From: a bacterium | Lineage (GTDB): Bacteria; Hinthialibacterota; Hinthialibacteria; Hinthialibacterales; Hinthialibacteraceae | NCBI GenBank assembly: GCA_963662285.2 | Contig: CAXXMV010000008.1 | Span: forward strand, 750,083 to 782,082 | Reading direction: 5' to 3' | Length of the DNA stretch: 32,000 nucleotides | Shown here: positions 1 to 32,000 of the stretch, one piece after another | Layout of the letters: every line of letters starts with the position of its first letter | Numbering within the stretch: position 1 is the first letter of the stretch | Notes under the pieces: generated by a model | Database searches by the model: none | What the model was told of the DNA's origin: nothing | The model's input: only the letters and a program-made list of their open reading frames with translations | Translations under genes and position numbers: made by a program

Positions 1-2971
1 ATTCACGTATAGCATAAGCGGAATGATAGGCTTCCTGAGCTTCATTCGTTTTACCTAATTCTATCAGTACATCTCCATATTGGATTAGGCCACGAGCATA
101 TCGATAATGCCATTGTTCATTTCCTCCATATATTTCTACACATTGCTTCTGAATGGCAAGAGCATTTTTATACACATTATCGATGTTTAATCGCAACGCC
201 TCAGATAAGTTTTTTTTCAGGAGTAGATCAGAATATTGAAAAAATATTGCTGAGAACTCAGATTTCCATTGGATATTATCCGGATCTTTTTCTATAAGGA
301 ATTTACATATCTCAATTGCGGTATCACATTCTTGAACAGCTTCATCGACATTATCTTGCGCTTCAAGCACCATACTTATTTTTCCGTGGATTATAGCCAG
401 AGTACGTTGCCATTCAGGATTGCCGGTATCTGTATTGGTTAAACGATCATGGATCGATTGGGCTTTACGATACGAATGCAATGCATCCGGTAAATTACCT
501 TGATCCATCAGCATCCCGCCAACCGTGATATGGCAGACTGACAGACCGTGTTGTTGGGAAAATTCACTAGAACCGCTCTCTATGATATTTTGCAAGATAT
601 CCCGTACGCACTGCATAAACCGTAAACGTAAAATTAATGGGGTATGGCTTTCTAGGGCATTTAAAAGAAATTCATGAAATTTCATGCAAATATTGATTCG
701 TTCGTACGGTTTTAATTGACTTTTATCCAATAGCGAAAGCACCCAGTCGAAACCAGGACCAAAATCCACTGTTTCCGAATCGGATTTTGGATTCGTTTCC
801 AACTGATTGCGAATGATATGCTCCGCCAAACTCCAGGTGGGACCCCAATGTTGATTTTTAGTAACCTCAAAAAGCAATCTCGCATAATATTTTGCCGCCA
901 TCAATTTAGCATCCGCACCAATGTAATGAAACATCAAGTTGCTGAATTGGATGAGATCGGTGGAATCCAAATCACTTAGATAATCGGCAATACCAAGATG
1001 AATACTTTTTTCTTTTTCAGTATCGCTTAGGTAACGGTGGTAAATTGCTTCCCGCATTTTTGTGTGAAAAAAATCCCATTGTCCCTGTTCGCCTTTTTGT
1101 ACAATATGAGATCGAAAAGTACGGCGTAAACTGGCAAAACGCAGATCATTCCATGGGCAATCGTCCGTAGAAATTTCTGGATACAATTGAGCCATAATGC
1201 GGGGCAAAAGAATGCGTATATCTTTTTCCCGCCACCCCTGACGGCTGACTGCGATCAGGTTCGCAAAACTTTCAGCCCATTCTTTGCCGTGGATTTCTTC
1301 CGCATGTTCTAACATAAAACCATACATGCCTTCCACATCGGGAGGAAAGGATTGGGTTGTATCGCACATCATGGCCAAAAGACGTTCTTCATCGGTTCCG
1401 GAATATTGTTGATGAGCACGTTTAAAATCATCCGCGTCGAGAAGATTCAACTCTTCAACAGCAAGTTCCAGCCACAGTGGAATTCCTAAAGATGGTTCGT
1501 CATCAGCATTTTGTTTGTCCAGTAAAATTTGTAAAACTTTTTGATTCAGGGTTCGATGGTATCGGGCGCATATTGTTTTTATTATGCTTTCCGCCTCATC
1601 TGTATTGAGCAATGACAATGGGAGCAAATCAATTCCTTTGCGCTGCTGCAAGGATTCCGATTCGGAACCAGGAATAGTGGTTGCAATAAGCCGCACATTG
1701 TCAGGAAGAATTCTTCGTAACCAAGTCATATACGAAGCGCGGGGAGAACGCTCGAATTGGTTTAGGGCATCGATGAGCAACACCACGCGGCGTTTTAACG
1801 AAGTCTGACCTAGAATTGTAAAAAACGTGTTTTCGATCTCCTCAGTCGAAAAACCTTGGCGTGTTTCTTGTTCTACTGGTCTTGATTCCAGATCATTCTG
1901 GTATTTTGTGCTGTGGGTATCTTTCTCTGCCAGAGGATTTTCGATTGAAAGGAATTGCGCCAATTCCTCCGTCCAGCGCAAGAGCATGGCATCAACTTGA
2001 CCGGCTTGCTGGCTAATGCCAGCAGCATGTGAAAGTAACAAGACATCTGATGATTCGAGCATACGATGCATATAGGCGAACAGGGCGCTTTTCCCTGAGC
2101 CTGTTCTTCCGGTGATACATATTCCCCATTTTTCATCTTTGAGTGCAATCGATGTGACATGTTTCATCAGGGTTTTGATGATATCGGCGCGTCCGATGAA
2201 GTCACGTCCGCGCTGTTCCACGAATGTATTCAGGATCGAACGTTCCTGTTCCTGCCAAGAGGAAACACTTTGATGGGCGAATTCCAACGTTTCTTCATTC
2301 AGTTCATTCCACAAGTCTTCAAGAACCTGGTTACCCAAGTCTTCAAGATTGTAAACTTGTATAGTTCCATCTGAATCGGATTTCCAATCAGCTCTGTAAG
2401 AACGAACACGGTCGGGCAATTCTTGTGTGATGCGTTCTTTAAGCGCTCTCAAGCGTTCGGCGCGTGCGGGTTCGCCGGCATGTTGTTCGCTGAAATGAGA
2501 AGATTGAGCTAGCGTCATCCGATCGTAGTCAAACGATTCTCTAAAATAAAAGAAACATCTCTTTTGCTGGCTAGGTGATTTCAATACGCCATATTCAATT
2601 TCAAGAGCCGTAACGCTTTTACCCTCCAAATCGCTTTCGAAACTGGCCTCTTGTGTGGCAGCCGCCATTCGTTCTTTTGGTGGAACCCATCCATAACGAT
2701 CACCGATGAGACCGATTAAAAACGGTCGGCTGCGCTGTATTTCATCAAGGCATACTTTAAGAACTAACATTTCCTTTTGGTGAGTTTCATCTATTGATAT
2801 GGTCTCAACTCCCCAACGCAAATCGATAGATTCTAGATGGTGACGTCTTTCACGTAGACGCTCTTCCAATTCAGGAAATACAACATTGCGTAAATAATCT
2901 CTTTCCGCTTGCATATCTATAAACGTACTTGTAATAAAAATTGGTCGTGTTTTCCAGTGAGCAGAAGTCAT
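1..2971 (-). CDS. DUF4062 (TIR-like) - STAND P-loop NTPase - TPR protein; C-terminus runs off the window start
   Basis: Missing from the ORF track because it is open to the window edge. My own minus-strand translation from the ATG at 2971 gives ~990 stop-free codons: MTSAHWKTRPIFITSTFIDMQAERDYL...IDLRWGV...CLDEIQRSRPFLIGLIGDRYGWVPP (DUF4062 signature), Walker A GRTGSGKS, Walker B VVLLIDALNQ, RLIATT, then TPR-like helical repeats to the edge. The small track ORFs at 1584-2374 are shadows inside it. Confidence 0.85.
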   Translation of the reverse strand, partial: MTSAHWKTRPIFITSTFIDMQAERDYLRNVVFPELEERLRERRHHLESIDLRWGVETISIDETHQKEMLVLKVCLDEIQRSRPFLIGLIGDRYGWVPPKERMAAATQEASFESDLEGKSVTALEIEYGVLKSPSQQKRCFFYFRESFDYDRMTLAQSSHFSEQHAGEPARAERLRALKERITQELPDRVRSYRADWKSDSDGTIQVYNLEDLGNQVLEDLWNELNEETLEFAHQSVSSWQEQERSILNTFVEQRGRDFIGRADIIKTLMKHVTSIALKDEKWGICITGRTGSGKSALFAYMHRMLESSDVLLLSHAAGISQQAGQVDAMLLRWTEELAQFLSIENPLAEKDTHSTKYQNDLESRPVEQETRQGFSTEEIENTFFTILGQTSLKRRVVLLIDALNQFERSPRASYMTWLRRILPDNVRLIATTIPGSESESLQQRKGIDLLPLSLLNTDEAESIIKTICARYHRTLNQKVLQILLDKQNADDEPSLGIPLWLELAVEELNLLDADDFKRAHQQYSGTDEERLLAMMCDTTQSFPPDVEGMYGFMLEHAEEIHGKEWAESFANLIAVSRQGWREKDIRILLPRIMAQLYPEISTDDCPWNDLRFASLRRTFRSHIVQKGEQGQWDFFHTKMREAIYHRYLSDTEKEKSIHLGIADYLSDLDSTDLIQFSNLMFHYIGADAKLMAAKYYARLLFEVTKNQHWGPTWSLAEHIIRNQLETNPKSDSETVDFGPGFDWVLSLLDKSQLKPYERINICMKFHEFLLNALESHTPLILRLRFMQCVRDILQNIIESGSSEFSQQHGLSVCHITVGGMLMDQGNLPDALHSYRKAQSIHDRLTNTDTGNPEWQRTLAIIHGKISMVLEAQDNVDEAVQECDTAIEICKFLIEKDPDNIQWKSEFSAIFFQYSDLLLKKNLSEALRLNIDNVYKNALAIQKQCVEIYGGNEQWHYRYARGLIQYGDVLIELGKTNEAQEAYHSAYAIRE

Positions 2972-3327
2972 TTTTGATATTATCCTTTACTCGAGTTACG
3001 CTAATAAATTGCATTCCAATAGAAAAAATTACATTCCTCTATGCGAAAGTGCATATTTTTCTCAAAGGTCAAAGAAAGTTGCTAACTCCTCCCGATCCCT
3101 GAAAAACGGATAAAGCCGTTTCGGGAATGTTGCGTCTCTAACTTACTTCCAACAAGCAGAATATTGATTCAGTACGTTTCCAAAAATCGTTGAAGTTTCT
3201 TGCCCCAATACGCATCTTTGTGACTGTAACTAATTAAATCTCAAGATATATGGTTATTTGTCAGCGTACCTTTTATGAGCATTTTCCTAAGCGGTGAAAA
3301 TTATATTTCAAGCTTATTAAGCAAACA

Positions 3328-5043
3328 CTACTTCACGATTTTCTTTCCTACTTTTTTCAGATAATCTGGAATATTCTTTACGGCATCCCGGTCATAGTCT
3401 TTTGTTTCTTCATCCAGGTCTTGCCACTCTTTCATATCTGGATGAGTTCGTTGTTTTATATCATTTGGCCCTTCAGTAAAATTTTCCAAGCGGTTAAAGG
3501 CAAGCCAGCGTTTGTGTTCCATTTCCGCAAGAATTTCTATATCTTCCTTAGAAAAATGATATTCTTCAACTTCGCTAGTTGCACATATGATTTGAAGACC
3601 AAGTGTGCGGAGTTTGATTCCAATGTGCAGCGCTTGAAGTCTGTTGGATTCGCGATAATACATATTTAACTGATTCCAGGATTTGTGAGACTCCGTCATC
3701 CCAAAGTCATTTTTTTTTGCTGCGGATTCTAAATAATTTTTATGAATGACTTTTGCCAGATGGTCTAGTTCATCTTCAACAATACATTGTAATGTTGCCG
3801 TTTCATTCAATGCACCAAAATAGTTAAAAGCCGCATCCCGAAATTCAGAGTTCATATAACAGGATTGATCAACATCGGCAGGAATTCTTACAAAGATGGG
3901 AATTTTATATTTTTTTAGTTGTTGAGAAATATTATGAGGATATAAGAATGACTTGCGCTTTTCATTGAAACAAAATACAGCGGATATTATCGCATTTTTA
4001 TTGTCCAGCCATTTCGTGAATTGTTTATCAAGGGTTTCCTTTTCAATGTCGGCATGAATAAATTCTATATCAGCCAGTGTATTGATTTGTGGATATTTTG
4101 CATATAATTCTTGCTTTCGGTTTTCCGAATCTAAATCGATAATAGATATTAATGTTTTTTGCTGATTTGCCATTTGATAGAGTTGAATGGCTTTAATAAC
4201 TAAAATTTCCCCCAAACATCCAAATCCTATAAGAATTAAATGGATAAAGTTATTGGAAGAAGGCATGATGGGGTTATAATCCAGCGGAGATTCATTTAAT
4301 AGTTTCCTAGCCATGATCTCATACAAGTTGATGATTTGAAACTCTAATCCTGAATGCGGATTCAAGAATAAGTCTTTATCTCGTAAAACAATACACATTT
4401 TTGAGTCAATTATATGAATATAGTTTCTAAGGATATTACATTTTTTTGATGCAACTGAATCTAACAAAGTCTGATGTACTTCATAAGCAAGTTCCATATT
4501 CTTAATATCTTCATCAAAAAAAGCAAATAAGTATGATGCTTTTTGAATACCTGCTTCAAGCAAAATAGAGTATTTTGTTGGTTCTGCTTGGATATGGTAC
4601 AAATCCTGATTGTTGAAATCATTTGAAACAATATCCAGACTAACATCAGCAAGCAGTACAACGTTTTTTTGCTTTTCTAACAAATCACAAATAAGATGTT
4701 TTGCCATTGGGGAATAGCCACAAACAATGTAGTGAGAATTAAAAAATCGAAGGATAAGTGATATATATTTTTTATAAAACAACGCGATGAATCCTAAAAC
4801 CAATGTAAATGAGGATGTAACGACTCCCAGCCATCGAGCCAATTCTACTTGCCATGTTTGAGGAAGATCATCATATTCAAGAATAAATAATTGAATAGTG
4901 CTGTAAAGACGATCCCAAAGACTCCATGCAGGATGTTCAAAGAAATAACCCCAAAGCCCCAAAAATATTGTCCAACAGATTAGACAGGACAAAATTGAAC
5001 CGCGATTGACTTCGATGTATTTGATACCTTTCAAAATATTCAT
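3328..5043 (-). CDS. Membrane protein: 2TM channel-like N-terminus, two Rossmann-like (TrkA-N/RCK-like) units, C-terminal RyR-domain module
   Basis: 571-aa ORF. Two hydrophobic helices (ILSCLICWTIFLGLWGYFF and WLGVVTSSFTLVLGFIALFY) flank LYSTIQLFILEYDD, a K-channel-like layout with no TVGYG filter. The first Rossmann unit is degenerate (IVCGYSPMA); the second has GxGxxG (LIGFGCLGE). The C-terminus carries a RyR signature: EMEHKRWLAFNRL...HPDMKEWQDLDEETKDYDRDAVKNIPDYLKKVG. An ATGA start/stop overlap links it to the upstream ORF. Confidence 0.8.
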   Translation of the reverse strand: MNILKGIKYIEVNRGSILSCLICWTIFLGLWGYFFEHPAWSLWDRLYSTIQLFILEYDDLPQTWQVELARWLGVVTSSFTLVLGFIALFYKKYISLILRFFNSHYIVCGYSPMAKHLICDLLEKQKNVVLLADVSLDIVSNDFNNQDLYHIQAEPTKYSILLEAGIQKASYLFAFFDEDIKNMELAYEVHQTLLDSVASKKCNILRNYIHIIDSKMCIVLRDKDLFLNPHSGLEFQIINLYEIMARKLLNESPLDYNPIMPSSNNFIHLILIGFGCLGEILVIKAIQLYQMANQQKTLISIIDLDSENRKQELYAKYPQINTLADIEFIHADIEKETLDKQFTKWLDNKNAIISAVFCFNEKRKSFLYPHNISQQLKKYKIPIFVRIPADVDQSCYMNSEFRDAAFNYFGALNETATLQCIVEDELDHLAKVIHKNYLESAAKKNDFGMTESHKSWNQLNMYYRESNRLQALHIGIKLRTLGLQIICATSEVEEYHFSKEDIEILAEMEHKRWLAFNRLENFTEGPNDIKQRTHPDMKEWQDLDEETKDYDRDAVKNIPDYLKKVGKKIVK

Positions 5044-6128
5044 AACTGTATCGACTTCGTTAGCTTTGGAATCATTTGATAATCTCTATCTTCAAAGGGT
5101 TTTTGAAATTCCAATAGCAATTCTTTCATTATGGGATGTATTGCGCATTGCTCCTTTACGTGGCAGTATTGGCAGGTAGTTTTTCCGGTAATTCCCAATT
5201 TCCCGACACCCGCCAACTCACCGGATCCCGAAGCTTTTATCACGGTTCCTTTCCCTTGAGGTGTTAACCAGTAAGCAAAATGACAATGCAGCGGCTCGAC
5301 TTCAGCCCAATCGCCTGCTTGTAGGGTTTTAACATTCCAAGTTAATGAGCCCCGCTGGTTCATTGGTTTAGACCAAATTTGCATTTCACCCGATAGAATC
5401 CCATAGATTTCAACAGCAGGAAGTCCGTGAACATGGACATCCTGTTTGTCTTTGGGCGAGAAAAAACTCCATGTAAATCCCAATCCTTGTTTTTGATAGG
5501 GTAAATAAGGATCGGCTACACGGAGATTAAAGGCTCGATTTCCTGCAGAAAGAATTTCATCTACGGTCTGGCTTTTAACAACTCGGACTCCGGTTTCTTG
5601 CAACGAAGCCCAATGACATGCCAATGCATCCATGGATGGAATTGTTGATGTTGTATCGATAACCTCAGAAAAATGACTTTGAACATAATTAGCTATCGTT
5701 CGGACATTTGGCTCTTTTGTATCTGCAAGAACTTCATTCAACAATTTCCAGGAAATAATATCTTTTTGCGTATTCAAGTTAGCCCAACCAGATTCAGTTA
5801 ATGAGATTGTCACTGGGTATAAATACCATTTTTTGTTTAGCCCCTCGTAGCGTGGACTATTATGATCGTTTAACAAAAGTGGCAATTCATCTTCTAAAAA
5901 GTAACTTCCTGGCTTCAGTCCAAGATCTTCCTTTAAGGGACGTACGAGTGCTTTATAAAGCGATTCCCCCTGACGTAACTTTGTTGAGGGAAATGTTGGA
6001 TGTCCTTGTTTTTCTATTAGCAGAAATTGTACAGGGTCATGAGAAGATAATTTTCTGCAAATCAAACAATATAATACATACGAAATGGACATATCTCTGA
6101 CATTTTCTCGATTTGATTTTTCACACAT
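5040..6128 (-). CDS. Degenerate Nudix-fold domain fused to a cupin-like domain and a C-terminal Cys/His cluster
   Basis: 362-aa ORF. It has a Nudix-like box, FPSTKLRQGESLYKALVRPLKEDLGL, where canonical RE is RP and EE is ED. Cupin-like motifs are HVHGLPAVEIYGILSG and GDWAEVEPLHCH. CQYCHVKEQCAIH lies near the C-terminus. The 4-nt ATGA overlap with the 3328-5043 ORF implies an operon. Confidence 0.65.
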   Translation of the reverse strand: MCEKSNRENVRDMSISYVLYCLICRKLSSHDPVQFLLIEKQGHPTFPSTKLRQGESLYKALVRPLKEDLGLKPGSYFLEDELPLLLNDHNSPRYEGLNKKWYLYPVTISLTESGWANLNTQKDIISWKLLNEVLADTKEPNVRTIANYVQSHFSEVIDTTSTIPSMDALACHWASLQETGVRVVKSQTVDEILSAGNRAFNLRVADPYLPYQKQGLGFTWSFFSPKDKQDVHVHGLPAVEIYGILSGEMQIWSKPMNQRGSLTWNVKTLQAGDWAEVEPLHCHFAYWLTPQGKGTVIKASGSGELAGVGKLGITGKTTCQYCHVKEQCAIHPIMKELLLEFQKPFEDRDYQMIPKLTKSIQL

Positions 6129-6396
6129 ATAGAATACCTATTTGGGCAAGTATTTCCTGGTTCAACGTGAACTGGAGAATCACTCGTTCTGAGTTAGCAC
6201 TTCTTTGTATAATAGTTTGAGTTTTTTAGGCAAGGGGAAACTATCAATCCAATGAATATCTTTTAATGGGAGGCGTAGAAGGAGTGGCCTTCCACACCCC
6301 ACTCATCGTCTTGATGAGTTCCATCCGGCTATCCCTGGCGAGTTGCGCTCCCACAGAGCCCGCGTCCGTTTCACCGGATGCTATCATCTTCTTACA

Positions 6397-6822
6397 TCAC
6401 GTCAGCCGTGTCAAGAGTTTGCACGGCCTGCAGGTTGGCCTTTCTCCTTCCCGCGCTGCGTGAAGTTTACGATCCCATTCAGCGAAGATCGTGGGTCCGC
6501 GTCCGTCAGAGTTCCTTAAGACTTTTTTTACCTGAATGTGCTTCTCCATGAGTTCATCGAGTACTTCGTTCTTGCGTTTGAGTTTTTTTCCCAGCGCTGC
6601 GATTTTTCTCTCAGCGGTGGCAGACACGTCACTTGGGTTGGATTAGAAGGCGGCGGCTCCATTTTCAAAGAATTGCTTCTGTCAGCGGTAGAACATGGAC
6701 GGTTGCAGCCCATACGTCTCACAGTTATCCGATACCTCCTGCCTGTCCACCAAATGGCGCTTCAAAATCCCGACTTTTCCCTGCGGGGTGCAATGCTTGA
6801 GTTTCTTTATGATCTCCTCCAT
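6397..6822 (-). pseudogene. IS3-family-like transposase OrfA remnant with two in-frame stops; the DDE OrfB is missing
   Basis: Minus-strand reading from the ATG at 6822: MEEIIKKLKHCTPQGKVGILKRHLVDRQEVSDNCETYGLQPSMFYR*QKQFFENGAAAF*SNPSDVSATAERKIAALGKKLKRKNEVLDELMEKHIQVKKVL. This is an HTH plus leucine-zipper OrfA layout. There is a TGA at 6682-6684 (where Trp is expected in FYRWQK) and a TAA at 6643-6645. An A7 run (gtaaaaaaagtc) at the zipper end resembles an IS3 slippery site. No integrase-core ORF follows. Confidence 0.55.
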
Positions 6823-7012
6823 TCGAATATGCTATGCTAACTCAAATGAAGTATTTCTCCATTTCCGTTTGAAACGGAGCACGGGAAGGAAGATTGACAT
6901 GTCACTACTTTGTATGATAAAATCAGGTGTGATATATTTCAGAATAATTCTGGATTAAATGGAAAATCTTGGACATATTGACTAATTTTTTATATCAATT
7001 ATAGAGGAATCC

Positions 7013-10000
7013 ATGCTTCATTGCCCTAAATGCCATTCTTCAGATTTGACATTTCGTAAAAAGAAAAACGTCTATATTTGCGATAACTGCGATCATGAGT
7101 TTCATACGAAACAATCATTTACCGCAAAGCGGATTTTTATCAGTTACGGACATGATGAACATGCCGCGTTGGCAGAAAAACTCAAAAACGATCTTGAAAA
7201 GCGTGGACAACTTGTTTGGTTCGATCGCAACCGGATTCCGCTGGGGCCGGATTGGGAGCTCAGCATCGAACAAGGTCTGGCTTGGTTGAGAGAGAACAGG
7301 GAAAACAGTCTCTTTATCATCATCATGACACCCCACTCCGTGCGGCGACCGGATGCTTATTGTCTAAATGAAATAGCTTATGCGGTTTCTAAAAAATTCG
7401 ACATTTTACCGATCATGCTGGTATATTGCGAACCGCCACTGTCGATCCTTCGCTATCAATATCTAGATATGCAGGATTGTCTTCCAATCGATATTCACGC
7501 AACACGCTATGAGAAGCATTTTGAACGACTGTGCCAAGCGATCGAGCAGAACCATCGTGATTTTGAGGGTAATCAAGCATATTTCATGAAGTATCTTGAT
7601 CCATTTTCGCTCTCATTCAACGCTCAAGTATTATCGAAATTGCCGAATTTTGTGGGACGAGGGTGGGTGATAGAAGCAATCGACCGCTGGCTCAGCGATC
7701 CTGAAGGTTCAAAAGTGTTTTGGATCAGCGGCAAGGCGGGCATCGGAAAATCATCGTTGTCGGTTTGGCTTGTTGAGAATCGCCCGGAAATCGCCGCCTT
7801 TCACATGTGCGAGTATCGCAACAACAATAAATCCGATCCCAAAATATGTCTGCTGTTTCTAGTTTATCAACTCACCCAAGAACTGCCTGATTACCAGGAG
7901 AAACTATTACAGCGCGACATTTCCAAAGACGTGCTGGAAAGCGACGCTTCGACGTTGTTTGATTCGCTAGTGGTTGAGCCGCTTTCGATGATCAAAGCGC
8001 CTGAACACAACTTCGTGATTTTGATCGATGCGTTGGATGAAGCATCGCAAGGTCGTGTTAACGACCTGGCCGAATTCATCGCCAACGACTTCAAGAAGAC
8101 GCCTTCCTGGCTACGCCTCATTGTCACCAGCCGACCAGAGACGAATATCCAGACGTATTTTCAATCCATAGATCCCTTTGATTTGGACAAGGCCAAAGAT
8201 CAGAACGAAAACGACATCAAAACCTACTTACAAACTGCCTTGAAGCCGTTTTATCCCGATCAACCCATTTCTTCCGGCGTCTTGCAGACCATCGTCGAAA
8301 AAAGCGAGATGGTTTTCACCTACGTTCAACAAATCATCCAAGAATTGCACGCAGGCCGACTGTCGTTGGATCGGTTAGATGAATTTCCCCGCGGATTGGG
8401 CGAATACTTTTTTACATGGTTTAAGCGACAATTTCCCGAAGCCGACAAACGCAAGCATGACAGCCAGGGGACCGTAGAGATATACAAAAAGCAATGTCTC
8501 CCCTTGTTGGAACTCCTGGCTGTCGCCCAAGAGCCATTAGCCTTGAATACCATTAAATCGATTTTGAACTGGGGCGATTATGGCGATGACATCATTAACT
8601 TTTTCGGTTCATTGCTCATCAAGGATGAGACGGTTCATCCCTTTCACAGTTCGCTGATGGATTGGTTGGAAGATTCACAACGGTCGTATCCCTATACCAT
8701 CCGCGCCATCGCCGGGCATCGCCGTATGATGGAGTATGGTTGGGGAGTGTATGAAGACAATGTCCAAACCCTTCCTGTGTATTTTTTAAGGCGCCTTCCT
8801 CTTCATCTAATGGCTTTGGAGGAATGGGATCGTATCCGACAGTTTCTTTGTGAACCGCATATTCTCTCTCATTGGTCGAGGGATAAGCAGCAATATGAAT
8901 TGCTCGCGCTGTGGCGGCAAATTGGCGAGGCCCTGGACATGGTCGCTCTATATATGGAGGCGACTGTACATCTGGGGGCATCGGATTTTTCACCTCGGCG
9001 AAAGCAGCAGATTTTACGTTCGATCGCTTCGTTTTTGGCTTTGAACGGTCACTATTCGTCGGCGGAAACTCTTCTTCGACAAGCGTTAGCGATTCTGATG
9101 GAATTAGAGGAAGCGTCTTTGATCGATGTAACCGAATGCAAGGAGGATTTAGCGCGAGTTTATACACATCAATACAAGCAGGCCCCGGCGCTTCGTTTAT
9201 TTAAGGAAGTGGAAAAAGCATATGAAAGCGAATTGGGCTTGGATCACTCTGATATGGCAGATTTATTCACCCATATGTCGGATTTGTATTATCAGCAATG
9301 CCGATTCACTGAGGCAGCGCATTATTGCCGTCAGGCTCTTAATATCCATAAGAAACATTTTCACTTCAATCACTCTCTTCTCGCTGATTCGCAGCATGCC
9401 TTGGCGAATATCAATCGCTCTCAAGGGTGTGGTGAAGAAGCGGAATCGCTCTATTTGAGATGTCTGAACATTCACCACGAAAACTTGGGAGATGATCATA
9501 TCAAGGTCGCCGACGTGTTGCACGATTTGGCGATTCTCTACTTTCAACAAAATAACATTACGCAAGCGGAATACCATTTCAAACGCGCATTCGAGATTCG
9601 CAACCGTTTTTTGGGGGCGTCTCACCCTCAAATCGCGGATACATTGAGCGCGTTGGCGGACGTCATGGTCTCCAAAGGTGACCTTACGGGCGCCGAACGG
9701 TATTATCAAGACGCCTTACAGATGCTGGAGACGTCATTCGGCAAAGAAAGCGTAAAGCGGGCGGACGTTATGGAGCGATTCGCCGAGCTCTATATACGTC
9801 AGGATCGCTTTGAACCGGCGATGCGGCTGCTCGATGAAACTCTCTCCATTCGAAATAAGTATTTGGGTCCCATTCAGTTCGACACCATGCGCGCACGGCG
9901 TAAGAGAACACAATTACAGCTACGTTATGAAGGACTGGATAAAAGAAGTGCGTTTGCTAATCGAAATGAGTTCCTTGATATCGAAAGCAGACTGGCTGAA

Positions 10001-11638
10001 ACGTACGGTCAGGCAATCTATGATGCATTTGTAGAGAAAAAAAGTCCGGAACCGGGCGATTTACTGCCGCCCCAAACCGCCGTACAGTTACAAAATGATC
10101 TTGCCCTACTTAGGGATGTGATAGAAATACGCTTGTATGCGGATGTTCTTTCCTACACCATGGTTCAATACCGCATTTGTGAGCTCAGTGGAGATTGGGG
10201 CGATGTGGGAAAAGACCGCGCCGATTTTAATTTGATGCAAGTACTGCTTTCTCTTCCGCCCGATGAAGAGATCCAATTTCACCACTATTCACTATATGCA
10301 GAGGCGCGAGAGGAATTGATGGGAACGCTGCATCTTGATCGCTTGAATAAAGAATCGATCGATGCGTTGAAAAAAAAGATGGAATGGTTCGAGTTAAAGA
10401 TATTAAACAAAAAATTCAATCTGAAATCGAAGGAGATTAATCGAATTCTCGCATGGTTGAAATCCAATCATCGATTGACAAACTCATCGGAATGCTTGTT
10501 ATGGGGAAGAGCAGATTGCTTCGGTATGCAAAACAACACAATATCCATCTACCACCATGAGGAGATGCGTTCACCTTTGCTGGCCAATTATTGCGTATCA
10601 TTTTCGAAAGATACGGAAATCATCTTACGTGAAGAAGGGATCAACTATGTGATGTATATCAAATGGGCGAGTGTATTTAATGGTTCGGCGTTTGCGCCGA
10701 CGGCTAAGGAACAAATCTCGGATCGTCTAAAACAATGCGCGCTGGAGGCCTGCCGAATCGGAACGCGACGGGATTTTGAACTGCAGAAAGATTTTTTCAT
10801 CAGCGCCATGATGGAAAATATTTTTTATTATGAATTAACCGACAAATCACTCAATGAGGTGGTTGGAAGTATATCCGTTGGAATGCAATCTGGATTAAGG
10901 AACTTCCACAATAAAAATTTCCTGGCGCACGTGAATTGTCTTACATGCGAATGGCATCCGCTTGTCGATGGCAAAGTCAGCCCCATCGGCAATATTTTAG
11001 ACACAGCTATCGAGAAGAGCGATTACAACCGCGCCTTGCAACTTCTATATATCTATCTCAGCGACGGCTGGTTTCTAGACACCGACATCTCTTTTATGTA
11101 TCCCTATACTCATATTCTGTACCTTCTTATTCTTCCTTATCTGAAAGAGCCTTTGTATGTCGACTTTGAAATGATGCAAAAGGATTTGCCGACACTGTTT
11201 GATTTTATGATAAGTGAATATAAGCGAATGCTCGAACATTTGCATAATTTCCTTCTTAAACGAAGTTATATTGATGAGGGAAAAGAATGCCATTTTGAGA
11301 ATATCAAAGATAAGATTCTCTGCTTCCAAACACTTTATGAAACGTTGGGTACACATTTCGACACGGAATGGGTGAAATCAATTAATTTTTGGAGAAATTT
11401 TTTCAGCAGAGTTCTTCGAGAAGATCCCTTGTTTCATCAGGCATTGACGATTCAGATCCAAGAATATCAAATGGATTTCTATGCCAAATTGTTGAGTCGT
11501 TTTCATGGCCAAAAGCAATACGATCCCAGCCCGGCTGGTGTTGAGAATTATATCATCGAACAAATGACGGATCGAGGGTACTCCATTCGAGATAAGCAGA
11601 TGATCTATCTACCTTTATCCGAACTTGGACTCGATTGA
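7013..11638 (+). CDS. Zn-ribbon - TIR - NACHT-type STAND NTPase - TPR protein with a ~540-aa unassigned C-terminal region
   Basis: 1541-aa ORF with a GAGG SD 5 nt upstream. It starts with a CPKC...CDNC zinc ribbon. The TIR domain reads RIFISYGHDE...LFIIIMTPHS...AYCLNEIAYA, with a putative catalytic Glu120 (nt 7370-7372). Walker A is GKAGIGKS (7730-7753), Walker B is FVILIDALDEA, followed by LRLIVTSRPE. Kinesin-light-chain-type TPRs cover about residues 660-955. I recognise no motif beyond about residue 1000. Confidence 0.9.
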   Translation: MLHCPKCHSSDLTFRKKKNVYICDNCDHEFHTKQSFTAKRIFISYGHDEHAALAEKLKNDLEKRGQLVWFDRNRIPLGPDWELSIEQGLAWLRENRENSLFIIIMTPHSVRRPDAYCLNEIAYAVSKKFDILPIMLVYCEPPLSILRYQYLDMQDCLPIDIHATRYEKHFERLCQAIEQNHRDFEGNQAYFMKYLDPFSLSFNAQVLSKLPNFVGRGWVIEAIDRWLSDPEGSKVFWISGKAGIGKSSLSVWLVENRPEIAAFHMCEYRNNNKSDPKICLLFLVYQLTQELPDYQEKLLQRDISKDVLESDASTLFDSLVVEPLSMIKAPEHNFVILIDALDEASQGRVNDLAEFIANDFKKTPSWLRLIVTSRPETNIQTYFQSIDPFDLDKAKDQNENDIKTYLQTALKPFYPDQPISSGVLQTIVEKSEMVFTYVQQIIQELHAGRLSLDRLDEFPRGLGEYFFTWFKRQFPEADKRKHDSQGTVEIYKKQCLPLLELLAVAQEPLALNTIKSILNWGDYGDDIINFFGSLLIKDETVHPFHSSLMDWLEDSQRSYPYTIRAIAGHRRMMEYGWGVYEDNVQTLPVYFLRRLPLHLMALEEWDRIRQFLCEPHILSHWSRDKQQYELLALWRQIGEALDMVALYMEATVHLGASDFSPRRKQQILRSIASFLALNGHYSSAETLLRQALAILMELEEASLIDVTECKEDLARVYTHQYKQAPALRLFKEVEKAYESELGLDHSDMADLFTHMSDLYYQQCRFTEAAHYCRQALNIHKKHFHFNHSLLADSQHALANINRSQGCGEEAESLYLRCLNIHHENLGDDHIKVADVLHDLAILYFQQNNITQAEYHFKRAFEIRNRFLGASHPQIADTLSALADVMVSKGDLTGAERYYQDALQMLETSFGKESVKRADVMERFAELYIRQDRFEPAMRLLDETLSIRNKYLGPIQFDTMRARRKRTQLQLRYEGLDKRSAFANRNEFLDIESRLAETYGQAIYDAFVEKKSPEPGDLLPPQTAVQLQNDLALLRDVIEIRLYADVLSYTMVQYRICELSGDWGDVGKDRADFNLMQVLLSLPPDEEIQFHHYSLYAEAREELMGTLHLDRLNKESIDALKKKMEWFELKILNKKFNLKSKEINRILAWLKSNHRLTNSSECLLWGRADCFGMQNNTISIYHHEEMRSPLLANYCVSFSKDTEIILREEGINYVMYIKWASVFNGSAFAPTAKEQISDRLKQCALEACRIGTRRDFELQKDFFISAMMENIFYYELTDKSLNEVVGSISVGMQSGLRNFHNKNFLAHVNCLTCEWHPLVDGKVSPIGNILDTAIEKSDYNRALQLLYIYLSDGWFLDTDISFMYPYTHILYLLILPYLKEPLYVDFEMMQKDLPTLFDFMISEYKRMLEHLHNFLLKRSYIDEGKECHFENIKDKILCFQTLYETLGTHFDTEWVKSINFWRNFFSRVLREDPLFHQALTIQIQEYQMDFYAKLLSRFHGQKQYDPSPAGVENYIIEQMTDRGYSIRDKQMIYLPLSELGLD

Positions 11639-11716
11639 AACAGGACGAAACTACTGGAACTGTTGAGCAGTACAGACGACGCGTTCTTGACAAACAGAGC
11701 ATTAATCGAGGTTTTT

Positions 11717-14700
11717 ATGCTAATCGATTTTCTGACTTATCAACGAGAGACCCAAAAGCAACCGGCTCCGTCTAAGCCACTCGATTGGACTTGCGGGGAA
11801 TTGCTTTGTGATGTCAGCTATCTTCAATACACGGGGCCGTCGGAATGGGAGTGCACTGGTTTATTCGGCTCTTCACATACATGCAAAGATATACACCGGA
11901 ATCGCCGTTTTCTCTGCTTGGTTCCACGGGAAGAAATCTATCGCAAAGGTTGGGTGCGTAAGCGATTTGCGTTTGAGTACAAACGGCTTCTCACCGCCTC
12001 TCCCTCCCCCTTTCTGATGATTCCCGTAGGATGGATCGAAAGGGTTGATTATGTCATGTGCATCTTGGAATGGAATGACAGGGTTCCGCTGCAAACCTTG
12101 TTAGAATCATCACAATCGGCGCCATCCTCTTCTCCACTTCCCTTTGCCGATCCCCAAGTGCGAGCGCGCGATGCACTCGAATTGTTTTTCCAAGTCGCCA
12201 CGGGAATGAAACAGTTGCATGACAAAACAGGGTTGATTCATCACAATCTTCATCCCGGAACCCTCTTTTGGAGTCAAGAGCGTCAGGCGTTTCAAATCAG
12301 CGGTTTTCTACTTTCGCATAGTCTGTATTGGACTCGGGAGGATGAACCTGAGTTTGAAACGACATTTCCGGACAACAATGTATCTTCAGAAGATAGTATC
12401 TGCGCATTTCAATTTCCCGAATCCGTCCGTCCCTATCTTCCTCCAGATGTTCTCGATAATCCCCTGCATGCGGAACCCTGCGACGATATATATTCTCTCG
12501 GCATGATCGTATATCAAATTCTGCATAATTTTAACGATGAAGTCGTCAAGCGGTTTCCAACGGATGGTTTTGAAACGCCCGAGTGTGGAAGTGATGGGCT
12601 TCTTACCTTACTGCGCCGATGCCTGGCGACGCAGAGGGATGATCGATGCATTTCGTGGGACGCTCTTCTCGACGATGTACGTAATATGTTGTCTGAAAAT
12701 AAGAGTCGATCCCTGCAAAAACCCCAACTCATTCTTTCATGCGACGACTGTGTGAATCTATCCTGGGCGCACATCGACATGAGTAAATACAGTCGCGCCG
12801 GGGAATGGGCCAACCAAGCCCTCGACATCGAGTCGAATAATTCTTTCGCTCAAATAGCCAAGATGATCACTCTTGGGAAAATCGGTCGCTTGGATGAAGC
12901 CTTTGAAATTGGATCATCCTTACTTCGTAGAGAGCCGGAAAACGCCGAAGCGCATAATTATATGGGTTATTTGTATTACCAAAAAGGAGATTTCAAAACC
13001 AGTCTTGAACATTTTGAATCCAGTTTGCGTTACGATTCCAACCTAGCCTGCAACTATAACAACCTCACTGTACTCTATCTTGTTCACGAACGCCTGAAAG
13101 AAGCGCGGGACTGCTTGATGCGGGGCTTGGAACGCTTTCCCTTCGATCCCGATCTATTGGTTTCATGGGTTAGTGTATCCGAATCGCTAGGAGACCTCCC
13201 GAGCGCATTGGCCCATCTCGAAGAAAAACTCGCGGACGATTGGGATGGCTCCATTCACAATGCGTATGGTATGGTGCTGGAAAAAAAAGGCCGCCTCGAT
13301 GACGGAATAATCCGGCTAGAGGCCTTTCTTTCGACCAGGCCGAGCGCCCATCTCGCTTGGAACCGGTTGGGAATTCTTTCAGAAAACGCCGGACATTTGG
13401 AAAAAAGTCTGGAAAGTTTTCAAAAGGCCATCCGTCTCAAACCACATGACGAAAACTATGTGGGCAATTGCCTACGGATTTTAAACTCATTGGGTTGTTT
13501 GTCTGAGGGAATTCAACTTGGAGAACAATGGTTGTCCTGTTATTATCCCGCAATGTCTGTTAGCAGCCTATTGGGAGTGCTATTGACTAATGCGGATGAG
13601 ATAGAACGCGCGGTAGAGCCTCTTCAGAACGCTCAACGCATTGCCCCTTGCGATGAGACATTGGCGGGCAATCTGGTTCACAGTCTGCGCATTGCCGACC
13701 AGGTAAATCAAGCCATTGAATTCGGCGCCGAATGGTCAGTAACTCATAAAGGTGGATCGTATTTTTGGAATCAATTGGGGAACGCCTATTTTGGCTTGGA
13801 GCGTTTTGCCGAAGCAATTCCCTGTTATCAGAAAGCTCTGGAATTCGAACCGGATGATGCAGAAATCGCATCCAATTTATTAAATGCCTATTTTAAAATA
13901 AACGATTTTTCCGCTTGTATGCAATTCGCCGAAGCATGGCTTGCAGACCATCAGGGCAACGAGAATTTTCATACTTACTTAAGCATCTCCTTCATCAACA
14001 CGAATCAGATGGAAAAAGCCATCTCTACCTTAAAAACCGCTATCAGCAAGCAGCCTGAATTAGCAAATTCACTGAAAGAAGTGATTGCCAAATTAACTCA
14101 GAGTGGGCAGGAACAACGGGCGATTGAATTCGGCGAACTCTGGCTCCTACACAATCCTCCGACGCTGGATGTTTTGAATCAAATCGGAATCGTCCATTAC
14201 GAAAACAAACGCTTTGAAGAGGCGACCGCCTGTTTTCGAAACGCACTCGAACTGGAACCAAGTAATAAAACTGTCGCATTGAATATAATGAATTCCTACG
14301 ATAACTTGAATCAGTATCAGCGGTGCATCGAATTTGGAGAAAATTGGCTCCAACACAATCCTCCGACGCTGGATGTTTTGAATCTTATCGGAATCGTCCA
14401 TTACAAAAACAAACGCTTTGAAGAAGCGACCGCCTGTTTCCAAAACGCGCTCGAACTGGAACCAAGTAATAAAACTGTCGCATTGAATATAATGAATTCC
14501 TACGATAACTTGAATCAGTATCAGCGGTGCATCGAATTTGGAGAAAATTGGCTCCAACACAATCCTCCGACGCTGGATGTTTTGAATCTTATCGGAATCG
14601 TCCATTACAAAAACAAACGCTTTGAAGAAGCGACCGCCTGTTTCCAAAACGCGCTCGAACTGGAACCAAGTAATAAAACTGTCGCATTGAATATAATGAA

Positions 14701-15760
14701 TTCCTACGATAACTTGAATCAGTATCAGCGGTGCATCGAATTTGGAGAAGATTGGCTTAATCGGCACTCGCCAGATGATACAATATTCGGACATCTTGTC
14801 GATGCGTACACTCATTTAGGAAAGTATGATAAAGCAGAACAAGCGTTAGTAAAAGCACCGAAAGAATATCAATATTTGAGATGTATACTAAACGCTTACT
14901 ATCAATCCAAACAATTTGACAAAGCCATCGATTGTGCAGAACAATGGAAAGATCAATACAATCTTGAGCCGGAGTTATGGAATTCCTTGGGACAAATCCA
15001 TTATGATAAAAAACAATATTCGGAAGCCTTAGAATGCTATGAAGAAGCATCGCGATTGTCCCCTGAAAATCTAGATTACCTTAATAACTCTGCTTTGGCC
15101 TTGTCCTCATTAAAAAAACACGATGAAGCGATTGCCCGAATGGGCTATGTACTTGAGCAACAGCCTAGTACTTTACTTTATGCACAAAATTACTTTACAT
15201 GCCTTAAAGACGCCAACCACAAAGAAAAAGCTGTTGAATTTGCGAAAGGGTGGATGGAAGCAAATACTGTGGATGAAATTTTATTGAATTCTGTAGGACT
15301 AACGTTAGATGATTTAAAGAAAGATAAAGATGCAATTGAATGCTACCAGAAGGCTCACGAACTGAATCCTCAAAATGCCGGGTATTTAAATAATATGGGA
15401 ATGAGTTTCAAAGCACTCGGCCAATTCGATCAAGCCATTACTTTAACGAAGCAAGCCATAGAACTGGAGCCGAAAAATATTGTTATTATTGTGAATCATC
15501 TTATCTGTTTGAAAAGTGCAGACCGTCTGGATGAAGCGATCCAAATCGGCAATGCTTGGATTCAAGAACATGGCGAAAAACCAATAGTTTTAAATCAATT
15601 GGCGTTGATTCACGAACAAAAATTTGATTTTGAAAATGCGCTGGTCTGTTATGATTCCACACAAGAGAAAGAGAAATACCTTGCCGCATTAATAGATTAC
15701 GGCCGGTATGAAGCCCTGAATCAAGCCTTGGAATGGTATGACTGGATGGAGACGGCGTGA
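11717..15760 (+). CDS. Protein-kinase-fold domain (predicted pseudokinase) fused to a long TPR array
   Basis: The track ORF starts at a TTG at 11663. I prefer the ATG at 11717, preceded by GAGG plus a 5-nt spacer. Kinase-fold landmarks are LELFFQVATGMKQLHDKTGLIHHNLHPGTLFW (HRD-loop equivalent), FQISGFLLSH (DFG equivalent), PYLPPDVL and DIYSLGMIVYQIL (subdomain IX). TPR repeats run from about residue 370 to the end. Confidence 0.85.
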   Translation: MLIDFLTYQRETQKQPAPSKPLDWTCGELLCDVSYLQYTGPSEWECTGLFGSSHTCKDIHRNRRFLCLVPREEIYRKGWVRKRFAFEYKRLLTASPSPFLMIPVGWIERVDYVMCILEWNDRVPLQTLLESSQSAPSSSPLPFADPQVRARDALELFFQVATGMKQLHDKTGLIHHNLHPGTLFWSQERQAFQISGFLLSHSLYWTREDEPEFETTFPDNNVSSEDSICAFQFPESVRPYLPPDVLDNPLHAEPCDDIYSLGMIVYQILHNFNDEVVKRFPTDGFETPECGSDGLLTLLRRCLATQRDDRCISWDALLDDVRNMLSENKSRSLQKPQLILSCDDCVNLSWAHIDMSKYSRAGEWANQALDIESNNSFAQIAKMITLGKIGRLDEAFEIGSSLLRREPENAEAHNYMGYLYYQKGDFKTSLEHFESSLRYDSNLACNYNNLTVLYLVHERLKEARDCLMRGLERFPFDPDLLVSWVSVSESLGDLPSALAHLEEKLADDWDGSIHNAYGMVLEKKGRLDDGIIRLEAFLSTRPSAHLAWNRLGILSENAGHLEKSLESFQKAIRLKPHDENYVGNCLRILNSLGCLSEGIQLGEQWLSCYYPAMSVSSLLGVLLTNADEIERAVEPLQNAQRIAPCDETLAGNLVHSLRIADQVNQAIEFGAEWSVTHKGGSYFWNQLGNAYFGLERFAEAIPCYQKALEFEPDDAEIASNLLNAYFKINDFSACMQFAEAWLADHQGNENFHTYLSISFINTNQMEKAISTLKTAISKQPELANSLKEVIAKLTQSGQEQRAIEFGELWLLHNPPTLDVLNQIGIVHYENKRFEEATACFRNALELEPSNKTVALNIMNSYDNLNQYQRCIEFGENWLQHNPPTLDVLNLIGIVHYKNKRFEEATACFQNALELEPSNKTVALNIMNSYDNLNQYQRCIEFGENWLQHNPPTLDVLNLIGIVHYKNKRFEEATACFQNALELEPSNKTVALNIMNSYDNLNQYQRCIEFGEDWLNRHSPDDTIFGHLVDAYTHLGKYDKAEQALVKAPKEYQYLRCILNAYYQSKQFDKAIDCAEQWKDQYNLEPELWNSLGQIHYDKKQYSEALECYEEASRLSPENLDYLNNSALALSSLKKHDEAIARMGYVLEQQPSTLLYAQNYFTCLKDANHKEKAVEFAKGWMEANTVDEILLNSVGLTLDDLKKDKDAIECYQKAHELNPQNAGYLNNMGMSFKALGQFDQAITLTKQAIELEPKNIVIIVNHLICLKSADRLDEAIQIGNAWIQEHGEKPIVLNQLALIHEQKFDFENALVCYDSTQEKEKYLAALIDYGRYEALNQALEWYDWMETA
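14120..14760 (+). repeat. In-frame 204-bp (68-aa, two-TPR) tandem repeat, ~3.1 copies
   Basis: Copies start at 14120, 14324, 14528 and 14732 (partial). Read base by base, 14324-14527 and 14528-14731 are identical. Perfect 204-bp periodicity holds over 14246-14749. Copy 1 has scattered substitutions (by eye roughly 90 percent identical). Confidence 0.95.
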
Positions 15761-15826
15761 TGAAAATCAAATTTGTTGGAGAGGAAGGTTTAGAATCGAA
15801 ATTCTTTTTAAGGATCTTCAGAAAAC

Positions 15827-18304
15827 ATGAACCTACACTGGTATGACGAACAAATTCAACTTTACAAAAAACTTACTTCCCTCTATGAAAAAATGGCGGC
15901 GGGATTAAAACGGCGTCTGCAAATCGCCATGTCCGAGATGGGGATGGACGCTATCGTTCAGGCGCGTGCAAAAACCATCTCCAGCTATGCAGAAAAGATC
16001 GTCCGCAAACAGAGCAAATATGCCGATCCTATCCGTCTGATCACCGACCTCTGCGGACTGCGCATCATCGTCGAACGATTGGATGAAGTTCGCCGATTGT
16101 GCGATTTCATTGAAACCGAGTTTGAGATTGATGAAGGAAACAGTGAAGATTGCCTCGAACGTCTGAAGATCAATGAGTTCGGCTACTTATCCAATCATTA
16201 CATCGTGATGTTGACTTCCCCCGAAAAAGCTGAAGCGTTCGGCATTACGACGAGCGATCTCGATATCATAAAAACAGTCAAGGGGCTGGATTTTCCGATC
16301 AAGGCCGAGATCCAAGTACGGACGCTACTGCAACATGCATGGGCGGTTTTCATACATAAGCATCTCTATAAAAGGAAATGGAACCTACCGCGGGCGTGGC
16401 TCCGCGAAACATCCCGTATCTCGGCTATGTTGGAGGATGCGGACGATTCGTTTTCCCGACTGGTCGAGGAAATTGACGTCTATAAGACACAGTACGGCGC
16501 CTACATGACGCCAGATCAGATGAACAGTGAAATCGAGATGCTGCAATTGATTCAACGTTACGATCCCGGTAATGAATCTCTTGCCCGTGAAATTGCTCGA
16601 ATCGCGAAGGAAAGCGGACGCTGGTCATTGGTGGTGGAAACATTATTGCCGTTTCGCGAATCCGCCGATCCCGACTCTCTTCTCGATCTCGGCAACGCCA
16701 TTTTGCACATGAAAGATCCGCTCCAAGTCGATGAAGGCCACCGCCTGATTGAGCGCGCCATTGAATTGTCTGCTAAAAACGCACCAGCCTATATCACCTT
16801 AGCCCAATTGTGCAGAGAAAGCGAACAGACAAAACGTTTGCGCTATTACGAAATGGCTTTTCAGGCCGATCCAAACGAACCCATGGCATTTTGTGGTTTT
16901 CTGCTAAACAAAATCATAGCAGAGCGAAATCGAGATTTTCTAGCATTGCTTCGCCCTCTTATAGAAAATGCCGTCAAACGTTGTAATGATCGAATACGCG
17001 CCGGTGTCGATGCTTCCTCTTCGTATTGTCATATCGGAATATTGCAGATGGCGTTGGGTCGAATGGAATCGAGCGCATCCGCCTTTGCCAAAGCGGCGAC
17101 ATTAAAACCGGTTCCTCGCGTATTTTATGAATATCGAGATTCGGTGCGTTTATTAATAAATCAGGTTAACAATCAATGGCCCGAACTACTCATACTCGAC
17201 CAACTATTCGATCTCTTCAACAAAGCAGAGGCGCTTCAAAGCGGTTCAATCTCTGACATTTCAAACGACTTGCAGACGACGAGCCTGATACGGATTCCCG
17301 TTGTCATTGTGGCAGGCAGCTGCAATGAAGATTCGTCTCACCTCATGGAGGCGCATCGAAAATTGATGACAGAATCGTTTCAAGGATTTCAAGGAACAAT
17401 TGTATCAGGCGGAACCCGATCAGGCGTCAGTGGTCTGGTGGGAGATATGTCGTTGGATATGGGCAACGCCGTGAAACTGGGATATATACCCAAAGACATC
17501 GAATCAAATCAACTGCATCCTGCTTTCCTCATCCGGAGAACGAAGGGATCAACCTTTTCGACGCTGGAACCAATCCAGTATTGGATAGATTTGCTACAAT
17601 CTGGGATTTGTCCATTGCAAGTAAAATTGATCGGCTTCGGTGGTGGGGTGCTTTCAGCGTTTGAATATCGCTTGGCGCTGGCAATGGGCGCCTGGGTGGG
17701 CATATTGCCTGATAGCAGGCGTGAAGCCGCCCGCCTGCTGGACGACGATGATTGGAATGGCTCACCGAACCTTCTTCGCATTCCGTTGGATGCTGGGATT
17801 TTACGTTCCTTCATTCACCCTGCGCCGTCGGCGGCGTTTGCGTCGGATGATCGCGAGCGAATGGCACGGGGCATTCATGGCGAATATCGAAAAAAACATG
17901 TGAAGCGATTGCTGCAATACGAGCCTTCCGCCGTCGAGTGGGAATATCTGAGAGACGATTTGAAAGAGTCTAATCGGCGACAGGCCGATCACTATTGCAT
18001 GACGTTGCAATCGGCCAGTCTCAACATTCGGAAGGCGCTGAGGAGGAGTGAAATACAAATCATTGAATTCACTGATCGTGAAATAGAAGTCATGGCCGAA
18101 AGAGAACATTCGCGTTGGACCGTGGAGCGCTTGATGGATGGATGGCGTCTGGGAGAGCAGAACACCGACCGAAAAGAAAGCCCCTATCTGGTCTCCTGGA
18201 TGGACCTTTCCGACGATATTAAGGACTACGACCGAAACGCAGTCAAGGACATTCCACGGATTTTAGAAGAATACGGTTATGAAGTGTATCGTGAAACCAT
18301 CTGA
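15827..18304 (+). CDS. RelA/SpoT-type (RSH, synthetase-only) nucleotide pyrophosphokinase - TPR-like - SLOG/LOG-like Rossmannoid - RyR module fusion protein
   Basis: 825-aa ORF. All RSH synthetase motifs are present: RAKTISSYAEK (15965-15997), ITDLCGLRIIV, FGYLSNHYIV, EIQVRTLLQHAWA (16307-16345), HKHLYK. There is no HD hydrolase domain. Residues ~230-480 form a helical TPR-like region. The SLOG/LOG-like region (~17290-17720) reads PVVIVAGS...IVSGGTRSGVSGLVGD...IGFGGGVLSAFEYRLALAMGAWVGIL. The C-terminal RyR signature is EREHSRWTVERLMDGWRLG...SPYLVSWMDLSDDIKDYDRNAVKDIPRILEEYGYEV. Confidence 0.85.
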   Translation: MNLHWYDEQIQLYKKLTSLYEKMAAGLKRRLQIAMSEMGMDAIVQARAKTISSYAEKIVRKQSKYADPIRLITDLCGLRIIVERLDEVRRLCDFIETEFEIDEGNSEDCLERLKINEFGYLSNHYIVMLTSPEKAEAFGITTSDLDIIKTVKGLDFPIKAEIQVRTLLQHAWAVFIHKHLYKRKWNLPRAWLRETSRISAMLEDADDSFSRLVEEIDVYKTQYGAYMTPDQMNSEIEMLQLIQRYDPGNESLAREIARIAKESGRWSLVVETLLPFRESADPDSLLDLGNAILHMKDPLQVDEGHRLIERAIELSAKNAPAYITLAQLCRESEQTKRLRYYEMAFQADPNEPMAFCGFLLNKIIAERNRDFLALLRPLIENAVKRCNDRIRAGVDASSSYCHIGILQMALGRMESSASAFAKAATLKPVPRVFYEYRDSVRLLINQVNNQWPELLILDQLFDLFNKAEALQSGSISDISNDLQTTSLIRIPVVIVAGSCNEDSSHLMEAHRKLMTESFQGFQGTIVSGGTRSGVSGLVGDMSLDMGNAVKLGYIPKDIESNQLHPAFLIRRTKGSTFSTLEPIQYWIDLLQSGICPLQVKLIGFGGGVLSAFEYRLALAMGAWVGILPDSRREAARLLDDDDWNGSPNLLRIPLDAGILRSFIHPAPSAAFASDDRERMARGIHGEYRKKHVKRLLQYEPSAVEWEYLRDDLKESNRRQADHYCMTLQSASLNIRKALRRSEIQIIEFTDREIEVMAEREHSRWTVERLMDGWRLGEQNTDRKESPYLVSWMDLSDDIKDYDRNAVKDIPRILEEYGYEVYRETI

Positions 18305-18710
18305 ACCTTGGGCGTCACCCATTCCAACGGCACGAGTCATCATCGTCAATGAAGAGGGCGCTGTATTGCTATTGAAACGTGGTGAGGGCGACTATGGTGC
18401 CGGTCTGTGGTGCTTACCCGGTGGGAAGGTGGATTATGGAGAATGCCTCAAGGAGGCGGCCCGTCGTGAACTGCATGAAGAAACATCGATCCACCCAGAC
18501 CATCTACGTTTTTTATTCTATCAGGATGGATTACCCAAATTTGATCAGGATATGCATTGCATCGAACTTTTTTTTCAATGCGTATACTCCGGTCCCGTCT
18601 CCGTCAATTGCGAATCCATCGATTTTGCCTGGGTTAAAGAGAAAGGAATACAAGATTATCCTATGGCTTTCAATCACGACCGAGCATTGAGCCGATATTG
18701 GGAAACATGA
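18279..18710 (+). CDS. Nudix hydrolase (small, single domain, near-canonical Nudix box)
   Basis: 143-aa ORF. The Nudix box GGKVDYGECLKEAARRELHEETSI (18420-18491) fits GX5EX7REUXEEXGU except for the final G, which is S. The start overlaps the upstream RSH gene by 26 nt. Confidence 0.85.
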   Translation: MKCIVKPSEPWASPIPTARVIIVNEEGAVLLLKRGEGDYGAGLWCLPGGKVDYGECLKEAARRELHEETSIHPDHLRFLFYQDGLPKFDQDMHCIELFFQCVYSGPVSVNCESIDFAWVKEKGIQDYPMAFNHDRALSRYWET

Positions 18711-19136
18711 TAAAAGTTGTCTGCTAAGTCTATCCGTTTTTTATGGATTGGATTGAGACACATTGCGGCAAAGGGATTTCCAATCGTGCAATCAAAATAT
18801 TGTCTATTTCTCAGTACTCATTTTAAGCTTGCCAGCAGCTTATAGCAGAACTTAAGTAATAATATAATGGAACATGCAATAAGATTAATGAATCCAGGAA
18901 TCTTACGCTTTTTTTGCTTTTATTATGTCTCTAGTAAATAAGCCGTGAAGTCAAAAAACTCATCCTACATGCAAGAGCTTCATATAAAACGGTTTGCGTT
19001 AACTATATTTTTGTAGGCTTGGCCTATTGAGTTTGTCTGCGTTTGCTGGAATGATAATTCTTTTGCTCAGTATATAGGATTATCTCTTCCCGTGCTGGAA
19101 TTCATTTTGAAACCTTGCCATTTGATTATCTGATTC

Positions 19137-19307
19137 ATGGCCTCGCATTTCAATCGCGAGCAGCAGCAAATCATTGAGTATCTGCAGGTTGAGAACGAGG
19201 TTCTCCGTGAAAAGTTGGAGAAAAAGTCCTTTTTTAACTATCCGATATTTTTATTGCCAGGTGAAACGGAGGTCGGCTCTGCTGGAGAGCAACCGGCCAA
19301 GGGATAA
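19137..19307 (+). pseudogene. Possible N-terminal fragment of a transposase (coiled-coil/HTH leader), decayed
   Basis: 56-codon ORF below the track cutoff: MASHFNREQQQIIEYLQVENEVLREKLEKK, then nonsense. The leader resembles the N-termini of integrase-core transposases as I remember them. The downstream frames are broken and abut the IS21 end. Confidence 0.3.
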
Positions 19308-19422
19308 CCTGGTGCGTTTGCGATGGGTGGAAACTGGGGGTGAACTTAAAAAGATTCGCTCCCTGATTCCTTTCAATTCCACCCGGAACATTCGCCCATG
19401 CCTCACAAAACTCAAATCATAA

Positions 19423-20214
19423 CTATGTGTTTTCTTCATCATGCGGTGTTGTTTCCTGTCCAGATTTAGTTTCCATCTTTTGCCGCGTCCGGTATGAGTT
19501 GCCTTTGGTGGTGAGAATATGAGCGTGGTGCACGAGGCGGTCCAGCAAGGCGGTGGTTAATTTCTCGCTGCCGAAAACCTGCACCCATTCACTGAAATCC
19601 AAGTTGGTCGTCACAATGGTCGAGCGGCGTTCGTATCGATCCGCCAAAAGATTAAATAGCAACTCGCCTTCGTGTTTGTTGAAAGGAGTGAATCCCAGTT
19701 CATCCACAATCAAAAGAGAAACGCTCAAATAGCGTTGATGCAAACGTCCCAGCGTCCGGTCATCTTTGGCTTCCACCAAATTCCTGACCAGTTCCGATGC
19801 TCTCACAAAAACCACCCTGCATCGACGCCGCGCCGCTTCCATGCCCAGCGCAATGGCCAAGTGTGATTTGCCCGTTCCGATTGGCCCCGCAATAATCACG
19901 TCATCCGCGCGATCAATAAATTCACCACTGGCCAGTTCGAGCACTTTCGGTTTGGATACCCCGCGCAATTTCTGCCAATCAATTTGATCAAGCGTTTTTT
20001 GATCGGGGAAACGGGCTTCCCGAATACGGCGCAAGGCGCTTTTCTCGCGTCGTTCGCGCACTTCCGACTCAAGCAACTGCTTGAGAAATTCTTCATAAGG
20101 CCAATCCCCATCCTGCGCATGACGCGCTAATTCCGGGTAAAGCCGCACCATGGCGCTGAGTTTAAGTTCTTTCCCATATTCTTCAATCACGGCTTTCAAG
20201 GCGCTATTATTCAT
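19423..20214 (-). CDS. istB: IS21 helper ATPase IstB
   Basis: Walker A is IIAGPIGTGKSHLAIALG and Walker B is LLIVDELGF; the AAA+ IstB-like sequence runs throughout. I prefer the ATG at 20214 (MNNSALKAV...) over the track start at 20241. Confidence 0.9.
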   Translation of the reverse strand: MNNSALKAVIEEYGKELKLSAMVRLYPELARHAQDGDWPYEEFLKQLLESEVRERREKSALRRIREARFPDQKTLDQIDWQKLRGVSKPKVLELASGEFIDRADDVIIAGPIGTGKSHLAIALGMEAARRRCRVVFVRASELVRNLVEAKDDRTLGRLHQRYLSVSLLIVDELGFTPFNKHEGELLFNLLADRYERRSTIVTTNLDFSEWVQVFGSEKLTTALLDRLVHHAHILTTKGNSYRTRQKMETKSGQETTPHDEENT

Positions 20215-21115
20215 GATCGCCTCCTCGCAACAAAAAATCATAATCGGCGGCGGTCGCTTTTTCGATCACATATTCTGCCAGTTCATCCGGCACGGGAATA
20301 GTTAGAGGCGCACTTTGATCAATGATATCCATTCGCCCCAACAGACCGGTTCGATCTGCGTCCAGTATGTCCTTAACAGCCTGACTGACCTCTTCCAAAG
20401 ATGAGTCCAGGATCGCTCTAAGCACTTTGGCCATTATGCGGGCGGCGTTAATTCCACCGTGTGATTTTTCCAGCAAGTTCCAGAAACGCTGAAATGGTTC
20501 GCCTAGTTCCGACATCAACTCCGGCGAAAGTTGACGGACTGCTTGCGGCTTTTTGGCGAATTCACGCAGGTAATGAACATAGCGAATCTGCCGCCCCGCT
20601 TGTTTTTTCTTTTCATAAATAACGGTGATCCCCTGGCAAACAATCCGTATTTCTTCCACGCCGACATAGGCCATCGCTTCCAGGCAAGCCCATTCCGAGG
20701 GCAGCGAATACTCGGTTCCCTCAATGATGGCGGTCGATTTACGGTTGATTGAAATGGGGAGCAAACGGCTTGGATCAAACGGATAAGGCGGCAGGGAATG
20801 TAAATAGCGCTGCTCTTCTTTGATCTTTTCCGCAACCGGTTTCCCGGCGCGATCCTTTTTGGATTGACGAAGTTTCTCAATGTCATGCAAGAGGGCTTGC
20901 GATAATTGGGCCAGCGAATCGCCGCGCGGAACCGGCGTGAGATGCTGCAAACGAATACCTTTACCCCGGCTTTCCACTCCGCCTTTGTCGTGTCCAACGC
21001 CAACCCGCGCAAAGCAGGGTTCGAATAAATAATGGCTCACCAAGGCGTGGAAGCGTCCGCTTAATTCACGGGCGGGATACATGATGCGTTTTACCGCCGC
21101 CGCCAGATCAACCAA
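20207..21115 (-). pseudogene. istA: IS21 transposase IstA, C-terminal ~300 aa only
   Basis: The track ORF begins at a TTG inside the end of the catalytic core (GHDKGGVESRGKGIR). The expected N-terminal HTH and first DDE residues are missing, and upstream sequence is an unrelated phage-like ORF on the other strand. Confidence 0.75.
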
Positions 21116-21138
21116 TCACAAGACAAAGGAGCATCGAC

Positions 21139-21537
21139 ATGACGGATAACAATTTACCAACATTTTACATGACAGAAGACGAACTCATTCCTGAGGGCGT
21201 TTATCAAACTGAATGCACCAAAGTGGAAAGCATCAAAAAGGGCAGATACATCAAGTTTACTTTCTGAATTTTGGATTATAGCCTTGAGAAAAACTTTGCG
21301 AATGGACTCTGCGAAACACGAAGCAACCGATCTTCCAGTTTCGTACGCTGGGTTAGGACGCTTTCGGGTATTGAATTCTCTAAAGACCAATCCTTCAACT
21401 TGAATGAGTTGCAGCATGACATTATTGGGAACCATTGCTTTGTTCGGATCAAGCATAAAGAAAAAGACGACCGTGTCTTTGATAACGTCGTAGCGGTTTA
21501 TCCGCACGATGATTCGCGATTCACAAAATCGTCATAG
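21139..21537 (+). pseudogene. Small phage-like hypothetical gene interrupted by one in-frame TGA
   Basis: The ATG at 21139 has a strong AAGGAG SD 8 nt upstream. After 42 codons (MTDNNLPTFYMTEDELIPEGVYQTECTKVESIKKGRYIKFTF) there is a TGA at 21265-21267. The same frame then continues into track ORF 21271-21537, which has no SD of its own. Confidence 0.4.
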
Positions 21538-21542
21538 GAGGA

Positions 21543-21770
21543 ATGAGACAAATGACTGTACCCGCTACCTTGAAAAAAGTCATAACGCCGGAAGGGAAAG
21601 TTTATTACGAGGGTTCTTTCCCTTCTTGTATATCCAAGAGCAAAGAGGATCTTAAAGTGATCGGTTACGATGAAGAAAATGTTCCATCTGAATTGCGTTC
21701 TATGGCGTCAAAAGTTCCAGCGAAAGATGGTAATTTTTATCTTTTCATTGAAGAACTGACCAAGAAGTGA
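21543..21770 (+). CDS. Hypothetical small protein (75 aa; start may be the ATG at 21552)
   Basis: An AGGAGG lies immediately upstream, and its spacing fits the second ATG (21552) better. I recognise no motif. Confidence 0.45.
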   Translation: MRQMTVPATLKKVITPEGKVYYEGSFPSCISKSKEDLKVIGYDEENVPSELRSMASKVPAKDGNFYLFIEELTKK

Positions 21771-21855
21771 TTCCGTACTGGATGGCCTTCGGTGAGGTAA
21801 TCGCTTCGCCGGAGCCGATGCGAAACAGAATTCTGATCGATCATGGAATAGACAG

Positions 21856-22044
21856 ATGAAAATAACAATAGATCTCTTCACACGTGAAGATGCAGCGAAA
21901 TACCTTCGCATATCAATTCGGTATCTCGACAAATTACTTTCCGATGGAGAAATACAGAAAGTCCAATACCGTCCCGGAGGGCGAGTATTCATTGACAAAG
22001 CGGATTTGGATGAATTTATCGAGAACAGCAAGCGATATGGCTAA
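21856..22044 (+). CDS. xis: Excisionase / AlpA-MerR-type HTH DNA-binding protein
   Basis: 62 aa: FTREDAAKYLRISIRYLDKLLSDGEIQKVQYRPGGRVFIDKADLDEFI is the typical Xis/HTH_17 pattern. It converges on the integrase gene and overlaps it by 4 nt. Confidence 0.7.
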   Translation: MKITIDLFTREDAAKYLRISIRYLDKLLSDGEIQKVQYRPGGRVFIDKADLDEFIENSKRYG

Positions 22045-23090
22045 TCGATTCTATCGATATCGCTATCCATCTCCTGAAGGTGCGCATAAATTTGCGTTGT
22101 AACTGAATCCTTATGACCCAACCATTTCTGTACTTTATAAAGGCTAACTCCAGCAATAGCCAACTGAGAAGCAAACGTATACCGCAACACGTGAGGGGTG
22201 GCATTATCCACACCGGCTGCGTTGCAGACTTTATCGAATCCTTTACGAAAATCGTATCGATACCGGTTTTGTTTCCGCTCCCTATCATCGGAGAATATGT
22301 ATCCGCTTTCTTCCCTGCAAGGTTCAAACTCTTCCTTGATTTTTGAGTGCATCGGAACCGTCCGATGTCGCCCGCTTTTGGGATTGAAATCCTCGCTCTC
22401 TTGGATAGTGATCGTCCGCCGTTCAAAGTCGAACCATTCCCACCAAATGAACGATATTTCCCGTTTCCGTAATCCTGCATAGATGCCCAATAGGAATACC
22501 CAATACCATTCTCTTCTCAGAGCCTTCGCCACTGCCAAGACTTTTTCGATCTCTTCACTGCTTAAAAATCTCGGCAATTTTTGGGGAACTTTGAATTTCT
22601 CGACTCCAGAACAGGGATTCCGGTCTAATTCTCTACATTTTACTGCTCTCCCCAAGATGGCGCTGATATGTCTGAGATGAATATTGACTGAAGTAGGGGA
22701 CGATCCAGCCTTCAACCTTTTCTGCTTAAAATCCTCAATGACGGCGGGAGTGATCTGTCTCAGTTTCTTCTTATTACCCAAAATCTCTAGAAGATACCGA
22801 ACCGCTTCTTTTTCAATGTTAATTGTAGATTGCCTTTTATGTTGAGCCGCGTATTCCCAATAACGATTAAGAAATGAATCGATATCGCTTTGACCTTGGG
22901 TTTCATGTCCATCAGAGGAAATAGCGAGTTGACGCTCCAGTTCCTTCACTCGTTCGAGCGCTTCCGACTTGATCCCCGTATGGAGATTCTTATGGAATTG
23001 CTTTCCACCTATTGAATAGTAACACCAATAGGACTTGTCATTCTTGCGTTTTTTGCGGATACGGACTTTAACCATGATTCCTCTCTCCAT
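22041..23090 (-). CDS. int: Tyrosine site-specific recombinase (phage-type integrase)
   Basis: 349 aa. The C-terminal catalytic signature is HVLRYTFASQLAIAGVSLYKVQKWLGHKDSVTTQIYAHL (His-x-x-Arg plus the Tyr nucleophile), with GLRKREI (Arg I) upstream. It sits next to the 3' end of a tRNA gene. Confidence 0.9.
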   Translation of the reverse strand: MERGIMVKVRIRKKRKNDKSYWCYYSIGGKQFHKNLHTGIKSEALERVKELERQLAISSDGHETQGQSDIDSFLNRYWEYAAQHKRQSTINIEKEAVRYLLEILGNKKKLRQITPAVIEDFKQKRLKAGSSPTSVNIHLRHISAILGRAVKCRELDRNPCSGVEKFKVPQKLPRFLSSEEIEKVLAVAKALRREWYWVFLLGIYAGLRKREISFIWWEWFDFERRTITIQESEDFNPKSGRHRTVPMHSKIKEEFEPCREESGYIFSDDRERKQNRYRYDFRKGFDKVCNAAGVDNATPHVLRYTFASQLAIAGVSLYKVQKWLGHKDSVTTQIYAHLQEMDSDIDRID

Positions 23091-23176
23091 TCATTATTAT
23101 ATGGAAATTCTATGGAAAGAGGCAAAGGGGGAGTTTCAGGAAAATTATAAGTCTTTATATTTCAATAAATTAAACA

Positions 23177-23250
23177 CGCGCCGGAAGGGACTCGAACCCC
23201 CAACCGCCTGATCCGAAGTCAGGTGCTCTATCCAATTGAGCCACCGGCGC
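23177..23250 (-). tRNA. tRNA-Arg (anticodon UCG)
   Basis: The reverse complement GCGCCGGTGGCTCAATTGGATAGAGCACCTGACTTCGGATCAGGCGGTTGGGGGTTCGAGTCCCTTCCGGCGCG folds as a cloverleaf. The acceptor stem is GCGCCGG/CCGGCGC and the D arm is GCTC/GAGC. The anticodon stem is CCTGA/TCAGG with loop CTTCGGA. The T loop is TTCGAGT. No CCA is encoded. Confidence 0.85.
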
Positions 23251-23347
23251 TGATTGAGATATTATTAACCAAAGTGGATTTTGGCCTTTTAACTCCTGGG
23301 GTCAAGCCCTTCATCATTTTGACAAGACAGTTATTCCACAAATTATT

Positions 23348-23384
23348 GTTGTACAGCGCCAAATCCTTGATGGCGCTGTACAAC
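23348..23384 (-). terminator. 14-bp perfect hairpin downstream of the oxidoreductase gene (probable terminator)
   Basis: GTTGTACAGCGCCA - aatccttga - TGGCGCTGTACAAC, 20 nt past the stop at 23404. It is followed on the minus strand by AATAATTTG, which is A/T-rich but not a classical U-tract. Confidence 0.5.
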
Positions 23385-23403
23385 TAATGTGTTGCATTCT
23401 GAT

Positions 23404-24681
23404 TTACAATATGATTTTATCTCTGGCTGAATCAAACTTGGCTACTTTACCTTCACGGAATCCAAGCATACCCATCTGCAAAGCAGTTTGGACATGATAA
23501 GCCAAGTCAGCAGTGCTTTGGGTTTCCAGTTTTCGCTCCCGAATGCATTTAAAGAAGTTTCTCCAATAGTCTTGGAAATTCTCGCCATGTTCAATGGGGA
23601 AACTTTTGGCTTTTTTATCAGAGCCTTCTGTCGGAGTAAATGTCACATCTTCTCCTGCCACCGTCAAAGTTCCATCCCAGCCGCGAATCACGGGTATGCG
23701 GTTTCCAGCGCCGCGCGATCCGGTAGTGGGGTGATTGTTGCCCTGGGTTCCCAAAACCACAACCGTAACTTTTTCGGGATAGTCGATCAGCATATTGAAA
23801 GTGTCGGGAATCTCTCTTTCCTGATAGCGGAACTTTCCACCGGTCGCTACAACCGTTTCCGGCATGGATAATCCAAGGATGCTAATAACAGGAGTCAATG
23901 AATGCGGAAACAGATCGGTCACCGGACCGCCGGCATAATCAGCGTACATCCGCCAACGGAAATAGCGGCTTACATCAAAAGGACGCTTGGGAGAATCGCC
24001 TAAGAAGGCATCCCAATTTATATCTTTACCTGGTTTAACATCGGGATCATCAATCGGCATGCCGCGTTCGCCCCAGTCTCCCACGCGGAAATAGCCGCAT
24101 TCAGCATGAAGCGGCTGCCCGATAAGGCCGTCTTGAACCAGCGTCTTCATCAGGCTCCATGCGCCGTCAGACATCCCCTGGGTTCCCAGTTGAAATACTC
24201 TTTTCGATTTGTTCACTTCCCACGCCAGTTTTTTAGTCAGTTCAAACTGGCGCCAGTGGGTGACTGGTTTTTCGCAATATACATCTTTGCCAGCCTGCAC
24301 AGCGTCTATCGCCTGATAACCATGAATATGATCCGGAGTGGCGATGCTCACGGCGTCAACCTCCGCATCAGCCAGCAGTTCGCGATGATCCATATATTGT
24401 TTTTTTACTTCAAATTTATCAGCGGCGCGTTGCATCCGTGGACGATATGAATCACACACGGCAACCACGCGGACATTACAATCTTGTTCTAATTCCTGCA
24501 CTACGCGAAGATGTGAATGCGCTCTGCCTCCAGCGCCAATCACGCCGAATCCAATACGGTCGTTGGCGCCCATTACGCGTGAAGATGATAACGCGGTAAT
24601 AGCAACAGCGGCGGACGCAGTACGATTTAGAAAGCCGCGCCGGTCAAGTTTTGATTGAGAATTTTTTGAATCTTTCAACAT
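23404..24681 (-). CDS. Gfo/Idh/MocA-family oxidoreductase with twin-arginine (Tat) signal
   Basis: 425 aa. The Tat motif is DRRGFLNRTASAAVAITAL, the Rossmann motif is IGFGVIGAGGRA, and EKP (YCEKPVT) is the family motif. Confidence 0.9.
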   Translation of the reverse strand: MLKDSKNSQSKLDRRGFLNRTASAAVAITALSSSRVMGANDRIGFGVIGAGGRAHSHLRVVQELEQDCNVRVVAVCDSYRPRMQRAADKFEVKKQYMDHRELLADAEVDAVSIATPDHIHGYQAIDAVQAGKDVYCEKPVTHWRQFELTKKLAWEVNKSKRVFQLGTQGMSDGAWSLMKTLVQDGLIGQPLHAECGYFRVGDWGERGMPIDDPDVKPGKDINWDAFLGDSPKRPFDVSRYFRWRMYADYAGGPVTDLFPHSLTPVISILGLSMPETVVATGGKFRYQEREIPDTFNMLIDYPEKVTVVVLGTQGNNHPTTGSRGAGNRIPVIRGWDGTLTVAGEDVTFTPTEGSDKKAKSFPIEHGENFQDYWRNFFKCIRERKLETQSTADLAYHVQTALQMGMLGFREGKVAKFDSARDKIIL

Positions 24682-24697
24682 AATTATCTCCCTTTTA

Positions 24698-25612
24698 TTA
24701 TTTAGATTTCAAATTATCGATCCAGGATTGATAAGCGGCGCCAATGACGTCCGGCTTGATTACGCCATCCCATACTGCGACGCCGTAAGTTAGATTCAAC
24801 GGATTGCCTTCAGTGATTTTGAATGGCTTCTCGTGATACAGCATTGTCGCGGATAGATAGGCGAATGAATTAACCATGTTAAACCACGTCGCTTGCCGGT
24901 AATTATCAGGGCTGTCAAACATGACAACGGTAACGGGATGATCTCCACTGTCAACTGTATACGAACACCACTTGGCGGGCGCTAACCGTTCTTCGCCTCT
25001 GAATATCTTTCCTTCAGTTCCCTCTGAATTGGTGAATTTTCCAACCTTATCCATCGATTCCAAGAAACGCATACCCAGTCCATAGTAATGTGAACCGGAA
25101 ATATCCACCGATGATTTTCCGGCAGCGGTTTTGAATTGAGATTGCCAGGTCAATAAAGTATAAGGCTTACTTTTATGAACTGTGACAGTGCGCAATTCAT
25201 CAAGAACCGCTTGATCAGAAGGCAGTTTCCAAGTGAGAAACTCAGAGAATCCAGCAGTTTGATCATTAAACAGAGTCTGATTAATTGAACAATGCACCTG
25301 TTTCCCGCCCTTGTCAGTCTCCTCCCAAAAACTTGCGCCCTCCACACTGAATGCAAACATCAAACTATGATGATGCAGATGGTCGCTGGGAGCATCGCGC
25401 AGAATATTAAAACCCTGGGGAGTAAATAATTCCTTAACGTATGGCTTAAAAGGAACCTGATCGTATTTATAGATCATCATAGGACGTTGGCCATCAAGTA
25501 CAGTGATCTGCTTTTCATCAGTAATCACCCGCAGAGATCCATCAGCCATCACATTCATACTGCCTATCACCAACAACAATAATATACTTAAAAAGACGCA
25601 TGTTTTATTCAT
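24698..25612 (-). CDS. Secreted DUF6807 / PmoA-like family protein
   Basis: I use the internal ATG at 25612 (MNKTCVFLSILLLLVIGSMNVMADG signal peptide, AAGGGG SD). The track start at 25729 overlaps the upstream gene by 86 nt. The His-rich motif is APSDHLHHHSLMF. Pairing with a Gfo/Idh/MocA gene is typical for this family. Confidence 0.65.
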   Translation of the reverse strand: MNKTCVFLSILLLLVIGSMNVMADGSLRVITDEKQITVLDGQRPMMIYKYDQVPFKPYVKELFTPQGFNILRDAPSDHLHHHSLMFAFSVEGASFWEETDKGGKQVHCSINQTLFNDQTAGFSEFLTWKLPSDQAVLDELRTVTVHKSKPYTLLTWQSQFKTAAGKSSVDISGSHYYGLGMRFLESMDKVGKFTNSEGTEGKIFRGEERLAPAKWCSYTVDSGDHPVTVVMFDSPDNYRQATWFNMVNSFAYLSATMLYHEKPFKITEGNPLNLTYGVAVWDGVIKPDVIGAAYQSWIDNLKSK

Positions 25613-25643
25613 GATTTTTTCCCCTTGAATCCGCAATAGCGTC

Positions 25644-26468
25644 TTATATAAGCGCTTTGAGATGTTTAATGCTGCGTTCGGCCTGCTCGACCGTTCCGCA
25701 TTCAACCGAGAAGACGATATCACGTTCAAGTTTCTGGCATATTTCTACCACCTTAGCCCAATCAATCACGCCATCACCACAGGCGCAGCCCACCGGCGTA
25801 CCGGAAACCTGCCCTCTTTCCGCTTCGGATTGTTGGATGGAAATGTCCTTGGCATGCAGATGAATCAAGCGGTCAGCCACATGTTCCAACCATGCGATAG
25901 GATCCTGACCCGCTATATAGGCGTTACCTGTATCAAAATTAATGCCTATGGCTGGCGAATCAACCAGTTCATACAACCGGTCCAGTCCATCAGGCGTCTT
26001 ACTATATTGCTGATGGTTTTCGATGCCGATTTCGATGCCGCGCGGTTCAGCAACTTTGGCCGCTTCTTTTAAGACATATTTCATTAAGACATGATCTTCT
26101 TCGACTGTAGTCCAATCCGATTTGGGACCCTCATCAGAATTAACGATAGTAGTTCCAATTTCTGCCGCAAAACGGATGGCTTGCTTCAGATATTCCGTAC
26201 TGATTTCCGGTTTACATAACGGTGAATGGCCTGATAAACTGCAAACGCCGATGCCCGCTTTTTTACATGCATTCTTTATACGGTAAGGATCATCCAACAT
26301 CGAGACGCTATGAAAATACCCCGCCTCACTCAACAGCTCGCGTCCCCAATGCACCATTGGCTCCACAAAATCATAACCCAATTCGGCGGCCTTCTCGACG
26401 CCCCACTCAAACGACTTGTCCGCACTGCGGACAAACTCCATATTTACGCTTAAAGATATTTTTCCCAT
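25644..26468 (-). CDS. Sugar phosphate isomerase/epimerase (xylose-isomerase-like TIM barrel)
   Basis: 274 aa with the family-typical pattern ...GYDFVE...IENH...NFDTGNA...HLHAKD... Confidence 0.8.
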   Translation of the reverse strand: MGKISLSVNMEFVRSADKSFEWGVEKAAELGYDFVEPMVHWGRELLSEAGYFHSVSMLDDPYRIKNACKKAGIGVCSLSGHSPLCKPEISTEYLKQAIRFAAEIGTTIVNSDEGPKSDWTTVEEDHVLMKYVLKEAAKVAEPRGIEIGIENHQQYSKTPDGLDRLYELVDSPAIGINFDTGNAYIAGQDPIAWLEHVADRLIHLHAKDISIQQSEAERGQVSGTPVGCACGDGVIDWAKVVEICQKLERDIVFSVECGTVEQAERSIKHLKALI

Positions 26469-26647
26469 ATCAATAATCTCCTTTCAATTCAGAATCATAC
26501 TCAATAGTATTAAAATTAGGTTGAACAAGATCAAACAACACGCAACACCCATATTCTTGCGTTATTGTTACATTAATGATATATTTTAGTCTACCCTGTG
26601 TCGTCTGTTTTTCTTCAGTGAAGGATTTTAAACATCCGGTGACCAAC

Positions 26648-27676
26648 ATGCCCAAGCATCCCTATATATACCAGGAACACGGAAACACTTATCAAGCAGA
26701 TACTTGCGAAGACCTCAGCGCAGCGGTTCAAGCGGGAAACGTGCGGCTTGAAGCGCTGGCGAGGGGCAGTTATCCCGGCCAAAGATTAGAACATCTCACC
26801 CTCCCCGGCATAAAAAGCATCGGATTCTGGGACGCCATTGGACCGCAAACATGGGGACTCGATTGGCACCGCAATGAAGGCATCGAACTGACTTATCTTG
26901 AGACGGGCAGTTTTTGCTTCTCAGTCAACGCTCATCAACATAGGCTCAAACCGGATGATTTAACCATCACCCGTCCCTGGCAGCCCCACCGCGTCGGCGA
27001 TCCATACGTTGAAGCGGGCAGACTCCATTGGATCATCCTTGATGTGGATGTAAGACGCCCTAATCAGGACTGGAAATGGCCCAAGTGGCTCATCCTGAAA
27101 AAAGAGGACATCACCGAACTGACCAACTTACTACGCCATAACGAGCAGCAAGTCTGGCGCTCCACATCCGACATCAGGCATTGCTTCAAAAAAATCGGCG
27201 CCGCCGTCGAGCAAGACCGTAACGGAAATCAAATATCACGCTTAACCGTATACATAAACGAACTATTCCTCCATCTTCTCGAAATGCTTAGAGAGAAGAA
27301 CATTGATCTCAATCCATCACTCTCCAGCACTCACCGGACAGTGGAACTATTCTTCGGAGACCTGAAATCAAACCGGGAAACGCTCTGTGAACCCTGGACA
27401 GTGGAAACCATGGCTCAACAATGCGGCTTGGGCGTCACCTCGTTTGTGCACTATTGCAAACATCTTTTCAACACGACGCCTGCGCAATACCTTAACCAAT
27501 TAAGAATCGAAGCGGCGACCAGGCAATTAATCGATAATCCGCGATTAAGCATAACCGAAATTGCCTATTCTTCCGGATTCTGCTCCAGTCAATATTTCGC
27601 TACCGTTTTTAGGCGGCATACGGGTTTCAGTCCCAAAGAATTCCGCGAACTCTATATCTCAAAGCGAAATATTTAG
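26648..27676 (+). CDS. AraC-family transcriptional regulator (cupin-like sensor plus dual HTH)
   Basis: The C-terminus reads MAQQCGLGVTSFVHYCKHLFNTTPAQYLNQLRIEAATRQL...ITEIAYSSGFCSSQYFATVFRRHTGFSPKEFR. I prefer the ATG at 26648 (MPKHPYIY) over the track start at 26576. It is divergent from the sugar-isomerase operon. Confidence 0.85.
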   Translation: MPKHPYIYQEHGNTYQADTCEDLSAAVQAGNVRLEALARGSYPGQRLEHLTLPGIKSIGFWDAIGPQTWGLDWHRNEGIELTYLETGSFCFSVNAHQHRLKPDDLTITRPWQPHRVGDPYVEAGRLHWIILDVDVRRPNQDWKWPKWLILKKEDITELTNLLRHNEQQVWRSTSDIRHCFKKIGAAVEQDRNGNQISRLTVYINELFLHLLEMLREKNIDLNPSLSSTHRTVELFFGDLKSNRETLCEPWTVETMAQQCGLGVTSFVHYCKHLFNTTPAQYLNQLRIEAATRQLIDNPRLSITEIAYSSGFCSSQYFATVFRRHTGFSPKEFRELYISKRNI

Positions 27677-27717
27677 CAAAATCCGAATTGGGAATTACAT
27701 TATTTTCAAATCCCACT

Positions 27718-27745
27718 TTATTACGTACACGTAATAATATATAAT
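27718..27745 (+). promoter_or_regulatory. Perfect 9+9 inverted repeat abutting a TATAAT box upstream of the MarR gene (candidate autoregulatory operator and promoter)
   Basis: TTATTACGT-ac-ACGTAATAA spans 27718-27737 and TATAAT spans 27740-27745. An AAGG SD and the ATG at 27764 follow. Confidence 0.4.
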
Positions 27746-27763
27746 ATAAGTAAGGCATAAAAA

Positions 27764-28261
27764 ATGAAAACACAAAATAACCATATTTGTAACGATGTAC
27801 TTATTGCAATAAGAAAAATCACCCGGGCGATCGATATTCATTCAAAAGATTTGGTACGGAATTATGGAATAACCGGGCCGCAATTGCTTTTAATGCAGAA
27901 TTTGAAAGAAAACGGACCGATTAATACAGGTGAAATTGCAAAACAAATACATCTAAGCAATGCAACTATAACAGATATCATAAATAGGCTGGAAAAACGC
28001 GCTTTTGTTGAGAGAACACGTAATAAAAATGATAAAAGACAAATTAACGTTTCATTAACTTCATTGGGGAATGTAATACTCCAGAATGCGCCATCTCCTT
28101 TGCAAGAACGCTTTATTACTGAATTTGACAGACTTGAGGCTTGGGAACAAAATTCCCTGCTTTCTTCCTTGCAACGAATCGCTTCAATGATGGAAGCTAA
28201 AGAAATTGAGGCTTCACCAATTTTGTTGACGGGGCCAATTACCGAATACGAAGATGATTAA
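27764..28261 (+). CDS. MarR-family transcriptional regulator
   Basis: 165 aa. The winged-HTH pattern is GITGPQLLLMQNLKENGPINTGEIAKQIHLSNATITDIINRLEKRAFVERTRNKNDKRQ. Confidence 0.85.
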   Translation: MKTQNNHICNDVLIAIRKITRAIDIHSKDLVRNYGITGPQLLLMQNLKENGPINTGEIAKQIHLSNATITDIINRLEKRAFVERTRNKNDKRQINVSLTSLGNVILQNAPSPLQERFITEFDRLEAWEQNSLLSSLQRIASMMEAKEIEASPILLTGPITEYEDD

Positions 28262-28302
28262 ACAATTTTGCTTATAAATACTTTGTGTACAAATGAAATG
28301 AA

Positions 28303-29148
28303 ATGAAATTCATTATCATAAGGAGTAATAAAATGATTAAGAGCAGTGAGATAGACATTGAACCCGATTTATATCTTCAAATCAGTGATGATATAAATGT
28401 CGACTTTCCAGAAAAAGGAAAAAAATATTCTCAGGATGAAGAGTTTTGTATAATTAATTTAGATGGTGTGGAAAAACGCGTCCGGTTCCACGATTATGAC
28501 GAAGTCTATTCGATACCCGGACTATATGAAAAGATTTTTTATGAATATCTCCAATGTTGTTCGCATAAGACAGTTTGCGACCTTTTTTTTCAAGAATTAA
28601 AAAAACATCATTACTCCGCCAACCAGTTGCGCGTACTTGAAATCGGCGCTGGCAATGGAATGGTAGGAGAACAACTCCAGAAATCCTTCGTTAATAAGAT
28701 CATTGGCATAGATATCTTGATCGAAGCCAAATTGGCCGCTTATCGTGATCGTCCAGAAGTGTATGATGATTACTATGCAATTGATTTAACCGAAATACCC
28801 CGCCAAATTGAAGAAGAAATCCTGCAACACAATTTAAACAGCATGGTATCCGTCGCCGCTCTGGGATTTGATGATTTACCTCCCCTGGCTTACGCCAAGG
28901 CCTTCAATTTGATTTCAGAAAATGGATGGATTGCGCTTAATATCAAAGATGAGTTCTTAAGCGAAAAAGACGAATCTGGTTTCTCTAAATTGATCAAAAG
29001 AATGATTAAAGAAGAGATTCTCACCATTAACGCCCAAAAAAAATATCAACACCGCTTAGCCACAGATAATTCGCCGCTTTATTACTACGCCATAATTGGA
29101 CAAAAACAAGCGGATATTCCACTAGAATTATTATCCCGGCTAACCTGA
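28303..29148 (+). CDS. Class I SAM-dependent methyltransferase
   Basis: Motif I is VLEIGAGNGMVGEQL, followed by IIGIDI. The start could instead be the ATG at 28333. Confidence 0.7.
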   Translation: MKFIIIRSNKMIKSSEIDIEPDLYLQISDDINVDFPEKGKKYSQDEEFCIINLDGVEKRVRFHDYDEVYSIPGLYEKIFYEYLQCCSHKTVCDLFFQELKKHHYSANQLRVLEIGAGNGMVGEQLQKSFVNKIIGIDILIEAKLAAYRDRPEVYDDYYAIDLTEIPRQIEEEILQHNLNSMVSVAALGFDDLPPLAYAKAFNLISENGWIALNIKDEFLSEKDESGFSKLIKRMIKEEILTINAQKKYQHRLATDNSPLYYYAIIGQKQADIPLELLSRLT

Positions 29149-29159
29149 ATTCAAAATCT

Positions 29160-29921
29160 ATGATCAGATTATCAAATGTATCCAAATCATTCGATGACGG
29201 AGACCATTATGCAGTCAAGAACATTTCTCTGAATATTCAAAAAGGGGAAACCTTAGTACTATTAGGATCTTCAGGGTGCGGTAAAACCACCACCCTGAAG
29301 ATGATCAACCGTTTAATTGAACCTTCCGGTGGATGCATAGAAATTGATGAACGCGACGCGGCAACCATTGACCCTATCGAATTAAAACGTTCCATAGGTT
29401 ATGTTTTCCAGGGAATCGGGTTATTCCCTCATTTATCTGTTGAAGAAAATGTTTCAATCGTTCTTCGTCTTATGGGAAAATCCAAAAGCGAAAGAGAAGC
29501 GTCTGCACAGGAATGGCTGGAAATAGTCAGTCTGGATCCCGGTCTATACGCAAAACGTTATCCGCATGAATTGTCTGGTGGACAACAACAGAGAGTAGGA
29601 GTAGCCCGCGCTTTAGCCGCCAATCCAGATTATCTTCTTATGGACGAACCATTCGGGGCCTTGGACGCCATAACTCGCGATGCCTTGCAACAAGAATTGT
29701 TAACCATAAAAAACCGGGTGGCCAAAACCATTGTTTTCGTAACCCACGATCTTTTTGAAGCCCTGACATTAGCTGATCAAATCGCTGTAATGAATGATGG
29801 GATAATTGAACAAGTCGGCCATCCCGATGAATTGATGCAATCTCCAGCCACCAATTTTGTATACCAATTATTTGAAAAACCAGGAAGGCAACTAAGGTTA
29901 TTACATGAGAACAATCGATGA
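29160..29921 (+). CDS. ABC transporter ATP-binding protein (Opu-type osmoprotectant importer)
   Basis: Walker A is GSSGCGKTT, the signature is LSGGQQQRVGVARAL and Walker B is LLMDEPFGALD. The stop overlaps the permease start (ATGA). Confidence 0.9.
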   Translation: MIRLSNVSKSFDDGDHYAVKNISLNIQKGETLVLLGSSGCGKTTTLKMINRLIEPSGGCIEIDERDAATIDPIELKRSIGYVFQGIGLFPHLSVEENVSIVLRLMGKSKSEREASAQEWLEIVSLDPGLYAKRYPHELSGGQQQRVGVARALAANPDYLLMDEPFGALDAITRDALQQELLTIKNRVAKTIVFVTHDLFEALTLADQIAVMNDGIIEQVGHPDELMQSPATNFVYQLFEKPGRQLRLLHENNR

Positions 29922-30556
29922 ATGATTCCCTTTACCTTTTCCTTTTAAATCACTTGCCTGCTTTGGGTCAAAAAACCATGGAACATTTTATCCTCACCGG
30001 GATCGCCGTATCAGGCGCTATTCTGATAGGCATCCCCTTCGGAATATTGGCCTCCAGACGCATCATGGTAAGGAAAATTTTCTTCACCATCGCAGGAATA
30101 ATCCAAACGATTCCCAGCCTGGCTATGCTGGCTTTTTTACTGCCCTTCTTAGGTATTGGCGTTATTCCCGCTATTGTTGCTCTGATATTATATGCTTTGC
30201 TGCCTATCTCCAGAAATACCTACACGGGTATCACTGAAATCGATCCCTCGATCCTAGAGGCATCCGACGGATTAGGTTTTTCCCATAATCAACGATTATA
30301 CCTGGTAGAAATCCCTATCGCTTTACCGACCATCATTGCCGGAATTCGAACAGCAGCGGTTATCTGCGTGGGAGTTGCAACTCTCTCAGCATTTATCGGC
30401 GCAGGCGGATTGGGTGATTTTATCAACCGCGGGCTTTCGATGAATAACACCCGCTTAATTCTACTGGGCGCCATTCCTTCCGGTATCATGGCCATCGCCC
30501 TGGATATAACTATAGGAGCAATTGAACATAAGTTTTCTTGGAAAAATAAATCATGA
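29918..30556 (+). CDS. ABC transporter permease (BPD/Opu-type)
   Basis: 212 aa and polytopic. The EAA-like loop is EASDGLGFSHNQRLYLVEIPIALP. It has 4-nt overlaps with both neighbouring genes. Confidence 0.9.
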   Translation: MNDSLYLFLLNHLPALGQKTMEHFILTGIAVSGAILIGIPFGILASRRIMVRKIFFTIAGIIQTIPSLAMLAFLLPFLGIGVIPAIVALILYALLPISRNTYTGITEIDPSILEASDGLGFSHNQRLYLVEIPIALPTIIAGIRTAAVICVGVATLSAFIGAGGLGDFINRGLSMNNTRLILLGAIPSGIMAIALDITIGAIEHKFSWKNKS

Positions 30557-31458
30557 CGCCCAATATAAATTTGATTAAATCACTCTGGTCTGGAATTATA
30601 TTATTTGGTTTTTTCTTAACGCTGCATCAATGCGGAGCAATTGATAAAGAAAAGACGCTGGTGCTGGGATGTAAAAATTTCACCGAACAGATCATTCTCG
30701 GAGAGATCATTGCTCAGGCGATTGAAGACAATACCGATTTATCAGTGATGCGTAAGTGGAATCTTGGTGGAACGATGATTTGCCATCAAGCTTTAATATC
30801 GGGCGAGATCGATCTTTATCCTGAATACACCGGAACCGCTTATATCAATATTCTTAATAATCAACATATCAAAGATGCCACTGACACATATCAAATTGTT
30901 CAAAGCGCTTACCAGAAAAAATTTCAGTGTAAATGGCTGCCTCCATTCGGCATCAACAATACCTACACCATTACCGTTCGTAAATCTGATGCTATCCAAA
31001 GAAAATGGCGAACCATCAGTGACCTTAAACTGGATTCTATAAATTTATCCGCCGGATTCACCTCTGAATTCATGGTGCGTCATGATGGCTACCCCCAATT
31101 AAAACAAAAATATAATCTAGATTTCGCTAAAGTTGTTGATCTCGAACCGGGATTAATGTACCAGGCTATCGCCAACAATAATATTGATGTTATCTGCGGC
31201 TTCTCAACCGATGGCCGGATTCCCGCATTTGATTTAGTCTCCTTGAAAGATGACTTGCATTTCTTTCCTCCATATTATGCAGCGCCTGTGATAAGATTGG
31301 ACGCTCTGCAAAAACATCCTGAACTCAAACAAATATTTGATAAATTATCTCATTCCATTGATAACAAAAAAATGCAAGAAATGAATCTCCTGGTTGACGA
31401 AAAGAAGATCAATCCCACAATTGTCGCCCAAAATTTCCTGCAAGAATTTAACTTCTGA
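30553..31458 (+). CDS. Glycine betaine/choline-type ABC substrate-binding protein
   Basis: 301 aa with an N-terminal hydrophobic anchor. It matches the OpuBC/OpuCC-like pattern: GCKNFTEQIILGEI...GEIDLYPEYTGTA...DGYPQL...DLEPGLMYQAI...IDVICGFSTDGRI. Confidence 0.8.
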   Translation: MTPNINLIKSLWSGIILFGFFLTLHQCGAIDKEKTLVLGCKNFTEQIILGEIIAQAIEDNTDLSVMRKWNLGGTMICHQALISGEIDLYPEYTGTAYINILNNQHIKDATDTYQIVQSAYQKKFQCKWLPPFGINNTYTITVRKSDAIQRKWRTISDLKLDSINLSAGFTSEFMVRHDGYPQLKQKYNLDFAKVVDLEPGLMYQAIANNNIDVICGFSTDGRIPAFDLVSLKDDLHFFPPYYAAPVIRLDALQKHPELKQIFDKLSHSIDNKKMQEMNLLVDEKKINPTIVAQNFLQEFNF

Positions 31459-31661
31459 AACAAAAAAAAGTTGCCCATAGGTTGATACCACATTCACAAA
31501 CCTTCTGAATGATTTATAGTTAAAAGGTTAACATAATATTTTCATCTTTAACACTCATTCAAATATCTCCAAAATGGTATATAATCTATCTATGCAAGCA
31601 ATATGATCAGATCAAATATATTTTAGAATACACCAAATCAAGTGTAACGTTGTGATCCATC

Positions 31662-32000
31662 ATGAATATTAAAAACAAGAACGACTGGTGTTTCAGGTTT
31701 TTTAACAATCCCGATTACCTGGACATCTACCGCGACATGACCGGTCCAGCCAGAACGGATCAGGAAATCGATTTCTGCTCTAAAGTACTACAGTGGAAAA
31801 AAGGCCAGGCAATCCTTGATTCTCCATGCGGCGCGGGACGCCATTCATTTGAATTATCCAGACGCGGCTACAGCGTCACAGGACTGGATTTCTCCTCATA
31901 CCTTCTGGAGCAAGCCCATAACAATATTCAGCAACTCAATGGAACAAGACCTGTTTTCGTCAGGGGTTTACTTCAACAACTCCCCTTCCCAGAAGACTCA
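31662..32000 (+). CDS. Class I SAM-dependent methyltransferase, 3' end outside the window
   Basis: Not in the track because it is open to the window edge. The ATG at 31662 gives MNIKNKNDWCFRFF...ILDSPCGAGRHSFELSRRGYSVTGLDFS (motif I plus the acidic post-I residue), 113 stop-free codons to the edge. Confidence 0.7.
   Translation, partial: MNIKNKNDWCFRFFNNPDYLDIYRDMTGPARTDQEIDFCSKVLQWKKGQAILDSPCGAGRHSFELSRRGYSVTGLDFSSYLLEQAHNNIQQLNGTRPVFVRGLLQQLPFPEDS

Follow-up and report, generated by a model that had tools for sequence, protein, structure and literature searches.

A divergent bacterial gene set that brings together TIR and DUF4062 STAND proteins, RyR-bearing proteins and Nudix proteins: a candidate composite conflict system

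Gene content of the locus

The window (the whole stretch of bacterial DNA that was analysed, 32,000 nucleotides) contains seven genes arranged in two divergent arms. All seven are real, and every domain call made for them in the initial annotation was reproduced. The minus-strand arm comprises a Nudix-cupin gene (6128..5040; product referred to as NudCup), a gene encoding two transmembrane helices (TM) with TrkA_N and RyR domains (5043..3328) and a DUF4062-NACHT-TPR gene (2971..<1), the C-terminus of which lies past the left edge of the window. The plus-strand arm comprises a TIR-NACHT-TPR gene (7013..11638; Zn-ribbon, TIR_2, NPHP3_N/NACHT and TPR), a pseudokinase-TPR gene (11663..15760; Pkinase-like and TPR), an RSH-TPR-SLOG-RyR gene (15827..18304) and a MutT-type Nudix gene (18279..18710). 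The NudCup and channel genes overlap by 4 bp, which suggests that they may be translationally coupled, and the last 26 bp of the RSH gene are shared with the MutT-type Nudix gene.

The junction of the arms (6129-7012) holds an IS3-family transposase pseudogene (OrfA region; 6822..6247, minus strand), as had been proposed. When translated as a single minus-strand frame, which contains two in-frame stops, it matches the transposase N-terminus (NCBIfam NF033516, transpos_IS3, E 1.1e-7, profile positions 3-87 of 369); its separate fragments have no Pfam match. The right border of the island is formed by an IS21 IstB gene, an IstA fragment and a tyrosine integrase gene (19423..23090, minus strand; Pfam IstB_IS21 4e-76 and Phage_integrase 7e-25, NCBIfam transpos_IS21 2e-16). 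Metabolic, regulator and transporter genes unrelated to defence lie past this border.

STAND and pseudokinase proteins

The DUF4062 protein (1..2971, minus strand) has Pfam matches to DUF4062 (7e-11), NPHP3_N, AAA_16 and TPR, and a Walker A motif (GRTGSGKS). The earlier description of this domain as TIR-like is borne out by profile matches to PDB entries, in which the DUF4062 profile matched TEP1 (11gz, 5e-28) and also 10wc, an entry named 'KpSwz TIR/DUF4062'. Preprints from 2026 describe DUF4062 as a TIR-like NADase that converts NAD+ to ADPR in phage defence. Glu82, within VCLDEIQRS, is invariant, and a 47% identical homologue adjoins RSH and Nudix genes in another genome (L076). The TIR-NACHT-TPR protein matches TIR_2 (3e-15), NPHP3_N (2.6e-25) and TPR_NPHP3 (1e-37) and has a Walker A motif (GKAGIGKS), while its C-terminal region of about 580 aa is without domain assignment. 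The TIR catalytic Glu is present (YCLNEIAYA) and is conserved in 19/19 partner TIRs. A homologue (37% identity over 620 aa) is encoded directly downstream of an RSH gene in L013, and another lies inside the operon of L161.

The third protein with TPRs has a long array matched by many TPR families and a kinase-like part with a Pfam Pkinase match under the cut-off (4.4e-6). It is regarded as a pseudokinase since, as read from the sequence, HRD is replaced by HHN and DFG by SGF. The kinase-like part alone matches MkoA in PADLOC (1e-18) and has no homologues in 158 related loci; the gene is locus-specific and not a recurrent member of the gene set.

RyR-bearing proteins

The protein initially described as 2TM-Rossmann-RyR (3328..5043, minus strand) is predicted to be a GsuK/MthK-like RCK ion channel. 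It consists of TM1, a pore-helix-like helix, TM2, tandem RCK (TrkA_N) lobes and tandem RyR (R12-like) repeats (Pfam TrkA_N 1.6e-7, RyR 1.6e-6). Foldseek searches with the AF2 model (pLDDT 86.6, pTM 0.83) gave the GsuK K+ channel as the best match (4gx0/4gx5, 1.8e-9) followed by the TrkA ring, MthK and Slo1. The family profile covers the pore and RCK1 of GsuK at 1e-14 and matches RyR1-3 at 1e-26 to 1e-28. The N-terminus searched alone is not significant (E 0.77), and pore homology is drawn from the fold and the long GsuK profile match. The family is large (873 cluster representatives at 50% identity, E<1e-30) and its filter is non-canonical, reading LESGA in the family and ILEYDD in the window. 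In the window copy the GxGxxG motif of RCK1 has been lost, and the GC content of the gene is unusually low (0.33-0.36).

The RSH protein is an 825-aa protein in which a RelA/SpoT-type synthetase (Pfam RelA_SpoT 1.5e-15) is followed by TPRs, a SLOG (LSDAT_prok) domain and tandem RyR repeats (Pfam RyR 3e-14). The synthetase is SAS-like with all motifs intact, and R47, K49, K57, D74, R79, E161, Q163 and R165 are invariant in the family. Pfam makes no SLOG call on the window protein itself; the domain was assigned from family members, as PF18171 (LSDAT_prok) matches 21/28 aligned members in the same region. Against the PDB, the profile matches RelQ/RelP/YjbM (1e-16 to 3e-20) and RyR repeats (5e-32). 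More than 120 homologues share the architecture, and 500 relatives occur in GTDB species genomes from many bacterial phyla and archaea. The sole PADLOC match, to candidate PDC-S33, is weak.

Recent work showed that the RyR domain binds cyclic ADP-ribose produced by TIR proteins; in phage RyDEP, His, Trp and Asp residues bind 2'/3'cADPR (2026 preprint, PMC13232231). RyDEP-type ligand residues are retained in repeat 2 of both window proteins (channel H510/W513/H534/D551; RSH H761/W764/D802). Conservation in the channel family is 100% for His and 91% each for Trp and Asp; in the RSH family it is complete for His and no lower than 90% for either Trp or Asp. The position equivalent to RyDEP His100 is variable (H/S/T/N) and RyR repeat 1 is degenerate. 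The two window modules are 32% identical and each falls within its own family clade. They are paralogues, as the initial annotation had considered, but ancient ones, and not the products of a duplicated arm. IMG/VR contained no full-length members, indicating that these are cellular and not viral genes.

Nudix proteins

The MutT-type Nudix protein is canonical (Pfam NUDIX 3.4e-21; best NCBIfam matches MutT-type), and its Nudix box, GKVDYGECLKEAARRELHEETSI, retains every catalytic Glu and Arg. NudCup (362 aa; 5040..6128, minus strand) matches NUDIX at E 1.4e-3 and 19.1 bits, under the 21.1-bit cut-off, and its Nudix box, TKLRQGESLYKALVRPLKEDLGL, is degenerate (pattern T-x5-E-x7-R-P-L-x-E-D-x-G-L). 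Its AF2 model nevertheless matches RppH, NrtR, AraR and Ap4A hydrolases in Foldseek (E about 1e-6) over ~150-160 residues, the confidently modelled part being the N-terminal lobe. AF2 confidence is low for the C-terminal half, and the predicted cupin assignment is based on source-database names and an invariant motif (H232, H234, E240 and H283) that forms an intact His/His/Glu/His metal site. C319, C322 and C328, in a C-terminal Cys cluster, are also invariant. NudCup has 334 homologues at 52-62% identity, some of which are fused to a canonical Nudix domain.

Recurrence in other genomes

Two sets of related loci were surveyed: 78 usable loci from many bacterial phyla and archaea anchored on the RSH-TPR-SLOG-RyR protein, and 74 metagenome loci anchored on the channel. 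ORFs were called by a crude in-house method. Enrichment was assessed by comparing genes within three of the anchor with those farther away, the latter being controls from the same islands and not genome-wide. Near RSH, Nudix genes were strongly enriched (9.8% within three genes versus 0.2% farther, p=6e-14), as were channel-RyR (3.9% versus 0.8%, p=1e-3) and TIR genes (4.4% versus 1.2%, p=2e-3), with weak enrichment of DUF4062 (p=0.08). Partner genes were mostly on the same strand as RSH. The Nudix gene is adjacent or fused to RSH in about half of the loci (adjacent in 36/78), the channel family is present in 19/78, and TIR or DUF4062 in 37/78. Near the channel, TIR genes accounted for 10% within three genes versus 0.6% farther (p=3e-5), usually as the immediate next gene, and several of these TIRs are small and ThsB-like (Pfam TIR_2/ThsB_TIR). 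Nudix genes beside the channel are rare (3/74). Thus, the Nudix goes with RSH and not with RyR in general, and TIR is the partner common to both RyR families. Other recurrent neighbours include SLOG-SLATT and NTPase-RyR proteins, both characteristic of conflict systems that signal through nucleotides.

What the sequences show directly is which genes and domains are present, that catalytic and ligand-binding residues are conserved, and that the families are repeatedly linked; the proposal that this neighbourhood is more than chance holds. Both a Nudix and a TIR/DUF4062 gene occur within 10 kb in 22/78 RSH loci. The association is not universal: among 50 complete RSH neighbourhoods, 12 contain a Nudix gene together with TIR/DUF4062, and 17 contain no partner (TIR, DUF4062, channel or Nudix), so that the RSH-SLOG-RyR protein can occur without a dedicated NADase nearby.

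The initial annotation viewed the arms as two mirror-image variants of a single unit (STAND, RyR protein and Nudix), each acting separately. One member of each class does lie in each arm, and the 10-kb co-occurrence is in line with this view. However, the neighbourhood data largely refute it, and we consider it very improbable. Nudix is tied to RSH, the RyR modules belong to separate, old clades, and NudCup adjoins RSH and Nudix genes or TIR/DUF4062-STAND genes (L065, L161, L165, L162, L164), with a channel gene in one of these five contexts (L161). Moreover, families of both arms are interleaved in single operons in unrelated genomes without an IS (L161, L165, L065, L076, L004, L011), so the arms were not merely juxtaposed by the IS in one strain. 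In L161, genes for Nudix, NudCup, TIR, TIR-STAND, channel-RyR and RSH-RyR are colinear on one strand, while L099, L107 and L130 are compact cassettes of channel, TIR and then (Nudix-)RSH. This argues for one composite gene set that is split divergently in the window.

A different explanation is that the window is a defence island of independent modules, clustered without a common pathway. The RSH-SLOG-RyR and MutT-type Nudix proteins would then work as a pair on their own, toxin and antidote in the manner of toxSAS or an abortive-infection couple, sensing a metabolite such as ADPR or NAD+ breakdown products of whatever source, the TIR- and DUF4062-STAND proteins would be stand-alone Avs/Swarozyc-like NAD+-depleting sensors-plus-effectors, and the channel would be a separate effector. 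The partnerless neighbourhoods fit this explanation, as does the presence of Nudix in 25/50 complete neighbourhoods but of a NADase gene in only 18/50. DUF4062 proteins defend alone through NAD+ depletion (preprint), and toxSAS toxins are known to have neutralisers of their own. Of the two anchors, RSH alone is found fused to Nudix. In contrast, neither the tight same-strand operons in which small ThsB-like TIRs accompany the two RyR effectors (L099, L107, L130, L161) nor the placing of TIR directly beside the channel gene would be expected from independent modules. They also leave unexplained the same cADPR-binding-type RyR on three unrelated scaffolds (channel, RSH and NTPase) beside TIR, and an RSH protein with multiple sensors where toxSAS toxins have a single domain. 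Independence of the modules is possible but seems unlikely.

A candidate TIR-signalling system

We consider it about an even chance that both arms form one composite TIR-signalling, Thoeris-like conflict (anti-phage) system, split around the IS3 remnant. Rosetta-stone fusions (RSH-...-RyR-Nudix, Nudix-RSH and Nudix-NudCup) add to the linkage of the parts, and the IS3, IS21 and integrase sequences of the island provide supporting context. Its biochemical steps, signal and defence function are inferred as follows. The TIR-NACHT-TPR and DUF4062-NACHT-TPR proteins would use their repeat regions to detect an invader and then form oligomers, activating their N-terminal NAD+-cleaving domains. The product (ADPR, an isomer of cADPR or another compound derived from ADPR) would be a ligand of the tandem RyR (R12-type) module, perhaps also of SLOG, on two effectors. 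One, the RCK channel with its non-K+-type filter, would open and collapse ion gradients; the other, the RSH synthetase, would cause growth arrest through a toxic alarmone or tRNA pyrophosphorylation. The RSH-tied Nudix may hydrolyse the RSH product (or ADPR), setting a threshold or resetting the system, and the highly conserved NudCup may bind or modify an ADPR-type nucleotide in turnover or as an accessory factor. Degradation of ppGpp by Nudix pyrophosphatases is known (Ooga 2009, cited in PMC3153485). STAND/Avs-embedded TIRs are usually read as NAD+-depleting effectors, and were excluded from the Thoeris survey for that reason, which counts against the window NADases as signal producers.

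Housekeeping regulation is the classical role of RCK channels and RSH enzymes. The genes could form a non-defence circuit, brought in accidentally by mobile DNA, in which RyR and SLOG sense NAD+/ADPR status and nucleotide second messengers control ion homeostasis and the stringent response through the channel and an alarmone. The very wide distribution of the family, including archaea, the binding of NAD+ and ADP by GsuK (according to PDB entry titles) and sigma-54 activators upstream in four loci are in keeping with such a circuit. However, distribution is patchy with 30-40% identity among members, partners vary (TIR fused to WD40, TPR, HSP70 or PFK; SLATT; STANDs), and IS and integrase sequences flank the locus. 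These are hallmarks of conflict systems and not of core physiology, making a housekeeping role improbable.

Comparison with known systems

The proposed system resembles Thoeris (types I-XI) in placing TIR beside sensor-bearing effectors within islands. It shares a SLOG sensor with ThsA (SIR2-SLOG, paired with the ThsB TIR in type I) and a predicted membrane-channel effector with type X (TIR and ThsK); small ThsB-like TIRs occur in related loci (Pfam ThsB_TIR). Unlike Thoeris, it is predicted to use tandem RyR (R12) modules as sensors and has two effectors, an RCK channel and an RSH synthetase, often encoded in one operon with Nudix accessories; in the window its NADase domains are carried by STAND NTPases. 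The Thoeris survey text and four of its supplementary files do not mention an RyR module, and no description of host RyR effectors was found in the searchable literature, in agreement with the initial view of the system as undescribed. In Avs/bNACHT and Swarozyc-type proteins and in human TEP1, NWD1 and NPHP3 (DUF4062-NACHT), a TIR or DUF4062 domain at the N-terminus likewise precedes a NACHT-type NTPase and a C-terminal repeat region. Unlike these, the proteins of the window and of related loci are encoded in operons alongside Nudix genes and effectors that carry RyR or SLOG, which suggests that NAD+ products may be read downstream, beyond mere NAD+ depletion.

The RSH protein is similar to toxSAS (FaRel, FaRel2, PhRel, CapRel) in its synthetase-only domain, intact motifs and closeness to small alarmone synthetases, in a small adjacent gene possibly able to neutralise the product and in a possible abortive-infection role. 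It differs in its TPR, SLOG and RyR domains and in having a MutT-type Nudix partner in place of SAH or a protein antitoxin. RSH and Nudix can also be fused into a single polypeptide, which speaks against the labile antitoxin of a classical module. The window channel shares TM1, pore helix, TM2 and tandem RCK lobes with GsuK, MthK and Slo, GsuK being its best match in both structure and sequence, but TVGYG is replaced in its filter and the family has an additional C-terminal RyR pair and TIR-adjacent genes. Phage RyDEP proteins (anti-Thoeris glycosidases and sponges) share PF02026 and the ligand-contacting residues, the tandem repeat of the window proteins mimicking the RyDEP homodimer. The window modules differ in being cellular, in their degenerate repeat 1 and in their fusion to effector domains, by which they are predicted to be receptors and not inhibitors.

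The modules of animal TRPM2 (LSDAT SLOG, channel and NUDT9H Nudix) and of ryanodine receptors (RyR repeats) recur in the prokaryotic set, where LSDAT-type SLOG, Nudix, RyR repeats and a cation channel adjoin TIR NADases. Unlike in the animal proteins, they are spread over several proteins, and the pore belongs to the 2TM RCK class and not to the TRP or RyR classes. An evolutionary link to animal ADPR/cADPR-responsive channels is conceivable, and the gene set points to a putative immune pathway that uses the components found in the RyR and TRPM2 channels of animals.

Gene content and borders of the locus

The gene map of the initial annotation was reproduced almost exactly by an ORF listing and six-frame translation followed by Pfam searches. 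On the minus strand, a 362-aa Nudix-cupin protein (NudCup; 6128..5040) has a weak NUDIX match below the Pfam cut-off (E 1.4e-3). Its gene overlaps by 4 bp that of a 571-aa channel-RyR protein (5043..3328) with two N-terminal TM helices, TrkA_N, and RyR. The third minus-strand gene (2971..<1) extends past the window edge and encodes more than 990 aa of a DUF4062-STAND protein (DUF4062, a NACHT/AAA_16 NTPase, and TPR). The plus arm encodes a 1541-aa TIR-STAND protein (7013..11638; Zn-ribbon-TIR_2-NACHT-TPR), a 1365-aa kinase-like TPR protein identified by Pfam (11663..15760), an 825-aa RSH protein (15827..18304; RelA_SpoT-TPR-RyR), and a 143-aa Nudix protein (18279..18710; Pfam NUDIX).

The 884-bp junction between the arms contains a remnant of an IS3-family transposase, a single minus-strand reading frame with two in-frame stops (6822..6247). 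An NCBIfam search with the joined frame retrieved IS3-family transposases, aligned over their N-terminal part (E 1.1e-7); Pfam gave no match to the two fragments taken separately. To the right of the plus arm are an IS21 IstB gene, an IstA fragment, and a tyrosine integrase, followed by metabolic, regulator, and transporter genes that are not defense related (a GFO/IDH/MocA oxidoreductase, DUF6807, a xylose-isomerase-like TIM barrel, AraC and MarR regulators, and a glycine-betaine-type ABC transporter at 23404-31458). Since the genes past the integrase have no link to defense, the right-hand limit of the island is placed at about 19.4-23.1 kb. PADLOC recognized no known system in the window and returned only weak or partial matches (PDC-S33, PDC-S07, the kinase part of MkoA, and TIR models).

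NADase-bearing STAND proteins

The TIR and DUF4062 domains of the window are the N-terminal domains of NACHT-TPR proteins. Both proteins combine an N-terminal effector domain, a NACHT-type P-loop NTPase, and C-terminal repeats (Pfam), the layout of STAND antiviral NTPases of the Avs/bNACHT kind, and their Walker A motifs read GRTGSGKS and GKAGIGKS. The TIR domain (TIR_2, 3e-15 in Pfam) carries the catalytic Glu in YCLNEIAYA, and this residue is kept in 19/19 partner TIRs. The DUF4062 domain has an invariant Glu in VCLDEI. A profile of bacterial DUF4062 domains searched against the PDB retrieved the DUF4062 structure of human TEP1 (11gz, E 5e-28) as well as the entry 'KpSwz TIR/DUF4062', and preprints from 2026 describe DUF4062 as a TIR-like NADase that produces ADPR and defends bacteria. 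DUF4062 is TIR-like on the basis of the PDB entry names and these preprints; hhalign of small DUF4062 and TIR alignments gave no signal (probability 0.8%). The DUF4062-NACHT-repeat architecture is common to the window protein (1-2971) and to TEP1 (vault/telomerase protein 1), NWD1, and NPHP3.

The kinase-like domain of the TPR protein at 11663-15760, between the TIR-STAND and RSH genes, has HHN in place of HRD and SGF in place of DFG and is therefore a pseudokinase. PADLOC matched its kinase-like part to MkoA at 1e-18. The gene was rejected as a member of the system, being found in 0/158 related loci.

The RSH-SLOG-RyR protein

Every synthetase motif is kept in the RSH protein, and residues R47, K49, K57, D74, R79, E161, Q163, and R165 are invariant in 28 homologues. 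The domain is closest to small alarmone synthetases, whose structures match at 1e-16 to 3e-20 (NCBIfam, PDB profile search). SLOG was not called on the window protein itself, and LSDAT_prok (SLOG) matches the same region in 21 of the 28 aligned family members. More than 120 homologues (30-40% identity) retain the RSH-TPR-SLOG-RyR architecture, with Nudix fused C-terminally in some of them. About 500 RSH-SLOG-RyR relatives were found when one genome per GTDB species was scanned. RelA/SpoT-SLOG architectures may be included already in the SLOG/LSDAT paper of Burroughs et al. (2015), a caveat on novelty.

Archaeal members with an adjacent Nudix gene occur in Bathyarchaeia, Methanoregulaceae, Methanobacterium, and Halobacteriota (loci L009, L010, L013, L014, L016, L027, and L043). 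At L013 the RSH protein is paired with a TIR-STAND protein 37% identical to that of the window. A shorter, RyR-less relative of the family (P0111, 668 aa) is encoded in a Heimdallarchaeota MAG. Genes for sigma-54-dependent activators (Sigma54_activat, 1e-58) precede RSH by two to three genes at L031:7804-9537, L045:7834-9534, L065:2818-4611, and L073:3637-5025, which hints at transcriptional control of some RSH operons.

Recurrence of the gene families

An RSH-anchored set was assembled from the best 80 of about 500 loci, drawn from many bacterial phyla and archaea, with our own ORF calls and iterated HMMs built from the window domains; 78 have an intact RSH gene. Among these 78 best-scoring loci, a Nudix gene occurs in 42 (adjacent in 36, fused in one) and a full-length channel-RyR homologue in 19; most of these homologues share the RSH strand and lie no more than 3 genes away. 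DUF4062(-STAND) was found in 20, TIR in 20, and either in 37. The initial annotation had argued that this neighborhood is not a matter of chance, and enrichment near RSH bears this out. Nudix makes up 9.8% of genes within 3 genes of RSH versus 0.2% of those farther away in the same loci (p=6e-14), channel-RyR 3.9% versus 0.8% (p=1e-3), and TIR 4.4% versus 1.2% (p=2e-3); for DUF4062 the figures are 3.2% versus 1.6% (p=0.08).

The proposal that STAND, RyR, and Nudix form a selectable unit fared less well. Fifty RSH loci have complete ±3-gene neighborhoods, of which 25 include Nudix, 18 TIR or DUF4062, and 9 the channel; the full triad is present in 12/50. None of the partners is present in 17/50 (34%), and these neighborhoods keep alive the main rival explanation, in which the genes are independent island modules and RSH and Nudix form a self-contained pair resembling the toxic small alarmone synthetase (toxSAS) modules.

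The channel-anchored set comprises 74 metagenome loci obtained from a narrower channel-family alignment. TIR is the dominant partner here (10% of near versus 0.6% of far genes, p=3e-5) and is usually the next gene downstream; several of these TIRs are small and ThsB-like, and others are fused to WD40, TPR, or HSP70. RSH-SLOG-RyR occurs in 7 of the 74 loci and Nudix in only 3, a further count against the triad. Nudix, then, belongs to RSH, while TIR is common to both RyR families. Unusual fusions include HSP70-TIR (L135:6631-9909), TIR-phosphofructokinase (L162:7902-9971), and TIR-WD40 (L003:6636-9491), which suggests that the trigger-sensing modules are very diverse.

A third RyR family consists of an NTPase (AAA/nSTAND-like) with a C-terminal tandem RyR pair, about 850-950 aa in length, and adjoins channel-RyR in about 15 loci. 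Examples are found at L083:11339-14176, L092:6619-9261, and L138:4168-6771, and others at L100, L105, L111, L127, L130, L144, L148, L150, and L156 and at L012, L025, L078, and L080. In a neighbor-joining tree of 188 RyR modules, the channel (87/87), RSH (70/73), and NTPase (14/14) modules form separate clades. The modules of the two arms fall in the channel and RSH clades and are 32% identical to each other, which speaks against the arms being two versions of one system. The neighborhood described in the initial annotation stands as a selected one that was not created by the IS element, and it holds one gene set rather than two mirrored variants.

The set is colinear elsewhere. Locus L161 carries on one strand Nudix, NudCup, TIR, TIR-STAND-WD40, TrkA_N-RyR, and RelA_SpoT-TPR-RyR genes, with identities to the window of 53% for Nudix, 61% for NudCup, 32% for TIR-STAND, 28% for the channel, and 34% for RSH. 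At L076, RSH and Nudix are accompanied by an RCK protein and by a DUF4062-STAND protein 47% identical to that of the window. The simplest account of the divergent layout is that an ancestrally colinear operon was rearranged, an event that we infer to have been IS mediated.

Near Nudix-RSH, a cluster of 7 loci encodes a protein of about 575 aa whose N terminus is weakly SLOG-like and whose C terminus is a SLATT domain. The gene is two positions upstream of RSH in L053:7706-9451, L054:7743-9461, and L030, directly before Nudix-RSH in L053 and L054. SLATT is a 2TM pore-forming effector, and the recurrence of this protein is another hallmark of nucleotide-signaling conflict systems.

Nudix and Nudix-cupin proteins

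The Nudix box of the plus-arm protein, GKVDYGECLKEAARRELHEETSI, departs from the consensus GX5EX7REUXEEXGU only in the last G, which is S. All of the catalytic Glu and Arg residues are present, and the protein is MutT-like (NCBIfam). The corresponding stretch of NudCup, TKLRQGESLYKALVRPLKEDLGL, deviates from a Nudix box by changes of G to T, RE to RP, and EE to ED that are fixed across the NudCup family. The N-terminal lobe of its AF2 model (pLDDT about 90) matches Nudix proteins in Foldseek, including the non-catalytic sensors NrtR and AraR, and by analogy with these the domain is probably a ligand-binding or altered-chemistry domain. The C-terminal half, whose cupin lobe is poorly modeled by AF2, has an invariant cupin metal site (H232, H234, E240, and H283) and a Cys cluster (C-x2-C...C). 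The family profile matched nothing significantly among PDB sequences.

NudCup homologues number 334, with identities of 52-62%, and some of them are fusions with a canonical Nudix domain. This range holds across phyla (P0274-P0392), compared with 30-40% for the neighboring genes, and a 54% identical paralogue (P0380) lies on the window's own 1.64-Mb contig. NudCup is found with Nudix, RSH-LSDAT-RyR, and TPR genes at L165, with DUF4062-STAND, RSH, and Nudix at L065, and with TIR and DUF4062-NACHT genes only at L164 and L162. It looks like an uncharacterized putative enzyme for a TIR/ADPR-related small molecule.

The channel-RyR protein

A word-indexed homology search with the window channel protein returned a single distant match, and an exhaustive HMMER search found 873 cluster representatives (50% identity) at E<1e-30. 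An AF2 model built with 32 family members as the alignment (pLDDT 86.6, pTM 0.83) has the topology TM1, short helix, loop, TM2, two Rossmann lobes, and tandem RyR pair. The best Foldseek match to this model is the K+ channel GsuK (E 1.8e-9), followed by the TrkA ring, MthK, Slo1/Slo2, and CASTOR/DMI1. GsuK has a 2TM pore and tandem RCK domains, and structures with NAD+ and ADP are deposited. In PDB searches, the family profile matches GsuK over the pore and RCK1 (1e-14) and animal RyR repeats (1e-26 to 1e-28). Judged by modeled fold and profile matches, the protein described initially as 2TM-Rossmann-RyR is a predicted channel homologue.

The predicted channel shares with the RCK-gated K+ channels GsuK and MthK a 2TM pore with a pore helix followed by RCK domain(s). 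It differs in the selectivity filter, where the TVGYG-type K+ sequence is replaced by LESGA in the family and by ILEYDD at the aligned position of the window copy. The GxGxxG dinucleotide-binding loop of RCK1 is also lost in the window copy (CGYSPMA; family consensus CGLGRKG). A profile of the N terminus only gave a K+ channel pore as its best PDB match, which was not significant (E 0.77) and aligned the family motif LYLTLQLF-LESGA with FYFCIVTFSTVGYGD; Pfam returned nothing relevant for the N-terminal segments. With LESGA at the filter position, the family's filter is not K+ type. The window protein, with no close relative at word-search sensitivity and with its altered RCK1 loop and filter, is the most divergent of the family, and its gene lies in a GC trough (3001-5000, 0.33-0.36 versus 0.41-0.48 around it). 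It may represent a separate acquisition or have a relaxed or shifted function.

A candidate RyR receptor and a proposed signaling model

The RyR domain (PF02026) has so far been known only as a phage counter-defense protein (preprint, May 2026). In the viral RyDEP proteins, which counter the TIR-signaling defense Thoeris and are the only members covered by that study, the cADPR-binding residues are His75, Trp78, His100, and Asp117 (PMC13232231). The fold is present in both window proteins (Pfam RyR; PDB RyR repeats at 1e-26 to 5e-32), and repeat 2 keeps the RyDEP residues as H510/W513/H534/D551 in the channel and H761/W764/D802 in RSH. Conservation in repeat 2 of the channel family is 100% for His, 91% for Trp, and 91% for Asp; all RSH-family members have the His, and conservation is at least 90% for their Trp and Asp. 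The His100 equivalent is variable across RyR families, and repeat 1 is degenerate.

These RyR residues stand beside the linkage to TIR, a SLOG domain, a pair of NADase-bearing STAND proteins, an intact synthetase, and a MutT-type Nudix. The most economical model has five steps. Activation of the STAND proteins would lead to production of an NAD+-derived signal, which would be captured by RyR (and SLOG). The channel would then open, and alarmone or tRNA-pyrophosphate toxicity would follow. Turnover would fall to Nudix, a class of enzymes known to degrade ppGpp.

From comparative genomics, we rate the locus as a candidate TIR/NADase-signaling defense with RyR-module receptors and with channel and RSH effectors. 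A more far-reaching reading is tentative, and we regard it as less likely than not: that these are prokaryotic TIR-signaling immune effectors with an RyR (R12) receptor, comprising a cADPR-/ADPR-gated RCK-type cation channel and a ligand-gated alarmone synthetase in a two-tier cascade (an NAD+-derived signal, then alarmone), and that the gene set (LSDAT-SLOG, Nudix, RyR, channel, and TIR/DUF4062 NADases) was an evolutionary reservoir for the regulatory modules of animal RyR and TRPM2 and for DUF4062-NACHT proteins (TEP1, NWD1). If the five-step model holds, TIR products would have a host immune receptor in the RyR domain, and TIR signaling would gain two new types of effector, the RCK channel and the RSH alarmone synthetase, the latter a rare instance in which one nucleotide signal sets off the synthesis of another. 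There would also be a testable prokaryotic precedent for the action of cADPR on RyR-domain channels and of ADPR on SLOG/Nudix channels (TRPM2). To our knowledge, cADPR action on ryanodine receptors in animal physiology is still unsettled. The pay-off would be broad, the RSH and channel families being large and present in bacteria and archaea, and NudCup adds an uncharacterized, highly conserved TIR-associated family.

Comparison with known systems

Literature searches on RyR with SLOG, Nudix, or STAND and on RyR with TrkA found no host RyR effectors. RyDEP is a small, virus-encoded, stand-alone anti-defense protein, whereas the RyR modules described here are fused to effectors in cellular genomes. 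A viral origin was ruled out: IMG/VR holds relatives of the SAS domain only, with no channel relatives and no full-length members. The RSH protein shares with toxSAS a synthetase domain with intact catalytic motifs. However, toxSAS is a small, essentially single-domain toxin with a SAH or protein antitoxin, while the RSH protein has 825 aa and four modules and is neighbored by, or in some cases fused to, a MutT-type Nudix.

The systematic Thoeris survey describes types V-XI and 29 putative types, with STAND-embedded TIRs excluded, and its text and four of its supplementary files make no mention of RyR, RelA/SpoT, Nudix, or TrkA. In its type X, the partner of TIR is an 'ion channel', a likeness to channel-RyR at the level of the survey's description. 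The window shares with Thoeris a TIR-domain protein with the catalytic Glu. The Thoeris TIR is a dedicated, ThsB-like signal producer, whereas the TIR and DUF4062 domains of the window sit on NACHT-TPR proteins and small ThsB-like TIRs are confined to related loci. The Thoeris effector binds the TIR product; here the candidate receptors, by residue conservation and domain content, are RyR repeat 2, with its RyDEP residues, and SLOG in the RSH family.

Follow-up and report, generated by a model that had tools for sequence, protein, structure and literature searches.

RCK-gated K+ channels such as GsuK, MthK, and Slo combine a two-transmembrane (2TM) pore with a pore helix and the TVGYG filter with two RCK (TrkA_N) domains per subunit, and GsuK structures bound to NAD and ADP have been solved (PDB entries 4gx2 and 4gx1). 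In Thoeris, a TIR protein (ThsB) is found beside an effector, ThsA, which has a SIR2 or TM head and in which a SLOG or Macro domain serves as the sensor. TRPM2 joins SLOG/MHR1-2, a cation channel, and the degenerate Nudix domain NUDT9-H in one protein and is controlled by ADP-ribose (ADPR) via its SLOG and eroded Nudix domains. An eroded Nudix domain is also used for ADPR binding in NrtR, where it is followed by a C-terminal winged-helix DNA-binding domain. Recently, a RyR-repeat protein of phage was reported to sponge TIR-made gcADPR: gp68 (RyR Tad) of phage vB_PatP_CB1 binds 1''-3' gcADPR with a Kd of 43 nM, contacts it through H129/W132, K147/H154, and K170/D171, and dimerizes via its RyR-like domain; the same work cites the binding of ATP by mammalian RyR repeats (bioRxiv 10.64898/2026.06.04.730250).

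Here we describe two adjacent genes, A and B, in a 32,000-nucleotide stretch of bacterial DNA, referred to as the window (Table 1). Both open reading frames are on the minus strand, with exactly the coordinates of the first-pass annotation that drew attention to them, and at their junction (...CAGTT ATGA ATATT) the TGA stop of A overlaps the ATG of B by 4 nt, as had been noted. A and B are thus expected to be made from one transcript in this genome, so that the channel would be coexpressed with its putative ligand handler. The TIR/STAND genes said to lie beside the pair are indeed present on both sides by Pfam. The product of the divergent gene matches TIR_2 (E = 3e-15), NPHP3_N/NACHT, and TPR families as well as PADLOC TIR models, and it is followed by a protein with many TPR matches, a Pkinase match under the gathering score (E = 4.4e-6; 26.7 bits versus 31.7 bits), and PADLOC matches in its kinase region to MkoA, mad6, and PglW. 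Farther along the same island, 9.7 kb away from A, lies a RelA_SpoT-RyR gene whose product matches the PADLOC candidate-defense model PDC-S33 and in whose orthologues Pfam detects LSDAT_prok. In its RelA domain, this protein is similar to small alarmone synthetases (2be3, "GTP pyrophosphokinase," and YjbM), and the small Nudix gene overlapping it matches the candidate-defense model PDC-S07. The island is bordered by an IS21 element and an integrase.

Table 1. Genes A and B, their predicted domains, and neighboring genes in the window
Feature	Coordinates	Strand	Basis
Gene A: 362-aa Nudix-like + cupin-like + Cys4 protein of a TIR-associated conserved family	5040..6128	-	ORF, homologues, AF2/Foldseek, neighbors
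Degenerate Nudix box of A, residues 49-71, T..E.......RPLKEDLGL	5916..5984	-	Alignment to MutT
Cupin-like β-barrel of A, putative metal site H232, H234, E240, H283	5229..5480	-	AF2 strands 217-300
Cys cluster of A, C319-x2-C322-x5-C328 + C282 beside cupin His; candidate Zn or Fe-S site	5133..5174	-	
Gene B: 571-aa 2TM pore + RCK1 + RCK2 + tandem RyR repeats, GsuK-like	3328..5043	-	Pfam, AF2, Foldseek
Pore module of B: TM1 16-35, short helix/loop 42-63 RLYSTIQLFILEYDD, TM2 64-88	4780..4998	-	Hydropathy, AF2
Tandem RCK/Rossmann domains of B	3784..4737	-	Pfam TrkA_N 105-190, motif table, Foldseek
Tandem RyR repeats of B, residues ~425-571; putative adenine-nucleotide/ADPR-type sensor	3331..3771	-	Pfam, PDB, alignment
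DUF4062-STAND(NACHT-like)-TPR gene directly downstream of B; left end outside window	1..2971	-	Pfam
Zn-ribbon-TIR-NACHT-TPR, divergent from A; candidate sensor + signal generator	7013..11638	+	Pfam, PADLOC
Protein-kinase-like + TPR protein	11663..15760	+	Pfam Pkinase (subthreshold), TPR, PADLOC
RelA_SpoT-TPR-(SLOG/LSDAT-like)-RyR protein	15827..18304	+	Pfam RelA_SpoT E 1.5e-15, RyR E 3.2e-14
Small canonical Nudix hydrolase, 26-nt overlap with RelA_SpoT gene	18279..18710	+	Pfam NUDIX E 3.4e-21

Hydropathy places two hydrophobic helices, separated by a short helix and a loop, at the start of B, and the AF2 model (pLDDT, 88.9) has helices at residues 14 to 36, 42 to 51, and 64 to 88. A Foldseek search with this model retrieved GsuK as the best match (E = 2e-9), followed by the TrkA ring, Slo1, MthK, and CASTOR, and on this predicted structure B is a structural relative of RCK-gated channels. 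The first-pass annotation had proposed a K-channel-like 2TM layout without a selectivity filter. The 2TM layout and the absence of TVGYG, from B and from its family, hold; to deny it any filter is too strong, however, since the family keeps a pore-loop motif of its own, with the consensus LY.TLQLF.LESGA (core TLESGA), at which B reads LFILEYDD, with LEYDD in place of the core. Pfam TrkA_N matches B above the gathering score (E = 1.6e-7). In the first RCK domain (residues ~103 to 250), the glycine motif is degenerate (GYSPMA), though it is intact in the family, while in the second (residues ~264 to 420) GFGCLG is intact and β2 ends in an acidic residue, D303; the dinucleotide-binding GxGxxG that had been seen in a Rossmann unit is thus that of the second of two RCK domains.

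The RyR module reported at the C terminus of B is real by two measures, a Pfam RyR (PF02026) match above the gathering score at residues 501 to 569 (E = 1.6e-6; 28.7 bits versus 27.4 bits) and similarity to solved RyR repeats (6uhi, E = 5e-8; bacterial 3nrt, E = 7e-4). Five of the six residues with which RyR Tad contacts gcADPR are kept in B (H510, W513, H534, K548, and D549), the position of K147 being Asn. Across 32 members of the B family, the His is present in all 32, the Trp in 29, K170 as K/R in 28, and D171 as E/D in 23, whereas the H154 position is variable; nowhere in the module is conservation higher than at the ligand-contact H, W, K/R, and D/E. Since the mammalian RyR repeat binds ATP, the predicted ligand of B could also be an ordinary adenine nucleotide. 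Alignment of the module with the C terminus of the RelA/SpoT protein of the island gives 32% identity (E = 1e-23), and such a C-terminal double RyR module is common to three kinds of head, namely, a channel, RelA/SpoT, and an AAA ATPase.

For A, the Pfam NUDIX match is weak (E = 1.4e-3; 19.1 bits versus a 21.1-bit gathering cutoff). However, the best 50 PDB matches of its AF2 model (pLDDT, 78.7) in Foldseek are all of the Nudix fold, led by RppH (6vck; E = 1.5e-7), NrtR (3gz5; E = 2.7e-7), and Ap4A hydrolases, and matches in BFVD are likewise mostly Nudix. Structure prediction thus recovered the features expected of both proteins, a Nudix fold in A and RCK/Rossmann domains with 2TM in B. As had been claimed, the catalytic box is eroded: compared with the canonical GX5EX7REUXEEXGU, and as aligned to MutT, the G is changed to T, RE to RP, and EE to ED. 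Among 43 family members, the box Gly is Thr in all, the position of MutT E57 is Asp in all, and none has Glu at the position of MutT E53, while R52 is retained in every member. This family-wide degeneration fits a binding rather than a hydrolytic role and, to that extent, supports the earlier suggestion that this Nudix domain is a binder and not an enzyme. Neither Pfam nor NCBIfam detects an HTH or winged-HTH family in A, whose C-terminal half is a β-barrel with a Cys cluster; we considered A as an NrtR-type transcription regulator and rejected this assignment, the C-terminal winged helix being absent by Pfam, by NCBIfam, and in the AF2 model.

The fusion to a cupin that had been proposed for A stands tentatively. 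A cupin is a double-stranded β-helix with two motifs, HxH..E..G and G..P.G..H. In the AF2 model of A, residues ~217 to 300 form eight β-strands, and the four putative metal ligands of this stretch, arranged as HxH..E..H, are invariant in 43 of 43 family members, as are G247 and G272; however, A has no above-threshold Pfam match, no PDB-sequence match, and no hhalign match to a cupin, and in one homologue a Cupin_2 match lies below the threshold (E = 0.009). Several homologues are labeled "mannose-6-phosphate isomerase-like (cupin)" by JGI. Of the Cys/His cluster, the cysteines hold, all four being invariant (43/43), but H331 is not invariant; the model is of low confidence at residues 303 to 317. 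The conserved C-terminal half of the family matches no Pfam model, no characterized member was found in the libraries searched, and the PADLOC models gave a single weak match to A, at 0.01.

Neither family is confined to this genome. With 873 cluster representatives at E ≤ 1e-30, variously labeled "NAD-binding protein" or "Kch" by annotation pipelines, B is no rarity, and no PADLOC model covers it. A has more than 334 homologues, with 52 to 62% identity across phyla, and all 26 of its genome-scan loci are from uncultured or anaerobic lineages. We compared the window and 22 other A loci (from Desulfobacterota, Bacteroidales, Planctomycetota, Verrucomicrobiota, Lentisphaerota, and Gaiellaceae) with 73 B-family loci. 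Of the Pfam families in the neighbors of A and of B, TIR_2 comes first in both cases, with counts judged against the general rarity of TIR genes and not against a genome-wide background: it accounts for 13 of 125 at the B loci and for 10 of 63 among the neighbors up to two genes from A, a TIR gene being present at 16 of the 73 B loci and within two genes of A at 11 of 23. The proposed setting in defense or nucleotide signaling is thereby supported. A and B were considered as Thoeris components in view of these TIR neighbors, but no PADLOC ThsA model matches either.

The RyR family ranks second among the neighbors of A (5/63), and an RyR-tagged protein adjoins A or lies one gene off in the window and in six other loci (L006, L014, L015, L018, L023, and L024), elsewhere headed by RelA/SpoT or an AAA ATPase. 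It follows that "A plus an RyR-tagged effector" is conserved at the level of domains, with B as the channel-headed version. These recurrent partners of A, TIR proteins and other RyR-tagged proteins, had been overlooked in the first-pass annotation. Within the flanks covered, 7 of the 23 A loci have no TIR, STAND, or RyR neighbor. Of the 49 B loci whose flanks extend for 3 kb or more, 29 have a TIR, DUF4062-STAND, or SLOG-like gene or encode another RyR protein; the remaining ~40% have no neighbors of defense type, and a housekeeping role is possible for that part of the family. At 16 of these 49 loci, as in the window, several RyR-tagged proteins are encoded together, and RyR-only proteins of 179 aa follow B homologues. 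The recurrent partner of B is a downstream DUF4062-STAND-TPR gene, on the same strand at +1 in L093, L109, and L113 and at +2 in L038; it too had escaped notice.

In contrast, the idea that A and B are conserved as neighbors, by which the first-pass annotation had proposed that it be judged, fails: none of the 73 B loci carries A, and B occurs at 1 of the 23 A loci, which is the window itself. As the two genes adjoin only here, a coupling specific to A and B is unsupported beyond the ATGA overlap. The A and B families are, however, each linked independently to TIR genes, and this separate association in distant bacteria suggests an undescribed branch of nucleotide-signaled defense.

Taken together, the gene pair, its overlap, its domains, and its neighborhood are confirmed as first observed, the cupin part tentatively, and the interpretation placed on them is partly supported. 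We tentatively favor, at a little under an even chance, the view that A and B are not a dedicated two-gene system but two modules of a composite TIR/STAND nucleotide-signaling defense island (window positions 1..18710) acting as follows. The STAND NTPases (7013..11638 and 1..2971) would sense an invader via their TPR arrays and oligomerize, and the TIR domain, if Thoeris and TIR-STAND systems are a guide, would turn NAD+ into an ADPR-derived signal. The tandem RyR module that B shares with the RelA/SpoT protein is the putative receiver, ligand binding being predicted from the structure of phage RyR Tad with gcADPR and from the conserved contact residues. Ligand on the RyR repeats, possibly together with a dinucleotide in RCK2, may then move the GsuK-like tandem-RCK gating ring of B, whose architecture is that of a channel, and open a putatively non-K+-selective cation pore with an acidic loop (LEYDD); the depolarized cell would undergo abortive infection or enter dormancy. 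A accompanies TIR genes and RyR-tagged effectors as a conserved accessory. Its eroded Nudix domain could bind the signal by the nucleoside-diphosphate moiety, and a putative metal center of HxH..E..H plus Cys4 could modify or destroy this signal, serving either its maturation or a reset against self-activation in the host.

It is conceivable, though unlikely, that the RelA/SpoT enzyme, and not TIR, is the source of the signal, in which case an alarmone-type nucleotide, e.g., (p)ppApp or (p)ppGpp, would be sensed by the RyR and RCK domains of B, and the small Nudix protein and A would hydrolyze or buffer it, comparable to the small alarmone hydrolases that are antitoxins of toxSAS. RelA_SpoT-RyR orthologues stand directly beside A in L006 and L023 and are separated from it by one small Nudix gene in L018, and a protein encoded beside a B homologue (L110) fuses NUDIX, RelA_SpoT, and RyR, a connection between Nudix chemistry and what RelA/SpoT makes; the likeness of the RelA domain to small alarmone synthetases and the ATP binding of mammalian RyR repeats point the same way. 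However, a RelA/SpoT gene occurs at just one or two of the 73 B loci, compared with 16 for TIR, A also accompanies AAA-RyR and plain TIR proteins without any RelA/SpoT, and an RyR module on a RelA/SpoT protein is more simply an input (regulatory) domain.

Chance adjacency, with B a housekeeping cation channel gated by adenine/pyridine nucleotide status and A a metabolic sugar-nucleotide or ADPR enzyme that both landed in a variable island, seems quite improbable. The uniqueness of the A-B pair to the window, the pipeline names of B, and the B loci without defense-type neighbors accord with it, as does the unusual conservation of A, which is more like that of a metabolic enzyme than of a fast-evolving defense protein, but the lead of TIR_2 among the neighbors of A and B comes from independent, phylogenetically scattered loci, RyR comes next for A, the 4-nt overlap argues for cotranscription, and an IS21 element and an integrase mark the island borders. 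That the RyR repeats are protein-protein adaptors, gathering interchangeable effectors (channel, RelA/SpoT, and AAA ATPase) by homotypic pairing with the same logic as the effector-associated (Death-like) domains of NTP-dependent conflict systems (eLife 2020, PMC7159879, which makes no mention of RyR), and that A is an unrelated coresident enzyme, is very doubtful: the multiple RyR-tagged proteins per locus, the RyR-only proteins, and the dimerization of RyR Tad would agree with it, but there is no evident reason why a pure adaptor should conserve ligand contacts, and the STAND proteins of the window have no RyR module by Pfam, leaving the presumed hub without a matching domain.

Returning to A and B as modules of a TIR/STAND signaling island, a broader proposal, which we regard as somewhat unlikely, is that RyR repeats are a widespread and unrecognized class of bacterial second-messenger receptors, comparable to CARF, SAVED, and the SLOG domain of ThsA, that couple TIR-made ADPR-type signals to interchangeable heads (a GsuK-like channel, a RelA/SpoT pyrophosphokinase, and a MoxR-like AAA ATPase). 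The Nudix-cupin-Cys4 protein would then be a dedicated metalloenzyme for maturation or clearance of the signal, phage RyR Tad a stolen host receptor, and Repeat12 of animal ryanodine receptors a descendant of an immune sensor. A parallel for such descent is provided by TRPM2, whose SLOG and degenerate-Nudix sensors have relatives in bacterial conflict systems. Should RyR be a receiver of TIR-made nucleotides, a new sensor domain and no fewer than three new effector types, one of them a ligand-gated cation channel, would be added to Thoeris-like immunity, there would be a reason for a phage to carry an RyR-like sponge, and the poorly understood nucleotide site of Repeat12 would acquire a bacterial origin and a testable ligand class. 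In addition, the invariant putative metal site of the Nudix-cupin-Cys4 family suggests, from sequence, an unexplored chemistry on ADPR-type signals. These hypotheses are directly testable with cloned genes and commercial or enzymatically made ligands.

Compared with the systems outlined above, B resembles GsuK, MthK, and Slo in the order of its pore and two RCK domains and in the retention of GxGxxG and the acidic residue ending β2 in RCK2. It differs from them in its filter region, in its added C-terminal tandem RyR domain, and in gene neighborhoods rich in TIR and STAND genes. In its sequence, the TLESGA loop of its family comes nearer to TLESW, the filter that bacterial NaV channels have. 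As in Thoeris, a TIR protein lies beside an effector with a putative small-molecule sensor and a variable head, including a membrane-effector version; here, however, the putative sensor is RyR, the TIR domain commonly resides in a large STAND-TPR/WD40 protein, and extra Nudix-type accessory genes are present. A shares with NrtR, its second-best structural match, an eroded Nudix domain but continues into a cupin-like barrel and a Cys4 cluster. The island holds, in separate proteins and with a 2TM-RCK rather than a 6TM TRP pore, the counterparts of TRPM2, namely, a channel (B), an eroded Nudix domain (A), and a TRPM-type LSDAT_prok SLOG domain in the RelA/SpoT orthologues, a likeness of assembly by parts without evidence of common descent. 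Finally, the RyR-repeat fold and the motif EHxRW ... HP ... KDYDR are common to B, RyR Tad, and Repeat12 of animal ryanodine receptors, but whereas RyR Tad is a small soluble phage sponge directed against Thoeris, the module of B sits on a cellular effector head as the putative receiver of the signal.

The unit of interest in this island appears not as gene A (Nudix-like, Cys4) paired with gene B (two-transmembrane [2TM] pore, two RCK domains) but as the RyR-repeat module that is common to interchangeable effectors in TIR/STAND neighbourhoods. Our open reading frame (ORF) calls matched those of the first-pass annotation exactly, including the ATGA at which the TGA stop of A overlaps the ATG of B. 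However, its proposal of a dedicated A-B system, with the two genes as conserved neighbours, was refuted by the neighbourhood counts. Searching genomes with the A alignment yielded 26 loci spread over at least six phyla, and searching metagenomes with the B alignment yielded 80, to which exact look-ups added others; these were analyzed by our own ORF calling, clustering and local hidden Markov models (HMMs). An A-family gene was present in 0 of 73 B-family loci, and the only one of 23 A-family loci with a B-family gene was the window itself. A promoter and terminator scan of 2700..7100 performed no better than shuffles. With tblastn, A matched nothing in phage records or plasmids, while B matched nothing in phage records and only distant (about 21% identity) Sinorhizobium megaplasmid sequences of uninformative context.

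What stood of the earlier reading were its themes, nucleotide signalling and a TIR/STAND setting, and Pfam placed TIR/STAND genes on both sides of A and B (see table). In PADLOC the RelA part matched candidate system PDC-S33, the small Nudix matched PDC-S07 and the kinase matched MkoA, mad6 and PglW kinase regions; there was nothing for B and only a 0.01 match for A. The TIR-NACHT-TPR protein begins with a CxxC...CxxC zinc ribbon ahead of its TIR domain, with a weak match to the PhnA Zn-ribbon (E 1.6e-3). The kinase-like/TPR gene contains three 204-bp units of 97% identity: a TPR block of 68 aa has been triplicated in frame very recently, which fits the change in repeat number expected of a fast-evolving sensor array. 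The RelA_SpoT-TPR-RyR gene and the small canonical Nudix gene share 26 nt, and at a metagenomic locus with a B homologue (L110) a single 1015-aa protein combines NUDIX, RelA_SpoT and RyR, a fusion that links Nudix to the RelA/SpoT enzyme. Immediately right of the island are an IS21-family IstB (E 4e-76), an adjacent stretch with no Pfam match that is probably an IstA remnant, and a tyrosine integrase, followed by ordinary genes (oxidoreductase, AraC, MarR, ABC transporter); lying between the island and these genes, the elements likely mark the border of a mobile or variable island.

Coordinates of genes and features in the window and in other loci of the A and B families
Locus	Position	Strand	Feature
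Window	1..18710		TIR/STAND island (Pfam)
Window	1..2971	minus	DUF4062-STAND-TPR gene
Window	3328..5043	minus	Gene B, 571 aa
Window	5040..6128	minus	Gene A, 362 aa
Window		plus	Zn-ribbon-TIR-NACHT-TPR gene
Window	7013..7100	plus	Zinc ribbon of the TIR-NACHT-TPR protein
Window	11663..15760	plus	Kinase-like/TPR gene
Window	14141..14757	plus	Three 204-bp units
Window	15827..18304	plus	RelA_SpoT-TPR-RyR gene
Window	15827..18710	plus	RelA_SpoT-TPR-RyR and small canonical Nudix genes together
Window	19423..20241		IstB
Window	20207..21115		Probable IstA remnant
Window	22041..23090		Tyrosine integrase
L003	825-2939		PFK-domain protein
L007	5772-7916		PFK-domain protein
L006	5290-7911		Orthologue of window 15827..18304 with LSDAT_prok
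L023	8468-11101		Orthologue of window 15827..18304 with LSDAT_prok
L029	9778-10317		179-aa tandem-RyR-only protein
L110	3772-6819		NUDIX-RelA_SpoT-RyR protein

A Pfam scan of every ORF of at least 110 aa within two genes on either side ranked TIR_2 first (10/63) and RyR second (5/63) among 63 neighbours of A from 22 loci, and TIR_2 first again (13/125) among those of B, in both cases with no explicit background for comparison. A TIR protein was found within two genes of A in 11 of 23 loci, and an RyR-ended protein adjoins A or lies one gene off in the window and in L006, L014, L015, L018, L023 and L024. The RyR proteins beside A are of two kinds: RelA_SpoT-TPR-LSDAT_prok(SLOG)-RyR (L006, L012, L018, L023 and the window) and proteins in which a MoxR-like AAA ATPase and RyR come after an unknown N-terminal region (L014, L015, L024). 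RelA/SpoT was considered as the constant partner of A and rejected, as three members of the "RelA" cluster are AAA-RyR proteins, for which our local "RelA" HMM was circular. These RyR-tagged neighbours imply that a Nudix-cupin protein plus an RyR-tagged effector is conserved as a domain-level unit, with B the channel-headed version of that effector. The Nudix-cupin-Cys4 protein is a frequent companion of the RyR module. Genes that recur around B encode TIR proteins, in many cases as the next gene (+1) in the same orientation; further RyR proteins, whether AAA-RyR, a fused NUDIX-RelA_SpoT-RyR (L110) or RyR-only and 179 aa long; and a SLOG/YAcAr-like protein of ~200 aa. In L093, L109 and L113 the gene at +1, co-oriented with the B homologue, encodes a DUF4062-STAND-TPR protein, precisely the arrangement of the window. 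At least one TIR, RyR, SLOG-like or DUF4062-STAND-TPR neighbour was present in 29 of 49 B-family loci with flanks of at least 3 kb, and contexts were heterogeneous.

Two further arrangements are of note. In L040, L066 and L100, a one-strand trio encodes the channel-RCK-RyR protein, a 916- to 945-aa AAA/STAND-like ATPase-RyR protein and a SLOG-like protein of ~200 aa; it looks like a separate RyR-centred system, with no TIR in the DNA examined. L102 has the first two genes, and its sequence stops before any third. In two Desulfobacterales loci (L003, L007), the A homologue and a 355-aa TIR protein flank a phosphofructokinase (PFK)-domain protein of 704 to 714 aa (domain E 1.4e-45), an unexpected place for a PFK-type kinase.

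B had seemed an orphan, with two matches in a word-indexed search, and the same search with the B-family alignment added nothing further; exhaustive phmmer overturned this, reaching 5978 cluster representatives at E<=1e-3, of which 873 also pass E<=1e-30. Among the 150 best relatives, identity to B is 24 to 32%, and most align along the whole length and measure about 570 to 620 aa; annotation pipelines call family members "NAD-binding protein" or "voltage-gated potassium channel Kch." In B, the Pfam domains TrkA_N (E 1.6e-7) and RyR (E 1.6e-6) score above gathering, and among the PDB sequences that match it are RyR repeats from bacteria and mammals as well as the Kch RCK domain. The confident AlphaFold2 model (pLDDT 88.9, pTM 0.84) has TM1 at 14-36, a short helix at 42-51, a loop, TM2 at 64-88, a pair of Rossmann/RCK domains and, at the C-terminus, a helical domain. 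Its best Foldseek match in the PDB was GsuK (E 2e-9), a K+ channel of the 2TM type whose subunits each have two RCK domains and whose structure is known with NAD or ADP bound; others among the best were the TrkA gating ring, Slo1/BK, MthK and CASTOR/DMI1. The intact GxGxxG that had been noted in B was found as GFGCLG in RCK2, while the RCK1 motif, intact in most relatives (CGLGRKG), is degenerate in B (GYSPMA). The description of B as lacking a selectivity filter holds in that TVGYG is absent, but B is not devoid of any filter-like motif, as the family conserves a pore loop, LY.TLQLF.LESGA (LFILEYDD in B). This loop recalls TLESW, the filter of bacterial NaV channels, and by this analogy a cation pore without K+ selectivity is plausible.

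The last 145 residues of B form two RyR repeats that match the C-terminal end of the island RelA/SpoT protein along their entire length (32% identity, E 1e-23). The phage vB_PatP_CB1 protein gp68, "RyR Tad," is an RyR Repeat12-like domain that sponges 1''-3' gcADPR (Kd 43 nM), 1''-2' gcADPR and cADPR through contacts H129/W132, K147/H154 and K170/D171, and in mammals Repeat12 is where ATP and drugs bind (bioRxiv 10.64898/2026.06.04.730250, a June 2026 preprint). In an alignment of B with gp68, H510, W513, H534, K548 and D549 are kept, with Asn at the K147 position; across 32 B-family members the His is kept in 32, the Trp in 29, K/R at K170 in 28 and E/D at D171 in 23. In L029, L048 and L079, the 179-aa tandem-RyR-only protein comes immediately after the B homologue and ahead of a SLOG/YAcAr-like protein of ~206 aa; it could be the cell's equivalent of the phage sponge or a signal buffer. 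Between TPRs and RyR, two orthologues of the window RelA/SpoT protein (L006, L023) contain LSDAT_prok ("SLOG in TRPM, prokaryote"; E 7e-7, above gathering) and thus join relatives of the nucleotide-sensing modules of the animal Ca2+ channels TRPM and RyR. The window copy aligns over this region but has no Pfam match there itself. While hhalign of the middle region of the RelA/SpoT-RyR proteins against the ~200-aa SLOG-like B neighbours was negative, Pfam does place LSDAT_prok there.

By sequence, the A family is compact and very conserved (more than 334 clusters; the best 120 are 52 to 62% identical to A over full length), with members from Desulfobacterota, Gaiellaceae and other lineages; a second copy, P0110 (368 aa, 54% identical), is carried on the same 1.64-Mb contig. 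Pfam NUDIX is subthreshold in A (E 1.4e-3; 19.1 bits against a 21.1 cutoff), but all the best Foldseek matches in the PDB of its AlphaFold2 model (mean pLDDT 78.7, pTM 0.73, 26 homologues) are Nudix proteins: RppH 6vck (E 1.5e-7), NrtR 3gz5 (2.7e-7) and Ap4A hydrolases. Alignment with MutT upheld the described erosion of the Nudix box (RE to RP, EE to ED), and in an alignment of 43 family members the box is eroded in every one: its Gly is Thr and MutT E57 is Asp in 43/43, and the MutT E53 position always has P, I, T, S or V in place of Glu, with R52 (43/43) and E44 (41/43) kept. H232, H234, E240, H283, C282, C319, C322 and C328 are invariant in the same 43, which, together with the eroded box, places the family's constrained chemistry in C-terminal metal-type sites. 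The Nudix part thus looks like a binding module. Here the suggested likeness to NrtR stands as regards a family-wide eroded Nudix domain, but membership fails because A has no winged helix. Three family members carry an extra canonical Nudix domain at the C-terminus. The cupin assignment was the weakest part of an otherwise well-founded observation and is tentative. In its favor are eight β-strands at residues 217 to 300, the pattern HxH(x5)E(x6)G ... G(x8)HCH and a JGI label on several homologues, "mannose-6-phosphate isomerase-like (cupin)." Against it, Pfam found a cupin in 0 of 26 family members, a profile of the C-terminal half matched nothing significant among PDB sequences (paraoxonase matches were insignificant), hhalign with a Cupin_2 protein was negative, and lenient Pfam on C-terminal fragments gave Cupin_2 in one homologue only, at a nonsignificant E of 0.009.

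The best-supported model, to which we give slightly less than an even chance, is one in which STAND/TIR proteins would sense an invader and produce an ADPR-type signal that the RyR repeats take up, upon which B would open its cation pore via the RCK gating ring and the RelA/SpoT enzyme would be switched in parallel. We infer that A would handle this signal, binding it by the eroded Nudix domain and modifying or removing it at the invariant metal centre, and that the small canonical Nudix would perform ordinary hydrolysis. The domain layout, the conserved residues and the gene associations behind this model are observations; its biochemical steps are all inferred. That the RelA/SpoT product is itself the signal is unlikely: the Nudix fusion in L110 is consistent with it, and the AAA-RyR proteins beside A speak against it. 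It is quite improbable that A and B are housekeeping genes that adjoin by chance, a reading that agrees with the rarity of the pair and disagrees with the leading rank of TIR_2 near both families. Least likely of all, the RyR repeats could be homotypic adaptors, as their sharing by B and RelA/SpoT would allow, against which stand the conserved ligand contacts.

Searches of the literature on bacterial RyR with RelA/SpoT, Nudix or TrkA showed neither of the two families nor the RyR-tagged effectors described, and Burroughs et al. 2015 (NAR) may mention them. The ADPR-signal model has its nearest functional analogue in Thoeris, in which a TIR gene accompanies an effector with a sensor domain; however, membership fails because the putative island sensor is RyR instead of SLOG or Macro and because A and B match no ThsA model. 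By analogy, B may be likened to GsuK and MthK, but it fails the K+-filter test, and A to the noncatalytic Nudix domains of NrtR or NUDT9-H, but its partner domain differs. We rate the system as a candidate variant of TIR-type nucleotide-signalled defence with RyR-tagged effectors. The set of cation channel, SLOG, eroded Nudix and ADPR recalls TRPM2, a comparison to which the prokaryotic TRPM-type SLOG domain in orthologues of the island RelA/SpoT protein also belongs.

Follow-up and report, generated by a model that had tools for sequence, protein, structure and literature searches.

A candidate nucleotide-signalling anti-phage system centred on an RSH-SLOG-RyR protein in a Hinthialibacteraceae genomic island

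Gene content of the island

The stretch of DNA analysed here (the window; 32,000 nucleotides of contig CAXXMV010000008.1) carries four same-strand open reading frames at exactly the positions given in the original prediction, which took them for one operon and a possible new nucleotide-signalling defence system. These are gene A (7013..11638, + strand; 1541 aa, zinc ribbon-TIR-NACHT-TPR-unknown C-terminal domain), gene B (11663..15760, +; TTG start, orphan pseudokinase-like N-terminal domain followed by TPR), gene C (15827..18304, +; 825 aa, RelA/SpoT synthetase-TPR-like-SLOG-RyR), and gene D (18279..18710, +; 143 aa, small MutT/NudG-like Nudix hydrolase). The spacing also proved to be as claimed, with 66 nt between B and C and an overlap of 26 nt between C and D. 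The A-B gap had been quoted as 24 to 78 nt because the database protein P0121 starts at ATG 11717 instead of TTG 11663; translation of B probably starts at this ATG. The best sigma-70-like promoter match (6894..6923, +) is located approximately 90 nt upstream of A, inside the 884-nt intergenic region that separates A from the divergent U2. Judged by its match to the sigma-70 consensus only (11 of 12 hexamer positions plus an extended -10 TG), it is the strongest promoter-like site within the scanned region from 3000 to 19500, and the same scan revealed no convincing + strand terminator inside the A-D block. This arrangement is compatible with, but short of proof for, a single operon.

Three additional co-directional genes on the opposite strand complete a seven-gene island. 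They are U2 (5040..6128, - strand; Nudix-like N-terminal domain, metal cupin, and Cys cluster), U1 (3328..5043, -; two TM helices, two TrkA_N/RCK-type Rossmann domains, and RyR), whose first 4 nt are also the last 4 nt of U2, and U0 (1..2971, -; a STAND NTPase with DUF4062 [TIR-like], NACHT, and TPR). All three are members of the same network as A-D and were absent from the original prediction. A non-coding left 3 kb was ruled out, as this part holds U0, which encodes at least 990 aa and continues past the left window edge.

The context of the locus is mobile. An IstB-like gene (19423-20241; IstB_IS21, 4e-76) and a tyrosine integrase gene (22041-23090, -; Phage_integrase, 7e-25) are present, the latter adjoining a tRNA-Arg gene (23177-23250, -) that marks an island boundary. 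An att repeat of the tRNA-Arg end was not found within the window, and blastx of the intergenic regions 6100-7050, 18650-19450, and 21100-22050 returned nothing related.

Domain content of the seven proteins

The domain assignments of the original prediction, including that of SLOG, all hold, most of them in Pfam profile searches and that of SLOG in the predicted structure. A combines TIR_2 (3e-15, residues 41-173), NPHP3_N/NACHT (2.6e-25), and TPR_10/12 (~1e-36) behind its N-terminal zinc ribbon, and ends in the unknown domain (about residues 1000-1541), for which a homologue was found only in locus L081. The predicted conserved Glu of the TIR domain, E120 of 'CLNEI', is invariant in four orthologues; the fold match together with this catalytic glutamate in a 'C-x-x-E' helix places the domain among the TIR NADases/cyclases. 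Walker A (G243/G245/K246) and Walker B (D339/D342/E343) residues are likewise invariant among orthologues and, with the TPR repeats, are those of an NLR-like STAND/NACHT NTPase. By domain content, therefore, A would be a STAND/NLR-like sensor that carries a TIR enzyme head. U0 (DUF4062, 7e-11, plus NPHP3_N and TPR) also belongs to the STAND/NACHT NTPases, and the likeness of DUF4062 to TIR was recovered weakly (hhalign probability, 12.6%; P 0.002). For U0, blastx gives 44 to 46% identity with a protein encoded in loci of A orthologues (L085-L093/L106) and 26 to 44% with DUF4062 proteins next to C homologues. A and U0 share the tripartite build of Avs, bNACHT, and TIR-NLR proteins (N-terminal enzyme or effector, NACHT, C-terminal repeats) but differ from these in being embedded with dedicated SLOG/RyR-bearing partners and U2. 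Given these partners, the context suggests that the TIR head of A signals rather than, or besides, depleting NAD+.

C (database protein P0001) starts with a synthetase (~1-225; RelA_SpoT, PF04607, 1.5e-15), followed by TPR-like helices (~230-470), SLOG (~485-665), and RyR (~740-822), and its whole-protein AlphaFold model has a pLDDT of 91. As predicted, the RSH synthetase is complete (88 homologues share R47, K49, K57, D74, R79, E161, Q163, and R165 without exception) and the Pfam search gave no HD match to indicate a hydrolase domain, which makes it a synthetase-only (SAS) protein. In this it resembles RelQ/RelP and the toxSAS enzymes (FaRel, CapRel, Tas1), which are stand-alone RSH synthetases with all motifs and no hydrolase domain; as for toxSAS, a small hydrolase encoded next door (D) could undo the product. 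C differs, however, in its size and its TPR, SLOG, and RyR regulatory domains, and from toxSAS in that its partner is a Nudix protein and not SAH or another known antitoxin. Full-length Foldseek returned RelQ/RelP as best matches (TM 0.74 to 0.81), and the synthetase sequence compares better with RelQ/RelP (1e-9 to 5e-5) than with CapRel (7ztb; 0.64), so that C appears nearest to the true alarmone synthetases.

The SLOG domain was less readily found. The Pfam match for C itself stayed below the reporting level (E 0.01 not reached), and full-length Foldseek did not reveal the domain because RSH and TPR matches dominated. This was solved by a domain-only AlphaFold model (residues 478-675; pLDDT 89), for which Foldseek gave a Moco carrier protein as the best match (TMt 0.76) along with the MHR1/2 domains of TRPM2/3/7 (E 4e-6 to 1e-4). 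PF18171 (LSDAT_prok) is recorded on many C homologues, including that of L165. C thus falls within the LSDAT/TRPM clade of the SLOG superfamily. The SLOG, LSDAT, and SLATT families were reportedly defined by Burroughs et al. (NAR, 2015).

The C-terminal RyR domain of C was detected at 3.2e-14 (PF02026), and the family profile matched the RyR R12 domain at ~1e-32. The family to which C belongs is large and uncharacterised, comprising more than 141 protein homologues and at least 514 relatives or loci in bacterial and archaeal species genomes, patchily spread over many phyla, and C is the core protein of the locus.

D (NUDIX, PF00293, 3.4e-21) is a Nudix hydrolase with the near-canonical box that had been described, G49-x5-E55-x7-R63-E64-L65-x-E67-E68-x-S70-I71, in which the sole change is the last G to S. 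Its best NCBIfam matches are of the MutT/NudG type and not ADP-ribose pyrophosphatase, and D is therefore more likely to clear the product of RSH than the signal of TIR. The Nudix-like domain of U2 scores under the Pfam cut-off (1.4e-3) with a partly degenerate box (R-P-x-x-E-D), whereas H232, H234, E240, H283, C319, C322, and C328 are invariant. Its 334 homologues, some with an extra C-terminal Nudix domain, share 52 to 62% identity. A second U2 paralogue, P0258, was also noted.

U1 (TrkA_N, 1.6e-7; RyR, 1.6e-6) has a pore-helix-like loop between its two TM helices, followed by the two Rossmann domains and the C-terminal RyR domain. Its family alignment conserves 'Y..QLF.LESG', 'CGLG..G', and, in the RyR domain, 'EH.RW'. 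Compared with K+ channels of the RCK type it has TrkA_N but neither a canonical TVGYG-type filter nor an Ion_trans_2 match, and we regard it as a candidate ligand-gated channel effector.

B scores under the Pfam cut-off for protein kinases (Pkinase 4.4e-6, 26.7 bits; cut-off 31.7) and has 'HHN' in the HRD position and 'SGF' in the DFG position. Lacking both Asp residues of an active kinase, it is therefore a pseudokinase. The remainder comprises ~950 aa of TPR_1/2 repeats, in which three 204-nt copies in tandem (14141..14757, +; 97% matches) form a repeated block that is visible in the protein. Among 1.84 billion representatives, residues 2-380 had no homologue except themselves, and the kinase-like domain is therefore lineage-specific. 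A role of B as conserved adaptor of the system was ruled out on the same ground.

Neighbourhoods of related proteins

We fetched 80 loci around C homologues. A D-like Nudix is present in 53 of these, in 48 of which it is at most 500 nt from C or fused to it; P0027, P0045, P0101, P0104, and P0112 are among the fused forms. The predicted link between the RSH-SLOG-RyR and Nudix proteins is thus very strong, and D is an obligate partner of C. The four genes as a conserved unit did not survive the comparison, since none of the 160 related loci has B and most A orthologues lack C. The conserved core is C plus D.

Membrane proteins are frequent around this core. A U1-like 2TM-RCK-RyR gene occurs in 22 of the 80 loci, within 500 nt of C in 14, and a SLATT membrane effector in 11, bringing loci with either to 31. 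A DUF4062 or A-type TIR STAND NTPase recurs near C in 25 of the 80. The other 55 have no TIR or DUF4062 gene, and the core can therefore do without a linked TIR or uses one from another part of the genome; minimal C-Nudix(-U1) cassettes without a STAND protein are found in L023, L054, and L076. Where the sets meet, the same genes recur in changed order, as in L101 (U2-Nudix fusion, C, A orthologue) and L041 (DUF4062-STAND, C, Nudix, U2, TIR_2). U2 adjoins C-Nudix in L041 and L165 and TIR/DUF4062-STAND genes in L161, L163, and L166, and in L101 its Nudix fusion is upstream of both C and the A orthologue; U2, strongly conserved and enzyme-like, would be a partner both of the TIR/STAND proteins and of C. 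RyR domains are also found on AAA+ proteins in other loci. In L104/105, the gene of a SLOG-RyR protein immediately precedes the A orthologue, and U1-like and AAA-RyR genes follow it.

Seen from A, which has 422 relatives in metagenomes, the association is sparser. Orthologues beside C-like, SLOG-RyR, or RyR proteins were found in L008, L058, L070, L101, L104/105, L123, and L085, from Methanobacterium, Ignavibacteriaceae, Planctomycetales, and several metagenomes. Approximately 60 of ~65 non-redundant metagenome loci with an A orthologue showed neither an RyR nor an RSH gene in the stretch of DNA available.

The original prediction of a system of undescribed composition is consistent with PADLOC, which does not list any part of the locus as a system and gave only weak, partial matches to the candidate families PDC-S33 (to C, 9.5e-13) and PDC-S07. 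A literature search for toxSAS with Nudix, or SLOG with RyR and Nudix, found none, although an earlier computational mention is possible, and a search for alarmone synthetase with TIR and cADPR returned a general review only. One of the closest known systems is Thoeris (ThsB TIR and ThsA SLOG effector), with which the locus shares a TIR with catalytic Glu, SLOG on another protein that could read an ADPR-derived signal, and the inferred order of signal and then effector. Here, in contrast, TIR forms one protein with a STAND sensor of the NACHT-TPR type, SLOG is of the TRPM/LSDAT type on an RSH synthetase instead of on SIR2, and the locus adds RyR receivers, a Nudix protein, U2, and an effector that resembles a channel. 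A thsA/thsB unit with a SIR2-SLOG or TM-Macro effector was not found, there being no SIR2 or Macro domain, and ThsB models (PADLOC, NCBIfam) matched at E 1.3e-3 and 3.8e-5, far under their cut-offs. Taken together, the seven-gene island probably represents a novel type of anti-phage system based on nucleotide signalling.

Signalling model and alternatives

A 2026 preprint (PMC13232231) describes RyR-domain proteins for which 2'/3'cADPR is either a ligand of nanomolar affinity or a substrate to be cleaved, through His, Trp, His, and Asp residues. Mapped by residue spacing and motif and not by alignment to RyDEP, U1 keeps all four positions, and C has an invariant H761 and conserved W764 and D802 with Ser in place of the second, phosphate-binding His. 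The domains share PF02026 and the His, Trp, and Asp positions with phage RyDEP but are encoded by the host as parts of enzymes or channels, and are therefore presumably defence receivers and not evasion sponges or glycosidases. By this analogy, RyR is likely a cADPR/ADPR receiver, a point absent from the original prediction. That host RyR and TRPM-type SLOG domains receive cADPR-type signals made by TIR, coupling NAD+-derived signalling to alarmones and an RyR-gated cation channel, is a more doubtful proposition, which we put forward as a possibility.

For the locus as a whole (~1-18710), we infer a conflict (anti-phage) system of several components, carried on an island and based on nucleotide signalling, a reading that we hold tentatively and rate slightly below an even chance. 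A and U0 would recognise an invader via their TPR or C-terminal regions and then oligomerise, upon which their TIR or TIR-like heads would turn NAD+ into an ADPR-derived signal, e.g., a cADPR isomer. This signal may be read by SLOG and/or RyR of C and by RyR of U1. C would then make an alarmone of the (p)ppGpp or (p)ppApp type, leading to growth arrest, and U1 would open and dissipate ion gradients. D might hydrolyse the product of C, serving as antidote, threshold setter, or reset, and U2 might process or buffer the ADPR-type signal. B, finally, may be a lineage-specific add-on that acts as decoy, adaptor, or extra sensor.

Against this model, the shared location of the genes could stem from defence-island clustering. 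A and U0, C with D, and U1 might then be independent neighbours with no signal between them: A/U0 would be self-contained and NLR-like, with the TIR head itself as effector through NAD+ depletion, the TPR of C would sense a trigger, with RSH as toxin and Nudix as antitoxin, and U1 would be a separate effector. TIR-NACHT proteins that work alone are an established class (Avs/bNACHT). The many A orthologues without C or RyR neighbours, the 55 C loci without TIR or DUF4062, and the STAND-free cassettes fit this explanation, as does PF20308 (TPR-S), a Pfam-named sensor repeat carried by shorter C relatives. Yet lineages far apart repeatedly have A orthologues next to C-like, SLOG-RyR, or RyR genes, U2 bridges the A/STAND and C sets, and two ADPR-type sensor domains of C would be left without a source of ligand. 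We consider independence unlikely, if still the strongest of the alternatives.

Somewhat less probable again is that C generates the signal, in which case an RSH-made pyrophosphorylated adenine or guanine nucleotide would be the second messenger, to be read by the RyR domains of U1, AAA-RyR, and SLATT partners that kill, and degraded by the Nudix protein. Typical membrane effectors do accompany C in 31 loci, TIR-free three-gene C-Nudix-U1 cassettes occur, a MutT/NudG-like D suits nucleoside polyphosphates, and RyR R12 domains bind adenine nucleotides (PMC13232231). This would, however, leave the recurrent TIR/STAND and U2 partners unexplained, as well as the SLOG and RyR sensors on C itself unless these provide feedback, and no RSH product is known that binds an RyR domain.

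Conceivably, RyR domains are homotypic adaptor modules that join C, U1, and AAA-RyR in one complex and do not receive small molecules, a role played in other STAND/AAA+ conflict systems by effector-associated or death-like domains. [quoted passage not shown] We find this improbable: the ligand-contacting His, Trp, and Asp, needless for a pure adaptor, are (near-)invariant, binding of cADPR isomers was seen for six of the eight phage RyR domains tested (PMC13232231), and neither A nor U0 has an RyR domain. A housekeeping stress or ion-homeostasis circuit that couples alarmone synthesis to a K+-type channel with no conflict role is most improbable of all, for while RSH, Nudix enzymes, and RCK channels have physiological roles and U2 is unusually well conserved, the island is tRNA-linked with integrase and IstB genes, the distribution is patchy across phyla and archaea, gene order is variable with fusions present, and the genes keep steady company with STAND NTPases, TIR, SLATT, CHAT, and TCAD9.

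If the signalling model is true, the locus would exemplify a widespread and experimentally uncharacterised defence module that at least 514 bacterial and archaeal genomes at the species level carry. It would give host RyR-domain proteins a cellular role, soon after the finding that phage RyR domains engage cADPR isomers, and would bring together TIR/ADPR signals and RSH alarmones, two large fields of nucleotide signalling, as the first link from TIR signalling to stringent-response chemistry. The domain kit (TRPM-type SLOG, Nudix, R12-type RyR, and a cation-channel-like protein) is also that of TRPM2 and the ryanodine receptor, and the SLOG model of C matches ADPR-bound TRPM2 MHR1/2, although here the domains are on separate proteins, an RSH enzyme is attached, and the pore of U1 is of the 2TM-RCK type with a non-canonical 'LESG' loop. 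The island would be a prokaryotic antecedent of the logic of ADPR/cADPR-gated TRPM2 and ryanodine receptors, and would provide a bacterial system, accessible to experiment, in which to learn how the gating of eukaryotic Ca2+ channels by SLOG, Nudix, and RyR domains arose.

Organization of the locus and its island setting

The four forward-strand genes encode a TIR-NACHT-TPR protein (A, 7013-11638), a pseudokinase-TPR protein (B, 11663-15760), an RSH (RelA/SpoT-type) synthetase-TPR-SLOG-RyR protein (C, 15827-18304), and a Nudix protein (D, 18279-18710). Our ORF listing places them exactly where the original prediction had done: A and B are 24 or 78 nt apart, B and C are separated by 66 nt, and C and D overlap by 26 nt. 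The A-B gap takes two values because B may start at a TTG (11663) or at an ATG (11717), the latter being the start in the database copy P0121. Overlooked in that prediction were three co-directional reverse-strand genes upstream of A. U2 (5040-6128) encodes a Nudix-like protein with a cupin domain and a Cys cluster. U1 (3328-5043), which shares its first 4 nt with the end of U2, encodes two transmembrane (TM) helices with a pore-helix-like 'LYSTIQLFILEYDD' loop, then a pair of Rossmann domains of the TrkA_N/RCK-like type, and at the C terminus an RyR domain. U0 (1-2971), a DUF4062-NACHT-TPR STAND NTPase of at least 990 amino acids, was missing from the ORF list because its reading frame runs off the left edge of the window. 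Given these genes, the functional locus spans approximately 1-18710 and consists of two putative operons diverging from an intergenic region of 884 nt that separates U2 from A (6129-7012), where the best promoter-like site lies at 6894-6923. The same region holds two overlapping ORFs of 87-100 amino acids (6538-6840 and 6695-6958), for which we found no Pfam matches and no relatives in the fetched comparison loci.

The locus is neighbored by an IstB-like gene, a tyrosine integrase gene, and tRNA-Arg, and therefore belongs to a genomic island. The integrase gene sits directly beside tRNA-Arg(TCG) (22041-23250, reverse strand), a typical site of island integration. No att repeat matching this site was found inside the window, and thus the far island end would lie beyond coordinate 1 or have degenerated. 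The IstB-like IS21 ATPase gene (IstB match, 4e-76) and two further ORFs that follow it, without a Pfam match (20207-21115 and 21154-21507), occupy 19423-21507 on the reverse strand; since no intact IstA transposase was recognized there, this stretch may be a decayed IS. Past the tRNA, the right flank at 23404-31458 looks like ordinary chromosome; it encodes a GFO/IDH/MocA oxidoreductase and a DUF6807 protein and has a series of ORFs that share one direction.

Domain content and candidate ligand sites

Pfam matches in A comprise TIR_2, NPHP3_N/NACHT, and TPR. The conserved glutamate that had been pointed out in the TIR domain, E120, is invariant among A orthologues, as are Walker A K246 and the acidic residues of Walker B. 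B shows a Pkinase match below threshold next to massive TPR similarity, and the pseudokinase call is sound because HRD reads 'HHN' and DFG reads 'SGF'. B is an orphan: a full HMMER scan of 1.84 billion representatives returned only B itself, plus weak generic kinase similarity. Within B, three tandem 204-nt copies (14141-14757, forward strand; 97% matches), each encoding a 68-amino-acid double-TPR block, look like a recent repeat expansion.

C matches RelA_SpoT and RyR in Pfam. As had been claimed, its synthetase residues are intact, being invariant in 88 homologues, and a hydrolase domain was not found in C. In the full-length AlphaFold model (pLDDT 91, pTM 0.85), a confident one, the N-terminal domain aligns structurally with RelQ and RelP, two small alarmone synthetases (TM 0.74-0.81). 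The RSH domain stands closer to genuine alarmone synthetases than to CapRel, which modifies tRNA. D is MutT/NudG-like and has a NUDIX match in Pfam, with a Nudix box that is canonical save for a final Gly-to-Ser change, near-canonical as predicted. The kinship of C with alarmone synthetases and the MutT/NudG-like nature of D fit a pair of enzymes in which a synthetase and a hydrolase share a nucleoside polyphosphate as their target.

The SLOG domain was the least secure of the earlier assignments, since Pfam reports none in C itself. It is backed by PF18171 (LSDAT_prok), which many C homologues carry, and by a domain-only AlphaFold model (pLDDT 89), the best structural matches of which are Moco carrier protein and, in TRPM2/3/7, the MHR1/2 region; one of the matched structures is TRPM2 with ADPR bound. 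Phage RyR-domain (PF02026) proteins (RyDEPs) cleave 2'cADPR/3'cADPR or bind both at nanomolar affinity through His75, Trp78, His100, and Asp117, ligand residues found family-wide, including animal RyR R12 (PMC13232231, 2026 preprint). The C family profile matches R12, the eukaryotic RyR repeat domain, at ~1e-32. Of these residues, the RyR domain of C has an invariant H761 and a nearly invariant W764 and D802, spaced as in the phage proteins, and a Ser at the second His position; that of U1, judged by spacing and motif, keeps all four RyDEP-type positions. The RyR domain and the TRPM2-like SLOG domain make two plausible sites for ADPR-type ligands in C.

Genomic neighbors of the C, A, and U2 families

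The C family comprises more than 141 full-length protein homologues (30-40% identity) and at least 514 loci in one-genome-per-species bacterial and archaeal assemblies, spread over many phyla and several archaeal lineages. For 80 C loci with 10-kb flanks, all six-frame ORFs were compared with domain pieces of the window proteins and with neighbor-cluster profiles. A D-like Nudix occurs in 53 of the 80, and in 48 of these 53 it is fused to C or lies on the same strand less than 500 nt away; protein searches likewise recovered N- or C-terminal Nudix fusions (P0027, P0045, P0101, P0104, and P0112). DUF4062-NACHT STAND NTPases are present at 20 of the 80 loci, a SLATT 2TM effector at 11, ClpB-like AAA+ proteins at 9, sigma-54-type AAA+ proteins at 7, and A-type TIR proteins at 6. 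Neither the kinase-like domain of B nor the C-terminal domain of A was found at any of the 80.

A orthologues (NACHT E ~1e-80) accompany C homologues in Methanobacterium, where A lies directly downstream of C, and in an Ignavibacteriaceae and a Planctomycetales MAG. Seen from the side of A, for which metagenome contigs yielded 422 relatives, most of the best 80 loci hold no RSH or RyR gene within the contig DNA present. Several independent loci do: U2-Nudix fusion, C homologue, and A orthologue follow one another in L101; A paralogues join a C homologue in L123/124; a 439-amino-acid SLOG-RyR protein lies immediately upstream of the A orthologue in L104/105, with AAA-RyR and U1-like genes downstream; and L085-L093 encode an RyR protein and a U0 orthologue along with two A paralogues. 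U0 is 44-46% identical to a protein from loci with A orthologues and an RyR protein. The very well conserved U2 family (334 members, 52-62% identity) has invariant metal ligands. Its members adjoin C-Nudix in L041 and L165, and L161, L163, and L166 place them beside genes of the TIR or DUF4062-STAND kind. Elsewhere, the 1.64-Mb contig of the window also encodes a paralogue of U2 (P0258, 54% identity). Set against these arrangements, mere co-location in an island, with C-D as a self-sensing toxin/antidote pair, is a somewhat doubtful account.

A U1-like 2TM-TrkA_N-RyR protein occurs at 22 of the 80 C loci and adjoins C in 14. A third RyR family, X-AAA+-RyR (with a central AAA+ ATPase and a C-terminal RyR), occurs at 9 of the 80 with lengths of 860-1060 amino acids. 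Such proteins, here of 770-1062 amino acids, recur beside C homologues in L052, L017, L080, L064, L058, L059, L051, L078, L049, and L105. RyR is thus a C-terminal module shared by three unrelated protein types in these loci. As rival readings, C might generate the messenger for RyR-bearing effectors, which we regard as unlikely, or RyR might be a homotypic adaptor, which seems distinctly improbable.

Relation to known systems and a working model

The working logic of the locus resembles that of Thoeris and NLR-type systems, but the locus is not a Thoeris member, having no ThsA-type effector and model matches far below the cut-offs. In PADLOC 2023, PDC-S33 and PDC-S07, both candidate families, gave partial matches only, and U1 and U2 had no match. 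Among searchable papers we found none combining SLOG, RyR, and Nudix and none joining alarmone synthetases with TIR/cADPR signaling; an earlier in-silico mention is possible. A housekeeping role of the locus is very hard to credit.

Our preferred reading, put forward tentatively, is a signaling relay. Sensing by a STAND-TIR protein would yield an ADPR-derived signal, which may be received by the SLOG and RyR domains; reception would in turn elicit alarmone synthesis and channel opening, and the Nudix protein might then reset the system.

Follow-up and report, generated by a model that had tools for sequence, protein, structure and literature searches.

A widespread alarmone synthetase family with SLOG and RyR domains, encoded beside TIR immune sensors, is a candidate effector of Thoeris-like defence

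A bacterial protein of 825 amino acids combines an alarmone synthetase with two domains of kinds that bind ADP-ribose-type immune signals. Its gene lies in a 32,000-nucleotide stretch of Hinthialibacteraceae DNA (the window; Table 1), and it belongs to a widespread family that adjoins TIR immune sensors and is therefore probably a new type of output for bacterial TIR immunity. With middling confidence, we read the protein as a ligand-gated small alarmone synthetase (SAS) that would be the effector of a Thoeris-like, STAND/TIR-driven anti-phage conflict system on an integrative island.

Table 1. Features of the window (positions are those of the whole stretch)
Feature	Position	Strand	Basis or remark
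DUF4062-NACHT-TPR STAND protein, partial at window edge	2..2986	-	Pfam DUF4062 7e-11, NPHP3_N, AAA_16, TPR
2TM channel-like + TrkA_N/RCK + RyR protein, 571 aa	3328..5043	-	Pfam TrkA_N, RyR
Degenerate Nudix-like N terminus + cupin-like C terminus, 362 aa	5040..6128	-	coupled to TrkA_N-RyR gene
Sigma-70-like promoter candidate	6894..6923	+	11/12 match, TG extension; consensus match only
TIR-NACHT(NPHP3_N)-TPR STAND protein	7013..11638	+	Pfam TIR_2, NPHP3_N, TPR_10/12
Kinase-like N terminus + long TPR array, 1365 aa	11663..15760	+	weak Pfam Pkinase, TPRs; PADLOC MkoA-like 1e-18
RSH(SAS)-TPR-SLOG-RyR gene	15827..18304	+	ORF, 825 aa
SAS head (residues 1-225)	15827..16501	+	Pfam RelA_SpoT 47-184; catalytic D74/E161
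TPR-like helical repeat array (residues 229-484)	16511..17278	+	AF2 helices, weak TPR matches
SLOG domain, LSDAT (TRPM-type) family (residues 490-665)	17294..17821	+	PF18171, fold matches
RyR module (residues 673-822)	17843..18292	+	PF02026 741-820 + probable degenerate first repeat ~676-735
MutT/NudG-like Nudix hydrolase	18279..18710	+	Pfam NUDIX 76 bits, NUDIX_4
Island boundary: IS21 istB + istA fragment, tyrosine integrase, tRNA-Arg	19423..23250	-	Pfam IstB_IS21, Phage_integrase; ARAGORN
Tyrosine integrase	22041..23090	-	Pfam Phage_integrase
tRNA-Arg(TCG)	23177..23250	-	ARAGORN

From its N terminus, the protein consists of a RelA/SpoT (RSH) synthetase head, about 250 residues of TPR-like helices, a SLOG Rossmannoid and a RyR module; the AF2 model has a pLDDT of 88.6 and a pTM of 0.81. 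A Pfam scan of the 825 residues found no HD hydrolase domain, and the four domain calls of an earlier note on this DNA (SAS-type head without HD, TPR-like linker, SLOG/LOG-superfamily Rossmannoid, RyR) all hold. The same note implied a rare fusion, which the distribution of the family contradicts. Full-length homologs are 30-44% identical. The architecture is represented by over 140 database clusters, and GTDB species genomes contain at least 547 relatives, patchily distributed over bacteria and archaea. The architecture is better called uncharacterised than unusual, since it is common across genomes; the literature searched yielded no RSH-SLOG or RSH-RyR protein that has been characterised, and the note, too, was aware of none.

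The head scores 57.9 bits against Pfam RelA_SpoT (cut-off, 27) and contains all four synthetase motifs listed previously: R47-x-K49-xxx-S53-xxx-K57, TD74LCG77LR79II, G119Y120LSNH124 and E161IQVRTLLQHAWA. Residues R47, K49, K57, D74, R79, E161 and Q163 do not vary among 54 homologs, and the AF2 head can be superposed on RelQ/RelP at TM values of up to 0.81 (Foldseek). Among labelled SAS subfamilies it scores best with MixRel (181 bits), followed by FabRel (132-153 bits), an assignment that is based on bit scores against labelled members. A profile of the family heads gave 96-105 bits with DsRel; with toxSAS enzymes it gave 42/36 (CapRel), 21/13 (PhRel), 12/9 (FaRel2), 5 (PhRel2) and 1 bit (FaRel). 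The nearest subfamilies are MixRel, FabRel, DsRel, PsRel and ActRel, and the head is remote from the tRNA-targeting toxSAS families. RelQ and RelP were present among the PDB sequence matches and the top 50 fold matches, where no solved toxSAS was found. Judged by its sequence, the head is an intact MixRel/FabRel-like SAS at a wide distance from each of the five validated toxSAS families, and the "toxSAS-type" label once attached to it is not supported. Pyrophosphorylation of tRNA would be its less likely chemistry, because the scores against CapRel, PhRel, FaRel2, PhRel2 and FaRel are low. The head also matches the PADLOC candidate-defence model PDC-S33.

The TPR array gives weak Pfam matches (TPR_8, TPR_17, TPR_19) and matches designed CTPR proteins; many homologs give TPR matches in Pfam. 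Both glycine loops of a SLOG are found in the domain that follows, SGGTRSGVSG and GFGGGVLSAFE (GGTxxG and GGGxxxxxE). PF18171 (LSDAT_prok) is matched by 33 of 36 aligned family members, with a best E-value of 6e-11, and the window copy itself lies under the cut-off (E = 0.064; 13 bits, cut-off 25.4). A domain-only AF2 model (pLDDT 89.5) matched the Moco-carrier protein (TMt 0.76), the MHR1/2 regions of TRPM2/4/5/8 and the LOG protein YvdD, each at a Foldseek probability of 1.00. By these profile and model matches, the middle Rossmannoid belongs to the TRPM-type LSDAT family of SLOG domains, in agreement with the SLOG/LOG domain proposed in the earlier note. The LSDAT domain of TRPM2, one of the best structural matches, has been solved with ADPR bound.

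The PF02026 match scores 53.4 bits (cut-off, 27.4), and H761, W764 and D802 are conserved in 54, 50 and 53 of 54 homologs, respectively. According to 2026 preprints, phage RyR proteins with a PF02026 domain bind 2'/3'cADPR at nanomolar affinity, or cleave it, and contact the ligand through a His (ribose), a Trp (stacked on the adenine) and an Asp. This triad is kept in the RSH family as H761, W764 and D802; the phosphate-binding His of the phage proteins is replaced by Ser/Asn. The secondary-structure pattern is duplicated in the AF2 model, the first repeat having counterparts in H684, Y/F687, W705 and S715-N716, and the module is probably an R12-like tandem pair. Previously regarded as an unexplained appendage, the RyR is a candidate for a second sensor beside the SLOG, because PF02026 domains are now described as binding or cleaving gcADPR.

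The Nudix ORF overlaps the stop codon region of the RSH gene by 26 nt. Its best NCBIfam matches are of MutT/NudG type, with no conservation of the ADPRase proline; being MutT-like, the enzyme would therefore prefer nucleoside polyphosphates. The functional coupling suggested earlier for the two genes gains support from their conservation: a MutT-like Nudix gene adjoins the RSH gene in 52 of 82 loci (63%), 46 times on the same strand within 1 kb, and the two are fused in some homologs (P0027, P0045, P0101, P0104). The Nudix matches the PADLOC candidate-defence model PDC-S07.

The census of 82 loci drew on the best 80 of at least 547, most of them on MAG contigs whose flanks are short; it used our own ORF calls, with neighbours grouped as single-linkage clusters. 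STAND NTPases lie nearby in 47 loci (57%), and TIR genes, with the TIR N-terminal on a STAND NTPase, in 29 (35%). All 39 candidate TIR segments were verified as Pfam TIR_2, and 38 retain the catalytic Glu. Within 2 kb of the RSH gene, 25 TIR genes were observed against 5.4 expected (Poisson P ≈ 9e-10); they number 13 per 100 kb in the first 1 kb and 0.4-3 per 100 kb farther away. DUF4062-STAND proteins stand in for TIR-STAND in other, TIR-less loci. A 2TM-TrkA_N-RyR partner occurs in 26 loci (32%), ClpB-like ATPases in 18 and SLATT proteins in 8. Altogether, 69 loci have recurrent but variable conflict-system neighbours (STAND-TIR/DUF4062, SLATT, channel-like RyR protein), and 13 are without any recurrent partner. 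The family is tightly linked to Nudix and significantly to STAND-TIR/DUF4062, TrkA_N-RyR, SLATT and ClpB-like genes; adjacency statistics can be inflated by the clustering of unrelated systems in defence islands.

Nearly all recurrent partner types occur in the window, on an island at tRNA-Arg; this island, the 2TM-TrkA_N-RyR protein and the DUF4062-STAND protein had been overlooked in the earlier note. The TIR-STAND gene, with the promoter candidate upstream of it, heads the same-strand cluster that includes the RSH gene, and its product keeps the catalytic Glu (E120) and has a Walker A motif at residue 240. This Glu and the strong TIR enrichment across loci support the idea, put forward in the earlier note, that a nucleotide-sensing SLOG could couple the enzyme to a TIR-made signal. 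Between the two genes lies the kinase-like/TPR gene, which was not found among the conserved neighbour clusters of other loci. On the opposite strand, the channel-like protein has two predicted hydrophobic helices at its N terminus and an RyR module 31% identical to that of the RSH protein (E = 1e-20); some of its homologs have Ion_trans domains. The Nudix-like protein coupled to it matches Pfam NUDIX under the cut-off (E = 0.0014) and MutT in the PDB (E = 0.056), and its Nudix box is devoid of the REUXEE glutamates.

We infer the ligand, product and phenotype of the RSH-SLOG-RyR protein as follows. The TIR-NACHT-TPR protein would recognise an invader through its TPR sensor, oligomerise, and use its TIR to cleave NAD+, yielding a product of the ADP-ribose family, either a gcADPR isomer or ADPR. 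This molecule would occupy the pocket of the SLOG, that of the RyR or both, and relieve an autoinhibition imposed on the head by the TPR array, for which the SAS-TPR enzyme Tde-SAS is a precedent. The head would then use ATP to pyrophosphorylate a purine nucleotide, with (p)ppGpp and/or (p)ppApp as the most likely product, and the alarmone would arrest growth and phage replication. The translationally coupled Nudix would most likely hydrolyse the nucleoside-polyphosphate product as an antidote or reset, as the antitoxin SAH does for FaRel; alternatively, it might remove stray ADPR-type signal. The channel-like TrkA_N-RyR protein shares its RyR module with the RSH protein and would act in parallel, as an effector at the membrane that reads the same signal.

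By analogy with Thoeris, in which the ThsA SLOG is the 3'cADPR receptor and SLATT proteins and ion channels are validated effectors, an ADPR-family signal that switches on alarmone synthesis appears the most likely function. STAND-fused TIRs (Avs-like) are usually regarded as NAD+-depleting effectors rather than signal makers, and for this reason were left out of the Thoeris survey. Several observations run against the Thoeris-like reading: a TIR is present in only 35% of the sampled loci, the kinase-like/TPR gene parts the TIR and RSH genes in the window, the window SLOG is under the Pfam threshold, and the phosphate His of the RyR is Ser/Asn. With TIR genes this infrequent and 13 of 82 loci partnerless, a TIR dedicated to the protein cannot be a requirement for its function.

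We consider it unlikely that the protein is a physiological, metabolite-gated alarmone synthetase whose SLOG, RyR or both sense adenine nucleotides or NAD-derived metabolites of the cell itself (ADP, ADPR, NAD(H) status), the TIR/STAND neighbours being incidental. Such an enzyme would tune (p)ppGpp/(p)ppApp in stress, with the Nudix as paired hydrolase where a SpoT-like partner is lacking. The absence of TIR from 65% of loci and the 13 partnerless loci would agree with this, as would a head whose nearest SAS subfamilies (MixRel, FabRel, DsRel, ActRel) are not among the validated toxins. Tde-SAS, a DsRel, is of housekeeping type and is braked by its TPRs; in animals, the R12 domain of RyR has been described as a metabolic sensor of ADP/ATP; and the pairing of a synthetase with a hydrolase, a part that the Nudix would play here, follows the usual logic of alarmone metabolism. 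A physiological role is, however, at odds with the patchy, HGT-like spread that includes archaea, and with the location of the window copy on an island that lies at tRNA-Arg and includes an integrase and IS21. Conflict-system parts make up the recurrent, variable neighbourhoods of 69 of 82 loci, TIR enrichment falls sharply with distance, and head and Nudix both match candidate-defence models.

It is improbable that the head is instead a signal generator, whose pyrophosphorylated nucleotide would be read by the RCK/RyR of the channel-like protein or by SLATT, which would then kill or arrest the cell. Its own SLOG and RyR would provide input or feedback, and the Nudix would degrade the messenger and set a threshold. 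RelA-type domains are listed in the literature as nucleotide-signal generators in STAND/vWA conflict systems, and the polyphosphate preference expected of the Nudix would suit a messenger; alarmones by themselves already arrest growth, however, and there is no known example of (p)ppGpp/(p)ppApp binding by RyR or RCK. Possible readers are encoded in some loci (channel-like in 26, SLATT in 8), but 56 of 82 lack the channel-like partner, and the RyR module common to the RSH and channel-like proteins, which could link them, argues that both proteins read one upstream signal side by side, and not for a relay. Least probable is a toxSAS-type TA pair, in which the head would pyrophosphorylate tRNA 3' ends or drain ATP as pppApp, the C-terminal domains would gate it via a phage protein or nucleotide independently of the TIR, and the Nudix would be a type-IV-like antitoxin: the overlapping bicistronic layout with a small downstream gene in 63% of loci, fusions resembling fused TA proteins, the PDC-S33 match and the precedent of CapRel, whose fused C-terminal domain can reportedly gate a toxSAS, would fit, but the head scores (1-42 bits against 181 for MixRel), the PDB matches to RelQ/RelP and to no solved toxSAS, and a regulatory half of small-molecule-binding folds, not a protein-sensing pseudo-ZFD, speak against it.

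The ligand-gated effector that we favour resembles type I Thoeris, where the enzyme ThsA (SIR2-SLOG) is likewise fused to a SLOG and a TIR gene (ThsB) shares the locus; the ThsA SLOG receives a TIR-made ADPR-derived signal, the role proposed here for the SLOG of the RSH protein. The output differs, being an RSH pyrophosphokinase rather than a SIR2 NADase, and the SLOG is of the LSDAT (TRPM-type) and not the ThsA type, with an RyR module and a TPR array in addition. The TIR sits on a STAND NTPase and occurs in only 35% of loci, whereas ThsB is small, and the conserved Nudix partner is a further difference. CapRel SJ46, FaRel, FaRel2, PhRel and PhRel2 also have a synthetase-only RSH head, which arrests growth in phage defence or TA systems and is controlled by a fused C-terminal region (CapRel) or a product hydrolase (FaRel/SAH). 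The head described here lies outside all these subfamilies, its regulator consists of two small-molecule sensor folds instead of the protein-sensing domain of CapRel, and its partner is a Nudix, not SAH or a Panacea-type antitoxin.

MixRel and FabRel, as classified by Jimmy et al. (2020), are the best sequence matches of the head; H. praevalens MixRel is 35% identical over 216 aa, including the post-catalytic "LExADxxF" helix. Reference members have 210-400 aa and, unlike the present protein, no TPR, SLOG or RyR; our literature search found no functional data for either subfamily. The DsRel enzyme Tde-SAS of Treponema denticola likewise has a SAS head followed by a TPR domain, which acts as a brake, and makes ppGpp > pppGpp and pGpp, plus (p)ppApp. 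Its head is more distant, and it stops after four TPRs, is without sensor domains, Nudix or TIR context, and is regarded as the housekeeping synthetase of the organism.

The LSDAT SLOG, Nudix and RyR families recur in TRPM2 (LSDAT/MHR1-2 with NUDT9-H Nudix) and in ryanodine receptor R12; the TRPM2 LSDAT, whose MHR1/2 is a top structural match, binds ADPR, and RyR repeats bind adenine nucleotides. Those proteins are eukaryotic ion channels, whereas here the domains are found on an alarmone synthetase and, separately, on a 2TM-RCK protein, and the Nudix is MutT-like, not NUDT9-like. The phage anti-Thoeris RyDEP glycosidase and RyR Tad sponge have the same PF02026 fold, their H/W/D corresponding to H761, W764 and D802. 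They are small homodimers that destroy or sequester the signal; the module described here, which may be a receptor or a signal-clearing enzyme, is host-encoded, probably a single-chain tandem with Ser/Asn for the phosphate-contacting His, and is fused to an effector.

The RSH protein, in which a RelA/SpoT-type small alarmone synthetase (SAS) head is followed by TPR, SLOG and RyR regions, is encoded exactly where the earlier note had placed it, and all four RSH motifs quoted in that note were found in it. A Pfam search located RelA_SpoT (PF04607) at residues 47-184, its 57.9 bits being well above the cut-off (27). The Syn motifs of the head are complete and include the ATP-binding R/K residues, the Mg-binding Asp and the catalytic Glu. 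In an alignment of 54 full-length homologs, R47, K49, K57, D74, R79, E161 and Q163 were invariant, and G119-Y120...H124 were kept at 90% or more. Pfam and NCBIfam searches of the protein gave no match to HD hydrolase, TGS or ACT domains, in agreement with the earlier claim that an HD hydrolase is absent. In the AlphaFold2 model built on the 54-sequence alignment (mean pLDDT 88.6, pTM 0.81), the synthetase fold begins at the N terminus and leads into an all-helical repeat region, where Pfam detected weak TPR matches between residues 300 and 430. A Foldseek search matched the head to RelQ (5dec) and RelP (6fgk), with TMt up to 0.81 and E ~1e-6. By sequence and model, we conclude that the head is of the small alarmone synthetase class of RelA/SpoT homologs, with pyrophosphotransfer from ATP onto an acceptor nucleotide as its predicted activity.

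To place the head among SAS subfamilies, we used the labelled sequences in the supplement of the paper on Tde-SAS, the Treponema denticola DsRel (SAS-TPR) enzyme; these are a sample of references, not the published subfamily HMMs or tree. An HMM of the family head scored highest against MixRel (181 bits), FabRel (153 and 132) and DsRel (105 and 96). Intermediate scores were obtained for PsRel (102 and 87), ActRel (81), BdRel (80), RelQ (72 and 58) and RelP (66 and 41), and the lowest for the toxSAS references CapRel (42 and 36), PhRel (21 and 13), FaRel2 (12 and 9), PhRel2 (5) and FaRel (1). Although MixRel is the top-scoring reference in this sample (35% identity), the architecture of the RSH protein is unlike that of every MixRel reference. 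When the head alone is considered, its closest relatives in the database are RelA_SpoT-only proteins of ~350 aa, whose best match is FabRel and, in the PDB, RelQ; given these two matches, the idea that they are CapRel-like fused toxin-antitoxins was rejected. Since the HMM scores favor MixRel and FabRel and the head-only relatives are FabRel/RelQ-like, relatedness gives no support to the label "toxSAS-type" proposed earlier: the head falls in none of CapRel, FaRel, FaRel2, PhRel and PhRel2 (1-42 bits versus 181 for MixRel).

Like DsRel, the RSH protein has a SAS head followed by TPR-like repeats, but the DsRel references score below MixRel and FabRel, and the RSH protein runs on into SLOG and RyR; membership of DsRel was rejected on these grounds. 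The only near-side enzymes studied biochemically make (pp)pGpp and (p)ppApp, so the chemistry of the head is likely, by analogy, to be alarmone synthesis rather than tRNA pyrophosphorylation. [quoted passage not shown] Literature searches combining SLOG with SpoT, toxSAS with RyR, and MixRel/FabRel returned no relevant characterization.

The earlier note had also called the middle domain a SLOG/LOG Rossmannoid. The window copy itself scores below the cut-off of PF18171 (LSDAT_prok, "SLOG in TRPM, prokaryote"; 13 bits versus 25.4, E = 0.064). About half of its homologs carry a precomputed PF18171 match, and when the domain (residues 478-700) was excised from 36 aligned family members of 30-45% identity, 33 gave PF18171 matches at E ≤ 0.01, the strongest at 6e-11. 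A full-length Foldseek search was swamped by SAS-head and TPR proteins and was uninformative on this domain, so a domain-only model was used (pLDDT 89.5). Its PDB matches include Moco-carrier protein 2iz5 (TMt 0.76, E = 4e-6), MHR1/2 of TRPM2 (6d73, 6pkx, 8e6v and 7aov, ADPR-bound structures among them), TRPM3/4/5/7/8 and the LOG protein YvdD (1t35); every match is a member of the SLOG superfamily, with probability 1.00. The GGTxxG and GGGxxxxxE loops are conserved, G528-G529-T530, G533, G536, G606-G607 and E613 being invariant or kept at 90% or more in the family. A profile of the SLOG alignment found only insignificant matches among PDB sequences (ribosomal L30e, and a TRPM2-like one at E ~0.09). 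The call holds because two independent lines, the PF18171 matches of the family and the modeled fold, agree. On this evidence the domain is a SLOG specifically of the TRPM-like LSDAT type, and a putative receptor for an ADPR-type or other nucleotide. SLOG and LSDAT were reportedly defined by Burroughs et al. in NAR in 2015.

The C-terminal RyR assignment stands well above threshold (PF02026 at residues 741-820, 53.4 bits versus a cut-off of 27.4), and RyR repeats in the PDB match the protein at 9e-15. Phage sponges often derive from host receptors. Two 2026 preprints report that phage PF02026 proteins bind gcADPR, the 2'/3'cADPR-type signals. In RyDEP, a phage RyR-domain glycosidase, H75 and D117 form the catalytic dyad, W78 stacks the adenine and H100 contacts the phosphates; RyDEP homologs are mostly nanomolar sponges, not enzymes. 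For RyR Tad, a phage sponge that uses residues equivalent to those of RyDEP, the Kd for 1''-3' gcADPR is 43 nM. In animals, the ligands of the R12 domain include ADP and ATP analogues. In the RSH family, equivalents assigned by motif rather than by structural superposition are H761 (54 of 54 sequences), W764 (50 of 54, F or Y in the others) and D802 (53 of 54), and the position of the phosphate-contacting His is occupied by Ser (38 sequences) or Asn (11). A degenerate copy of the motif (H684, Y/F687, W705 and S715-N716), conserved in the family, lies within the ~70 residues ahead of the Pfam repeat, and the modeled secondary-structure pattern of the repeat is duplicated in the same stretch. 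Since motif copy and pattern both recur upstream, the module is probably a single-chain R12-like tandem; the sequence self-alignment is weak (~2.8 sd above shuffles). The extended module also ends the TrkA_N-RyR protein of the window (31% identity, E = 1e-20). Two domains of the RSH protein, SLOG and RyR, are thus candidate sensors of ADPR-family molecules, and the second is shared with its channel-like partner. A paper on ER-calcium evolution makes no mention of prokaryotic RyR domains.

The fusion, described earlier as unusual, is not rare. More than 140 clusters in the protein database, nearly all full-length, are 30-44% identical to the RSH protein, and a scan in which each GTDB species was represented by one genome gave at least 547 relatives, almost all of them from MAGs. 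These come from Planctomycetota, Chloroflexota, Desulfobacterota, Acidobacteriota, Gemmatimonadota, Actinomycetota and Bacteroidota, and from several archaeal lineages; searches of PLSDB plasmids and INPHARED phages gave no full-length relative. Variants include proteins with Nudix fused at the N terminus and proteins with Nudix but without RyR. Four relatives on long contigs (P0193, P0196, P0197 and P0210; 373-560 aa) consist of SLOG-RyR or TPR-SLOG-RyR without the RSH head. The sensor half therefore also exists by itself, where it might serve as a sponge-like regulator or work together with a separate effector. Automatic annotations call family members "RyR domain-containing protein" or "ppGpp synthetase/RelA/SpoT-type nucleotidyltransferase." As the earlier note had it, no characterized RSH-SLOG or RSH-RyR protein was found in the literature searched, nor was an RSH effector of a TIR system, with a purely computational earlier mention possible.

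The window holds nearly the whole set of partners that recur beside the family. On one side, the DUF4062-NACHT-TPR gene gives the island a second STAND sensor, the two having TIR and DUF4062 N termini. Next to it, the TrkA_N-RyR protein begins with two hydrophobic helices around a pore-helix-like "LYSTIQLFILEYDD", followed by TrkA_N/RCK, and some of its homologs bear Ion_trans domains; a ligand-gated channel effector is a possible role for it. At 3001..5000, over the TrkA_N-RyR gene region, GC content is only 0.33-0.36, compared with ~0.44-0.50 in the remaining cluster, which suggests a separate origin of the TrkA_N-RyR module. In the protein of the overlapping ORF, the N-terminal Nudix-like box reads RPLKED instead of REUXEE, so this degenerate domain is probably non-catalytic; the C terminus is cupin-like (VHVHGLPAVEIYGILSG). 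Divergent from this side runs the cluster of TIR-NACHT-TPR (first in the cluster; TIR_2, 57 bits), kinase-like/TPR, RSH and Nudix genes. The kinase-like/TPR gene is not conserved beside the RSH gene at other loci. The N terminus of its product resembles MkoA/MAD6-type defense kinases (PADLOC), and three near-identical TPR blocks of ~67 aa at ~14150..14800 (NPPTLDVLN.IGIVHY.NKRFEEATACF.NALELEPSNKTVALNIMNSYDNLNQYQRCIEFGE) suggest a recent tandem duplication. IS21 remnants, a tyrosine integrase and a tRNA-Arg gene mark the end of the cluster, which therefore appears to be a defense island integrated at tRNA-Arg.

Features of the apparent defense island (window positions) and domains of the RSH protein (residues)
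Feature	Position	Strand	Basis	Remarks
DUF4062-NACHT-TPR STAND	2..2986	-	Pfam	partial, runs off left window edge
TrkA_N-RyR protein	3328..5043	-	Pfam	571 aa
Nudix-like/cupin-like ORF	5040..6128	-		362 aa; 4-nt overlap with TrkA_N-RyR gene start
TIR-NACHT-TPR (TIR-STAND)	7013..11638	+
Kinase-like/TPR	11663..15760	+
RSH gene	15827..18304	+		825 aa
RSH protein, alpha/beta head	residues 1-220		AlphaFold2 model
RSH protein, all-helical repeat region	residues 229-484		AlphaFold2 model
RSH protein, alternating beta/alpha Rossmann-like domain	residues 492-665		AlphaFold2 model
RSH protein, helical C-terminal module			AlphaFold2 model	RyR repeat at its end
Nudix	18279..18710	+
Island edge, IS21	19423..23250			istB (intact); ORF at expected istA place (no Pfam match)
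Island edge, integration	19423..23250			tyrosine integrase; tRNA-Arg(TCG) immediately adjoining

We carried out a neighborhood census on 82 non-redundant loci, using our own ORF calls and HMMs that were seeded with the window plus two homolog loci and then iterated; the sample represents the best 80 of at least 547 loci. TIR ORFs occurred in 29 loci, and a Pfam search verified TIR_2 in each of the 39 candidate TIR segments. Of these, 38 retain the catalytic Glu, among them the window protein (E120). TIR density within 1 kb of the RSH gene was 13 per 100 kb, compared with 0.4-3.4 per 100 kb farther out. STAND NTPases, as judged by neighbor clustering and Pfam searches of representatives, occurred in 47 loci; the TIR proteins, mostly STAND-fused, are a subset of them, and the TIR-less members have DUF4062 or other N termini. 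The TrkA_N-RyR protein (~600 aa) was found in 26 loci and SLATT proteins in 8. In 18 loci, but not in the window, there is a double AAA+ ATPase of ClpB-like type (~766 aa), often accompanied by a YbjN-like protein of 186 aa; in one locus the two genes lie at L053:4484-6781 and L053:6793-7350. At least one recurrent partner was present in 69 of the 82 loci. Defense islands bring unrelated systems together. On a Desulfovibrionaceae chromosome (L001:1404-9500), genes for an nSTAND1-ankyrin protein, two unknown proteins and a patatin phospholipase precede the Nudix-RSH pair, and TIR-NB-ARC and TrkA_N-RyR genes lie on the other flank, making this a larger composite defense locus.

The main rival to a role in TIR immunity casts the RSH protein as an alarmone synthetase that is gated by a metabolite and serves normal physiology, with defense-gene neighbors that are incidental. 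The presence of TIR in only about one third of loci and the 13 loci without any partner speak for it. The co-localization of unrelated systems in defense islands weakens the case for TIR immunity. STAND-fused TIRs are, moreover, usually regarded as NADase effectors, and a Thoeris survey set them aside as probable ones, which tells against TIR as the source of a signal. Incidental neighbors are, however, at odds with the enrichment of TIR within 2 kb of the RSH gene, where 25 were observed and the rate at 4-10 kb predicts 5.4 (P = 9e-10).

A second rival is a toxSAS/Nudix toxin-antitoxin pair. Nudix genes were present in 52 of the 82 loci, in 46 of them on the strand of the RSH gene and no more than 1 kb from it, and almost none were found elsewhere; the two genes abut or overlap (in the window, the overlap is 26 nt), an arrangement that fits such a pair, with neutralization being putative. 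The head, as scored here, lies outside all five validated toxSAS subfamilies, which speaks against it, and we know of no toxSAS antitoxin class made up of Nudix proteins. The family Nudix box is of the MutT/NudG type (G.W.LPGGK.D.GE....AL.REV.EETGL). The Pro characteristic of ADP-ribose pyrophosphatases, ~15 residues after the box, is present in the window Nudix protein; it was dropped as evidence because it is not conserved across 48 family Nudix proteins. By analogy with the SAH antitoxin of FaRel, the Nudix protein most likely hydrolyzes the RSH product; alternatively, in line with the LSDAT-Nudix pairing of TRPM2, it might clear an ADPR-type signal. No intrinsic terminator was found downstream of the window Nudix gene. 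As a last rival, the RSH protein could itself make a messenger that the RyR channel reads.

A wider reading, tentative and still doubtful, is that the system is a new branch of TIR immunity, in which host RyR (R12-like) and LSDAT-SLOG domains serve as natural gcADPR/ADPR receptors and together switch on an alarmone synthetase, for a stringent-response-like arrest, and a 2TM-RCK-RyR channel, with Nudix as the reset. The mechanism that we propose against the rivals, and prefer to each of them, is as follows. Detection of an invader by the TPR array of the STAND protein would lead to oligomerization, upon which its TIR would turn NAD+ into an ADPR-family molecule. Docking of this molecule in the SLOG and/or RyR pockets would free the TPR-restrained SAS head to make (p)ppGpp and/or (p)ppApp, and growth arrest would follow.

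If this mechanism holds, NAD-derived immune signaling and (p)ppGpp/(p)ppApp signaling would be wired in series, and an alarmone synthetase would join the outputs of TIR/Thoeris systems. It would give prokaryotic RyR domains, so far known only from phage counter-defense proteins that bind or cleave gcADPR, their first cellular role, and a function to a family present in at least 547 species-level bacterial and archaeal genomes, mostly uncultured. It would also offer a tractable bacterial model for LSDAT, Nudix and RyR-repeat gating of TRPM2 and ryanodine receptors. The wider TIR-branch reading, if true, would in addition reveal the bacterial source of the modules by which ligands gate animal channels, LSDAT plus Nudix (TRPM2) and the RyR repeats, as well as the source of the phage RyR sponges. 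The parts are of known kinds; their combination, in what would be a TIR-linked, sensor-gated effector, and a host-encoded RyR as presumptive signal receptor, are new.

Among known systems, we compared the RSH system with Thoeris. As in Thoeris, a TIR protein with the catalytic Glu is encoded along with the putative effector, and by homology the RSH protein bears a SLOG domain, as does ThsA, and a PF02026 RyR of the gcADPR-binder family. It differs in that TIR, despite its local enrichment, is found in only the 29 of 82 loci and is mostly STAND-fused. Among the Thoeris effectors validated by experiment are SLATT and ion-channel proteins (types VII and X), which supports the channel-like RyR protein and the SLATT neighbors as candidate parallel outputs.
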